Assembly: GCA_010909165.1 (NCBI GenBank)
Contig: MU008174.1
Span: 1,161,972 to 1,225,971, forward strand
Length of the DNA: 64,000 nucleotides
Reading direction: 5' to 3'
Origin: Anthoceros angustus
Taxonomy: Eukaryota; Plantae; Anthocerotophyta
The position numbers were made by a program, and so were the translations under genes. Within the stretch, counting starts at the first letter, position 1, and each line of letters starts with the position of its first letter. Positions 1 to 64,000 of this stretch are shown here, in pieces. Under the pieces are notes generated by a model. The model was not told where the DNA came from and made no database searches. It worked only from the letters and a program-made list of their open reading frames with translations.

Positions 1-391
1 TGCAAACGGAGCTTATCATTCTCTGAACGGACTCCTTACTACAACGACACGGATTGTGCTACCACGGTCACCGAAAGTCCCACCACACCTTTGTACGCGG
101 ACCGTATGCCAAGGCCCTTATGACATGGGCGTGATCCAGCCCATCGAACCTCACCACATCACTGGTTGCGGCCTGTCATGTCATGAAGTCACGGGTATGT
201 GGACCGGTCGTAGTGTACATTTGTCGGGCTGGCTCCATTGTTGCTGAATAAGACAATAAATACCAATGAAGGCGTGTCCTGTTGTCTGCACTAAGCCCTT
301 TTTTGGTACCCTTGCCAATAGGCCGCTCTCCTCCGTCGGTAATTTCACCCCAAACAAGTGTGCTCGACTTGGGTGCATAGCGCTCATATAC

Positions 392-886
392 TCAAGCATA
401 GTGCATGGCCTCCATAGCCAAATAACCTGTTGCCATGCTCCCTTCCGGACGAGCTCTTTGCCGCACATGATTTTTCAAGACTTGCATATATCGCTCGATT
501 GGATACATCCACCGACAATGTACTGTACCATGTGTCTCTACTTCGTCAATTAGATGTATTATGATATGTTGCATGATATTCCAGAACAATGATGGCATAT
601 GGCATTCCAGGTCCACAACCGCATCAATGGCTTCCTGTTTTTTCATTGGTATGTCAGCTGGGTTAATCTCCTTACTACATATCCATCGATAGAGAGCACT
701 TAGCTTCACAACGGCCTTATACTCGGAGCCATCCAACCATCCTCTAAGGGCAATGGGCAAATAAAACTGAAGAAGGCAGTGCCAATCATGGCTTTTCATG
801 CCCGTCACCTTATCCCCGCTAAAACAACGGCGCATAGATGCTCCAAAGCCTGTTGGGGGCTTTATGTTAGCGATTTCTTGCTTCAC
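392..886 (-). CDS. CACTA TnpD C-terminal region, DUF4218-type domain (partial)
   Basis: GMKSHDWHCLLQFYLPIALRG, HIIIHLIDEV, GTVHCRWMYPIERYMQVLKNHVRQRARPEGSMATGY are the characteristic CACTA motifs. Confidence 0.92.
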   Translation of the reverse strand: MKQEIANIKPPTGFGASMRRCFSGDKVTGMKSHDWHCLLQFYLPIALRGWLDGSEYKAVVKLSALYRWICSKEINPADIPMKKQEAIDAVVDLECHMPSLFWNIMQHIIIHLIDEVETHGTVHCRWMYPIERYMQVLKNHVRQRARPEGSMATGYLAMEAMHYA

Positions 887-1237
887 TGTCGATCTCTGGA
901 TAAGACATAAGCTGCATCGGGGAGATGCGTTTCTCCATTATCATGTACGGGCCAGTACCACGGTTTGGAGTCATATTCTTCCATGTCAATTCTTGCATTG
1001 AGGGTGTCCCACTGCCCGCTGAGTACATGCCAAAGGGCCTGGCAGTTATTGGCCTCTACATGCATGACATCCTTGGTCCACAGTTTCTCAATTCCCTGCA
1101 TTCGGCAAGGGTAGGGTTATTGGTTGCGATAAATAGTGTCACCTTGTGCGCAAACAAGGTATCCAAAGTGATAGCTTACCGGAGATATGGAAGAGCTTGA
1201 GCAACCGACAAGCCGCCTTATACCATGCCTCATCACG

Positions 1238-2483
1238 TCAGCTTGAGGCGGCCCACCTAGCCATTTCCTGCACCACGTCTTGCACAGATCGCGGTTGGGG
1301 TCGGGCTCTCCTTTCCGGTGCGCTGTCAAAGAAATCTGCTCGCTCCCAGCGCCAAGAATCCCCTTGGGCACACCAACGGCGGTGGCCAACATACACAATT
1401 TTGGTCAGAATGGGGCTCCAACGAGGCATAAGTTCTTGCCCACAATCAAGACACGCCATGTATCCTCTGACCTGAATGCCAAACAAATGTCCGAGCCCCG
1501 GATAGTCGCATGTCGCAGTGACAATTGCTGCCCGCAGACAAAAGTGGCGTGAAGCATCTCCCTCAGGCCGCGACCGTCCAGTACGGGAATGCCTTGGAAC
1601 AAAGTGCAAGTTCTTCCACCAGGGGCTGTAAGAAGTTGTCCAGATTTTGGACTTGTTGAGGGCCAGGTACAATCAAGGGCATCAGGATGTGATTTTTCTT
1701 GGAGGAGAGCCAAGGAGGTAGATTATGAATCTGGAGAACAACCGGCCATATGGAATATGTGCTTGACCTATGCCCTCCCGGGTTTATGCCGTCTGTTGAA
1801 ATTCCGAACCTGATGTTCCTCACTTCTTGGCCGAATTCGGCCTGCCTGTCAAGGGCCTCCCATGCCGGAGTGTCCGCCAAGATGCGGATGTGACCATCCC
1901 GGCTGCGATTCCTGGAATACCAGGTCATGAGCTCTGCCAATCTGGGGCACATGAAGATTCGTTTCAGGCGGTCCACAATTGGAAAGTAGAAGAGGGCTTT
2001 CCGGGGGATGGGCGCACTGCGGGGAGCACCCGGCATGTGACGCGCCTCCCCACACCGTCCGCACACCAAATCCTGCGATGTTGCGCCCCAGAAAATGCCA
2101 CATCCTCGGACACAAGCGTCAATCCGCTGGACAGTGTGCCCGATCTTCAACATAGTAGCTTGGGCACCTTTCTTGGTGTCGGGAAGACAGTTGCCAGGCG
2201 GGAGGGTGTTGGCCAAGAGCTGGAAAAGCGCAGTCATGCTGGAATCTGACCAGGAGAACCGGTCCTGAATGCTGAGGAGAGCCAAGATCGCAGTGAGCCG
2301 GGACGCCTTGCTGGTGGAAGGCGATTGAATATCCCACAATGGGGTGTTGGCTTCTATCGCCAAAGCCTCTTGCCATCGATTATCGACACCTGCCAGGAAG
2401 ACTTCGGTTGCCTCACCTGGGTCCTCCTCACTACTCGTGTCACTAGCGCTTCCGTGGTGCCCTGTGCCAGGGCCTGCTTCCAT
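1238..2483 (-). pseudogene. CACTA TnpD transposase, Transposase_21-type domain (frameshifted)
   Basis: ORF 1563-2483 has RIDACVRGC, DRLKRIF...MTWY, LADTPAWEALD, NIRFGISTDGINP, YSIWPVVLQIHNLPPW, LIVPGPQQVQNLDNFLQPLVEEL. ORF 1238-1672 continues with TCDYPGLGHLFG...GYMACLDC...YVGHRRW. Confidence 0.9.
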
Positions 2484-3239
2484 ATGAGGGTCTTCCCCGT
2501 CGTCGTCCGCAAGAGGGGGGTGGAGGCGAGACCGGAATTACTTCGAGTGGAGGACGCGCTCGGATGAGGACCTCCTGGCGGGTGAGCCCCTGCACATGCA
2601 CAGACGGACCTTGGTCAATTTCTGCACCATGTATTGGGGAAACGGATAACTAGCATAGATGCACATGCTGAAGGGTGGATGTAGCAATCACAGCCAGACC
2701 CGCGCTTGGAGGAATGCATCCCACTCCTGGACATGGCGCAGTGAAATATCTCCTCTGACACGGGTTCGGAAGGGAGCACACTGGGCAGAATCGATGGAAT
2801 CGCTTATCGCGACATAGGCCGCCATCGCCGGGCTGCAATTCTCACGCTAGCGGAGGCGAAGGAGAGGGATTTACGCATAACCTCCCTAAAGATGAGGAAC
2901 TAGTTGTGTTGTGGGCACGCCGGGCGTGACCGCGGACTGTGCCTTGCCAAATCTGCACCAGACGAATCGCCCAACGCGCCCATTCTGGCCGACACAAAAT
3001 CTCTAGGCAGCCCGAGCTTAAATGGTCCGGGGCCCCACGACGCAGCAAGGGCGCAACCGGCCGGCAAAGGCCGGATGCCACCATCTGGGACGGACATCCG
3101 GACGCCCCGCTTGTTATAATTTATGGTTGCACACCGAAATGGTCGCGATAAGCGTACTGAAAGCGTCCGGAAGTACTTTGGCATGGATATGACGCAAAGG
3201 TTGCGTGTTTCCTAGGTCCGCTGGCGTGCCCCGCGCTCG

Positions 3240-3600
3240 ATCCGTGGTGGCACGCCATTCTTGTTCGGATGTTATAATCGAAACTATACGGGCCGACGTC
3301 AATGCCGGCGCCTTATTGCCAGCTGCATTGTTGTAGTGAGAGTACGTGATGAGTGCCGAGATGACCCAGTGATGCACCATCCGCCACATTCTTCATGAAG
3401 ATCGTGGATCCCTGAACACGAACACTCACTGCTTCGCATGCTATAGAGCTTGTAGGCTTGGGACAGCACGAACCCCACTCCAGCCGCCTTCCACCGTGTA
3501 GATGATCTCCGTGGTCCCGGCAGGTGCGCGTTGAGCCCACCGCGAAGTCGATCCGGCGCGAAGGCCCAGAGTGTTGAGCCCGGAATACGCTCATGAATCA
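3240..3600 (-). pseudogene. Germin-like gene 3' half, noisy duplicate copy
   Basis: Degraded match to the germin 3' half (e.g. TTCTTCATGAAGATC, GTAGATGATCTCCGTGG, TTGAGCCCACC). Near-copy of 3945-4305. Confidence 0.8.
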
Positions 3601-3944
3601 AGCAGTGGCGTGGCGCCACGGATCAGCTAGGCACGTAGTTTGATTAGATCGGGCTCATACCTTTATGAAGTTGACAGGTAATAACCGAAAGAAAAAACAA
3701 TTGCATACGGTAAACCACACGCACTTGATTGTGTACTTAAGCTCATCTTGTTCACTAATAAAATACTTTTTTCTCTCGTGATCGCTCCGCTTTATGGTAT
3801 CGTGAGCCGGCTGCCTTCCCGCTCTTCTAAGATCGCCTACTCCGCGCTGCCGCTGGTCCGTGATCGATCCGCGGATGGAGCCCTGACGAACCGACCGCAA
3901 CGGAGTCAACGATCCCGAGGATTGCGCGATGCCCCTGCGTTTCC

Positions 3945-4305
3945 GATCCGTGGTGGCACGCCATTCTTGTTACGGATGTTATCCCAAACTATACTGGTAG
4001 GACGTCAATGCCGGCGCCTTATTGCCAGCATTGTTGTAGTGAGAGTACGCGATGAGTGCCGAGATGACCCAGTGATGCACCATCCGCCACATTCTTCATG
4101 AAGATCGTGATCCCTGAACACGAACACTCACTGCTTTGAGCAGTGCTATAGAGCTTGTAGGCTTGGGACAGCACGAACCCCACCCCCGCCTTCCACCGGT
4201 GTAGATGATCTCCGTGGTCCCGGGCGCGTGGTGCGCGGGTTGAGCCCACCGCGAAATCCACCGTGCGGCGTGCCCGTGTTGAGCCCGGAATACGCTCATG
4301 AATCC
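3945..4305 (-). pseudogene. GLP: Germin-like gene G1 (type A), 3' half, cut by Copia insertion
   Basis: ORF 4019-4261 fragment reads GFVLSQAYKLYST...IFMKNVADGAS. Homology stops at GAATCC immediately before the LTR start TGTTGAG. Confidence 0.85.
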
Positions 4306-4509
4306 TGTTGAGCGAGTGGCACGGGCGCCACGGATCTTAGGCACGGTTCGTAGTTTGATTAGATCGGGCTCATACCATTAGTTGATGGTAGCGCATGTAA
4401 CCGTAGCAAAGCAGTTGCATAGCTGCAACTACACGCACTTGATTGTGTACTTAAGCTCATCTTGTTCACTAATAAAATACTCTCTTTTTCTGCATCGCGC
4501 TCCGCTTTA
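4306..4509 (+). repeat. Copia 5' LTR
   Basis: TGTTGAGC...CGCTCCGCTTTA, matches 10624-10833, followed directly by the PBS. Confidence 0.9.
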
Positions 4510-4521
4510 TGGTATCGGGCG
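4510..4521 (+). promoter_or_regulatory. Primer binding site (tRNA-iMet type)
   Basis: TGGTATC immediately 3' of the LTR. Canonical TGGTATCAGAGC is only partly matched (TGGTATCGGGC here, TGGTATCGTGAGC at 3795). Confidence 0.8.
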
Positions 4522-4602
4522 GCGGCCTTCCCGCTCTTCTAAGATCGCCGGCTCCGCGTGGTCCGCATCGATCTCGCGGATGGAGCTCTGACGAACCGAC
4601 CG

Positions 4603-6120
4603 CAACGGAGTCAACGATCCCGAGGATTGCGCGACGCCTCCGCTGGCGCTCACGCGGGCCGAGCAACGCGACGCCCAAGATCGCAACTGCAGAAAGTGCG
4701 AGATGACTCGAAAGCCTCGCTCTGAAGGTCTCAGACGCCAATGAGCCCAAGAATACCTAGCAAGAACTGCATCCTCAAGATGCCCCAACATCGGAGCGAC
4801 CCAAGACGGACCAACCTTCACCCCGGATTCCACCAAGCATTCTTTGAAGAGGACTACGAAGCAACCACCACACCACGACCATCGGCCCACTTTACTTCTC
4901 GTGCACAACTCAAGAAGATAGAATCTCAAGTTGAAGCCTTGCATTTGTCGCTAGCTCTCCTTGAGCAAAGAATCGATGTCCGTAGATTGAGGCCCTCCTT
5001 CATGGCATGCCGATCCTCTCCTCCGCATCACCGCAAGAATAAAACGCTAGAGCAGCATGGCTAACCCCACGAATCAACACCACTAAGATAGATTTCGAGA
5101 TGAGATCGCAACGGAGTCAACGATCCCGAGGATTGCGCGATGCCCGCTGCCGACCGGCGGCTCACGCGCCGAGCAACGCGACGCCTAAGATCAGCAATCG
5201 TAGTGCAGACAAGATAGTTCGAGCATCGTTGAAGGTCTCAGACGCCAATGAGCCCAGCAATACCTAGCAAGAACTGATCCTCGATGCCCCAACATCGGAG
5301 CGACATCAGCAAGACGGACCAACCTTCACCTGGATTCCACCAAGCATTCTTTGAAGAGGACTACGAAGCAACCACCACACCACGACCATCGGCCCACTTT
5401 ACTTCTCGTGCACAACTCAAGAAGATAGAATCTCAAGTTGAAGCCTTGCATTTGTCGCTAGCTCTCCTTGAGCAAAGAATCGATGTCCGTAGATTGAGGC
5501 CCTCCTTCATGGCATGCCGATCCTCTCCTCCGCAGGCACCGCAGAATAAAACGCTAGAGCAGCATGGCTAACCCCACGAATCAACACCACTAAGATAGAT
5601 TTCGAGATGAGATCGCAACGGAGTCAACGATCCCGAGGATTGCGCGATGCCTCGGCGCCAGACCGGCGGCTCACGCGCCGAGCAACGCGACGCCTAAGAT
5701 CAGCAATCGTAGTGCAGACAAGATAGTTCGAGCATCGTTGAAGGTCTCAGACGCCAATGAGCCCAGCAATACCTAGCAAGAACTGATCCTCGATGCCCCA
5801 ACATCGGAGCGACATCAGCAAGACGGACCAACCTTCACCTGGATTCCACCAAGCATTCTTTGAAGAGGACTACGAAGCAACCACCACACACCGACATCGC
5901 CATCACGACTTCGTGCACAACTCCGCAGCATAGAATCTCAAGTTGAAGCCTTGCATTTGTCGCTAAGGCTCTCCTTGAGCAAGAATCGATGTCTCAGATT
6001 GAGGCCCTCATGGCATGCCCCTCGATCCTCCGCAGGCACCGCAGCAATAAAACGCTAGAGCAGCCATGGCTAACCCCACGAATCAACACCACTAAGATAG
6101 ATTTTGAGATGACAGATCGC
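4603..6120 (+). repeat. ~505 bp unit repeated three times in the Copia leader / gag start
   Basis: GCAACGGAGTCAACGATCCCGAGGATTGCGCGA at ~4603, ~5108 and ~5615. ORFs 4741-5064 and 5284-5571 are near-identical. Confidence 0.9.
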
Positions 6121-6149
6121 CTAACTAAGCGACTTTGACATATGGGAGA

Positions 6150-9100
6150 TGCGAGTCACCGCACTCCTAGAAGAACACGATCTAATGTCAATAATCGATT
6201 GCAGACTACCTTCGCCACCACAAATCCTCCTGACACCCGACTGACGTACCGCGAAGAAGAATTGTAGAGCACGAGCATATCGATCTCACCATAGACAAGA
6301 GCATGCTCCAAAGATACCTGTGGTCAAAGACCGCCACGATATCCTGAAAACCTTCAAGGACATGTTCCAAGCGCAGAGCTCAATGTCACCGATCAACGCC
6401 ACAAGGCAATTCTACTCATCAAGATGAAAGACACAGAGCGCCGAAAAGACATAAACGTTTTCCGGTCCTTACGGGCCAAGCTCGCCTCAAGCGGACGAGC
6501 ATTATGTGCGCACCGTTGCATTATGACCTCCAGCATACCTGTGGTCAAAGACCGCTCACGATATCTCGAAAACCTTCAAGGACATGTTCCAAGCGCAGAG
6601 CTCAATGTCACCGATCAACGCCACAAGGCAATTCTACTCATCAAGATGAAAGACAGAGAGCGCCGAGCAAGACATAAACGCTTTTCCGGTCCTTACGGGC
6701 CAAGCTCGCCTGCCGGGACGAGCATTACAGTAACTCAGCGCATCATTTTGCTCGCATCTTACAGACTTTCGCCTCACAAAACTCGTGAGGCAAGCAGTCC
6801 AATCAACTACAGCAGGAACACCACCAGCCTACACTCTCGCTGAAGTCGTAGGAGCACTCCTGGAGGAGGAGTCCAGCCGCAGCAGCAACCCCCGGTCCAA
6901 CACTAGACCCAACCAAGCACTTTTCGCGTCCCGCGGACGAGGCGGGAGAAGAGGCGGTGGACGCGGTGGTTTCTCATCCAGGAGAAGCCCCAACTCTCAA
7001 GGCCAATCTGCACACTATCAAGGAAACTATCAGTCTTCCTCAAGCAATCGACCCTTTGAGCGACGGACATCGAAGGGATCTTGCAAGTGGTGCAGAATAC
7101 CAGGCCACTATGAGAGTGAGTGTAGGAAAAAGATGGCAGGCGAGCCAAGGAGGGAGGCTGCCAGAAATGAGTCTCACATGACGACGTCATCAAAGATTCC
7201 AGCAGCCAACTTGATCCTTTCTGTCTGCCTCACTCTTACAAGAATGACATGCCCTGTTCTCGGATTCCGAGCCACAACTCACATCTGCAGCTGTAAGGAC
7301 ATGTTTACCTCATATCACAGTATCCTACAAGACCAAAGACGTTCTCCTTGAGATGAACAGCACTCGCCGAGGGAATCGAGAGTCCTTACTGTCAACCGGA
7401 GAGACCTCACTATCAACGGCATTACACGCCCCGCCATGACCAAGAACCTGCTCTCATCCGAAAACTCGCCACTGAACACGATCTGGTCATTATCTTCCAA
7501 GGTAATCACTGCACCATCAGCCACTCCAAAGACCCTCACCAAACAGCCCTTGCACACGGCTTACCCTTCAACGACCTTTATCTCCTCAATATTCAGTCCT
7601 CATCTGCCTTCCTCGTTGATAGCACTCCTCCTACTTCAGGAAATGAGTCGTTTCTTTGGCACTGTAGAGTAGGACACATGAACCCAAGATACCTCAACAT
7701 GCTAGCAAACCCCAGTATGTACCCAGACCCAGTCAAAGTTAGGGTCCCTAAAGACTTCTTCTGTGAAATTTGCCAATACACCAAATTACATCAGTCACCC
7801 TTCAAAGACCCATCACCTACCCGTGCCTGCTGCCTTCCTGAGACCGCTCACTTGAGCGGGCCCCATGAGCACCACCTCCCTCGGCGGTCACTCTTACTTC
7901 ATCACCTTCTTAGATGAGTGGAGCAGATATTGCCACATCTATTTCCTACGACATAAGGACGAAGCACTCACCTGCTTCCAAGAGTTCATCCTCACAGCCG
8001 AGCGCCAAACAGGATTCCAGGTCACAACCCTGCGCACCGACAACGGGGGTGAGTATACAAGCAACGCCTTCCTGGCCTTCTGTAAATCCAAAGGTATTTC
8101 AAGACAACTTACTGTACCTTACATCCCCTCTCAGAATCCTTTTGCTGAACGCCTTAATCGTTCCCTGCTGGAAATTGCACGTTCCTTGCTCAAGCTAGCC
8201 GGCCTCTCTAAGGGCTACTGGGCAGAAGCCGTCTCTACTTCTAACTACTTGAAAAATAGACTCCCCACAAAAGACTTGCCCAACACTACTCCTTTTGAGA
8301 GATGGAGCGGGAACAAGCCTAGAGTCTCTCATCTTCGCATTTTTGGGAGCCCATTTGCCACATAGCGGATGAAACTCGCAAGAAGTGGGACGACAAAGGC
8401 CGCAAGCTGCTCTTCATCGGATACTCCGATCAGGTCAAAGCCTATAAACTCTTCGACCCAGCTTCCCGAGAGGTCATTTTTTCCCGCAGTGTCCATTTTA
8501 ATGAATCCCACCTTCTTCACACATACCTCCATTCCTCTCTCACATCTAATCCTCTCCCTATGCCTAGCATCCAAGGTTATCCATCCCTTGCTGAGTCCCC
8601 TCTTGACCTTGAGGGGGCCACAGACTATGCCACTGACAACCTAGTATCAGATTTTTTCCAAGTTCAAGATGCAACTCAGCAACAACCAGCACCTGTTCCC
8701 CACAGAGCACCTCCTCAACAACTAGTGCAGCCCATTCCCCCTCAGGTACTCTATCCAGAACCTCCAGACATCATCCTTCCCGAGGTAAACCCAGCACTGG
8801 CTCCTCCAGAGGTACCTGCAACAATTCATGAGGTACCCCCTACATTGAGGCGCTCCACACGTCACCGGCCACCGAGCCATGAGTGGAGACACCCACCTCA
8901 TGTCCCACGAGAGTCTTTTGCTCGCCAAGCACCAGCTCCTCCAGAGGTACCTGCCAATGCTCAACCTCATACAGATCAGCTTGAGCATGCCCTCCACCAG
9001 GCACTTTCAGCAATGGAGATGCAAGGCGTTCCCCTCTCAATAGACAAGCCTGTGAGTGGACAGCGTCATCCGAGTACGACTCACTCATATCCAACAAGAC

Positions 9101-10549
9101 ATGGAAGCTGACTGACCTACCCGCTGGGAGGAAGCCGATCTCATGCAAGTGGAAATTCAGAAGAAAACTCAACCCTGATGGAAGTGTGGCACAGTTCAAG
9201 GCCCGACTAGTTGCCCGGGGCTTCACCCAGGTGCCCGGCTTCGACTATGAGGAGAATTGGCTTTTCAGCCCAGTGGTAAAATCGACCTCCATAAGAATTC
9301 TATTAGCATTCGCAGAGACAAAGATCGCTGCGGATACATCAAGTCGACGCCAAGACAAGATTCCTCTACGGCACTCTTCATGAAGAAATATACATGTCAC
9401 AACCACTGTGATTCGTGAAAGATCCGAGGAAGGTGTGCAAGCTCCTCAAGTCCTCAGACGGTTTGAAACAATCAGACAAGTCCGGAATGAGACCACACGA
9501 CCTCTATCTCAAGAAGTGTGGTTTCACTCCACTCACCTCGCATACAAGTGTGTACATTCTCGTGATAAAACCAGTTCATCATCGTTACCTTGTATGTCGA
9601 TAACTTCATTTTCGTAATGATCATCCTCCATTCAAGATGTAAAGGACCCGCTTTCCAAAGAGTAATGGGTAGTGGACATGGGACCCCTTCGCTTTGCCCT
9701 AGGTGTGCGGTTTGAGCATAACCCCGCAGATCAATCATACTTCATACATCAAGAGCACTACGTGGATCAACTCTTGAGAGATTTAATTTGAAGGACGCAA
9801 AACTGTGTCGACTCCTATCGCCACGGAGAGAAAGTCAGAAGATCGCCCAACATCACCAAGAAGTCAAGGAGATGCAAGTACCTTATAATGAAGCGGCAGC
9901 CTGTTGTATCTTTCAATATGGACAAGGCCCGACATAGCTCAAGCTGTGAACATTGCCTCCAGATACTTGTCCAATCCTGGACGAGCCCATGGGACCTGCG
10001 TGAAGCGAGTGCTTCGTTACTTGAAGGGGACCAAGTCTCTGGGACTCGCATACAAAGTCGACCCCACAAGCAAACTCAAGTTAACATCTTACTCGGACGC
10101 AGACTGGGCAGGAGATCCCGATGCAAGGAAGTCCACAGCAGCATATTGCATGATGATCAACCCGTCGATCTCCGAGCGCAAGAAGATGCAAACAATTTGC
10201 TGCCGAGCACCAAGCGGAGTATGCTGCCACATCACTAGCAGCAAAGGAAATATTGTGGATCAGGCAATTCCTGCGAGACATCAACGAGGATCAGTCAGAA
10301 CCAACCAAGCTGCTATGTGACAATTAATCAGCGATTGCCATGACTCACAATCCGATCCTTCATGCGAGAACAAAGCACGTGGAGATTCAGCATCACTTCA
10401 TTCGGCAGGTAGTGGCAAGCAAGCAGGTTCTGCTGGAATATGTGAATACAAGCGACAACATCTCCGACCTCCTCACCAAAGGTCTTCCCAAGCCCCTGCA
10501 CGAGAAGCACGTTGTCGGCATCGGACTCACAACTCGTATCGGACAATAG
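6150..10549 (+). pseudogene. Copia gag-pol polyprotein (many frameshifts)
   Basis: Gag zinc knuckle CKWCRIPGHYESEC (7082-7123). Integrase FLDEWSRY / LRTDNGGEY / QNPFAERLNRSL (7865-8365). RT FKARLVARGFTQ and WTRPDIAQAV. RNase H YSDADWAG and HARTKHVEIQHHFIR...NISDLLTKGL. Confidence 0.95.
6307..6726 (+). repeat. ~220 bp tandem duplication in Copia gag
   Basis: ATACCTGTGGTCAAAGACCGC...GGGCCAAGCTCGCC occurs twice back to back. Confidence 0.85.
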
Positions 10550-10615
10550 GCTCACAACCACCTACAGCTGGGATTGACGCTATTGGTTTCAAGTCAAGAC
10601 ACAGTGATCCCGAGC

Positions 10616-10623
10616 GAGGGGAG
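10616..10623 (+). promoter_or_regulatory. Polypurine tract of the Copia element
   Basis: GAGGGGAG directly before TGTTGAG of the 3' LTR. Confidence 0.85.
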
Positions 10624-10833
10624 TGTTGAGCAGTGGCGGCTGGCGCTCACGGATCGGCTAGGGCACGGTTCGAGTTTGATTAGATCGGGCTCATACCCCC
10701 GGTAGTTGATGGTAGCAGTAACCCAGAAAGGAAACAGTGACAGTTGCAACTACACGCACTTGATTGTGTACTTAAGCTCATCTTGTTCACTAATAAAATA
10801 CTCTCTTTTTTCTCTGCATCGCGCTCCGCTTTA
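10624..10833 (+). repeat. Copia 3' LTR
   Basis: TGTTGAGCAG...CGCTCCGCTTTA, direct repeat of 4306-4509. Confidence 0.9.
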
Positions 10834-11120
10834 TCCGCTGGTAACCACTGCTCCAAGAGATTGCTTGCTTGTGTCGCCGGGTGTAACCAGGCCGGAGAAC
10901 TTGAAGTCCTCGGCAATCGTGTCAGCCACGGACTTGCACGGGAATTCGTTGACGTGGGGGTTGGGGTTGCTAGTGTCCTGGGCGACGCAGAAATCCTGCA
11001 ACGGGTCGGCGTCGTTCACCAGGATGAAGCCCGGCGCAGAAGCAAGGAAGAAGAACACAGCAGCTGCCGCCTAAGCTGCACCCCTAGGCCTGCTGTTGAT
11101 TGCCTCGTGTGCGCCGCCGT
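10834..11120 (-). pseudogene. GLP: Germin-like gene G1 (type A), 5' half
   Basis: ORF 10831-11058 reads DADPLQDFCVAQDTSNPNPHVNEFPCKSVADTIAEDFKFSG. The position of the paralogues' ATG reads ACG (11118-11120). Confidence 0.9.
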
Positions 11121-11299
11121 CTCCAAAGGCTTAGGTTAGACAACCTTCCACAAAACTGGTGTTGAGCACTATATGCAGCTATCTGACGGAGAGCCCAGCA
11201 AATGATCGCTGAAAGGCCTTCAACCTGAGTTCGGCTGCACTTTGATTGATCTTGCAATTGTTGCCCTTGTAACTTGAAAGACAGATGTTGTAGCAAGCC

Positions 11300-11588
11300 T
11301 GGGAGAATGTTGTGAAAAAGCTCTAGCGGACATACTCGGTTCTGGGGAGAATGTTGTGAAACAGCTCTGGCTGACATACTCGGTTCTGGAGAGAATGTTG
11401 TGAAACAGCTCCGGCTGACATACTCGGTTCTGGGGAGAATGTTGTGAAACAGCTATGGCTGACATACTCGGTTCTGGGGAGAATGTTGTGAAACAGCTCT
11501 GGCTGATATACTCGGTACTGGGGAGAATGTTGTGAAACAGCTCTGGCTGACATACTCGGTTCTAGCTCTGGCTGACATATTCGGTTCT
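11300..11588. repeat. 44 bp minisatellite, six units plus a partial unit
   Basis: Unit TGGGGAGAATGTTGTGAAACAGCTCTGGCTGACATACTCGGTTC starts at 11300, 11343, 11387, 11431, 11475 and 11519, with no spacers. Confidence 0.95.
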
Positions 11589-11606
11589 TGCTCTGGCTCT
11601 GGCTCT

Positions 11607-11612
11607 TTTATA
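11607..11612 (-). promoter_or_regulatory. Candidate TATA box of G1
   Basis: TATAAA on the minus strand, in the same TTATAGT context as at 14282 and 33232. Confidence 0.45.
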
Positions 11613-12825
11613 GTAGTCAAATGTCGGAAAGATGGCGTGTCAACCTTGACTAGATACGAGCTGGGGCAAGGCTTGTCGGATATGAATTCTCTAGTGAGGC
11701 ACCTGGAGGCTGGGGTGTTGGACGGCAACTGCAGACGCGCCTTCGAGCAAATGGCCCCACAGATAGAGTCGCCACCTTTGGACTATTGTAAAATATTATA
11801 TAAATAAAAGGACCAAAGTCAGCATTCCACTGACGGCCTGACAGGACATGAAGAACGCGAATCCCGTATCTGCAAGTGTTTATCAGAGACTAGCAGAGTA
11901 ATAATCATGCTGGCAACATCATATCCACGTACGTACGGGCTCCGAGCCATCCTTGAATACATGTTTCAGGTAACCAATAAGGTGGCAAGCTCACCTCTTG
12001 GCAATCTCGATTCAGGGATGAGAGGAAGCTATAGAGAATGCTAATCAAAGATTCTTATTACGAGTGTGAAGTTGATTCAGAACCAATTCATACGATTTGC
12101 GCACCGGGTGCTGAAATGCCGATCAGATGCGGTATACTCATCAAATGCTCTATCTAGCTAGATTCCTTGTGTGATCAGTGGTGCATTGAAGGTGGCTTAG
12201 TCCCATCCGCATCCACTCGACTCATACGAACTTTGCGGCTACAGGCTACAGCTGGCTGCAGGAAGCATCCCTGATAGACATGGGTGGCTTGGGGTCATAC
12301 GAAGGTGTGCAGGAAACTCCTCGATTATAGTTCGGCAACGCATGTCTTGTCCTCGCATTATTTTGCACAATTTGATCGGGCAAGTATGCTGTAAACACGT
12401 ACATATCTCCGGTAAGCCATAACAACCAACATGGCCTGTGGTAACGGGTGTGGATAGTGTTTCTCTCTTTTTTACAATTTTGATGTTCTTTCATATCTGG
12501 GTCTTGTTTCACATATTTTGGCTGCTATGCCTGGTCTTTGCTGTTATGCTTGTTGCCCACATATTGTCCGTGGAAGGAATGGGGTACGCTTGTTGTGAGA
12601 ATCCGTCCCCGAATTCAGATCATGCAATGCTTGGTGAATACAACTTGCCATGGAGGACATGTTTTGCCCAAATTAAAGACGAAAGGTGTGGGCCCAAACA
12701 AGGTACGTAGTTTTAGTACATACATGAAACAACCAGATGTGCAAAGACGGTGGACATGCACGGGTAGGTTGACAATTGGAGAGGCAATTGACATGTGAAA
12801 ACACACATTTGAACACAGCTTCTCA

Positions 12826-12884
12826 CAAGGAAGAAGAGCACAGCGGCGGCCGCCACTAGCGTGACCTGGTCAGCTTTTCGCCAT
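12826..12884 (-). pseudogene. Germin type-B remnant (signal peptide only)
   Basis: Encodes QVTLVAAAAVLFFLV versus QITVVAAAAVLCFLA in G3. Its upstream leader (12890-13050) matches 16440-16570. The gene body is absent. Confidence 0.75.
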
Positions 12885-13329
12885 CTCCAAGTCTTCTTGT
12901 AGAGAAATCTCAAATTCCAAGTCTGAACTTGGCCACTTGCCCTGGAAAGTTCACCGTCTGAAATTTGAGCTGGTGCTAGCGATACATATATGTATGCAAT
13001 CAGACAACTCACACCCGCCAATTCCTCGAAGAAAATGGCTGCCGATCGGCGCTAGTACTGACTCAGGCCTACACCAGAGGCAGTTGGCTGCAAGTGCTGT
13101 AGAAAATAGGCGGATGCTGCTCAGCAGGATTGAAAGACAATGTACGCTTTCTTAGAACAGGACTGGTGAGGTACGGAGATGAGAAGGATGCCTCCAGCTT
13201 CCAATGAGAAGGAGGCAGGTCACATGACAGGACATCTATTCCTATGACCTATCAATGTGGGTAGAGGATATCTATGAGCATGACTTATCATCGCGGGTAG
13301 AGATATCATCTACATATTCCAAAGACTTA

Positions 13330-14036
13330 TCAATGTGGGTAGAAGGCCTCCTGCTTCTTCTCGAGGGCCTTTACATGCTTGGCATTGATGCCAAACGTTT
13401 GTGACAAAACATCCACAGGAATGCCTGAGGTGAAGAGGGCAGGGCGAAGTTGGAAGCCGGAGAGTACTGCGTGTTGAGAGCTGAGATGACCCAGGATGCA
13501 CCATCTGCTAAATTCTTCATGAAGATCAAGGATCCCTCGGGAACACGAACACTTCACCCTGCTTCAGAACAGTGCTGTAGAGCTTGTTGGCTTGGGACGG
13601 CACGAATCCCACCTCCAGCTCGCCTTCCACCAGGTAGATGATCTCGGTGGCCCTGGCGTGGTGGTGCGGCGGGTTGAGCCCACCCTTAGCGAAGTCGATC
13701 CTCTGCAAAGCGATGCCGAGGGTGTTCAGCCCAGGGAACACGTTCACGAATCCGCTGGTGACCACTGCTCCAAGAGGGTGCTTGCTGGTGTCGCCGGTGT
13801 AACCAGGCCGGAGAACTTGAAGTCCTCGGCAGTCGTGTCGGCCACGGACTTGCAAGGAATCCATTGATGTGGGGGTTTGGATTGCTAGTGTCCTTGGCGA
13901 CGCAGAAATCCTGCAACGGGTCGGCGTCGTTCGCCAAGATGAAGCCCGGCGCAGACGCAAGGAACAAGAGCACAGCGGCTGCCACCATCACCGTGACCTG
14001 CACCCCTGTTCCTGATTGCTTCGTGTGTGCCGCCAT
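13330..14036 (-). CDS. GLP: Germin-like protein G2 (type A); 1 bp indels break the frame
   Basis: Signal peptide MAAHTKQ...AVLLFLA, DADPLQDFCVA, GLNTLGIALQRIDFAKGGLNPPHHHARATE, GEVFVFPRG, C-terminus KKQEAFYPH*. No intron in the CDS. Confidence 0.92.
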
Positions 14037-14281
14037 CTCCAAAGGCCTTAGAACCTTCCACAGCTGCCTTGCAAAACGGGTATACGCAATAGGCTGACGA
14101 AGAGCCCAACAAATGAGCTGTGGAGAGGTCTGACAGGCCTTCAACGTGATTGAGCACTACTCCACTTCGATTGAAAGTGCGATTGCTGTTGCTGATGAGA
14201 CCGCAAAGACAGAAGTTGTGAGCAAGCCTGAATGTGTGAAGCAGCTAAAGCTTGTTGACATGCTCGGCTCTGGCTACCTGC

Positions 14282-14287
14282 TTTATA
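14282..14287 (-). promoter_or_regulatory. Candidate TATA box of G2
   Basis: TATAAA ~245 bp upstream of the ATG, conserved in all three type-A promoters. Confidence 0.45.
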
Positions 14288-15745
14288 GTGGCCCCATTTG
14301 CTCAAAGACGCGTCTGCAGTTGCCGTCAACGTCCCAGCCTCCAGGTGCTTCACTAAAGAACTCATATCTTCAACGACTTGCGCCAGTTGCGATCAAGTCA
14401 AGCTGGACACGCCATCTTTCCGACATTTGACTCCTCCAGGATGCATGCTACTCCCAGGCCCAACGGGCCCACAGTCCCCACCTGGGGCCTACTATGCAAG
14501 CAACGAAGGACTGGTGTCAGCATCCCACGGAGAGCCTGACAGGACATACAGCACACGAATCCGGTAACTGCAATTGTTTAGTAGAGACTAGAGTCGTAAT
14601 CATGTTGGCAACATCATATCCACATAGCTACAGGCTACAACCCGTCGTTGAGAATAGAGACTTTATTATGAAAAACAGATTGGAAAAACCCATCCACATG
14701 TGACAAAGGAAACAACCCCCAGGAGAGTACAAGACCATAGCACTAACCCCCGTTGTGGCCGATCTTGTAGCTACCGACCGCGCCAAGAATATCAAAATCG
14801 GGGATAGGAATCTTCAAGATGTACATGTTTCAGCTTCATTGTGCAAGCTTGCCTCTCATTGGCAACGATATCGCATGCATTCAGCTATTGGAAGCAGCCA
14901 ATTGAAGACCCTTGTTACATGTGTGAAGTTGACCCATTTCATACGATATCTGCATCCGGTGCTGAAATTCCGACCAGATGCGGTATCCTCGTCGAATGCC
15001 CCAGATTCTACTAATATGATGACTTTTGCATTGAAGGTGGATTGGCTCCATCCCGCATCCACTCGACCCAGAGAAGGTTTGTGGCTACAGCTGCCCGCAG
15101 GAAGCATCCTTGGTGTTACAACGCGAAGGTGTGCAGGAAGCTGCCTGAGGTCACGAATGTCGTGTATTTGACTCCTTGCATTACTTTGCATGATTTTGAA
15201 AGTCTGCTGCCAATGCGTACCCGACCATAACCGACAACAAACAAGGTGGCCTCTGCTAACGTGTGTGGAGAGTGTCTTTCCTTTCTTAAGAATCGGCTGT
15301 GCTTGCACCTCTTGGTCATGTGATCACATGTGAACCATTCCTAGATTGTTTGGCTACTATGCCTAGTTTTGTTTGTAGTGGAACTTTACGGAAGGATCTG
15401 AGTACGGTTGTGATGAGAAGCCGTTCCAGAATACCAAATCATGAGATGCTTGGTGTATACTGCTTGCTTCCAGGAGGCCATGTGCAAGGTAGTTATAGTA
15501 CATGGAAAGAACATGATGTGCAAAAAGCGCTGGAATTGCAGTACTGCACGGGTAGGTTGACAACTGGTACATTTGCGCTGAGAGAGTCCTGTACCGGTGG
15601 AGACCGAACGAGGCTTTAGATGCGTGTGCCATCGACGCAACTTGATACACCAAATTGAAGAATTGGAAATCATATTTGTATTGGAACGATGAGCCACAAC
15701 GACATCCATACAGAGTATCGAAAAAACATGTTACAGATAGCTATA

Positions 15746-16433
15746 TCAATGTGGGTAGAAGGCCTCCTGTGTCTTCTCGAGGGACTTCACGTACTTGGCA
15801 CCCACGCCAAACGTTTGTGACAGAACATCCACAGGGATGCCTGAGGTGAAGAGGGCCGGGGCGAAGTTGGAAGCCGGAGAGTACTGCGTGTTGAGAGCTG
15901 AGATGACCCAGGACGCACCATCTGCCACATTCTTCATGAAGATCAAGGAACCCCTTGGGAACACAAACACCTCACCCTTCTTCAGCACGGTGGTGTAGAG
16001 CTTGTAGGCTTGGGACGGCACGAACCCCACCTCCAGCTCGCCTTCCACCAGGTAGATGATCTCCGTGGCCCTGGCGTGGTGGTGCGGTGGGTTGAGCCCA
16101 CCCTTAGCGAAGTCGATCCGCTGTAAAGCGATGCCGAGCGTGTTGAGCCCCGGAATACGTTCACGAATCCGCTGGTGACAACTGCTCCAAGAGGGTGCTT
16201 GCTGGTGTCGCCGGGTGTAACCAGGCCGGAGAACTTGAAGTCCTCGGCAGTCGTGTCGGCCACGGACTTGCACGGGAATCCATTGATGTGGGGTTGGGGT
16301 TGCTGGTGTCCTTGGCGACGCAGAAATCCTGCAACGGGTCGGCGTCGTTCGCCAGGATGAAACCCGGCGTAGAAGCAAGGAAGCAGAGCACAGCAGCTGC
16401 CGCCACCACCGTGATCTGGACCCTCGTTGCCAT
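15746..16433 (-). CDS. GLP: Germin-like protein G3 (type B); indel-broken
   Basis: MATRVQITVVAAAAVLCFLA signal peptide, QDFCVA, NPPHHHARATE, KKGEVFVFPRGSLIFMKN, ending TQEAFYPH*. Confidence 0.93.
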
Positions 16434-16746
16434 CTCCAACCTTGCTGGTGGAGAAACAAGTTCCAACTCTGCAAGTTCACGTCCGAATTCTAAGCTGGTG
16501 CTAGCGATGTGTGCAATCCACACCACTCACACCCACCAATTCCTCCGACTAAATGAAAGCCGATGGGCACTTCTACTGATGCAGGCCGTCAGCCTTGGCA
16601 GTGAAGATGTGAACTGCAACCTTCTGGTGTCGATCAAAGGCAGATGTTGCCCAGCTCGATTGAAAGAAAGAAGAATATTTGCTGAGAACTGCTGAGAACT
16701 CCTGATGAGATAGATGAGATATGGAGATCAGGAGGCAGCCTGCAGC

Positions 16747-16752
16747 TATATA
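16747..16752 (-). promoter_or_regulatory. Candidate TATA box of G3
   Basis: TATATA ~315 bp upstream of the ATG; same motif upstream of G6. Position alone is weak evidence. Confidence 0.3.
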
Positions 16753-18303
16753 TGTGATCATGGCCCTCAGGAGCGTTTGGGGCGTTTGAACTTTGCAGAC
16801 TCTGCACATCAGGTCAACTGAGTGCGGAAGGCACTCACTGCATCGTCATCGTTGCGCCGGCCTCTGTCAACGACTGGAGTCAAGCCTGACATGTCTTCAA
16901 GACTGACTAGTTTAATAAAACCACAGGCGGCGCAAGGCAGAGCCCACCTCCACCATGACCGACAAGAAGAGCCATAAAAATTCATCAGAGGAGTATGAAC
17001 AGTACTGTACACTGCGTATACGTCAGCATCCTACTGATCTGACATAGATCTGCATTCCATTACCGTAACGAATTCATAACCAAGTGATCAGATCCGCTTT
17101 GAGGCATTAGAAGATCCATCCATGAATCTACTTGAAAGCACGCAATCACCGACTGCAAGTGGCTGCATTTGTCTACTTATAGCCCGAATCATACGACATC
17201 AAGAGGCTAGAGCCTGCCTGTAGTAAATTATGATTTCTGGTCTCATGAGATTTCAGGCAGCTCGGGATCGATCATGATTCTCCTGACCAGATCTACTGGG
17301 TATACCCATGATGCATACAATGTAATGTATGTAAGCTTTCAAATGTAATACATGAAGCTGTGGAGGAAGCAGCGCCGTTGAATTGACGCTATTGGGGGTC
17401 ATTCCTGGTCGCGCACATCACCTGCTCATGCATTAGAATACGATGAAGAGCTACGTGGCTGCCGTGGCAGGTTCCACAAAGAGCAAGCAATTTGCAAAGG
17501 TGCCGGCTGTGCCGTCCATCGGTCCTGAGCTCGTCCCATAGATCTTTCCATGGGCTTTGTGTACATTTGCTCCAATTATGATTTTTCTCTGAAAAGGCCA
17601 TCTTCAAAACCAGTTTAAAAATTCATGGTAGTGGATACATCACAACGACATGAGATTCGAATACATGAATATTAGGAGGTACTTGTCATGGATATCCTCC
17701 AGTGGGTGCTTAGTCATATTGATGGTCCTCTTCAAGTACTTCCGGATCTTGGTGGTGGATGGTAACCAAGGTTTGTAATCACCACACCAGCACCTAATCG
17801 TATGCTCTCCAATCCCTCCTTTTATCCAATGCTTGAGATGCCTTCCACAAACCTTTTCAGGTTTGCTATTCCACTATAGCTGCAAATCTCTCTCTTGCCG
17901 ACCACTCTGCCTGTGAAGTTGGACTTCGAGATCAAGTTAACGCTACCCATAATTCACTCTCATCAGCCTAAGGACTCATCGCATGTTGTTCATAGGTATC
18001 ATGAAGAGAACGAGATTGTTAGCGACACGAGATAGGAAGGAGGAGAATTTGAAGGGCATAACCTTCGGGCTACGTAAGCTTATTTTCAGAGTAAACAAAC
18101 ACTAGTACACACAATAGGACAGCTTCTGTTTTCTATTTATGTATAATGTGCTTTGTCGGAGTGGAGTTCATGTACTAGCAATGTTCAGAGGCTATGGGGT
18201 GGAGGTGATCTCTTTAAGGGACCCTCCAGCATATGTGACAAAACAGAGTACATTTGTAGTAAACAAAACTGGGCATTATAGGTAGGAGGAGGAATTCCAA
18301 ATT

Positions 18304-19024
18304 CTACAGATGAAACAAGCGTTTCTGCGATTTGACGATGTGCTTGGCCTGCTTGTTGCTGATGCCGAAAGCCTGTGCCAGGACATCCAAAGGGATGTTA
18401 GAGCTCAGGAGCGCACTCGCAAAGCTCTGAGGCGGGGAGTACTGGGTGTTGAGCGCAGAGATGACCCAGGACGGGCCTGCTGCCACATTTTTCATGAAGA
18501 TCAAGGATCCCCGAGGAAACACATACACCTCGCCCTTGAGGAGCGTGGTCTTGTACAGCTTGTGGCTTTGAGATGGCATGAATCCTACCTCCAGCTCTCC
18601 TTCCACCAGGTAGATGATCTCTGTAGCCCGCGCGTGATGATGCGGGGTTGAGCCCTCCTCGGCTAAGTCGATTCTGTGCAATGCGATTCCCAGGGTGTTG
18701 AGCCCCGGGAACACGTTCACGAATCCGCTGGTGACCACGGCTCCCAGAGGATGCTTGCTGGTGTCGCCCGGCGTCTTGAGACCCAGGAATTTGAAGTCCT
18801 CGGCTGTGGTGTCGGACTCCGGCTTGCACGCGTAGCCGTTCACATTGGGCTGGGGTCGGTGGTGTCCAGAGCCACGCACAAGTCCTGTAGTGGGTCGGAA
18901 TCGGCAGCGAAAGTGACGCCCGGGCGCCCGATATGAAAAGCAGAGCGTGCGCTGTCATGATCATGACGAGCAGCTGGAGCTTCGTGCTTGCTGATCCGGA
19001 TCGGGATCGCCTCATGTAAGCCAT
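18304..19024 (-). CDS. GLP: Germin-like protein G4 (type C); indel-broken
   Basis: DSDPLQDLCVA, NGYACK, GLNTLGIALHRID, PHHHARATE, LKGEVYVFPRGSLIFMKN, ending SQKRLFHL*. Confidence 0.92.
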
Positions 19025-19204
19025 GATTTCAGCCTTCAGGACGTGCCCTGCTCAGATCAGGTCAGCTTGTGACAAGGCCAGCTCGGTGCAGTCTCGATCT
19101 GGGATGGGTGATGCTGCAGCAGTCTAGGCAGTGCTCAATGACAACAGCCTTGAGAAGCAGGATTGTCAGAAGTAGATGGAACACATCGCAGGCATGTATG
19201 GAAA

Positions 19205-19210
19205 TTTATA
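19205..19210 (-). promoter_or_regulatory. Candidate TATA box of G4
   Basis: TATAAA ~185 bp upstream of the first ATG; also present upstream of G7. Confidence 0.3.
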
Positions 19211-21785
19211 CCACCCCACAGTCCACACGGCTTACACCTTTTCACGACTGGTCGTGTTTGTGCACAGCTTTCGAGCCCAAGATCCTCAGCAAATCCACAA
19301 GATTTGAGGAACCAATCGACTGGCTGATACTAAAAAGTCTGCTCTCCGATAGTCGAGCATTTCGGTGCATACGTTGTGCATATGAGCCGCTGCCTGATAT
19401 CTCTCTATCGGCAGATAATGGTACAGGTAGCTGAGATTGGTGATGGCAATTGTCTTGAATGCACCGCCAGGATGGGCCGGCCGACTATTGCTGAAAGCCT
19501 TGGGCGAAGAGCGATTGGTACTTTGGTTGATGCTAGCACTTTCTTCTTCGCAGTGTTTTTTTGGGGCCAAGGTAACCGGTTGCATCAACAAGGAAATCAC
19601 AGCCAGAAACCCGGGCTTTGGGGCTGTGGCTGCTACAATTTTGCACAGTGACTGGTCCTGGTGGCTGCTGGCTGGTGCCACTCACTGTCTAATTCCTACT
19701 TTGCATTCTTGTATTGGCGAGTGGTTACAGCCGAAAGATTTCCCGAGCGGAACTACATGCGCGTCTTCCCCAAATTCTGCAGGCACATTTTCACCTAGCT
19801 CTCACAGGTTTATGGGCCCGGAACCCTAGATCCTTGACTCGAGGTCCGCACGCTTGTGGAGACGACTGCTGTTCAGGACTCAAGTCAAAGTTGATGAGCA
19901 TGCTCATCAACAGATCCTGCAAGGAAACAACCAGCGAAGCTCGCCCAAGGCCAATGGAAAGTGGGAGCGGGAACCGGGCCCATCTGGGCCCAGGAGTGGG
20001 CTGCTCTCGATTGTCGTGACCTTTCATCAGGTACATTAATCTTGTCAACTCCACAACCATAATTCAGCCTGTCTCTGACAGACAACGAGCCAAGCCACAA
20101 CAGAGCTCATTGGCGGGCAAAGATTGTCCCACAACAACGTTGTGTCAGGCTTGACCCGTTTAAAACACTCGGACAACCGGAAACCGGCATATTGTATGTT
20201 CAAATCCATCTGCCCAGCCGCACCGTATGTATGTACGCCGTGTGGCCGACGACTACAGCACAAGTCAATCTCACAGACGCGTACTCATACGATGGGGGAA
20301 GGGTATACATGCTGGGTTTCCTTCTACGTTTCAAATCATCCTATCTTCCACCACTCCAACAGAATTTCAGGATCAGAACCAGTACTCATTACTCACTAGC
20401 ACTCGGAGCAACTGCTACAAGGGAGCTTCGAATCCCGAGTCATCAAAACAGCTTGGTCGAGATCTCTTGTGAGGGACTTCACAAGTTCACACCACGACGT
20501 GATCACCCACAAGTCGGCTGCCAACCGAGCTCTGGGCTCTCCAAGTTATAAGAAAAATCACCAACTGTTATAAGAAAAATTAGACGACATTCATCGGAGA
20601 TGACAAAATTCAAACCGTTGTAAACCTTTTCCTACCAAAAAGTTCAAACCCGTATAAAAGCTATCGTTATAAAATAATAATATAAGTTATTCAAATACTA
20701 CCTACAGGACTAAACAAGGGTAGGGATAATGCGGAGTCATATCGTGAATATTTTCAATGATGGATACATTTGCCTAGTCTTGCAACAACACGGCCAAAAC
20801 ATCGAAAGGCTCTTCTAAGAATTTGTAAGACATCCACATCATAGTGAATGCAAGGGATAAATAAGCCTAGTGATGCTATGCGAGAAGCTGAGGTGTTAGC
20901 AGAAGTAGCTTGGGAAAGCAGCAAGCTGCAACTACCAACAAGCCCCAATTAGCACATGCAATTTATGTGCTACCTTCAAATGCAAAGCGTTGAGTCCACA
21001 GTCTCCTATAATTGATGATGTCTAAGCAAGATTTCATTTCTCATAGCAAGACCTAGAGTTCCCACAGCACTTCAGTAGCCCATCAGCACCCTCGAGTCCA
21101 AGCACACATCAGCAGCCCATCAGCCCCACATCACCCTACGGCTTCATCCTTGCACCCGGTTGCAATTGCCTAGTTCGGAAAAAGAAATCAGCAGAGGTGT
21201 ACCGTAGCCCATACCCGTGCCCAGCATCCGTCCTGCAATCTGGCTAGCTGATATAGTAGAGCTCGCCTCAAATCGGCTACGTCCTCGCACGGGGCTGCAG
21301 ACATTGCAACGTCCTGCACATCCTGCCTCATGTAGACAGGTCCTTCCCTCCCAGCTCAAGCTGAGCCTACAGAATAGCCATGGAAAATCAGCAAGATACC
21401 TTCACCACCATCTCAAAATGCTAGACAATGCAGAGCTCCTTGTAGCTCTTCCAGGCCACACCATGAGAGGGAGTCCAACAAAGTACCGCCCTTGCCCAGC
21501 CGTGCAAGAGCTGCTGCTGAGGCATTGCCGTGCGGCGATGCATCATCCGCCATCTCCCTAAGCCGCCAAACCCTACCGTGCGGATCTTTGCTCCACACCC
21601 CTCCTCCAGCTCCCCGGCCGCCTCCACCGCCGATGCGCCCGCCCGGCAGCACGCACTTCGATCCCGGGCCTCGCAAACAAGTCCAACGTCTAGACAGATG
21701 AAAAAGGAGAGCGTTTCGCAGTTTCAAACTTTAATAAAAACAATGAAAATTATCATGTCTTACGCAAATGAGTAAGTGGAGTGGT

Positions 21786-22931
21786 AGAGCTTCTGCTTCC
21801 TCTCGTGCTACTCACGGTATTGCCTCGGCGTGCGCTCTCAGACGCTCCTTATACAGGATGCATATTCAAGATATCAACCTCAGGAAGCGCCTATTCAACT
21901 CTCTGGTCATCCCATCTACTATGTATGGCGCGAACTCGGGGCCTTGATCTCCTGCCTTCTTCTTGGCCTAAGGTGGAAAAAGAACAGCTTCTTTTCTTCG
22001 TGCTCACATACTGTAATCGCTCTACCTCTTCATGTCCTTCGCTCGAGTTTGCCGCCTTTCCTTAGAACTTGATGATCTCTTCCGTCTTCCTCTTTCTTTT
22101 ACCGCCCACCTTCTTGACCAACAAAACCCTCACCTCCTCCTTACCTTCTCCTTGCTTTTCGGTCGTCTAGACCTCCGTGGAGATGGCTCTATTTTTGTTG
22201 GTATGCCAAAGCCTCCATGTGGCGGAAGCGATACCACTTTAGTCCTTCAAGCTACTCTCCTGCTTGGCCACCCTTCAATTAGCCGATCCCCTCCACACCC
22301 TCCCTCTAACCACCTTATCCATAAGGCAATCAAATTTCGATACCTCCGCCTTACTTGGTACCCTATTCCCTCTCAGCCTCTTTCTACCAAGCTTCTTTAC
22401 TATAAGGAGCACTTTCGTGATCTCTCTCTAGCTTCAAACCGCCACGCTACCTTAATTCCCCATGTCTTTCAAGCTTTGCTCTTTAACGGTCAATTTCGTG
22501 TCACCCCCATCGCCCGTTGAGATCGATCACTAGAGCCGCCTCCTGAAGATCGCATTTGTAGGCTCTGTTCTTCTAATACGGAATGCGGAATGCACTTTCT
22601 CTTTTACTGCCGTGCTGTTAACGACATCCGGGCCAAATACTCTCCTTTTTGAGTGTGCATGTTTTTCCCTGCGGCGCTTTTTTTCCTTTCATATTCCCAA
22701 GCTTTCTGCTCTATGTCTTTCTGAGATGCTTGATCACAGGCTATCCTTGCTTGGCCCCCTGTAACTTTCTTGTCAATCCTCCGCCTTTTATTTTCCCTAT
22801 TTTTATTTCTCTAGTTCAGACGTACGTATGCGTACACCCTCCTTCATCCAAGTTATGGCTATACGTTTCTATGCCATGGTGGTTTTCCACCCCATTGGAC
22901 ATAAATAAAAGTTGTTGTTGTTGTTGTTGTT
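21786..22931 (+). mobile_element. 5'-truncated non-LTR retrotransposon (LINE) with (GTT)7 tail
   Basis: Post-RT motif RKRLFNSLVIPSTMYGAELWG...RSTPLHVLRSEF. C-terminal CX2CX8HX4C knuckle CRLCSSNTECGMHFLFYC from 22557. AATAAA at 22904 followed by (GTT)7 at 22911-22931. Confidence 0.8.
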
Positions 22932-23000
22932 GTGCTCGCGCACACGAGGATGGGTGGTCGAATCCGCCTCCTCCGCGGGATTTTACGATTTTGGAAGCCT

Positions 23001-23520
23001 TTGTCCAAGCTAGCATTTGTGCACGATGTCATTTACTTAAGTATCATTTACTACTTGTTTTACCTTGTAGAACAACCACGGCACCACCTCTATGTCTTTA
23101 TTTTTCATTGCCTTTGTCCAAGCTAGCATTTATGCACCGATGTCATTTACTTTAAGTGTCATTTACTACTTATTTTACCTTGTAGAACAACCACACCACC
23201 TCTATGTCTTTATTTTTCATTACTATTACCTCTCTGTCCTTACTTTTTAACTATGGTGAATAAGCCCGATACCACTTCACGCCCGCAAGTGCGGCCTATC
23301 ATACATGACACTTTTCAATTATAAAATAAGTACCACCTTTATGTCCTTGTTTTTTCGCCCATCATACATGTCACTTTTCAATTATAAAATAAGCACCACC
23401 TCTATGTCCTTGTTTTTCACTATGGTGAATAAGCACGCACCACCTTCACGCCTACAAGTGCGGCCCATCATACATGATACTTTTCAGTTGTAGATAAGTA
23501 CCACTCCGGTTTTTTCTATT
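23001..23520. repeat. Nested ~110 bp and ~140 bp imperfect tandem repeats
   Basis: TTGTCCAAGCTAGCATTT...CTCTATGTCTTTATTTTTCATT occurs twice (23001, ~23114). CTATGGTGAATAAGC...GTGCGGCC.ATCATACATG occurs twice. Confidence 0.8.
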
Positions 23521-23589
23521 GTAGAACAAGCACGACACCACCGCGACCTCCATTCTGCATATAAAATATCACAATGCAATTGTCCGTGG

Positions 23590-23915
23590 ATGGATCCTAT
23601 GCACACTTGGTGATGGAAATGTCATTGATATGCCATATGTTGGCATAATGCCAAAAATTTTAAAGGTTGACTCTGGGTATCAACACCTGGAATGTTTTGA
23701 AGGTCAAGTGGTTCAAACCAGTTTATAATGAAGATGCAAAGGATCGTCGCAAGGGCTTGAAGATAGACACATCCGGAATGCATATAGTGAACCCCAAATC
23801 TTTGTATCCTCTACAAGAGTCCAAGATGAACCCTTTACCCTTGTGTCAGCCAAACTAGATCAGACTTTTCTCTATGACAATCAGATGGTTGTCGAGACTG
23901 GTGCATGAGGAAAAT
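23590..23915 (+). pseudogene. CACTA TnpD C-terminal fragment, DUF4216-like
   Basis: Across frameshifts: YVGI...ILKVD...WNVLKVKWFKPVY...GLKIDTSGMHIVN...DEPFTLVSQ...QTFLYD, matching the YYG-I / KWF / D-G / EPF-LASQ-QVF pattern. Confidence 0.7.
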
Positions 23916-23999
23916 GACTTGTTTTAGAAGGAATAAGTACATTTTGTTAGTGGTTCCAGCTTTAATAGCTTGTCCATGTAACCCATAAACTCTCTTTCA

Positions 24000-24790
24000 C
24001 TTTGATCTCTTGTAAAACGGTTTGTTTAAAACCTTAAAGTTCCTTAGTTAAGAAAAAGAAAGTGTTGTAAAAGGACGCAACATTGCACTAGAAAACTATG
24101 TCCCACGATTTACAACGTGGTTTACAATTGAAACTTTTTTACTGATACTTGTTATAAAAAAGATGAATAATTTTACAACATCTACATTTTACAATGCAAG
24201 TTATAAGGAGAAATCTAAAATATTTAAAATTATAATGACCCTAGTTGTAAAATGGACGTGGCCCTGTACAACATAAACTCTTAACTATGCAAATTACAAC
24301 GCTAAATTAGAGATATTTTAAAAAAATAAAATATTTTGTTGTAAATATACATTCATGTGTTGTAAAAGCAGTGTTGTAAAATCCAAGTTATTGATGTAAA
24401 AAAAGCCCCGTTGTAAAAAGCATATTCTGTGTTGTAAAAGCCATTTTGTTAAACATAGGCCAACGTTGTAAAAGACATCGTGTTATAATTAGAGTAGACA
24501 ACGTTATAAACCTTGAGTTGTAAAACAACCGCTAATATTGCAAATAGATATTGTATTGTAATTATGGCAGCCCGCGTTGTATAAACGCCATGTTGAAAAC
24601 TATAGTATGTTGTAATCTTGCAAACCCTCATTGTAAAAGCTCCTAAAGAGTGTCACGTTGTCAAAATACCCCACATTGTAAAACATCAAACCCATGTTGT
24701 AAAGTGTTAAAATCTGTACAAAAATAATACATGAGCTGAAAACCCACGTTGTAAAATGAACACACGTCTAAAAACCCTCGTCTCTAGTTT
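24000..24790. mobile_element. CACTA-type subterminal repeat array (GTTGTAAAA / TTTACAAC)
   Basis: Dozens of TTGTAAAA motifs in both orientations. CACTAGAAAA at 24086 resembles a CACTA terminus. Lies next to the DUF4216 fragment. Confidence 0.6.
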
Positions 24791-27373
24791 TGAAGGGGTA
24801 GTAAAGTGCTGAGTTTCCCAGCCATTAATGGCTGGGAGAACATGTGTAGCTAGCGGAGGTGCGGACTCCCATTCATCCTCCCCCCTTGCACCAAAGGGCG
24901 TCAGGCCTCCACGCTTGCGCGACACACAAACACCAGCGAATCCACCAAAAGCCTCTGAAAAATGCGTCAGGCTGTGAGGTTAAAATCACTTGGTGCGCCA
25001 GCATTTAATGGAGAATGTGGCGTCGTCACAACAATTGATCCTCGAACGATCCATGCTCCAAGATATCGGGGATAATTATGGAAGACTTGGATCTTGACTG
25101 GTGGCTCCTTCTCCTCCCCGCATAAGAGGTATCTCACCCCGATTCACCTCCCCTCAGATGGACCTCCAAAGACCCCTTTTCGACTAGGAGCGGACCTCAG
25201 CAGAAGGCACTTGAGAACCTTGAACAAACTCGGACTTCTAATAGGCAGGCTACCGGTGTGGCCACATCTAGTCTTGTTTTTGCATTCTACCTCAGAAATA
25301 TTGGAGCCTACCACACTCGCAGCCGCTTTGTCTGGGCCACAAACAGCCGAATGAAAGAAGGCCGTTGATGATGAGTTTCCGTCATTGCAAGAAAACAAGA
25401 TATGGCATCTCTGCGATTTGCCACCCGGCAGGTCCGTAGTCGGCAGCAAGTGGACTTTCAAGATCAAGTTCACAGTTGACACCACCATTGACCGTTACAA
25501 GGCAAGACTTGTGCCACAAGGTTACACTCAACACGCAGGGGACGACTATGATGCAGACAATCATTTCTCCCATATCGTCCAGACTAGTTCACTACGTGTT
25601 ATTCTTGCTTGTGCTACTTTTCATGATTGGGAGGTGGTATAGCTTGACGTCAAGACGGCATTTCTATATGGGAAGGTGCAAGAGGAGATATACATGCGCC
25701 AACCCAAGGTTATGAGGAAAAGAAAGTGTTGTAAAAGGACGCAACATTGCACTAGAAAACTATGTCCCACGATTTACAACGTGGTTTACAATTGAAACTT
25801 TTTGCGATACTTGTTATAAAAAGATGAATAATTTTACAACATCTACATTTTACAATGCAAGTTATAAGGAGAAATCTAAAATATTTAAAATTATAATGAC
25901 CCTAGTTGTAAAATGGGCATGCATACAACATAAACTCTTAACTATGCAAATTACAACGCTAAATTAGAGATATTTTAAAAAAATAAAATATTTTGTTGTA
26001 AATATACATTCATGTGTTGTAAAAGCAGTGTTGTAAAATCCAAGTTATTGATGTAAAAAAAGCCCCGTTGTAAAAAGCATATTCTGTGTTGTAAAAGCCA
26101 TTTTGTTAAACATAGGCCAACGTTGTAAAAGACATCGTGTTATAATTAGAGTAGACAACGTTATAAACCTTGAGTTGTAAAACAACCGCTAATATTGCAA
26201 ATAGATATTGTATTGTAATTATGGCAGCCCGCGTTGTATAAACGCCATGTTGAAAACTATAGTATGTTGTAATCTTGCAAACCCTCATTGTAAAAGCTCC
26301 TAAAGAGTGTCACGTTGTCAAAATACCCCACATTGTAAAACATCAAACCCATGTTGTAAAGTGTTAAAATCTGTACAAAATAATACATGAGCTGAAAACC
26401 ACGTTGTAAAATGAACACACGTCTAAAAACCCTGCTCTAGTTTTGAAGGGTAGTAAGTTGAGTTTCCGCCATTAATGGGAGAGACATCAACAATAGCAGC
26501 GGAGGTGCGGACTCCCATTCATCCTCCCCTTGCACCAAAGGGCGTCAGCCTCCACGCTTGCGACACACAAACACCAAATCCACCAAAGCCTCAAATGCGT
26601 GTTGTGAGGTTAAAATCACTTGGTGCGCCAAAGATTTAATGGAGAATGTGGCGGCAAGACCAATTGATCCTCGAGCGATCCATGCTCCGGTATATCGGGG
26701 ATAATTGCGGAAGACTTGGATCTTGACTTCGGTGGCTCCCTTCTCCTCCCTGCATAAGAGGTATCTCACCCCCCTGATTCACCTCCCCCTGCAGATGGAC
26801 CTCCAGCACTTCGGCACTCGACTAGGGAGCGGACCCTTAGCAGGAAGGCACTTGAGAACCTTGAACAAACTCAGCGGACTTCTAATAGACAGGCTACCAG
26901 TGTGGCCACATCTAGTCTTGTTTTTGCATTCTACCTCAGAAATATTGGAGCCTACCACACTCGCAGCCGCTTTGTCTGGGCCACAAACAGCCGAATGAAA
27001 GAAGGCCGTTGATGATGAGTTTCCGTCATTGCAAGAAAACAAGATATGGCATCTCTGCGATTTGCCACCCGGCAGGTCCGTAGTCGGCAGCAAGTGGACT
27101 TTCAAGATCAAGTTCACAGTTGACACCACCATTGACCGTTACAAGGCAAGACTTGTGCCACAAGGTTACACTCAACACGAGGGGCGACTATGATCACGGA
27201 CAATCATTTCTCCCATATCGTCCGGACTAGTTGTTCACTACGTGTTATTCTTGCTTGTGCTACTTTTCATGATTGGGAGGTGGTATAGCTTGACGTCAAG
27301 ACGGCATTTCTATATGGGAAGGTGCAAGAGGAGATATACATGCGTCAACCCGAAGGTTATGAGGAAAAAGAAA
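24053..27373. repeat. ~1.66 kb tandem duplication (CACTA subterminal array + Copia RT start)
   Basis: 24053-25716 is repeated at 25717-27373, with junction microhomology GAAAAAGAAAG. CACTAGAAAA occurs at 24086 and 25750. Confidence 0.9.
25040..25716 (+). pseudogene. Second Copia family: RT N-terminal fragment (duplicate copy)
   Basis: LPPGRSVVGSKWTFKIK...RYKARLVPQGYTQ. Confidence 0.88.
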
Positions 27374-28290
27374 GCGAACATCTCGTGTGTTTGCTGCAGC
27401 GCAGCATTTATGGCCTCAAGCAATCAGCTCATAATAGGAATGTCTACGTGGACGACTTCCTCTTGCAATTGGCATGTGGATTCTCCAAGTGCCCATTCGA
27501 TGGTAATTTGTACGTTCTCTGGTCGGGGGATGCTCTTGTTATCCTCACCTTATATATGGATGACTGAATCCTTGCGAGCAATGCTGAGCAAGGGTTGCTC
27601 GCTAAGACCATCATCATGCTCAAGTCTAAATTCAGCATGGTTGACTTGGATAATATTCATTATTGCATTGGGATGAAGGTCACTCGTGACCACGCACTTA
27701 GAACCTTGCATCTCACTCAAATGCAGTATATTAAGGACACACTAACTGCTAGAATGCAAACCAGCACCTACCCCGCTCGCCGTCGGGGCACCCTTGTCCT
27801 CTGACCAGGCTCCCAAGACCGATACGGAGTGCAAGTACATGGAGGCCATCCCCATCAAGAAGCAGTTGGGCGCATTAATTAGATTTGCACCATTATGCGT
27901 CCTGATATCGGGCATGCAGTTCGTGTACTTGCTCAACAGCTGGCAAACCTAGGACCCGCACATTGGTCCCTTAAGCAAACTTTGCGCTACCTTAAGAGGA
28001 CTATGGCCTATGGACTCAAATACCATGGACCTCACGCCGGAAATGCAACTCCAGCCTCCTTCCCTCAACTTTCAGCTTATATCGACGTGGATTAGGGGAG
28101 AGACGTGGACTCCAAGAAATCCACATCAAGATATGTTGGCCATGCGCATGAGGATGTTGAAGATAGCCCTCCACTAATCGACAAGGTTCATAACCTCTGG
28201 ACGACATTCCCAAAGAAGATTGGTTTTGTGCACAATGCGCTACATGAGGTGCGTACGTGTATAGTCCTACTAATGATAATGTTTTGACTA
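26700..28290 (+). pseudogene. Second Copia family: RT and truncated RNase H
   Basis: KARLVPQGYTQ, DVKTAFLYG...EEIYMRQPEGY, IYGLKQS, LTLYMDD, RPDIGHAV, AYIDVD, then AGGGGGGGA (PPT-like) at 28307-28315. Confidence 0.9.
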
Positions 28291-28314
28291 AGAGTCTCAC
28301 ATTATCAGGGGGGG

Positions 28315-30672
28315 ATTGGTTTGCACCTATATTTGCATATTAGATTTGTTTTGCTTGGTCGTCTGTTGAGGAAGTGCTCATATGAATGCAAGTGCTTACT
28401 TCGTGCGACATTACTTTCATAGTGTAAATGATAATGCTAAATGTTTATAGGATGATCTTTATAGTCATTTTCTTGTTTGGGGTATATTTATTGGGATTCC
28501 GAGTTAGTCTTGATCAAGAAGCTAATACAAGCCATGAAGGGCGTCTATTACCCATGGCCATCTCGCGCTCTCCAGTATTACTGAGCGTTTCTTAGCAGAT
28601 CAAAGTGAATTAGAAACCAAGTAGCAGGTACCTCTTTCGTGAATAGGAAAATTAAATAGTTATAGCTATATTCTTAGAAAAATAGACTATATGCTCGATA
28701 AATAGATTATTTATAGATAAATTAAATAGTATTCTTAATAAATAGGACAAATAAAGTAAAATAAGATAAGTCTGAAATGAGCTAACACCCAACCAACCTA
28801 CCCACTAAAATTGAATGGCCAAACGCCTAACCAACCCAAATACCTAACCAACCCAAACACGATAAGAAACAAACATCTGACCTTCTTGGCTTGGACCAAG
28901 AGACATCGTGATAGAGAAGTAAACGAGGTCCAATTCCTCTGCTACGAAATCGTGAAACGCACCGTAGCAAAGACAATTTCAAATTTTTCCTAGTTCAAAA
29001 ATCAGAAGCTCAGTTCATAACTTGTCTTCTAGATATGGAGTACAAGAGTGTTGTGAGGAGGCCAAAGCTATGACTCCGAGAGGGATGTGTGAGGAATTTG
29101 CATGTTGTTCTCGTGCGGAGAGTGTGTTTGTGCCATGACGTGCAAGGTACTCCCTTCTATTGTTATTGGTTTGCACCTATATTTGCATATTAAATTTGTT
29201 TTGCTTGGTTGTCTGTTGAGGAAGTGCTCATATGAAAGCAAGTGCTTACTTCGTGTGATATTACTTTCATAGTGTAAATGATAATGCTAAATGTTTATAG
29301 GATGATCTTTATGGTCATTTTCTTGTTTGGGGTATATTTATTGGGATTCCGAGTTAGTCTTGATCAAGAAGCTAATACAAGCCATGAAGGTCGACACAGA
29401 GCGCATGGCCATCTCGCTTTGTGTTACAAACGTCGTTTCTTAGCCGATCCAAACCGATTTATAAGTAGCATTCTTTCGTGAATAGGAAAATTAAATAGTT
29501 ATAGCTATATTCTTAGAAAATAGACTATATGCTCAAGAATAGATTATTTATAGATAAATTAAATAGTATTCTTAATAAATAGGACAAATAAAGTAAAATA
29601 AGATAAGTCAGAGAAATGCATATCTTAAACCAACCTACCCACTAAAATTGAATGGCCAAATAACCAACCCAAATAACCAACCCAAACACCGACAAGAACA
29701 AACATCAGACGCATTCTTGGCTTGGACCAAGAGAATCGTGATAGAGAAGTAAACGAGGTCCAATTCCTGCTGTGAAACGCCGTAGCAAGACAATTTCATA
29801 GTTCAAAAATCAAGCTTTCATAACTTGTCTTCTAGATATGGAGTACAAGAGTGTTGTGAGGAGGCCAAAGCTATGACTCCGAGAGGGATGTGTGAGGAAT
29901 TTGCATGTTGTTCTCGTGCGGAGAGTGTGTTTGTGCCATGACGTGCAAGGTACTCCCTTCTATTGTTATTGGTTTGCACCTATATTTGCATATTAAATTT
30001 GTTTTGCTTGGTTGTCTGTTGAGGAAGTGCTCATATGAAAGCAAGTGCTTACTTCGTGCGATATTACTTTCATAGTGTAAATGATAATGCTAAATGTTTA
30101 TAGGATGATCTTTATGGTCATTTTCTTGTTTGGGGTATATTTATTGGGATTCCGAGCTAGTCTTGATCAAGAAGCTAATACAAGCCATGAAGGCGTCTGA
30201 GCAGACCCATGGCCATCTCGCGCTCTCGGTGTTAAACGGCAGGCTTAGCCGATCCAAACCGAACGGGGAACCAAGTAGCGGTACCTCTTCCGTGAATAAG
30301 AAAATTAAATAGTTATAGCTATATTCTTAGAAAATAGACTATATGCTAAATAGATTATTTATAGATAAATTAAATAGTATTCTTAATAAATAGGACAAAT
30401 AAAGTAAAATAAGATAAGTCTCAGAGAAATGAGCGGGTAACATCCAACCAACCTACCCACCAAAATTGAATGGTCAAACGCCTAACCAACGAAATACCTA
30501 ACCAACCCAAACACCGATAAGAAACAAACACCAGACGCCTTCTTGGCTTGGACCAAGAGATCGCATGTACCAAGGATAGAGAAGTAAACGAGGTCCAATT
30601 CCTATGCTACAAAATTAAACGCGCCGTAGAAAGCAAAGACAATTTCAAATTTTTCCTGGTTCAAAAATCAGC
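28315..30672. repeat. ~800-850 bp unit in three tandem copies, possibly LTR-derived
   Basis: ATTGGTTTGCACCTATATTTGC at 28315, 29165 and 29968. The first copy begins right after a Copia PPT. Confidence 0.85.
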
Positions 30673-32276
30673 AGTTACTCAGCGAACATTTTTCGATGAT
30701 GATAACTTTTCTTTGTTCATACATATTGCAATATTTTGATCAATAGGTCCTGATCCACATCGAGTTTGATGCAAGACATATGAATGTGCTTTCCATAGTT
30801 CAATTCCTTCCATACAATCTCATCTTCGTGAATCTTAATAGTAACCCATCTAGCTTTTGTCAAGTAGTACAATACTTTCTACAAGAGAGGAAAAATACCA
30901 ATCTAGTATCATACCAGGATGGTTCAACAGATATCGCCAAATATTTAATTTTTGAAAAATAAGATTAAACATAAATATTCATATTTTGAAAATTTTAATA
31001 TTTGTGAAAAATAATTTTAATCAAATTTCAAAATTTATTAAAATACATAGGTATCTACATATATAGAACTAATGGATATGTATAGACCTCCCTAAACAAA
31101 GCTAATTTTTCACAAAACCCTAGTTTCCTTGTTTTCAGATCTTAAACTCATAAATTTTTACATATTCAGCATTTTACATATTCAGCATTTTAAGTATAAT
31201 AATTTCTGGATTTTTAATTTCTACTAATTTTAATTAATTAATGCCCAATCACTGCTCGGGGTCCGGTAGTCTACAAGTACGTTAGGTTTTAAAAGAATAG
31301 TTCATGTATCTTTGCAGATAAGGACGAAAGTACCGGAGCTAAGACAATGTACATTTATGATCCACCCAAAGTTTAGGTGGATTCTTTTCTTTTTAAGTTA
31401 ACTCTAGAATGACGAGGGGCTTTCCTGCCATGTTTTTGCTCAAATATTAATTGTATTTTTGGAGGGCATGTTAATTTTTAATTTTTCTACTAATATTATA
31501 ATTACGAGCGATGTCATTGGCTTCAAAATGTACGCTCACAAATATGAGGCAGATAAGTGCCCGGTTCTAAGTAACCCTACATGAACTCATCTATCGGAAT
31601 CTCGAGGCATAGGTTGGATTTTGAGGTATTTATTTTAAAATTGTTTTTTAAAACATGATATCGAAGGACCATGTGATCGGAATATATGCTCAAGGTCTGT
31701 AAGTTCAAAATATAAGTGAACATAAATGTATGGAGTGATATGTATCAAAGGCTCGTTTTGAGTAGATTAATATTCTGGATTAAAATGAAATATATTAACA
31801 TATTTAATAAAATTATTATTTCGTGGATCTCGTCTTCTTGAGCCTTAATTGAGACGTTGTAGTTTCCTTTGTGGAGTCGTCAGGTCAATCAACTCTAACA
31901 GCTGTCATTGTTAGAGTCGATCGAGTAAGAAAGCTACCAGGTTCCGAAGAGAGCGCGATAGGGATCTTTTGTAGAAGATCCTCAAACGACGTACCCAATC
32001 CAAGAGGTGTGAACGGACACCACGAATCGTGAGGGAGAGAATGAAAGAAAGAAATTAGAATTACAGGAGCAGAAAGATGCTAACAAAACGGCCTGATGCT
32101 ACTTATCAGCAGCTGCCCAGAGTGTGTGCGCAAGACATGACGGCAGCCAGCTGAAGCCTGCACTGTAGAGTGTAGAGGACATCTATTCCTATGACCTATC
32201 AATGTGGGTAGAGGATATCTATGAGCATGACTTATCATCGTGGGTAGAGATATCATCTACATATTCCAAAGACTTA

Positions 32277-32985
32277 TCAATGTGGGTAGAAGGCCTCCTG
32301 CTTCTTCTCGAGGGCCTTTACATGCTTGGCATTGATGCCAAACGTTTGTGACAAAACATCCACAGGAATGCCGAGGTGAAGAGGGCAGGGGCGAAGTTGG
32401 AAGCCGGAGAGTACTGCGTGTTGAGAGCTGAGATGACCCAGGACGCACCATCTGCTAAATTCTTCATGAAGATCAAGGATCCCCTCAGGAACACGAACAC
32501 TTCACCCTGCTTCAGAACAGTGCTGTAGAGCTTGTTGGCTTGGGACGGCACGAATCCCACCTCCAGCTCGCCTTCCACCAGGTAGATGATCTCGGTGGCC
32601 CTGGCGTGGTGGTGCGGCGGGTTGAGCCCACCCTTAGCGAAGTCGATCCTCTGCAAAGCGATGCCGAGGGTGTTCAGCCCAGGGAACACGTTCACGAATC
32701 CGCTGGTGACCACTGCTCCAAGAGGGTGCTTGCTGGTGTCGCCGGTGTAACCAGGCCGGAGAACTTGAAGTCCTCGGCAGTCGTGTCGGCCACGGACTTG
32801 CAAGGGAATCCATTGATGTGGGGGTTTGGATTGCTAGTGTCCTTGGCGACGCAGAAATCCTGCAACGGGTCGGCGTCGTTCGCCAGGATGAAGCCCGGCG
32901 CAGACGCAAGGAACAAGAGCACAGCAGCTGCCACCATCACCGTGACCTGCACCCCTGTTCCTGATTGCTTCGTGTGTGCCGCCAT
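32277..32985 (-). CDS. GLP: Germin-like protein G5 (type A); indel-broken
   Basis: ORFs 32692-32991 and 32318-32803 give MAAHTKQ...QDFCVA...NGFPCK...NPPHHHARATE...RGSLIFMKN. Confidence 0.93.
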
Positions 32986-34785
32986 CTCCAAAGGCCTTAG
33001 AACCTTCCACAGCTGCCTTGCAAAACGGGTATACGCAATAGGCTGACGAAGAGCCCAACAAATGAACTGTGGAGAGCGTCTGACAGGCCTTCAACGTGAT
33101 TGAGCACTACTCCACTTCGATTGAAAGTGCGATTGCTGTTGCTGATGAGACCGGAAAGACAGAAGTTGTGAGCAAGCCTGAATGTGTGAAGCAGCTAAAG
33201 CTTGTTGACATGCTCGGCTCTGGCTACCTGCTTTATAGTGGCCCCATTTGCTCAAAGACGCGTCTGCAGTTGCCGTCAACGTCCCAGCCTCCAGGTGCTT
33301 CACTAAAGAACTCATATCTTCAACGACTTGCGCCAGCTGCAGTCAAGTCAAGCTGGACACGCCATCTTTCCGACATTTGACTCCTCCAGGATGCATGCTA
33401 CTCCCAGGCCCAACGGGCCCACAGTCCCCACCTGGGGCCTACTATGCACGCAACGAAGGACTGGTGTCAGCATCCCACGGAGAGCCTGACAGGACATACA
33501 GCACACGAATCCGGTAACTGCAATTGTTTAGTAGAGACTAGAGTCCGTAATCATGTTGGCAACATCATATCCACATAGCTACAGGCTACAACCCGTCGTT
33601 GAGAATAGAGACTTTATTATGAAAAAAGATTGGAAAAACCCATCCACCGAGACAAAGGAAACAACCCTTAGGAGAGTACAAGACCATAGCACTAACCCCG
33701 TTGTGGCCGATCTTGTAGCTACCGACCGCGCCAAGAATATCAAAATCGGGGATAGGAATCTTCAAGATGTACATGTTTCAGCTTCATTGTGCAAGCTTGC
33801 CTCCCATTGGCAACGATATCGCATGCATTCAGCTATTGGAAGCAGCCAATTGAAGACCCTTGTTACATGTGTGAAGTTGACCCATTTCATACGATATCTG
33901 CATCCGGTGCTGAAATTCCGACCAGATGCGGTATCCTCGTCGAATGCCCCAGATTCTACTAATCTGATGACTTTTGCATCGAAGGTGGATTGGCTCCATC
34001 CCGCATCCACTCTACCCATAGAAGGTTTGTGGCTACAGGCTACAGCTGCCCGCAGGAAGCATCCTTGGTGTTACAACGCGAAGGTGTGCAGGAAGCTGCC
34101 TGAGGTCACGAATGTCGTGTATTTGACTCCTTGCATTATTTTGCATAATTTTGAAAGTCTGCTGCCAATGCGTACCCGATCATAAACGACAACAAACAAG
34201 GTGGCCTCCGCTAACGTGTGTGGAGAGTGTCTTTCCTTTCTTAAGAATCGGCTGTTCTTGCACATCTCTTGGTCATGTGATCACATGTGAACCATTCCTA
34301 GATTGTTTGGCTACTATGCCTAGTTTTGTTTGTAGTGGAACTTTACGGAAGGATCTGAGTACGGTTGTGATGAGAAGCCGTTCCAGAATACCAAATCATG
34401 AGATGCTTGGTGTATACTGCTTGCTTCCAGGAGGCCATGTGCAAGGTAGTTATAGTACATGGAAAGAACATGATGTGCAAAAAGCGCTGGAATTGCAGTA
34501 CTGCACGGGTAGGTTGACAACTGGTACATTTGCGCTGAGAGAGTCCTGTACCGGTGGAGACCGAACGAGGCTTTGGATGCGTGTGCCATCGACGCAACTT
34601 GATACACCAAATTGAAGAATTGGAAATCATATTTGTATTGGAACGATGAGCCACAACGACATCCATTGCTCTCACGAGGAGCTCGGTAGAATTCACTAGA
34701 GAACGACATCCACACATTTGCCGCAGCTTCCTACAAGCCTCAGGACGTGCACAGAGTATCGAAAAACATGTTACAGATAGCTATA

Positions 34786-35472
34786 TCAATGTGGGTAGAA
34801 GGCCTCCTGTGTCTTCTCGAGGGACTTCACGTACTTGGCACCCACGCCAAACGTTTGTGACAGAACATCCACAGGGATGCCCGGTGAAGAGGGCCGGGGC
34901 GAAGTTGGAAGCCGGAGAGTACTGCGTGTTGAGAGCTGAGATGACCCAGGACGCACCATCTGCCAAATTCTTCATGAAGATCAAGGAACCCCTTGGGAAC
35001 ACAAACACCTCACCCTTCTTCAGCACGGTGGTGTAGAGCTTGTAGGCTTGGGACGGCACGAACCCCACCTCCAGCTCGCCTTCCACCAGGTAGATGATCT
35101 CCGTGGCCCTGGCGTGGTGGTGCGGTGGGTTGAGCCCACCCTTAGCGAAGTCGATCCGCTGTAAAGCGATGCCGAGCGTGTTGAGCCCCAGGAATACGTT
35201 CACGAATCCGCTGGTGACAACTGCTCCAAGAGGGTGCTTGCTGGTGTCGCCGGGTGTAACCAGGCCGGAGAACTTGAAGTCCTCGGCAGTCGTGTCGGCC
35301 ACGGACTTGCACGGGAATCCATTGATGTGGGGTTGGGGTTGCTGGTGTCCTTGGCGACGCAGAAATCCTGCAACGGGTCGGCGTCGTTCGCCAGGATGAA
35401 ACCCGGCGTAGAAGCAAGGAAGCAGAGCACAGCAGCTGCCGCCACCACCGTGATCTGGACCCTCGTTGCCAT
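34786..35472 (-). CDS. GLP: Germin-like protein G6 (type B); indel-broken
   Basis: ORF 34781-35302 carries the cupin core. Signal peptide lies in ORF 35200-35565. Confidence 0.93.
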
Positions 35473-37343
35473 CTCCAACCTTGCTGGTGGAGAAACAAGT
35501 TCCAACTCTGCAAGTTCACGTCCGAATTCTAAGCTGGTGCTAGCGATGTGTGCAATCCACACCACTCACACCACCAATTCCTCCGACTAAATGAAAGCCG
35601 ATGGGCACTTCTACTGATGCAGGCCGTCAGCCTTGGCAGTGAAGATGTGAACTGCAACCTTCTGGTGTCGATCAAAGGCAGATGTTGCCCAGCTCGATTG
35701 AAAGAAAGAAGAATATTTGCTGAGAACTGCTGAGAACTCCTGATGAGATAGATGAGATATGGAGATCAGGAGGCAGCCTGCAGCTATATATGTGATCATG
35801 GCCCTCAGGAGCGTTTGGAGCGTTTGAACTTTGCAGACTCTGCACATGAGGTCAACTGAGTGCGGAAGGCACTCACTGCATCGTCATCGTTGCGCCGGCC
35901 TCTGTCAACGACTGGAGTCAAGCCTGACATGTCTTCAAGACTGACTAGTTTAATAAAACCACAGGCGGCGCAAGGCAGAGCCCACCCCTGCACCATGACC
36001 GACAAGAAGAGCCATAAAAAAATTCATCAGAGGAGTATGAACAGTACTGTACACTGCGTATACGTCAGCATCCTACTGATCTGACATAGATCTGCATTCC
36101 CATTACCCTAACGAATTCATAACCAAGTGATCAGATCCGCTTTGAGGCATTAGAAGATCCATCCATGAATCTACTTGAAGCACGCAATCACCGACTGCAA
36201 GTGGCTGCATTTGTCTACTTATAGCCCGAATCATACGACATCAAGAGGCTAGAGCCTGCCTGTAGTAAATTATGATTTCTGGTCTCATGAGATTTCAGGC
36301 AGCTCGGGATCGATCATGATTCTCCTGATCAGATCTACTGGGTATACCCATGATGCATACAATGTAATGTATGTAAGCTTTCAAATGTAATACATGAAGC
36401 TGTGGAGGAAGCAGCGCCGTTGAATTGACGCTATTGGGGGTCATTCCTGGTCGCGCACATCACCTGCTCATGCATTAGAATACGATGAAGAGCTACGTGG
36501 CTGCCGTGGCAGGTTCCACAAAGAGCAAGCAATTTGCAAAGGTGCCGGCTGTGCCGTCCATCGGTCCCGAGCTCGTCCCATAGATCTTTCCATGGGCTTT
36601 GTGTACATTTGCTCCAATTATGATTTTTCTCTGAAAAGGCCATCTTCAAAACCAGTTTAAAAATTCATGGTAGTGGATACATCACAACGACATGAGATTC
36701 GAATACATGAATATTAGGAGGTACTTGTCATGGATATCCTCCAGTGGGTGCTTAGTCATATTGATGGTCCTCTTCAAGTACTTCGGATCTTGGTGGTGGA
36801 TGGTAACCAAGGTTTGTAATCACCACACCAGCACCTAATCGTATGCTCTCCAATCCCTCCTTTTTATCCAATGCTTGAGATGCCTTCCACAAACCTTTTC
36901 AGGTTTGCTATTCCACTATAGCTGCAAATCTCTCTCTTGCCGACCACTCTGCCTGTGAAGTTGGACTTCGAGATCAAGTTAACGCTACCCATAATTCACT
37001 CTCATCAGCCTAAGGACTCATCGCATGCTGTTCATAGGTATCATGAAGAGAACGAGATTGTTAACGACACGAGATAGGAAGGAGGAGAATTTGAAGGGCA
37101 TAACCTTCGGGCTACGTAAGCTTATTTTCAGAGTAAACAAACACTAGTACACACAATAGGACAGCTTCTGTTTTCTATTTATGTATAATGTGCTTTGTCG
37201 GAGTGGAGTTCATGTACTAGCAATGTTCAGAGGCTATGGGGGTGGAGGTGATCTCTTTAAGGGACCCTCCAGCATATGTGACAAAACAGAGTACATTTGT
37301 AGTAAACAAAACTGGGCATGATAGGTAGGAGGAATTCCAAATT

Positions 37344-38044
37344 CTACAGATGAAACAAGCGTTTCTGCGATTTGACGATGTGCTTGGCCTGCTTGTTGCT
37401 GATGCCGAAAGCTGTGCCAGGACATCCAAAGGGATGTTAGAGCTCAGGCGCACTCGCAAAGCTCTGAGGCGAGTACTGGGTGTTGAGCAGAGATGACCCA
37501 GGACGGGCCTGCTGCCACATTTTCATGAAGATCAAGGATCCCGAGGAAACACGTACACCTCGCCCTTGAGGAGCGTGGTCTTGCAGCTTGTGGCTTTGAG
37601 ATGGCATGAATCCTACCTCCAGCTCTCCTTCCACCAGGTAGATGATCTCTGTAGCCCGCGCGTGATGATGCGGGGGTTGAGCCCTCCTCGGCGAAGTCGA
37701 TTCTGTGCAATGCGATTCCCAGGGTGTTGAGCCCAGGAACACGTTCACGAATCCGCTGGTGACCACGGCTCCCAGAGGATGCTTGCTGGTGTCGCCCGGC
37801 GTCTTGAGACCCAGGAATTTGAAGTCCTCGGCTGTGGTGTCGGCCTCCGGCTTGCAGCGCCGTTCACATTGAGGCTGGGGTCGGTGGTGTCCAGAGCCAC
37901 GCACAAGTCCTGTAGTGGGTCGGAATCGGCGAAAGTGACGCCGGGCGCCCGACATGAAAAGCAGGCGTGCGCTGTCATGATCATGACGAGCAGCTGGAGC
38001 TTCGTGCTTGCTGATCCGGATCGGGATCGCCTCATGTAAGCCAT
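37344..38044 (-). CDS. GLP: Germin-like protein G7 (type C); heavily indel-broken
   Basis: Near-copy of G4: MAYMRRSRSGSAST..., DSDPLQDLCVA, PPHHHARATE, GSLIFMK. Confidence 0.88.
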
Positions 38045-40730
38045 GATTTCAGCCTTCAGGACGTGCCCTGCTCAGATCAGGTCGACAGCTGACAAGGCCA
38101 GCTCGGTGCAGTCTCGATCTGGGATGGGTGATGCTGCAGCAGTCTAGGCGGTGCTCAATGACAACAGCCTTGAGAAGCAGGATTGTCAAGTAGATGGAAC
38201 ACATCGCAGGCATGTATGGAAATTTATACCACCCACAGTCCACACGGCTTACACCTTTTCACGACTGGTCGTGTTTGTGCACAACTTTCGAGCCCAAGAT
38301 CCTCAGCAATTCCACAAGATTTGAGGAACCAATCGACTGGCTGATACTAAAAGTCTGCTCTCCGATAGTCGAGCATTTCGGTGCATACGTTGTGCATATG
38401 AGCCGCTGCCTGATATCTCTCTATCGGCAGATAATGGTGCAGGTAGAGATTGGTGATGGCAATTGTCTTGAATGCACCGCCAGGATGGGCCGGCCGACCA
38501 TCGCTGAAAGCCTTGGGCGAAGAGCGATTGGTACCTTGGTTGATGCTAGCACTTTCTTCTTCGCAGTGTTTTTGGGGCCAAGGTAACCGGTTGCATCAAC
38601 AAGGAAATCAGCCAGAAACTCGGGCTTTGGGGCTGTGGCTGCTACAATTTTGCACAGTGACTGGTCCTGGTGGCTGCTGGCTGGTGCCACTCACTGTCTT
38701 ATTCCTACTTTGCATTCTTGTATTGGCAGTGGTTACAGCCGAAAGATTTCCGGCGGAACTACATGCGTCTTCCCAAATTCTGCAGGCACATTTTCACCTA
38801 GCTCTCACGGGTTTATGGGCCCGGAACCCTAGATCCTTGACTCGAGGTCCGCACGCTTGTGGAGACGACTGCTGAGGACTCAAGTCAAAGTTGATGAGCA
38901 TGCTCATCAACAGATCCTGCAAGGAAACAACTAGCCAGCTCGCCCAAGGCCAATGGAAAGTGGGAGGCGGGAACCCATTATCTGGGCCCGGAGTGGGCTG
39001 CTCTCGATTGTCGTGAGCTTTCATCGGTACATTAATTTTGTCAACTCCACAACCATAATTCAGCCTGTCTCGGCGGACAGAGCCAAGCCACAGAGCTCAT
39101 TGGTGGGCAAGATTGTCCCACAACAACGTTGTGTCGGGCTTGACCCCTTTAAAACACTCGGACAACCGGAAACCGGCATATTGTATGTTCAAATCCATCT
39201 TCCAGCCATGTATGTATATACGCCCGTGTGGCCGGCGATGACAGAGTCAATCTCACGGGCGCGTACTCATGCGATGGTGGAAGGGTATACATCTTTGGGT
39301 TTCCTCCACGTTTCAAATCATCCTATCTTCCACCACTCCAACGAATTTCAGATCGGACGATTTTCACTCACTAGCACTCGAACTAGCACTGAGGAGCTTG
39401 AATCCAGTCATCAAAACCGCTTGGTCGAGATCTCTTGTGAGGGACTTCACAAGTTCACACCACGTGATCACCTGTACAAGTTTGGCTGAGCCTGGGCTCT
39501 CCAACTGCGATGGGACCCCAGACGCAATCACCAACTGTTATAAGAAAAATTAGACGACATTCATCGGAGATGACAAAATTCAAACCGTTGTAAACCTTTT
39601 CCTACCAAAAAGTTCAAACCCGTATAAAAGCTATCGTTGTAAAATAATAATATAAGTTATTCAAATACTACGTACAGGACTAAACAAGGGTAGGGATACT
39701 GCGGAGTCATATCGTGAATATTTTCAACGATGGATACATTTGCCTAGTCTGTTGCAACAACACGGCCAAAACATCGAAAGGCTCTTCTAAGAATTTGTAA
39801 GACATCCACATCAAGTTCTTGGAAAGGGATAAATAAGCCTAGTGATGCTATGCGAGAAGCTGAGGTGTTAGAAGAAGTAGCTTGGGAAAGCAGCAAGCTG
39901 CAACTAGCAACAAGCCCCAATTAGCACATGCAATTTATGTGCAACCTTCAAATGCAAAGCGTTGAGTCCACAGTCTCCTATAATTGATGATGTCTAAGCA
40001 AGATTTCATTTCTCATAGCAAGACCTAGAGTTCCCAGCACTTGATGGCCCATCACCTCGAGTCAAGCACACATCGTGCCCATATTTACATCACCCTACTT
40101 CATCCTTGCACCCGGTTGCAATTGCCTGGTTCGGAAAAAGAAATCGTGAGGTGTACCGTAGCCCATGCAGGTACTTGACATCCGTCACGCAATCACGATA
40201 TAGTAGAGCTCGCCTCAAATCGGCTGGAGACGTCCTCGCACGGGGCTGCAGACATTGCAACGTCCTGCACATCTTGCCTCATGTAGACAGGGTCCTTCCT
40301 TCCCAGCTCAAATTGAGCCTACAGCATAGCCATGGAAAATCAGCAAGATACCTTCACCACCATCCCAAAATGTTAGACAATGCAGAGCTCCTTGTAGCCC
40401 TTCCAGGGCCACACCATGAGAGGGAGTCCAACAAAGTACCACCCTTGCCCAACCGTGCAAGAGCTGCTGCTGAGGCATCGCCGTGTGGGGATGCATCATC
40501 CGCCATCTCCCTAAGCCACCAAACCCTACCGCCGTGCCGGATGCTGCTCCACACCCCTCCTCCGGCTCCCGGCCACCTCCCACCCGTCGCCGCGGCGGCA
40601 CGCGCGATCCGGACCTCGCACACAAGTCCAACGTCTAGACATATGAAAAAGGAGAGCGTTTCACAGTTTAAAACTTTAATTAAAACAATGAAAATTATCA
40701 TGTCTTACGCAAATGAGTTAGTGGAGTGGT

Positions 40731-41017
40731 AGAGCTTCTGCTTCCTCTCGTGCTACTCACGGTATCGCCTCGGCGTGCGCTCTCAGACGCTCCTTATACA
40801 GGATGCATATTCAAGATATCAACCTCAGGAAGCGCCTATTCAACTCTCTGGTCATCCCATCTACTATGTATGGCGCTGAACTCTGGGGCCTTGATCTCCT
40901 GCCTTCTTCTTGGCCTAAGGTGGAAAAAGAACAGGCTTCTTTCCTTCGTGCTCACATCGCCTGTAATCGCTCTACCCCTCTTCATGTCCTTCGCTCTGAG
41001 TTTGCCGCCTTTCCCTT
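40731..41017 (+). mobile_element. LINE fragment, copy 2, interrupted by the Gypsy
   Basis: ORF 40803-41123 begins MHIQDINLRKRLFNSLVIPSTMYGAELWG. Only 14 bp (61384-61397) continue beyond the Gypsy. Confidence 0.8.
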
Positions 41018-44000
41018 TGTGGTGACCACATGGGTACTCAGACCCCCCTCGGAAAGGAGTGTTTTTTTTGTTTTGTGGTTAAGTTGTGAGAATCGTGTGG
41101 AGTTGGGATGTGAAGTAGGTTAGGAAATAAGAAAAGTCTACTAGAGCCTAGTAGGAGGAAGAGAGTCTAGTCCCGATCCCGGATGTAACCTTGAGGGTTG
41201 CCGCTCGGCCGGTTGTTAACGCGTAGGCCGCTAAGGACTGTTGCTATGACAAAGAACCGACGGAGCTGGCTATGGTAGCAACCAAGTCGGAGTTATTTTC
41301 CGATAAATCGGAAAACCTAATTGAGCGAAATCATTGGAAATACCCGAACGGGAAGTAACGGGGCGGGGGGTCCTATTAACGATTTCCGCGGGGGGACAAG
41401 GAATATTTGCAGCGGATCAAGGCGGCGCCACACCTCAAGCTCGAGGGACCGTGAGAGTGGAGGAAACGCGCGGCCGCAGGACACGGGCGGCAGCACGAGC
41501 GCACTCAAGAGGGCCAATCGGGTGGAATGGCGGTCCGGGGTGGATGCGGCAGGATCGAAACCGAGGTGAGGTGGCCGAGACGGCGAGATTCCAAGGCTAC
41601 GCGGAGGAGCCGGAGGCGGAACAAGACTGTGGAGGAGCTCCGGGCGCGTGGCGGAAGCAATCGAGCAAACAGCCGACACCAGAAATTCGCCCAACAGGGT
41701 GGAATAATCGGGCCGAGCAGCCGGAGAAGGCGGCGCGGCTCGGCTGCATCAGAAAGAATCGAGAAGAGTAGGGCGGGTAAGTGAGGGGCCGAGGAATTGC
41801 AGAAGGAAGGAGGCGTGCACGAGGTAGGGTGCGACGCACGACCCCAAGGGAGCGGATTGGCGGGAGGCGGCGCACTGGGTCACCGCTCAACCATCGTGGA
41901 TTTTCTCCCGGACCTCACATATTTGAGGTGGCGAATTGGCTTGAGCGGCATGTTGATGACAGGAATTGGAGTAGGGTTCCAATTCCGTGGTGGTGCCGTG
42001 CCGGTCGTGGAGACACGGATACGGGGCCGAGGGGCAAGACGAGATGTGATGTAGGAGGAGGTTGGTGGATTCCACGGAGAAAATGCACCCCCGCCATCGT
42101 GAGATGGGTACGAGGAGTCGAAAAATTCCTAGGATCCTTCACCAAGCCGTGGGCTAAGAAATTTCGAGTGAGGAGTCGACCACGAGGCGACACCCGATGA
42201 AGGCTTGTGGGAAGTGCGCAATGGCGTGTAGCCGGACACTTTACCAGAACTCTAGGCTCGCCAGGTGACAAGGAGCATGGGACCTAAGAAGAACACTCCG
42301 GGCCATTGAGGCCATTACCACGCCCAATGGCCCAACATGGGGCAATCGGAGAGTGAAGGGTTCCTTGGTGGCTAAGCATCACTTGTCCTTCATGGACAAA
42401 AAGTGGTGCTACAAGAGCCTAATTGGTTCTGGAATGCAGGGCACATGAGGGAGAAGGCCATGTGGAAGGCAACACGAGAACCAACCCCGCACTGGAATAT
42501 TCGATTGTTCCAGCTGTCTATGAGAGGCTCAAGAGGAATGTGGTGGAATAATCATTGATCCTTTCGAAGCCATCTCCCAAAAGTCAGGAGGCTGTCGCCA
42601 TTGCTCCCACATTGTCTAGGGTGGAGAATGGCTGGGTCACCAACAAGTTAGACCGAGCTGGCGGATTAGCCAGTGGATCCTGCTCTCACTCACTAAGAAG
42701 CTAGAGCACATTCGACCATTTCTTGTCTTTCTCTATGAGGTGGTGAGAGGGTCCAAGATAGATTGGGCTAGGATGTTCTATGACACAAGATGTGAGAGGG
42801 ACCACTTGACCCTCATCACCCAGCTCTATCTCCTTCTTAATCCACATTTTGACCATGCCAAGTTGCCGGAGGGATAGAGATGGTCTCACCTTCCATGCCC
42901 GGAGGCCGGTGTTTGAAAGAAGGAAGCCCAAAGAGGAGTCGAGGAAGAGGCCATCTCCAGTGGCACCGGGAGTGAAGATGAGAAGTCCAAGTGTCCATGA
43001 AGAGGAATGTGGCGGTTGCTAAGGGCCATTGCTAACAGCTGGGTTGCTAAGACCCCAACAGCACCAAGAGAGGTCGGCCGAGCAGGGACTCCAACCACTC
43101 CTAGAGCCACAAGAGCACGACGGGAACTCACCCGGACAAGGATAAAGGAAAGGTTGGAAAGAGGCCAAGACCAGCCCGCAGAGCCCGTGTGGGAAGCCAC
43201 AGTCAACAGAGGAATCGGCCCAACCTTGGGCACGCACGAGCCGACCCGAGAAAGTCACTACTGCTCAAGGGTGACCTCAAGTATACCCCGGAAGTGGTCG
43301 CAGGGAGAGCCGGGCCATGCCAGATAGGAAGGAGGGAACCCATCCCCAAAGGTTTGGGGCCTAACATCACCCGCAAGAGTGGTCTCACTATGGCACGCAC
43401 TAGGTGAGATGGAGGACCGATAGCTCGTCCTCTTTGTTAGGTTTACAGCAGTAGGGGAACAACAGGGAGAGCTAAAGGAGCTCCAGGAATGAAGGGAGAA
43501 GGCCACAGGGAAGGCAACACGAGAACCAACCCCCGCACTGAATATTCGTTGTTCCAGCTGTCTATGAGAGGCTAAGAGGATGGTAATAATCATTGATCCT
43601 TTCAGAAGCCATCTCCCAAAAGCAGGAGGCCAACGCCATTGCTCCCACATTGTCTAGGGTGGAGAATGGTCACCAACAAGTTAGACCCCGAGGCTGGATT
43701 AGCCAGTGGATCCTGCTCTCAGCTCACTAAGAAGCTAGAGCACATTGTCGACCATTGTCTTTCTCTATGAGGTGGTGAGAGGGTCCAAGATAGATTGGGC
43801 TAGGATGTTCTATGACACAAGATGCGTGGAGAGGGACCACTTGACCCTCATCACCCAGCCTCACTCATCTCCTTCTTAATCCACATTTTGACCATGCCAA
43901 GTTGCCGGAGGGATAGAGATGGTCTCACCTTCCATGCCCGGAGGCCGGTGTTTGAAAGAAGGAAGCCCAAAGAGGAGTCGAGGAAGAGGCCATCTCCAGT

Positions 44001-46622
44001 GGGGAGTGAAGATGAGAAGTCCAAGTGTCCATGAAGAGGAATGTGGCGGTTGCTAAGGCATCACCATGCTAACAAAGCAAGGAGTTGCTAAGACCCCAAC
44101 AGCACCAAGAGAGGTCCGAGCAACAGGGACTCCAACCACTCCTAGAGCCACAAGAGCACGACGGAACTCACCCGATGTAAGAAGGAAAGGCCGGGCAGCA
44201 CGGGCCTCAGGAGCCCGTGGGCAGTCAACAGAGGAATCGGCCCAACCTTGGGCACTGACCCGAGAAAGTCACTACTGCTCAAGGGTGACCTCAAGTATAC
44301 CCCGGAAGTGGTCGCAGGGAGGGGCCATGCCACAGGAAGGAGGGAACCCATCCCCAAGGGTTTGGGGCCTAACATCACCCGCAAGAGTGGTCTCACCTAT
44401 GGCACGCACTAGGTGAGATGGAGGACCGATAGCTCGTCCTCTTGTTAGGTTTACAGCAGAGGGGAACAACAGGGAGAGCAACCCAAGGATGAAGAAGGAG
44501 AAGGAGGTCTTGGAGGGACGCCTAGGTAGCATGGAATTAAGGAAGGTCCGAGAAGAGTTGCGGAAGACCAAGGATCGGGAAACCCTCATGGTTCACCTCC
44601 TGACGCACAAAGCACCATAGGGGAGAATGTCATCTCGATGCGCAAGTTCAGCCGAAACTGGATGCACGGGCGCCACAAGAAGGAGAGGGACGAGGCAAGG
44701 AAAGGTTGGAAAGAGGCCAAGAGGGCTGTGATTGCAAGGAGAGCCACCGTGGAAGATGCGAGCCTCCATGGAAGAATCATTCGAGTTGGCACCGAGGAGG
44801 TTGCTAAGCAAGCAACCGCCATGAAACAAACCTGCACTGCTAAGGGAGCAACAGCTCCAAGACCGAGCTACAACAAGGAAGAAGGGGCAACCAGTGGAGG
44901 AGGACAACAGCTGGGGAGCGGTAAGCACCGCCTAAGAAGTCTAACTTCCCAATGGTGCATTAGATTGAGGGATGCTTATCAAGATAACCATGTGCCCGGA
45001 TTCTCCTTGGCTGAGAGAAGATTGTCTCCGAAAGTTTATGTTGTTGTGGGCACAGGGGACATGGAGGTACTTGATCCATGCCTTGACGGCACGGATCCTA
45101 CCTATGGGTTGGATTCTTAGGAGGAAACTCACCGACCCATCCAGATTCAAGAGCTCACCGAGGAGGAGTACTGCGGCGAGCACAAGAGAGAGAGGAGTCC
45201 AGCTGAGGAGGTAGAGATTTTATGGGAGAGATTGCCCAACCAGCCAAGAGGGAGGAGAGCAAGAGGAGAACATGGGGCTAGGCGGCCTAGGAGGCCTGTG
45301 AGAGGTAATAGGGGTAAGTGGCCAAATAGCTAAAGGCCCATGTGTTATAGATAAATCTTATCCTCTCTCATAGTGGATGAATTGATAGATAGGCCTCTAG
45401 GATTGGTAGGCTAAGACCGATTGGTATTTTTGGCAAGCCAAGCCGCTTTGTGTGATCTTGGGTATAAGAGGCAGCCTCTTGATGAAATGTAAGCAATGTT
45501 GGCCTAAGTCTTGGTGTTTGGGGCAGCACGGGGTTTGGGAGTACCAGATCCAAGGTCGTAAGTCTAGACAGCCTGTGGGAAGCCAAGAAGACCACTGTTG
45601 CCCAGATCCGTGTGGCCGATCCGCAAGAGTGGTGGAAAGCAAGGGAGGAGCCTTGAGGTCTCCTTGGGAGTCCAAGGTCAAGAGGAAGGGGTTGTGAAGG
45701 GAGGCTGTCCCTCTTCCTCATTCCCTTGTCTAGTACTCACCTTGTGTTTGAGTTTTCGTGTGTGAGGTTTGGTGTTGGAAAATGAGAGGACAAGAGAACA
45801 AGTGAGAGAAGTGGAGAAGTGATATGGGGAGTTGCTGATTGGCTGTTTGAGAGGAGTAAGAAGGAGAGAAGTGAAGTGATGTTTGTGTTGAAGAAGAGAG
45901 CTGTGGAGTGGAGGTTGAAGATCCGTGAGTGGATGAGATGGAATGATTGCGGGTAGGAAAGTATTTTGAGAGTTGGTGAAGTGTGGGGTCTGGATGAGAA
46001 CCTTGTAAGGCTGGAGAGGAGCTGAGTGAAGTGGAGATTGAATGGGTGTGAGGTGAGAACAAGGAGAGTTGAAGAGAGTGGGAAACTTGGAGAGTGTGGA
46101 GGGGCTGAGAGGCACCTCAAGGACTGTGAGAGCTGGAAGGGTCTGATGGAGCTTGGAAGGTGAGCTGAAAGGGACGAGGCAAGGAAGTCTCAAGAAGTGC
46201 TGCAAGAGTGAGGGGGAGTTATGGGAGCGAATCCCGATTGGTGGATCTAACTTTGTGGATGAATAAGAGAGAGAGAGAGAGGGTGTCACCTTATCCACTT
46301 GGATCCCACCGACCCACCTTCTATTAATAGCCGACTGATCCCAAGGTGGACCCCGCTAAAATAGAGGGTGGTTGCTAAGATAGCAACCGGGTCCCCGCTG
46401 CCGGGTAGTAACAGTAGGCTAAGATAGCCATGTGTCCGAGTGTTGTTAGGATAGTAGCCGTCTCAGAATCGCTAGATGTTTGATGTCCGTGTTGGTTGGA
46501 TTGGCTATGTTTTGGTTGTCTTGACACGAAATCACTCCTTGGGTACGAATCTCAAGTCTACAACGATAAAGAGGGTAAATGTGGCCTCTTTGTGACCACT
46601 TGGTTTAGAAAATCACTCCACA
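41018..46622 (+). repeat. Gypsy 5' LTR (5.6 kb including a ~1.05 kb internal duplication)
   Basis: Starts TGTGGTGACCACATGGGTACTC, ends AAAATCACTCCACA, followed by the PBS. Collinear with 56991-61383. Confidence 0.92.
41450..45308 (+). pseudogene. Putative extra ORF inside the Gypsy 5' LTR (indel-broken)
   Basis: Same peptides appear in both LTRs (KHHLSFMDKKWCYKSLIG, HAKLP..DRDGLTFHARRPVF, LRDAYQDNHVPGFSLA, DPTYGLDS); stop TAA at 45306-45308. The start is uncertain. Confidence 0.55.
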
Positions 46623-46640
46623 TTTTGGCGCCTGCCGGGA
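46623..46640 (+). promoter_or_regulatory. Primer binding site (tRNA-Asp type)
   Basis: TTTTGGCGCCTGCCGGGA, equal to the plant tRNA-Asp complement TGGCGCCGTTGCCGGG with 2 nt missing. Confidence 0.8.
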
Positions 46641-46759
46641 GTGTCATTGTTGTCAAGACCTTAGAGTAGACTAACCTTGTCTAGTAGTGTATTGGGAGTC
46701 TTGAGTGTGATACATGGATGCTACCCATTGAGTCCGAAAGTTCCGACCGTGAAGAGAAG

Positions 46760-49700
46760 ACTCAAAGAAGAAGACAACGCTGCCGTGGAGCGAGGCGAAG
46801 GGGTCAGCATCGAGAGCCGAGGAGAGCAAGCAACGCACTGGGAGGAGCCAAGAAGCAAGCAACAGCCGCTAGGACCGATAAATCCTTGTCTTCGACCTCC
46901 GTCAACTTGTGCACTGTGAACTCAAGAACTTTTGGACAGGCGTTGCTATAGAGATCTCTAGACCAACAATCGTTGCCGGGATAGTGACGACGTCATGGCG
47001 ACTTCGCCTTTTGCAATAACTACAAGCCATACCCACCGTATGGAGAGAAGAAGGGTATGAAGATCCGACGAGTTTGTTGAACGCTTTGAGCAACTAACCA
47101 TTGCAAATCGTGAACTGGGATCTGCAGCGATTCATTCTTCTACGGAGTTCTTCGGAGGCCAGCCAAGTGGTACAAGAGGGAGTACCTCAAGGCACCCCAA
47201 AGAACCTTCAACGAATCAAGAAAGCCTTTTGTGAGAGGTTCAGGGAATAGATGTAGAAGGCTACGTGTTGTCAAAGTTGGAGTTTTTGAGGAGAAGAAGG
47301 AAGGAGACCTTGCAAGCTTATGTTGAGAGGTTTCTTAACTTGCGTGATCGTAGTGGTCCTCACTCGATTTGTGCCATTCGGTGGTTGCTAAGGGGTTAGA
47401 TCCCGAGATGGGCCGACATGTGAGGTGCAAGCGGAGAAAAGACGAGACAAGGCCATCAAGGCGGCACTCAACTACGAAGAATCCAACTCCTTGGACAAGA
47501 AGAAGCACAAGAAGGAAAAGAGCAAGAAGAAGAAGTCCAAGCGAGGGAAGAAGGACAAGGGATCTTCGTCGGAGGAGGAAACTTGAGGAGAGTGACTCCT
47601 CTCAAGACTCAGACTGGAGGACTCTTCCTGAGGATGGCAGACGGAGGAAGAATCCTCAAGACGAGACGCAGGAAGAAGAAGAAGGTTGGCGTAAGAAGAA
47701 ACCAGAGGCTCGAGGATCAAGGGAGCTGGCTGTAAAACAAGAGGTCGCTAGTGCTAAGAAGGAAGTGGAACAAGTCAAGAGGAGGCTGAAGTCACAAGAA
47801 GGTGCAACAAAGAAGAAATGAAGATGGAGGAAATGATGAGCAAATTCGAGAAGTTTCACCTCAACGTGAAGGAGCATGAGAAGAGGAGAGCGCATCCAAA
47901 GGCTCGGGCTAACTGCTTTGTTCCACTTGTGGCCAGCCACACCAAGTCCAACTGCCATGTGGCCAAGGTGCACATGCTCGCCACGAGGAGGAGGAAGAGG
48001 ATCGCTGGAGGATACCTACCGATCCGTGGAGGTTTCTGTGGACAACAAGACCCCAAGACCGCCCATCCATCGATGCTGCGAAATTCCATGGGGCGCATTC
48101 GTAACAACAAGTGCCTGTGGTTGCTAACCAAGCAACGGTGCGGTTCACACAATCAGGGGCTTTGGTCATTATGCAAATAGCAATCGCACAAGACAAAGCC
48201 AATGGTGACTACGAACGGCCGTGCAAGACGCAAACAACATGTAGCGGGAGTGTCACTTGCCCAAACCGAGGAAGACTGCTCAATTGCTCAACCACCGTGA
48301 TGGGGTTCAAAGAAGACAACGCTGCCGTGGAGCGAGGCGGTGCGGGAGGCGAGGAGAGCACGCAACGCACTGGGAGGAGCCAAGAAGCAAGCAACAGCTG
48401 CCTAGGACCGACAGCCATCCTTGTCTTCGACCTCCGTCAACTTGTGCACTGTGAACTCAAGAACTTTTGGACAGGCGTTGCTATGAGAGATCCTGCTAGA
48501 CCAAGCAATTCGGATAGTGACGACGTCATGGCGACTTTTCCTTTTGCAATAACTACTACAGCCATACCCGTATGGAGAGAAGAAGGGTATGAAGATCCGA
48601 CGAGTTTGTTGAACGAGAGCAACTAACCATTGCAAATCGTGAACTGGGATCTGGCAGCATTCACTCTTCTACGGAGTTCTTCGGAGGCCAGCCAAGTGGT
48701 ACAAGAGGGAGTACCTCAAGGCATCAAGACTCCGAACCTTCAACGAATCAAGAAAGCCTTTTGTGAGAGGTTCAGGGAATAGATGTAGAAGGCTACGTGT
48801 TGTCAAAGTTGGAGTTTTTGAGGAGAAGAAGGAAGGAGACCTTGCAAGCTTATGTTGAGAGGTTTCTTAACTTGCGTGATCGTAGTGGTCCTCACGATTA
48901 CATTCGGTGGTTGCTAAGGGGTTAGATCCCGAGATGGGCCGACATGTGAGGCAAGCGGAGAAAAGACGTAGACAAGGCCATCAAGGCGGCACTCAACTAC
49001 GAAGAATCCAACTCCTTGGACAAGAAGAAGCACAAGAAGGAAAAGAGCAAGAAGAAGAAGTCCAAGCGAGGGAAGAAGGACAAGGGATCTTCGTCGGAGG
49101 AGGAATCTTCAGAGGAGAGTGACTCCTCTCAAGACTCAGACTGAGGACTCTTCCTGAGGATGGCACGGAGGAAGAATCCTCAAGACGAGAGGCAGGAAGA
49201 AGAAGAAGGTTGACGCTAAGAAGAAACCAGGCTCGAGGATCAAGGGAGCTGGCGGGGCTAAACAAGAGGTCGCTAGTGCTAAGAAGGAAGTGGAACAAGT
49301 CAAGAGGAGGCTGAAGGCTGCAAGAAGGTGCAGAAGAAATGAAGATGGAGGAAATGATGAGCAAATTCGAGAAGTTTCACCTCAACGCGTGAAGGAGCAT
49401 GAGAAGAGGAGAGCGCATCCACTCGGGCTAACTGCTTTGTTCCACTTGTGGCCAGCCACACCAAGTCCAACTCATGTGGCCAAGGTGCACATGCTCGCCA
49501 CGAGGAGGAGGAAGAGGATCGCTGGAGGATACCTACCGGATCCGTGAGGTTTCCTGTGGACAACAAGATCCCAAGACCGCCCATCCATCGATGCTGCGAA
49601 ATTCCATGGCATTCGTAACAACAAGTGCCTGTGGTTGCTAACCAAGCAACGGTGCGGTTCGCTTGGGGCTTTGGTCATTATGCAAATAGCTGTTCATCAG

Positions 49701-49840
49701 CAACAAGACAGGCCAATGGTGACTACGAACGGCTGTGCCAAGACTGCAAACAACAGGGTCATGTAGCGGGGAGTGTCACCTGCCCAAATCCGAGGAAGAC
49801 TGTTCGAATTGCTCAACCACCTGTGACAGGGGTTCAGCAA
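46760..49840 (+). repeat. ~1.54 kb tandem duplication in Gypsy gag
   Basis: AAGAAGACAACGCTGCCGTGGAGCGAGGCG at ~46769 and ~48312. Confidence 0.85.
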
Positions 49841-50033
49841 GCAGCATCCCAAGGAGCTGTGGCAGCCATGCACGTGGAGGATGCCCTTATGGCTGTTTGG
49901 GAGGATGCGGAAGCCATGGTGTTGCGGGAGCTAGATGGACTGGGGGGTGCAGGAGGAGACTACTACGGAGAGGCTGCAGCCATGGTGGCGCACTAGGAAT
50001 GAAAAGCTAGGAGGAAGTCATGAAGAAGAAAGA

Positions 50034-53000
50034 GACGGAGGTGGAATCACCACAAAGTCAAGAGAGCACTCCAAGCCCGGAGGGAACGGATCTAGAGGAG
50101 ACACTTGAGAAGGAGAACCCCGAGAAGGAAGAATCAAGGAGTGAATCGCCTGGGGCCATGCCGGAGAAAAGAAGTTCCAAAGAAAAGGGAGAGGAAACCC
50201 GAGTTTCCACCGGACGCGCCGGAAGTCATGGAGATGATAGAGGAGGAATTGACCAAGACAAATCGAGCTGTGATCCCGAGGGCAGAAGTCCTCGGTTAGC
50301 AACCGCCGTTGCTAAGGCGGCCGCTAAGCAACCGCACGTTGTTGCTAAGCAACCGCGCTGGGAAGAAGGAGGGACCGATCGAGGACCATTTAACCTTGCA
50401 AGCCATCATGGATCAGCATTTGCTATCACGCTTGGTCAACTATTGAAGGACAACCCAAGTACAACAAGTTCGAGGGCCTTGCAAGAAGCGCAACCCAAGA
50501 GGAAGAGGCGATTGCCCAAGCCAGACCAAGGGTGCCGACCCTACCAACCTAGTGTCCATGATAGACCAAGGGCCGGAGCCGCAAGGAGATCGTCGCTTAT
50601 CAAGGGTTCCCGGATCGGATCCGGTGAACATCATGACGGAAGCAATAGCAAGGAAGCTTGGGTTGGACATTGAGCATACTACAGGCCGATTACCGACATG
50701 TCAAAAATGCACTGTGGGAGAATCAAGGAGTAACCACCATCATAGGGACCATTCCCTATCTCATGGACTATGTGGTTATCCGGCAAGGCGCCGGTACGAC
50801 ATCCTATTGGGAAGGACCGTCAGATGGCTCAAGATGCAAGATGACTTGGGGAGGAAGGAAGTGGCTTTTAAGCCAATGGATTGGGGACCCCAAGACGAAG
50901 GAGGCCGAATTTGTTTGAGTTGGAGCAGGATACCACCGTGGGGAGACTCCTACAAAGAACGGAAGGATACACATCACCGGAGAAACATCCGACTGGAGGA
51001 AGAAGGAACTGGACAAATTTCCTTTTGCACATATCGCATGGTCGATGAGGAGGAAGAGTATAGGAGGGATATCCCTTACTCCCTCAATTTGGTGGACCGC
51101 TGGGTTCATGGAGGACCGCACTGGAGGAGAGGGACAAGAACCGCTAACGAGGCGCTTGTTAAGGAAGCATCACCGATTCAAAAGGCGGTTGCTAAGGAAG
51201 CAAGACGACGAGGTGTTAAGGATCGAGGAGAGTGAGGGTGAGCCAGATCATTCGATTCACCTCCGAGGACCTATTTAGGGAGTGGGGATGAGGGAAGAGG
51301 ACCCTCGTGAACCGGAGGAAGGGTTTGGTGAGAGTTCAGACCCGTGGAGCGAGAATGGGTACAAGCGATTAATGTGGAGGTATTGCGAAGGTGCTGAAGT
51401 TTGCAAATTTGAACCGGGAAGAAGGAATGAAATCCCGAGTTCATCGACGTGTTTGCCTCGAGTGATGATATGAAGGGATTCCCAAGAAGTGGGGAGCATA
51501 GGATCGATTTGGAGCCGGAGCGACTCCGGCGAATTCCCAATACAAGCTGAACCCAAAGTACTCATCAAGGTGAAGGAGCAATTGAATTGTACTTGAAGGC
51601 GACGCCATCTATCCAATCAACACGGAGGTGGAATCACCACAAAGTAGCACTCCAAGCCCGGAGGGAACGGATCTAGAGGAGACACTTGAGAAGGAGAACC
51701 CCGAGAAGGAAGAATCAAGGAGTGAATCGCCTGGGGCCATGCGAGAAAAAGAAGTTCCAAGAAAAGGGAGAGGAACCCCGAGTTTCCACCGGACGTCGCC
51801 GGAAGTCATGGAGATGATAGAGGAGGAATTGACCAAGGCATCGAGCTGTGATCCCGAGACGCAGAAGTCCTCCCGTTAGCAACCGCCCGTTGCTAAGGCG
51901 GGGCTAAGCAAGCACGCGTTGTTGCTAAGGGAGCAACCGCGATCGGGAAGAAGGAGGGACGACGAGGACCATTTAACCTTCAAGCCATCATGGATCGATT
52001 TGCCATAACGTTTGGTCAACTATTGAAGGACAACCCAAGTACAACAAGTTCGGGCCTTGCAAGCGCAACCCAAGAGGAAGAGGCGATTGCCCAAGCCAGA
52101 CCAAGGGTGCTGACCCTCTGACAACCTAGTGTCCATGATAGACCAAGGGCCAGCAAGTGGAGATCGTCTCATCAAGCGGGTTCCCGGATCGGATCCGGGT
52201 GAACATCATGACGGAAGCAATAGCAAGGAAGCTTGGGTTGGACATTGAGCATACCAAAGGTCGAGATTGGTATGTCAAAAATGCACTGTGGGAGGCAAGG
52301 AGTAACCATCATAGGGACCATTCCCTATCTCATGGACTATGTGGTTATCCGGCAAGGCGCCGGTACGACATCCTATTGGGAAGGACCTGTATGGCTCAAG
52401 ATGCAAGATGACTTGGGGAGGAAGGAAGTGGCTTTTAAGCCAATGGATTGGGGACCCCAAGACGAAGGAGGGCGAATTTGTTTGAGTTGGAGCAGGATAC
52501 CTCGTGGGGAGACTCCTACGGAAGGATACACATCGGAGAAACATCCGACTGGAGGAAGAAGGGGAATCGACAAATTTCCTTTTGCACATATCGCATGGTC
52601 GATGAGGAGGAAGAGTATAGGAGGGATATCCCTTACTCCCTCAATTTGGTGGACCTTTGGTTCATGGAGGACCCTCGTGAACCGGAGGAAGCTCAACAAA
52701 GCAACCGCCGTTGCTAACGAGGCGCTAAGGCATCGATTCGAAAAGGCGGTTGCTAAGGAAGCAACCGATTCGACAAGTTGCTAAGGAAGGGCGAGGCCGG
52801 TCAAGTGAAGGGTGAGCCAGATCATTCGATTCACCTCTGAGGACCTATTTAGGGAGTGGGGCATGAGGGAAGAGGACCCTCGTGAACCGGAGGAAGGGTT
52901 TGGTGAGAGTTCAGACCCGTGGAGCGAGAATGGGTACAAGCGGACGAGATTAAGGATGTGGAGGTATTGCCCGAAGGTGCTGAAGTTTGCACGCCTGGAA

Positions 53001-53210
53001 CCAGCGTTGGAAGAAATGGCGCTCCTTCTTCATCGTGTTTGCCTTGGTGAGATATGAAGGGATTCCCAAGAAGTGGGGAGCATAGGATCGATTTGGAGCC
53101 GGAGCGACTCGTCGAATTCCCAATACGAACCCAAAGTACTCACTGAAGGTGAAGGAGCAGCTTGAATTGTACTTGAAGGCAGACGTCATCTATCCAATCG
53201 TCAACACGGA
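50034..53210 (+). repeat. ~1.59 kb tandem duplication over the Gypsy protease region
   Basis: ACGGAGGTGGAATCACCACAAAG at ~50034 and ~51622; ESPQS..TPSPEGTDLEETLEKE is translated twice. Confidence 0.85.
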
Positions 53211-54627
53211 GTGGGTGGCTCCGATCGTTGTGGTTCCGAAGAAGCAGCCTGGAAAGATTCGAGTATGCCAAGACTGGAGGAAGCTCAACAAAGCAACCAA
53301 GAAGGACCATTTCCTCGCCATTCATCGACAACATCCTGGACTTGGTGGTCGGAAGATGTGTGTACTGCTCTTGACCTGCACTGGGTACAATCGCACTTGA
53401 GGGAGAGTGATGCCTCAATACCTTCACACGGATTGGGGACCTTCGACAAGAGAAGTGCGTCGGATTGACGGAGCGCCGTTCCTTCATGCGGAGCATGGTT
53501 GAGATCTTCAAGGAGTATCTCCACAAGTTCATGGAGGTATTCCTAGATGATTTTGTGTGTTTGGGAGTGTGGAGGAGCACCGGATCACTTTGTTTGGGCG
53601 AGGTGTCGTGAAACTCAACTTTGCCTACATCCCGAGAAATGCTACTTTGGCATGCGGGAGGGATTTTGTTGCACGTAATTTCAAAGACGGGCATCAAGTT
53701 GATCCGCATAAGGTGAAGATGATTGTTGCCCCAAAGCTCCAACAACTCTCAAGGAACTCGGGGTTCCTTGGCATGGTGGGCTACTGACGTTTTGTGCCTA
53801 ACTTTGCTAGGGTCACCACCGACCATTTTGTTGAGGAAGGACCAAGAGTGGACCGACCGAGAGGAGGCAGATTTCAAGATTTGAGGACCACGTTGGTAAC
53901 AGCCCCAACCCTCAAGGGACCGGATTGGAGCAAGAAGTTCCATGTTTACGTGGATGTTTCCGCCGCCATTGGTACGCCTTGAGCCGGATGACAAGAAGAG
54001 GGACTACCCAATCTACTACGACGGCAACTCACCGATGCGGAGCGCAAGTACACAACAACCGAAAGGGAAGCCTTGGGATGGTGTATTCGAAGAAAAGTTT
54101 CGTCATTATCTCCTCTCCTATGAGTTTGTGTTCCATGTTGACCATTTTGCTCTCAAGCATCTTGTCAACAAGGCGGATCTTCCCGCATAGCTCGTTGGAT
54201 CTTCTGTAAGAGTTCACATTCACGGTGGAGACACGTGAGGGGAAGAAGCATGTGAATGACTACTTGTCTCGCTTGAAGACGGAGAAGGTGGAGCATGATC
54301 AAGAAGATCATTTTCCGGATGAAGCTTTCTGGAGGAGGATGAGGAGAGTGCTAGGCCCAATGCCAAGTTGATCGGAAACGGAGGGCACCAAATGAGAAGG
54401 GAGGGAGAAGTTTTGCGCCACCTATGAGGAGGTCTTTCGCTTTTAGCAACAGTCGACCAATGACTCACAACAAGAAGAGGTTGTTCTATACTTCTCCGCA
54501 CTGCTGTTAAGCGACAAGCCGCATGGTAGGGCCGATGGAGTTGAGAGGTTGTGGGTCAAGGATGGTCAAAAGGACCGGGTTCTCGCGCCTTGCATGAGGA
54601 GGAGGCCGGAGGTCACTACGCTACCAA

Positions 54628-57410
54628 CGTGACTGTAAGAAGATCAGGAGGTGGTATTGGTGGCCAACCTTGCATAGATGCTAGGGAGTTCATCAAGCTG
54701 CCAGTGATGCATGTCAAAGGGTTGAAGCCAACCAGACCACACAGGCCATTGGTCCCTATCCTAGCCTTGGCGCCTTTGAGAAGTGGGGATTGACTTCACC
54801 GATTCAACCCAAGACCAAGGGGAGCCAATCAATATATTCGTAGCAACTCACTGCACCCGCATGGTGGAAGCTCAAGCCTTGGGACACAGAAATGTGGTGG
54901 CTGTGTTCTTGTTTGAGCATATCATCACAAGGTACGGGGTTGGAGTTGGTTAGCGGGTACCCATTTCATCAACGAGGTGATCTCACACATGGTGAAGTAT
55001 TTCAACATCAGCCACGGAAGACCACCCCTACAACCCCAAGGCGAATGGACTCACGAGAAAGCTAATGGATTGCTTTGTGATCCTCAACAAGTTAACCATC
55101 ACTACACCTACGATTGGGACCGAAGCTTCACTCGCCAGGGCGATAGAGCGGAGAAGGTGACACAATGCACTCTACTACCTCACCTATGGGCACTCACCAC
55201 ATGCCCATTGAGTTTGAAGTGCCAACGTTGAGAGTCCAAGAGCATAAGAGGATGACGGTGGAGGAGAGCCGCTTGGAGAGGCTCATAGGCTTTGTTCAGA
55301 CATGGAGAGTAGGAACAAGCCTTGGCGCCCCACGTAACGCCCAAGAGAAGAGGAAGGAATGGCATGACCTAAGTCGCAAAAACAAGAGTACGTTGTTCGG
55401 GACTTGCGTCAGATGACAGTACATGCACTTCGGAAGTCGCATCTTAGATGGATGGGTCCCTACAGCTGCAAGTGTTCGACAATGGATCCATACAAACAGA
55501 ACTTGATGGACTCGCTACAACCAGGTCAATGGTTGGCGCGTGAAGAAGTATTATTAATAAGTTGGCGGGACGCCAACAAATGAGAAGGGAGTATGTGGTG
55601 ACCACATGGGTACTCGACCCCTCGGAAAGGAGTGTTTTTTTGTTTTGTGTTTAAGTTGTGAGAATCGTGTGGAGTTGGAATGTGAAGTAGGTTAGGAAAT
55701 AAGAAAAGTCTACTAGAGCCTAGTAGGAGGAAGAGAGTCTAGTCCCGATCCCGGATGTAACCTTGGAGGTTGGCCGCCGCTGCTAAACGCGGCGCTAGGG
55801 CCGATACAGTGACTGTTGTTATGACAAAGAACCGACGGGAGCTGCTATGGTAGCAACCAAGTCGGAGTTATTTTCCGATAAATCGGAAAACCAATTGAGC
55901 GAAATCATTGGAAATACCCAACGGAAGTAACGGGGGGGGTCCTATTAAGTCCAAGGAAGGGACAAGGAATATTTGCAGAAGTGCGAAGGCGCCACACCTC
56001 AAGCTCGAGCGTGACTGTAAGAAGATCTTGGAGGCGGGGTATTGGTGGCCAACCTTGCACGATGCTAGGGAGTTCATCAAGCGTTGTGATGCATGTCAAA
56101 GGGTTGGGAAGCCAACCAGACCACAGGCCATTGGTCCCTATCCTAGCCTTGGCGCCTTTGAGAAGTGGGGATTGACTTGTGGGCGATTCAACCCAAGACC
56201 AAGGAGCCGGAACCAATATATTCGGTAGCAACGGACTCTGCCGCATGGTGGAAGCTCAAGCCTTGCCGTGGACACACAAATGTGGTGGCAGTTCTTGTTT
56301 GAGCATATCATCACAAGGTACGGTGCCGTTGGAGTTGGTTAGCGGGGTACCCATTTCATCAACGAGGTGATCTCACACATGGCAAGTATTTCAACATCAG
56401 CCACGGAAGACCACCCCTACAACCCCAAGGCGAATGGACTCACGGAGAAAGCTAATGGGTTGCTTTGCAGGATCCTTAACAAGTTAACCATCACTTACAC
56501 CTACGATTGGGACCGGAAGCTTCACTCAGCGTTGTGGGCGTATAGGACAGCGGAGAAGGTGACCACACAATAGACTCCCTACTACCTCACCTATGGGCAT
56601 TCACCAGTCATGCCCATTGAGTTTGAAGTGCCAACGTTGAGAGTCCAAGAGCATAAGAGGATGACGGTGGAGGAGAGCCATTGAGAGGCTCATAGGCTTT
56701 GTTCAGACATGGAGTAGGAACAAGCCTTGGCGATCTGAGCGTCAAGAAGAGGAAGGAATGGCATGACCAAGCGCAAAAACAAGAGTACGTTGTTCGGGAC
56801 TTGGCGTTCAGTGACAACGTACATGCACTTCCACGAAGGCATCTTAGATGGATGGGTCCCTACAGCTGCAAGTGTTCGACAATGGATCCATACAACGCAA
56901 CAGTGGACCCTCGCCAACCGGGGTCAATGGTTGGCGTGAAGAAGTATTACCAATAAGTTGGCGGGACGCCAACAAATGAGAAGGGGAGTATGTGGTGACC
57001 ACATGGGTACTCCCCCCCTCGGAAAGGAGTGTTTTTGTTTTGTGTTTAAGTTGTGAGAATCGTGTGGAGTTGGAATGTGAAGTAGGTTAGGAAATAAGAA
57101 AAGTCTACTAGAGCCTAGTAGGAGGAAGAGAGTCTAGTCCCGATCCCGGATGTAACCTTGGAGGTTAGCTCGGCCGTTGCTACGTGCTAGGGCCGATCTA
57201 AGGACTGTTGCTATGACAAAGAACCGACTCGGGAGCTCTGCTATGGTAGCAACCAAGTCGGAGTTATTTTCCGATAAATCGGAAAACCTAATTGAGCGAA
57301 ATCATTGGAAATACGGGAAGTAACGGGGGGTCCTATTAACGATTTCCAAGGAAGGGACAAGGAATATTTGCAGCGGATGGCGGCGCCACACCTCAAGCTC
57401 GGGCGTGGAC
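54628..57410 (+). repeat. ~1.38 kb tandem duplication (integrase + PPT + LTR start)
   Basis: CGTGACTGTAAGAAGATC at ~54628 and ~56009. PPT plus TGTGGTGACCACA occurs at 55594 and again at 56991. Confidence 0.88.
56978..56988 (+). promoter_or_regulatory. Gypsy polypurine tract
   Basis: GAGAAGGGGAG, 2 nt before the 3' LTR start. Duplicate at 55582-55591. Confidence 0.85.
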
Positions 57411-60400
57411 CGTGAGGAGGCGGGAGAAGCGCGCGTCGCAATGAGTCGGCGCAGCAGCGCCTCAAGAGGGCCGATCGGGTGGAATGGCAGTCCGGGGGTG
57501 GATGCGGATGAAGCAGAGGCCAGGCCGAGACGGCAGGCTAGGCAGGAGGAGCCGAGGCGGCGAACGAAGACTGTGGAGGAGCTCGGGCGGGCGGCGGAAG
57601 AAAGAGCAACAGCGATCAGAAATCGCCCAGGAGTGGGGAATAATCGGGCCGAGCAGCCTGGAGAAGGCCGGGCGCGGTGCGTACCGGGTACAGAAAGAAT
57701 CGAGAAGAGCAGGCAGCGTAAGTGAGGGGCCGAGGAATTGCCAGAAGGAAGGAGGGCGTGCACGGTAGGGTGCGACTGGTGGCACGCACAAGGGAGCCGC
57801 GATTAGAGAGGCGCACTGGGGTGCTCAACCATTGCAGGATTGCACCTCACATATTTGAGGAAGGCGAATTGGCTTGAGGAGCAAAGTGCGCGAGGCGAAT
57901 TGAGTAGGGTTCCAAGTGGTGGTGTGACGCCAAGTCGTGGAGACACGGAGATACGGGCCGAGGGGCAAACAATGATGGTGGGAGGGAGGTGGATTCCAGG
58001 AGAAAGTCACGCCATCGGGAGATGGGTACGAGGAGCCGAGGGAGCAAGGGGGATCCTCACCGCTGGTTAAGAAGGAATTTCGAGTGAGGAGTCGACCAAA
58101 AAAGGGCACACCGATGTAAGGCTTGTGGGAAGTCGCAATGGCGGTGTAGCCGGACACTTTCCAGAACTCTAGGCTCGGCCATGTGACAAGGAGCATGGGA
58201 CCTAAGAAGAACACTCCGTGGCCATTGAGGCCATTACCATCGCAATGGCCCAACATGGGGCAATCGGAGAGTGAAAGCGGTTCCTTGGTGGCTAAGCATC
58301 ACTTGTCCTTCATGGACAAAAAGTGGTGCTACAAGAGCTTAATTGGTTCGGAGTGCAGACACATGAGGGAGAAGGCCAGGGGAAGGCAACACGAGAACCA
58401 ACCCCGCACTGGAATATTCATTGTTCCAGCGTCTATGAGAGGCAAGAGGAATGTGGTGGAATAATCATTGATCCTTTCAGAAGCCATCTCCCAAAAGTCG
58501 CAGGAGGCACAAGCCGCCATTGCTCCCACATTGTCTAGGGTGGAGAATGGTGGGTCACCAACAAGTTAGACCTCGAGTGGCCGGATTAGCCAGTGATCCT
58601 GTGCTCTCACTCACTAAGAAGCTAGAGCACATTGTCGACCATTTCTTGTCTTTCTATGAGGTGGTGAGAGGGTCCAAGATAGATTGGGCTAGGATGTTCT
58701 ATGACACAGCGTGGAGAGGGACCACTTGACCCTACCATCACCCTCACTATCTCCCTTCTTAATCCACATTTTGACCATGCCAAGTTGCCGGAGGATAGAG
58801 ATGGTCTCACCTTCCATGCCCGGAGGCCGGTGTTTGAAAGAAGGAAGCCCAAAGAGGAGTCGAGGAAGAGGCCATCTCCAAAGGGCACCGGGAGTGAAGA
58901 TGAGAAGTCCAAGTGTCCATGAAGAGGAATGTGGCGCTGTTAAGGCATCACCATGGCAAAGCAACTGGAGTTGCCAAAGACCCCAACAGCACCAAGAGAG
59001 GTGGGGCAGGGACTCCAACCACTCCTAGAGCCACAAGAGCACGACTGAACTCACCGATGTAAGGGATAAAGGAAAGGCCGGCAGCACAGCCTGGGGAGCC
59101 CGTGGCTGGGAACAGTCAACAGAGGAATCGCCCAACCTTGGGCACGGCCGAGCCGACCGAGAAAGTCACACTGCTCAAGGGGTGACCTCAAGTATACCCC
59201 TAAGTGGTCGCAGGGAGAGCCGCGCCAGATAGGAAGGAGGGAACCCATCCCCAAGGGTTTGGGGCCTAACATCACCGCAAGAGCTGGTCTCATATGGCAC
59301 GCACTAGGGTGAGATGGAGGACCGATAGCTGGGTCCTCTTTGTTAGGTTTACAGCATAGGGGAACAACAGGAGAGGTAAGGAGCTCCAGTGGAATGAAGC
59401 AGGAGAAGGAGGTCTTGAGGGACGCCTAGGTAGCATGGAAGCGGAATTAAAGGAAGGTCCGAGAAGAGTTGCAGAAGACCAAGGATCGAAACCTCATGGT
59501 TCATGGACGCACAAAGCACCATAGGGGAGCCGCAGAATGTCATCTCGATGCGCAAGTTCAGCCGAAACTCTGGATACCCTGGCGCCATAAGAAGGAGAGG
59601 GACGAGGCAAGGAAAGGTTGGAAAGAGGCCAAGAGGGCTGTGATTGCAAGGAGAGCCACCGTGGAAGATGCGGAGCCTCCCATGGAAGAATCTGGCCGAG
59701 TTGGCAATGCCGAGGAGGTTGCTAAGCAAGCCGCCGCCGCTAAGGAAGCAAACTCCTGCACTGCTAAGGGAGCAACAGCTCCAAGACCAGCTACAACAAG
59801 GAAGAAGGGGCAACAAGACCGTGAGGAGGAGGACAAGCTGTGGGGAGCACCGCCTAAGAAGTCTAACTTCCCAATGGTGCATTAGATTGAGGGATGCTTA
59901 TCAAGATAACCATGTGCCCGGATTCTCCTTGGCCGGAGAGAAGATTGTCTCCCCGAAAGTTTATGTTGTTGTGGGGTGGGGACATGGAGGTACTTGATCC
60001 ATGCCTTGACGGCACCGGATCCTACCTATGGGTTGGATTCTAAGGAGGAAACTCTCACCGACCCATCCAGGATTCAAGAGCTCACCGAGGAGGAGTACTG
60101 CATGCGCGGCGAGCACAAGAGAGAGAGGAGTCCAGCCGAGGAGGTAGAGATTTTATGGGAGAGATTGCCCAACCAGCCAAGAGGGAGGAGAGCAAGAGGA
60201 GAACATGGGGCTAGGCGCCAGGAGGCCTGTGAGAGGTAATAGGGGTAAGTGGCCTCAAATAGCTAAAGGCCCATGTGTTATAGATCAGAAATCTTATCCT
60301 CTCTCATAGTGGATGTAATTGATAGATAGGCCTCTAGGATTGGTAGGCTAAGACCGATTGGTATTTTGCAAGTGCCAAGTGATCTTGGGTATAAGAGGCC

Positions 60401-61383
60401 TTGATGAAATGTAAGCAATGTTCAAGGTCTTGGTGTTTGAGCACGGGGTTTGGGAGTACTGATCCGTCCAAGTCTCATCGCCCCTCCGCTGGAAGAAGAC
60501 CAAGTTGCTGCCCAGATCGTGGCCGATCCGCAAGGGTGGAAAGCAAGGGGGAGCCTTGAGGTCTCCTTGAGGGAGTCCTCAAGGTCAAGAGGGGGGGTGG
60601 GAAGCCGAGGTCATTCCTCTTCCTCATTCCTTCAGCTAGTCTAGTACTCACCTTGTGTTTGAAGTTTTCGTGTGTTGGAGATTTGGTGTTTGGAAAATGA
60701 GAGGACAAGAGAACTATGAGAGAAGTGGAAAATGCCGGACATGGAGAGTTGCTGATTGCTGTTTGAGAGGAGTAAGAAGGACTGGAGAAGTCTGTAAGTG
60801 ATGTTTGTGTTGTTGAAGAAGAGAGCCGTGAGTGGAGGTTGAAGATCCGTGAGTGGATGAGATGGAATGATTGGTAGGTGAACAAGTATTTTGAGAGTTG
60901 GTGAGGCTGTAAGGTCCGGATGAGCTGGAAGGTGAGCTGAAAGGCTGGACGAGGCAAGGAAGTCTCAATGTGCAAGAGTGAGGGAGAGTTATGAGCAGAA
61001 TCCGATTGGTGGATCTAACTTTGTGGATGAATAAGAGAGAGAGAGAGAGGGAGAGATCAGCCTTATCCACTTGGATCCCGACCGACCCACTATTAATAGC
61101 GATCCCAAGGTGGACCCTCCGCTAGAAATAGAGGGCTAAGGTTAGCAACCGGTCACCCGCTGTCGGGAGTGAGTCGCTAAGATAGCCATGTGTCCGAGTG
61201 TTGTTAGGTAGTAGCCGGTCTCAGAATCGCTAGATGTTTGACGTGTCCGTGTTGGTTGGATTGGCTATGTTTTGGTTGTCTTGACACGAAATCACTCCCT
61301 TGGGTACGAATCTCAAGTCTACAACGATAAAGAGGGTAAATGTGGCCTCTTTGTGACCACTTGGTTTAGAAAATCACTCCACA
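56991..61383 (+). repeat. Gypsy 3' LTR (~4.4 kb)
   Basis: TGTGGTGACCACA...AAAATCACTCCACA followed by TSD CCCTT. Confidence 0.92.
57400..60239 (+). pseudogene. Putative extra ORF inside the Gypsy 3' LTR (indel-broken)
   Basis: ORF fragments 58183-58464, 58520-58729 (HFLSFYEVVRGSKIDWARMFYD), 58701-58922, 59469-59885, 59644-59997 and 59976-60239 tile the + strand. Confidence 0.55.
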
Positions 61384-61397
61384 CCCTTAGAACTTGA

Positions 61398-63232
61398 TGA
61401 AACACCATAATATTTGAACCGGCGGAATATACATCAAGCGGCTTTATGCATGTATATACGCTGAACCGGGTTCTGGATCGTCACTAAATCGCTGTTCCTG
61501 CATGTAGTCATGGAGAATGTGTTCAACATTATGGTCAAATCCACATTCCAATTCAAAATTGCCTGGAGCTCCAGCGCCAACAACAGTCTGGTGGGGACAT
61601 GCCAATGGGGTTTGCACTGATCTAGCACCGATTTCACACTCCCTTTGTGCCGGGATCATGAAACCCATCGACAGTCTTTACATTATTATACCTTATAGTG
61701 AAGGGGAACGCAAGCCACGATTTGCAACTGGTTCCCATTTATCGAAGGAAGGTATGGAAAATGTGCTATAAGTGTACAAGGGTGTGAAACTACACCAAGA
61801 CCACTGGCGCCGCCCATCGTGTACACACGCAAAAAATCCCTTATCCATTCCCTGTGCACCAAATATGCCCAACATGGTTTTTAATATCCGCTGAGAGAAA
61901 TGTCTTGTCCTGCTTCCATGTTCCTCTTCACCCCAAAAACCAAGATGGTATCGGCTGGAAAAGAGCTGCCAAGTTTCACGGAACATTGGGTGGGCCACCG
62001 CTAAACGAATCCAACGAATCGAACAAAGTCATGGCGGCCGTAAGAAATGAAGGGTGCCAATAGGAACGGACAAAAATGTTGTCGTGATGGGCTTAAGCAT
62101 GCCACCACAAAGGGTGTGGAAAAGAGTTGCGCGTAATTTGGAAGGAGCGGACCATGAGTGGGATATATGTCGAGCCGTCCTTCACTCCTCCCGACTCCAC
62201 CTCGGTTTCTCCATGTGGAATAAATGCGTCATCACCATCATCCTCGCCGGCCCACCCACCGAGGGAGTGTGGTTGAAGATGGGGACGGAGGGCACTTAAC
62301 TTCTCTTTGATAGCTTTTTATCCGCATGATGTTTCCTAGAAGTGAGATTGAACCCATAGTACACAATGGTATCTTATGTACAAACAACCACGAATGTTGG
62401 GTGGCTTCCATGCTTTTGCACCTTTGTTGGTAAGAGAAATTGTCTACCCTCCTCGGTCACAAGTATTCATTTGCCCTCGTAGGCATCGGTGTGCTCGGTT
62501 CGCCACCAGTGCACCAGCAAGTAGGGGTCATCGGATCGGTGCACACTCAACACCTTTGCAACCCGAATGCCCTGTTGTGTGTGTCCCCCTCACAAGGGGT
62601 GACAATAAACATACCTTTTTAATCTCCATGATGTCACCATTCATCGACCTCTTGCTCCCGTCTCTTTCCACACTCGTAAGCACCCAAGTACATGTCCGTT
62701 GAGGCTCTCGCAATAAGGCTTCGTCCAAGATAGCCTCCTCGGAACCTGCGGCAGTGGTACAAGTGCTCTAGATCATCGCCACCACTTCCACGGACTTTTC
62801 ACAAGGATTGTCCACTATAGTTGCAATCTCCTCTTGATCCTTCAGTCATTCCACCACTCCTCCTTTGCCGCGTTAACATATGTGGAAAGTTTGCAAACCC
62901 TTTTTAAGTGCTCTACTCCTTGCGGTGAGCTTCCATCACGCCTTTCTTGTCCTTGGCAGAGCTAGCGGGGTTAGGTCCTATCTCACATTTGGAATAAAAG
63001 ACAAGAACTCCATCTGTTTCCCATAACGGTGAGGTCGAATCTTATTTACTCGGAATACTTTACTTTACCCCTGCGGTTTCCTCCCGCGTGATTTTGAATT
63101 GGTGTTGGAATGATAGATTGTTAAACTGACGCACTTTAAACTTCGAGCACCTTCCTGTTTTCAGCGCAGACGAAAGAGCGAGTACGGAACCTCGGTCGGG
63201 ACCTTCACGGGTTTGGCGTGTCAGTCAATATA
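61398..63232 (-). mobile_element. Probable degraded remainder of the same DNA transposon
   Basis: Lies downstream of the transposase fragment and replaces the LINE continuation at 61398. No TIR or clear motif recognised. Confidence 0.35.
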
Positions 63233-63660
63233 TCACTGCATAGGAAGAGTTTTGGCCTCTTTGTGCTTCAAATGTTTGGAGAAACACGAGAACATTTGGT
63301 CCACCTGGTCATGTGTGTGACCGACAAGAAGAAACCCCACCTTCACTTTCTCAAAAGTCCCCATCTCCACGAGCATATTCAGATAAGCAAACAGTAGTTG
63401 ATTCTTGTTCTCCCGGCATGTATTGTCCAGTTGCAAATGTAGAATCTTGGGAAGTAAGCTAGCTTACGTATGTATCACATCTTGAATAATGCATATGGTT
63501 AAATTAACATCGTTCCGCAAATTTGCGTGAGTGCGAGCCTTCACGTGAGCGTGTGATTGTGAATCATACACCCCACCACATGGACGGTATGCGCAGTCGT
63601 AGCAGATGTGTTCGTCCACATTAATGACGGCACAGCAAGAAGCCGTCCATTTTGACGTTC
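63233..63660 (-). pseudogene. DDE transposase-like fragment (Sola-type / DUF7869-like motif family)
   Basis: HVVGCMIH...NDVNLTICIIQDV...LPKILHLQLDNTCRENKNQLLFAYL...FEKVKVGFLLVGHTHDQVDQMFS. One in-frame stop. Superfamily assignment is from recalled motifs only. Confidence 0.65.
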
Positions 63661-63792
63661 GCGCGTAGAGGTCGGAGATCCAGCCTCGCCGCGACTCTCA
63701 TTACCGAAGCTCTTCCGTAATGGGCACTTCGAGCGCCTGGCATCGTCATGCCTACGTCCAGGCCGCATTGAATATCTACGTCAATACTATTT

Positions 63793-63826
63793 TTCGATTA
63801 TCGGAATTTGTTTCTGTTGAACGGAA
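63793..63826. promoter_or_regulatory. Two imperfect palindromes resembling IclR-family operators
   Basis: TTCGATTATCGGAA (63793-63806) and TTTCTGTTGAACGGAA (63811-63826), upstream of a Shine-Dalgarno-led ORF. Confidence 0.35.
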
Positions 63827-63892
63827 TTGCCCTTGCTGGTACAGCCAGTGACGATTGAAGAAAACGGCGCGAGCATTCAGGAGATTTCGGAA

Positions 63893-64000
63893 ATGACCCA
63901 CGACCTAGACCAAATCGCAAGGTGCTGCACGCCGCTTAGGTTAAACGGCAAGGAGGGTGACAAGATCCTGGTGATTACCGACACCAAGATGGATCCGATC
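63893..64000 (+). CDS. Bacterial-type ORF start, possibly M29 aminopeptidase / NicX-like (partial, runs off the window)
   Basis: AGGAG at 63879-63883, 9 nt spacer, ATG, then 36 open codons MTHDLDQIARCCTPLRLNGKEGDKILVITDTKMDPI. Confidence 0.45.
   Translation, partial: MTHDLDQIARCCTPLRLNGKEGDKILVITDTKMDPI

Follow-up and report, generated by a model that had tools for sequence, protein, structure and literature searches.

Can a germin-like protein (GLP) dispense with the histidine of cupin box 2, one of the four ligands of its manganese site? The question is raised by a tandem gene array in the window (the whole stretch of 64,000 nucleotides of the hornwort Anthoceros angustus that was analysed), in which this position is read as isoleucine. 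Few apoplastic protein families of land plants are as amplified or as abundant as the GLPs, which are routinely annotated as Mn superoxide dismutases (SODs) or oxalate oxidases by homology.

Layout of the array

Between 13330 and 38044 the minus strand carries six germin-like genes, representing three types (A, B and C) in a block that was duplicated once. The first copy of the block (13229–22000) aligns with the second (32176–40948) in blastn with identities of 98.2% over 2.5 kb and 95.1% over 6.3 kb, and the ratio of gap events to mismatches is 0.4 in both segments (11 versus 27 and 77 versus 184, respectively). The first block holds G1 (type A, 13330–14036), G2 (type B, 15746–16433) and G3 (type C, 18304–19024), which has the longest unbroken frame of the array (191 codons, 18304–18879). 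Their counterparts in the second block are G4 (type A, 32277–32985), a near-identical duplicate differing from the corrected G1 by four substitutions; G5 (type B, 34786–35472), which differs from G2 by one; and G6 (type C, 37344–38044), a duplicate of G3 with a much noisier assembled sequence (28 gapped positions). The earlier note had counted seven copies (G1–G7) in this range; we count six, and two degenerate remnants, at ∼3391 and ∼4094, lie upstream of it and also read IFMKN. The larger ORFs of the spacers, when scanned with Pfam, revealed no further gene in the repeat unit. The sole Pfam matches of spacer ORFs, a Tnp2 transposase and a copia-type integrase, are located upstream.

Frameshifts in the assembled copies

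Every copy carries frameshifts as assembled, and G1 had been described as broken into halves. These halves turn out to be the product of one-base assembly errors: short-read contigs add one base after each of positions 13441, 13533, 13795 and 13855, filling four one-base homopolymer deletions, and the corrected G1 is an intact open frame of 236 codons. In G2 the assembly lacks one base at each of two places, and a read contig adds one base after 16151. Each one-base insertion that the short-read contigs list within a coding region is at a frameshift. The type C box-1 reading EEGSTPHHH in G3 likewise stems from two compensating assembly indels. At the Ile codon of G1 (13524–13526), an independent short-read contig (run X2, record 9, 13300–13701) shows no difference from the assembly. 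The frameshifts in all copies are homopolymer errors of the assembly and the genes are intact in the organism; for this assembly, it means that apparent pseudogenes in tandem arrays are polishing artefacts. The search and folding queries were unaltered frames of the window, and the frame-corrected proteins were kept to scripted comparisons.

Transcription and selection

The contigs of X2, which is probably an RNA run (the label is a guess), cover gene bodies and 5′ leaders only, whereas the DNA run X1 covers everything. The X2 contigs over G1 span 13300–14269, the X2 depth is zero across the spacers 14270–16015 and 16792–18537, and no joints are seen in these contigs. If X2 is indeed RNA, coverage restricted to gene bodies and free of joints indicates unspliced transcription of the genes; the signal is clear for type A, partial for type B and doubtful for type C. 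Purifying selection acts on the Ile-bearing proteins, since the dN/dS ratio between types is 0.21–0.26 (about 0.22). Synonymous divergence (dS) is 0.25 between types A and B, and ∼1.0 between either of these and type C. The three types form one clade in the tree, with 100% support and a stem of 0.57 substitutions per site.

Cupin boxes and predicted fold

The Cupin_1 family (PF00190) was assigned to four copies with 94–104 bits, against a gathering cut-off of 22 (E = 7.6e-30 for G2 in Pfam). Germin box A and the second disulfide cysteine are present (QDFCVA and NGFPCK in types A and B, QDLCVA and NGYACK in type C), and an N-terminal hydrophobic core at residues 13–33 (Kyte-Doolittle values up to 3.1) is followed by NDADPLQDFC, as in mature GLPs. 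The Cys pair (QDFCVA/NGxxCK) is thus kept, as the earlier note said, and the N-terminal segment resembles a signal peptide. Germin Box B (G-x5-H-x-H-x3,4-E-x6-G) is found as GGLNPPHHHARATEIIYLVEG, which is invariant barring assembly indels. Box 1 itself reads PPHHHARATE, so that H-x-H-x4-E is kept, and NTQYSP stands in place of NSQNPG, both as first described.

Germin Box C (G-x5-P-x-G-x2-H-x3-N) has no match in any of the six copies: the corresponding segment is GEVFVFPRGSLIFMKN, with Ile in place of His. In the phmmer alignments of type C and of type B, the latter with G5 against 1FI2, PRGSLIFMKN falls opposite PRGLMHFQFN of barley oxalate oxidase within a gapless segment, confirming that the barley His aligns to Ile (His137 to Ile, and Gln139 to Met). 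On the minus strand the underlying codons, ATC TTC ATG AAG/A, are at 13515–13526, 15932–15943, 18490–18501, 32462–32473, 34970–34981 and 37521–37532 (the chance expectation of this pattern is 0.54), with the Ile codon of G2 at 15941–15943, exactly where it had been reported, and those of G3 to G6 at 18499–18501, 32471–32473, 34979–34981 and 37530–37532. Including the two upstream remnants, the same Ile codon occurs in eight places. The six copies, together with the short-read agreement in G1, bear out the earlier note's view that the change is common to three diverged types and is not noise, and neither the sequence alignments nor the fold match place another His at the ligand position.

Other positions differ as well. 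Asn75 of barley oxalate oxidase is aligned to Gln in types A and B and to His in type C, and of the residues Asn75, Asn85 and Gln139, which surround the 3-His-1-Glu Mn site in true germins, Asn85 alone is kept. No N-x-S/T sequon is found anywhere in the array protein. Eight out of 41 highly conserved GLP positions are changed, at least three of them (P128A, L170S and H172I) within the two cupin boxes. The three remaining ligands in box 1 and ARATE are invariant across types A, B and C despite a dS of ∼1; given that 33 of the 41 positions are kept, however, all three ligands would be retained by chance about half the time, so their retention does not demonstrate a bound metal. At the level of sequence, the two His and one Glu left in box 1 suggest a comparison with the 2-His-1-carboxylate facial-triad enzymes, but the cupins known to be of that kind retain the His of motif 2 and not both His of motif 1. 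The plasticity of cupin metal motifs has been reviewed (PMC4019311).

An AlphaFold model of G3 (18307–18846) has a pLDDT of 93.7, and its best fold match is barley germin (oxalate oxidase, 2ET7; TM 0.88, rmsd 1.9 Å in Foldseek). The predicted structure thus has the germin fold, a jelly-roll barrel with C-terminal helices.

Relatives and distribution

When 1.84 billion representative proteins, a collection in which hornworts are poorly represented, were searched exhaustively with HMMER, there were 1111 matches, and none of them is a close relative or has the same signature; the high-scoring top matches are multi-domain or fused predictions with the canonical His. A word-indexed search with the 191-residue G3 frame returned four matches only, all at no more than 45% identity and with the canonical His. 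Among JGI metagenome contigs there are 12 loci (at most 48% identity), and both loci that were translated have the canonical His. We aligned 156 domains, drawn from the 150 best representatives and the four matches of the word-indexed search: the third-ligand position is His in 145 of them (93%), and 11 have another residue. The His-to-Ile clade might also have been an already described GLP subfamily, an objection that the earlier note had anticipated, but literature searches found no description of a GLP subfamily lacking the third His.

A putative remodelled metal site

The reading that we favour, and hold to be somewhat better than an even bet, is that the array represents a lineage-restricted, intact and selected GLP clade that has lost the canonical Mn site and has probably been neofunctionalised with a 2-His-1-Glu site. 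Three intronless paralogues encoding monocupins of secreted type form a tandem triplet, which was then duplicated once as a block. The proteins retain the predicted germin fold, the N-terminal disulfide Cys, a putative signal peptide and the H-x-H-x4-E of box 1, while the inner wall of the metal pocket is remodelled: His137 to Ile, Gln139 to Met, the Pro after H-x-H to Ala, and PRGL to PRGS. With His137 replaced in such a pocket, the canonical 3-His-1-Glu manganese site would be unable to form, and the proteins probably do not act as Mn oxalate oxidases or superoxide dismutases of the ordinary kind. A three-ligand site with an extra open coordination position, next to a more hydrophobic pocket, may have a changed metal preference or chemistry. 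One point against this explanation is that water could serve as the missing ligand of a weaker Mn site. The earlier note had proposed an amplified family of secreted cupins with a 2-His-1-Glu or metal-free site; the amplified, secreted-type family without the third His stands (six copies, dN/dS of ∼0.22, no substitute His in the alignments), and the nature of its site is a matter of weighing alternatives.

The most serious of these, although clearly less probable than the 2-His-1-Glu reading, is that the proteins are metal-free and non-catalytic, with the pocket converted, as in seed storage globulins, to a hydrophobic site that binds a ligand or has a structural role. Two polar residues of the pocket wall, His and Gln, are exchanged for Ile and Met, loss of the metal site is known from other cupins of the same fold (e.g. 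the 11S globulins, which are among the fold matches), the box-1 ligands are changed in the GLP peruvianin-I, and the retention of H-x-H-E is not statistically significant. But the invariance of the remaining ligands and ARATE across diverged types argues against a metal-free site, and it is the box-1 ligands that peruvianin-I has lost, unlike the array. That the genes instead encode ordinary Mn-dependent germin-like SODs, for which three protein ligands and water suffice and the substitution has no functional effect, is unlikely. Box 1 is intact, purifying selection and transcription point to proteins in use, and hornwort monocupins have been published as PpGLP6-like Mn-SODs (PMC7027989); yet Ile, at a position where His prevails among the aligned domains, is unable to coordinate a metal, and the neighbouring Gln139 has changed too. 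Mn(II) is a weak binder, so by general coordination chemistry the loss of one of four ligands should cost much of the affinity.

The assembled frameshifts in every copy and the very noisy G6 might suggest decaying pseudogenes, or an Ile that is a sequencing artefact. We rejected this explanation, to which we give hardly any weight, because independent short-read contigs mend the frameshifts and show the same Ile codon, and because dN/dS is low; moreover, His to Ile takes two base changes, and the same codon recurs in all eight places. More speculative than the favoured 2-His-1-Glu reading, and improbable though a little less so than ordinary Mn-SODs, is a new secreted cupin metalloprotein that became fixed in hornworts and was amplified there, in which H-x-H-E beside Met/Ile would bind Zn, Cu or Fe and carry out a non-germin reaction.

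A whole clade, selected and apparently expressed, is thus without a metal ligand conserved in 93% of the reference domains, so the published oxidative-stress SOD reading of hornwort monocupins may not apply to it. The clade also provides a natural ligand-swap series (Ile/Met versus His/Gln) for probing the need for the GLP metal site.

Comparison with known germin-like proteins

The tandem monocupin expansion in A. angustus is already known; we found no earlier description of the His-to-Ile clade. Of the 48 monocupins of this species, 27 are in tandem arrays, and the largest clade (25 members) is lineage-specific (Zhang et al. 2020, PMC7027989); the array is probably part of this expansion. 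The expanded monocupins were read there as homologues of the moss Mn-SOD PpGLP6. The word 'histidine' is absent from the main text and the supplementary notes file of that paper, so the ligand loss is not discussed in them.

Barley germin (1FI2, 2ET1 and 2ET7) is the best sequence match among solved structures (E = 2.6e-25). It has in common with the array the Cupin_1 domain, QDFCVA, the second Cys, H-x-H-x4-E and the C-terminal helices; however, the identity is only ∼34%, and the array differs by Ile137, Met139, a changed Asn75, NTQYSP and the missing sequon.

The 11 non-His reference domains are scattered single representatives. Several of the clearer cases have Gln or Tyr, for which metal binding is possible, and the two with Ile (P0062 and P0118) are apparently truncated or frame-shifted predictions; none of the 11 combines HHH with IFMKN. 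Germin-like protein 5-1 of Selaginella moellendorffii (XP_024536110.1) resembles the array in having box 1 intact and the box-2 His replaced. Peruvianin-I (6ORM), a latex GLP deposited as a cysteine peptidase, is the fourth-best sequence and fold match, and like the array it joins the germin fold with an incomplete set of metal ligands; it has a reported non-germin (peptidase) activity. Its box-1 ligands are changed (H-x-H is lost and Glu is replaced by Ser) and its box-2 His is kept, whereas the array shows the opposite arrangement.

Six germin-like genes and the third Mn ligand

A tblastn search using the longest reading frames as queries located six germin-like coding places in 13330–38044, all on the minus strand (the earlier note had counted seven copies); a pattern search gave their start and stop positions. 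An alignment of the six DNA copies separates three gene types: type A (G1, 13330–14036; G4, 32277–32985), type B (G2, 15746–16433; G5, 34786–35472) and type C (G3, 18304–19024; G6, 37344–38044). The A-B-C triplet is present twice, duplicated as one block (13229–22000 and 32176–40948), and the spacer between the two blocks is AT-rich and ∼10 kb long. Identity between the blocks is 98.2% for 13229–15709 versus 32176–34666, and 95.1% for 15710–22000 versus 34751–40948.

All six genes carry the codons ATC TTC ATG AAG/A, for which 0.54 matches are expected by chance; the Ile codon cited for G2 at 15941–15943 is exact by position. Four copies score 94–104 bits with Pfam Cupin_1 (cut-off 22), and the top match among all PDB sequences is barley oxalate oxidase (1FI2, 2ET1; phmmer, E = 2.6e-25). 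For types C and B, phmmer pairs PRGSLIFMKN with barley PRGLMHFQFN without a gap, so that His137, the third Mn ligand, falls on Ile and Gln139 on Met (the latter position is Met in the window clade versus 77% Gln in the references, which are germin-like protein (GLP) domains from a profile search). The claim that the third Mn-binding His is aligned to Ile is therefore borne out, by these alignments of types B and C and by the codons of all six genes, and no substitute His is aligned at the ligand position. For the unbroken frame of type C, AlphaFold2 (alignment of 93 sequences) gives a model with a mean pLDDT of 93.7, which matches barley oxalate oxidase 2ET7 with a TM score of 0.88 and an rmsd of 1.9 Å (Foldseek); the fold is thus that of germin, and the pairing of His137 with Ile is trustworthy.

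Other features listed in the earlier note are also present: the H-x-H-x4-E motif of cupin box 1 is kept as HHHARATE, with the other three ligands; NSQNPG reads NTQYSP in the array genes; and the disulfide pair is found as the cysteines of QDFCVA and NGxxCK. At 41 positions conservation among the reference domains is 80% or higher, and the window clade differs at eight of them (type A precursor numbering): S110A, P128A (directly after H-x-H), V136L, L170S (PRGL to PRGS), H172I, and S190T, P193S and G194P, all three in the NSQNPG motif. The two cupin boxes contain at least three of the eight changes (P128A, L170S and H172I). An N-x-S/T sequon is absent from types A, B and C, a minor point, as the usual one is found in just 54 of 134 references.

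Frameshifts and the second block

As assembled, every copy has one-base frameshifts. We placed Logan short-read contigs from two public runs of one sample on 13300–19100; these add a single base after 13441, 13533, 13795 and 13855 in G1, and after 16151 in G2, and all five places are G or C homopolymers where the frame slips. With its four insertions G1 reads without interruption for 236 codons, from its ATG to the stop codon, and is not a gene broken into halves as had been supposed. In the window both G1 and G4 have the deletion at 13795, yet the read contig lacks it; breaks that copies share are therefore also systematic errors.

Gene pairs across the blocks differ by just one to four substitutions per pair, yet by many indels, which are most numerous in the second block, with 28 gapped positions in G6. 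Gap events between the blocks amount to 0.4 times the mismatches (11 versus 27; 77 versus 184), an excess far above natural divergence. Short-read polishing performs poorly in near-identical tandem copies. The excess is attributed to this, the assembly being a Nanopore/wtdbg one polished with Pilon (PMC7027989). The second block may be a real duplicate, poorly polished, or else an assembly duplication.

Transcription and selection

Contigs of X2, a probable RNA run, span 13300–14269, the full transcript of G1 with ∼180 nt ahead of its ATG; others lie over parts of G2 and over G3 in its 5' half. X2 depth is zero in the spacers 14270–16015 and 16792–18537 (a silent control), whereas the DNA run X1 has coverage in each of the 30 bins of 13300–19100. 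Type A is clearly transcribed and type B partially; transcription of type C is uncertain, because the contigs on G3 are short and have mismatches. No splice joints were seen in the contigs on 13300–19100, hence the genes are without introns.

We mapped every copy to the corrected frame of G1, left out gapped codons and calculated dN/dS by the Nei–Gojobori method. Between types dN/dS is 0.21–0.26, at a dS of 0.25 for A versus B and ∼1.0 for A or B versus C; purifying selection has thus kept these proteins long after fixation of the Ile. The same ratios exclude decay into pseudogenes.

Surrounding DNA

Upstream of the array, degenerate germin remnants near 3391 and 4094 likewise read IFMKN; within 3264–4423 they are two heavily frame-shifted pieces, still reading TIFMKNVADGAS. 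The stretch 9374–9387 fits the IFMK codon pattern but for one mismatch, and an N-terminal germin fragment at 10834–11034 shares 90% identity with residues 30–96 of type A. The remnants are interspersed with a Tnp2 (CACTA-type) transposase (1563–2483) and a copia-type integrase (7865–8365).

The inter-block stretch 22000–32000 has 34–46% GC and a duplicated ORF (25144–25488 and 26779–27132) whose translations are near-identical over most of their length; the ORFs tested there had no Pfam match. Between 42000 and 62000, GC and AT skew are strongly and sustainedly positive (a purine-rich plus strand), the ORFs are rich in Lys/Glu/Arg, and one ORF segment is repeated (50552–51235 and 52233–52784). 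One ORF of this region, scanned against Pfam, had no match; the region is probably a retroelement-derived repeat.

Relatives of the window clade

A word-indexed protein search matched four proteins, none above 45% identity. Exhaustive searching of 1.84 billion representatives with a HMMER profile gave 1111 matches, with best single-domain scores of ∼135 bits and no close relative among them; JGI metagenomes contained nothing nearer than 48% identity. The protein collections searched have no protein entries for the read contigs bearing our genes and lack most hornwort proteomes, so the missing relatives say little about other hornworts.

We aligned the best 150 of the 1111 matches and the four proteins from the word-indexed search to the profile (156 domains). 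The third-ligand position is His in 145 of the 156, and the combination of HHH with IFMKN occurs in none. The non-His exceptions are scattered and include Tyr three times, Gln twice and two Ile, both of which (P0062, P0118) look like truncated predictions. Gln is found in Selaginella moellendorffii germin-like protein 5-1 (XP_024536110.1, P0104), with box 1 intact. The Tyr representatives are P0069, P0077 and P0150; box 1 is intact in two and altered in P0150. The literature searched contained no discussion of these Gln or Tyr variants.

In a maximum-likelihood tree types A, B and C form one clade (100% SH-aLRT; stem of 0.57 substitutions per site), whose grouping with GLPs of mosses, lycophytes and ferns is weak. 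Nearest to it, with weak support, are L013 and L014, both from Logan run SRR33208241 (2025); both have the canonical His, and one adjoins an LRR protein gene.

The putative metal site and known systems

Ile cannot coordinate a metal, so these proteins cannot form the canonical four-ligand Mn site. The extra His of HHH lies between the two ligand His on one β-strand, a placement that should turn its side chain away from the metal. The observation of the earlier note stands, while its interpretation, an amplified family of secreted cupins with a 2-His-1-Glu or metal-free site, is supported in part.

The tandem expansion itself is already known: Zhang et al. (2020, PMC7027989) reported 48 A. angustus monocupins in three clades, the largest a lineage-specific one of 25 members, with 27 monocupins in tandem. 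The ligand loss appears undescribed, as 'Histidine' is absent from the main text and supplementary notes file of that paper; no GLP subfamily marked by loss of the third His turned up in our other literature searches, although plasticity of cupin metal motifs in general is well known (PMC4019311).

The authors took the expanded monocupins to be homologous to PpGLP6, a Mn-SOD of moss (PMC7027989); that the window proteins are ordinary Mn-SODs with water as a ligand seems to us quite improbable. A metal-free binding protein is rather unlikely but keeps some weight, because with 33 of 41 conserved positions kept, chance would preserve all three remaining ligands in about half of cases. We favor a site that still has three ligands (2-His-1-Glu) and an additional open coordination position next to a hydrophobic wall of Ile and Met, with a metal preference or chemistry that would have changed. 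This reading is preferred because of the contrast with peruvianin-I, a GLP from latex that was deposited as a cysteine peptidase. The two show opposite patterns: peruvianin-I has changed box-1 ligands and keeps the box-2 His, whereas in the window clade the box-1 ligands (two His and the Glu) are invariant across the types and the box-2 His is replaced by Ile.
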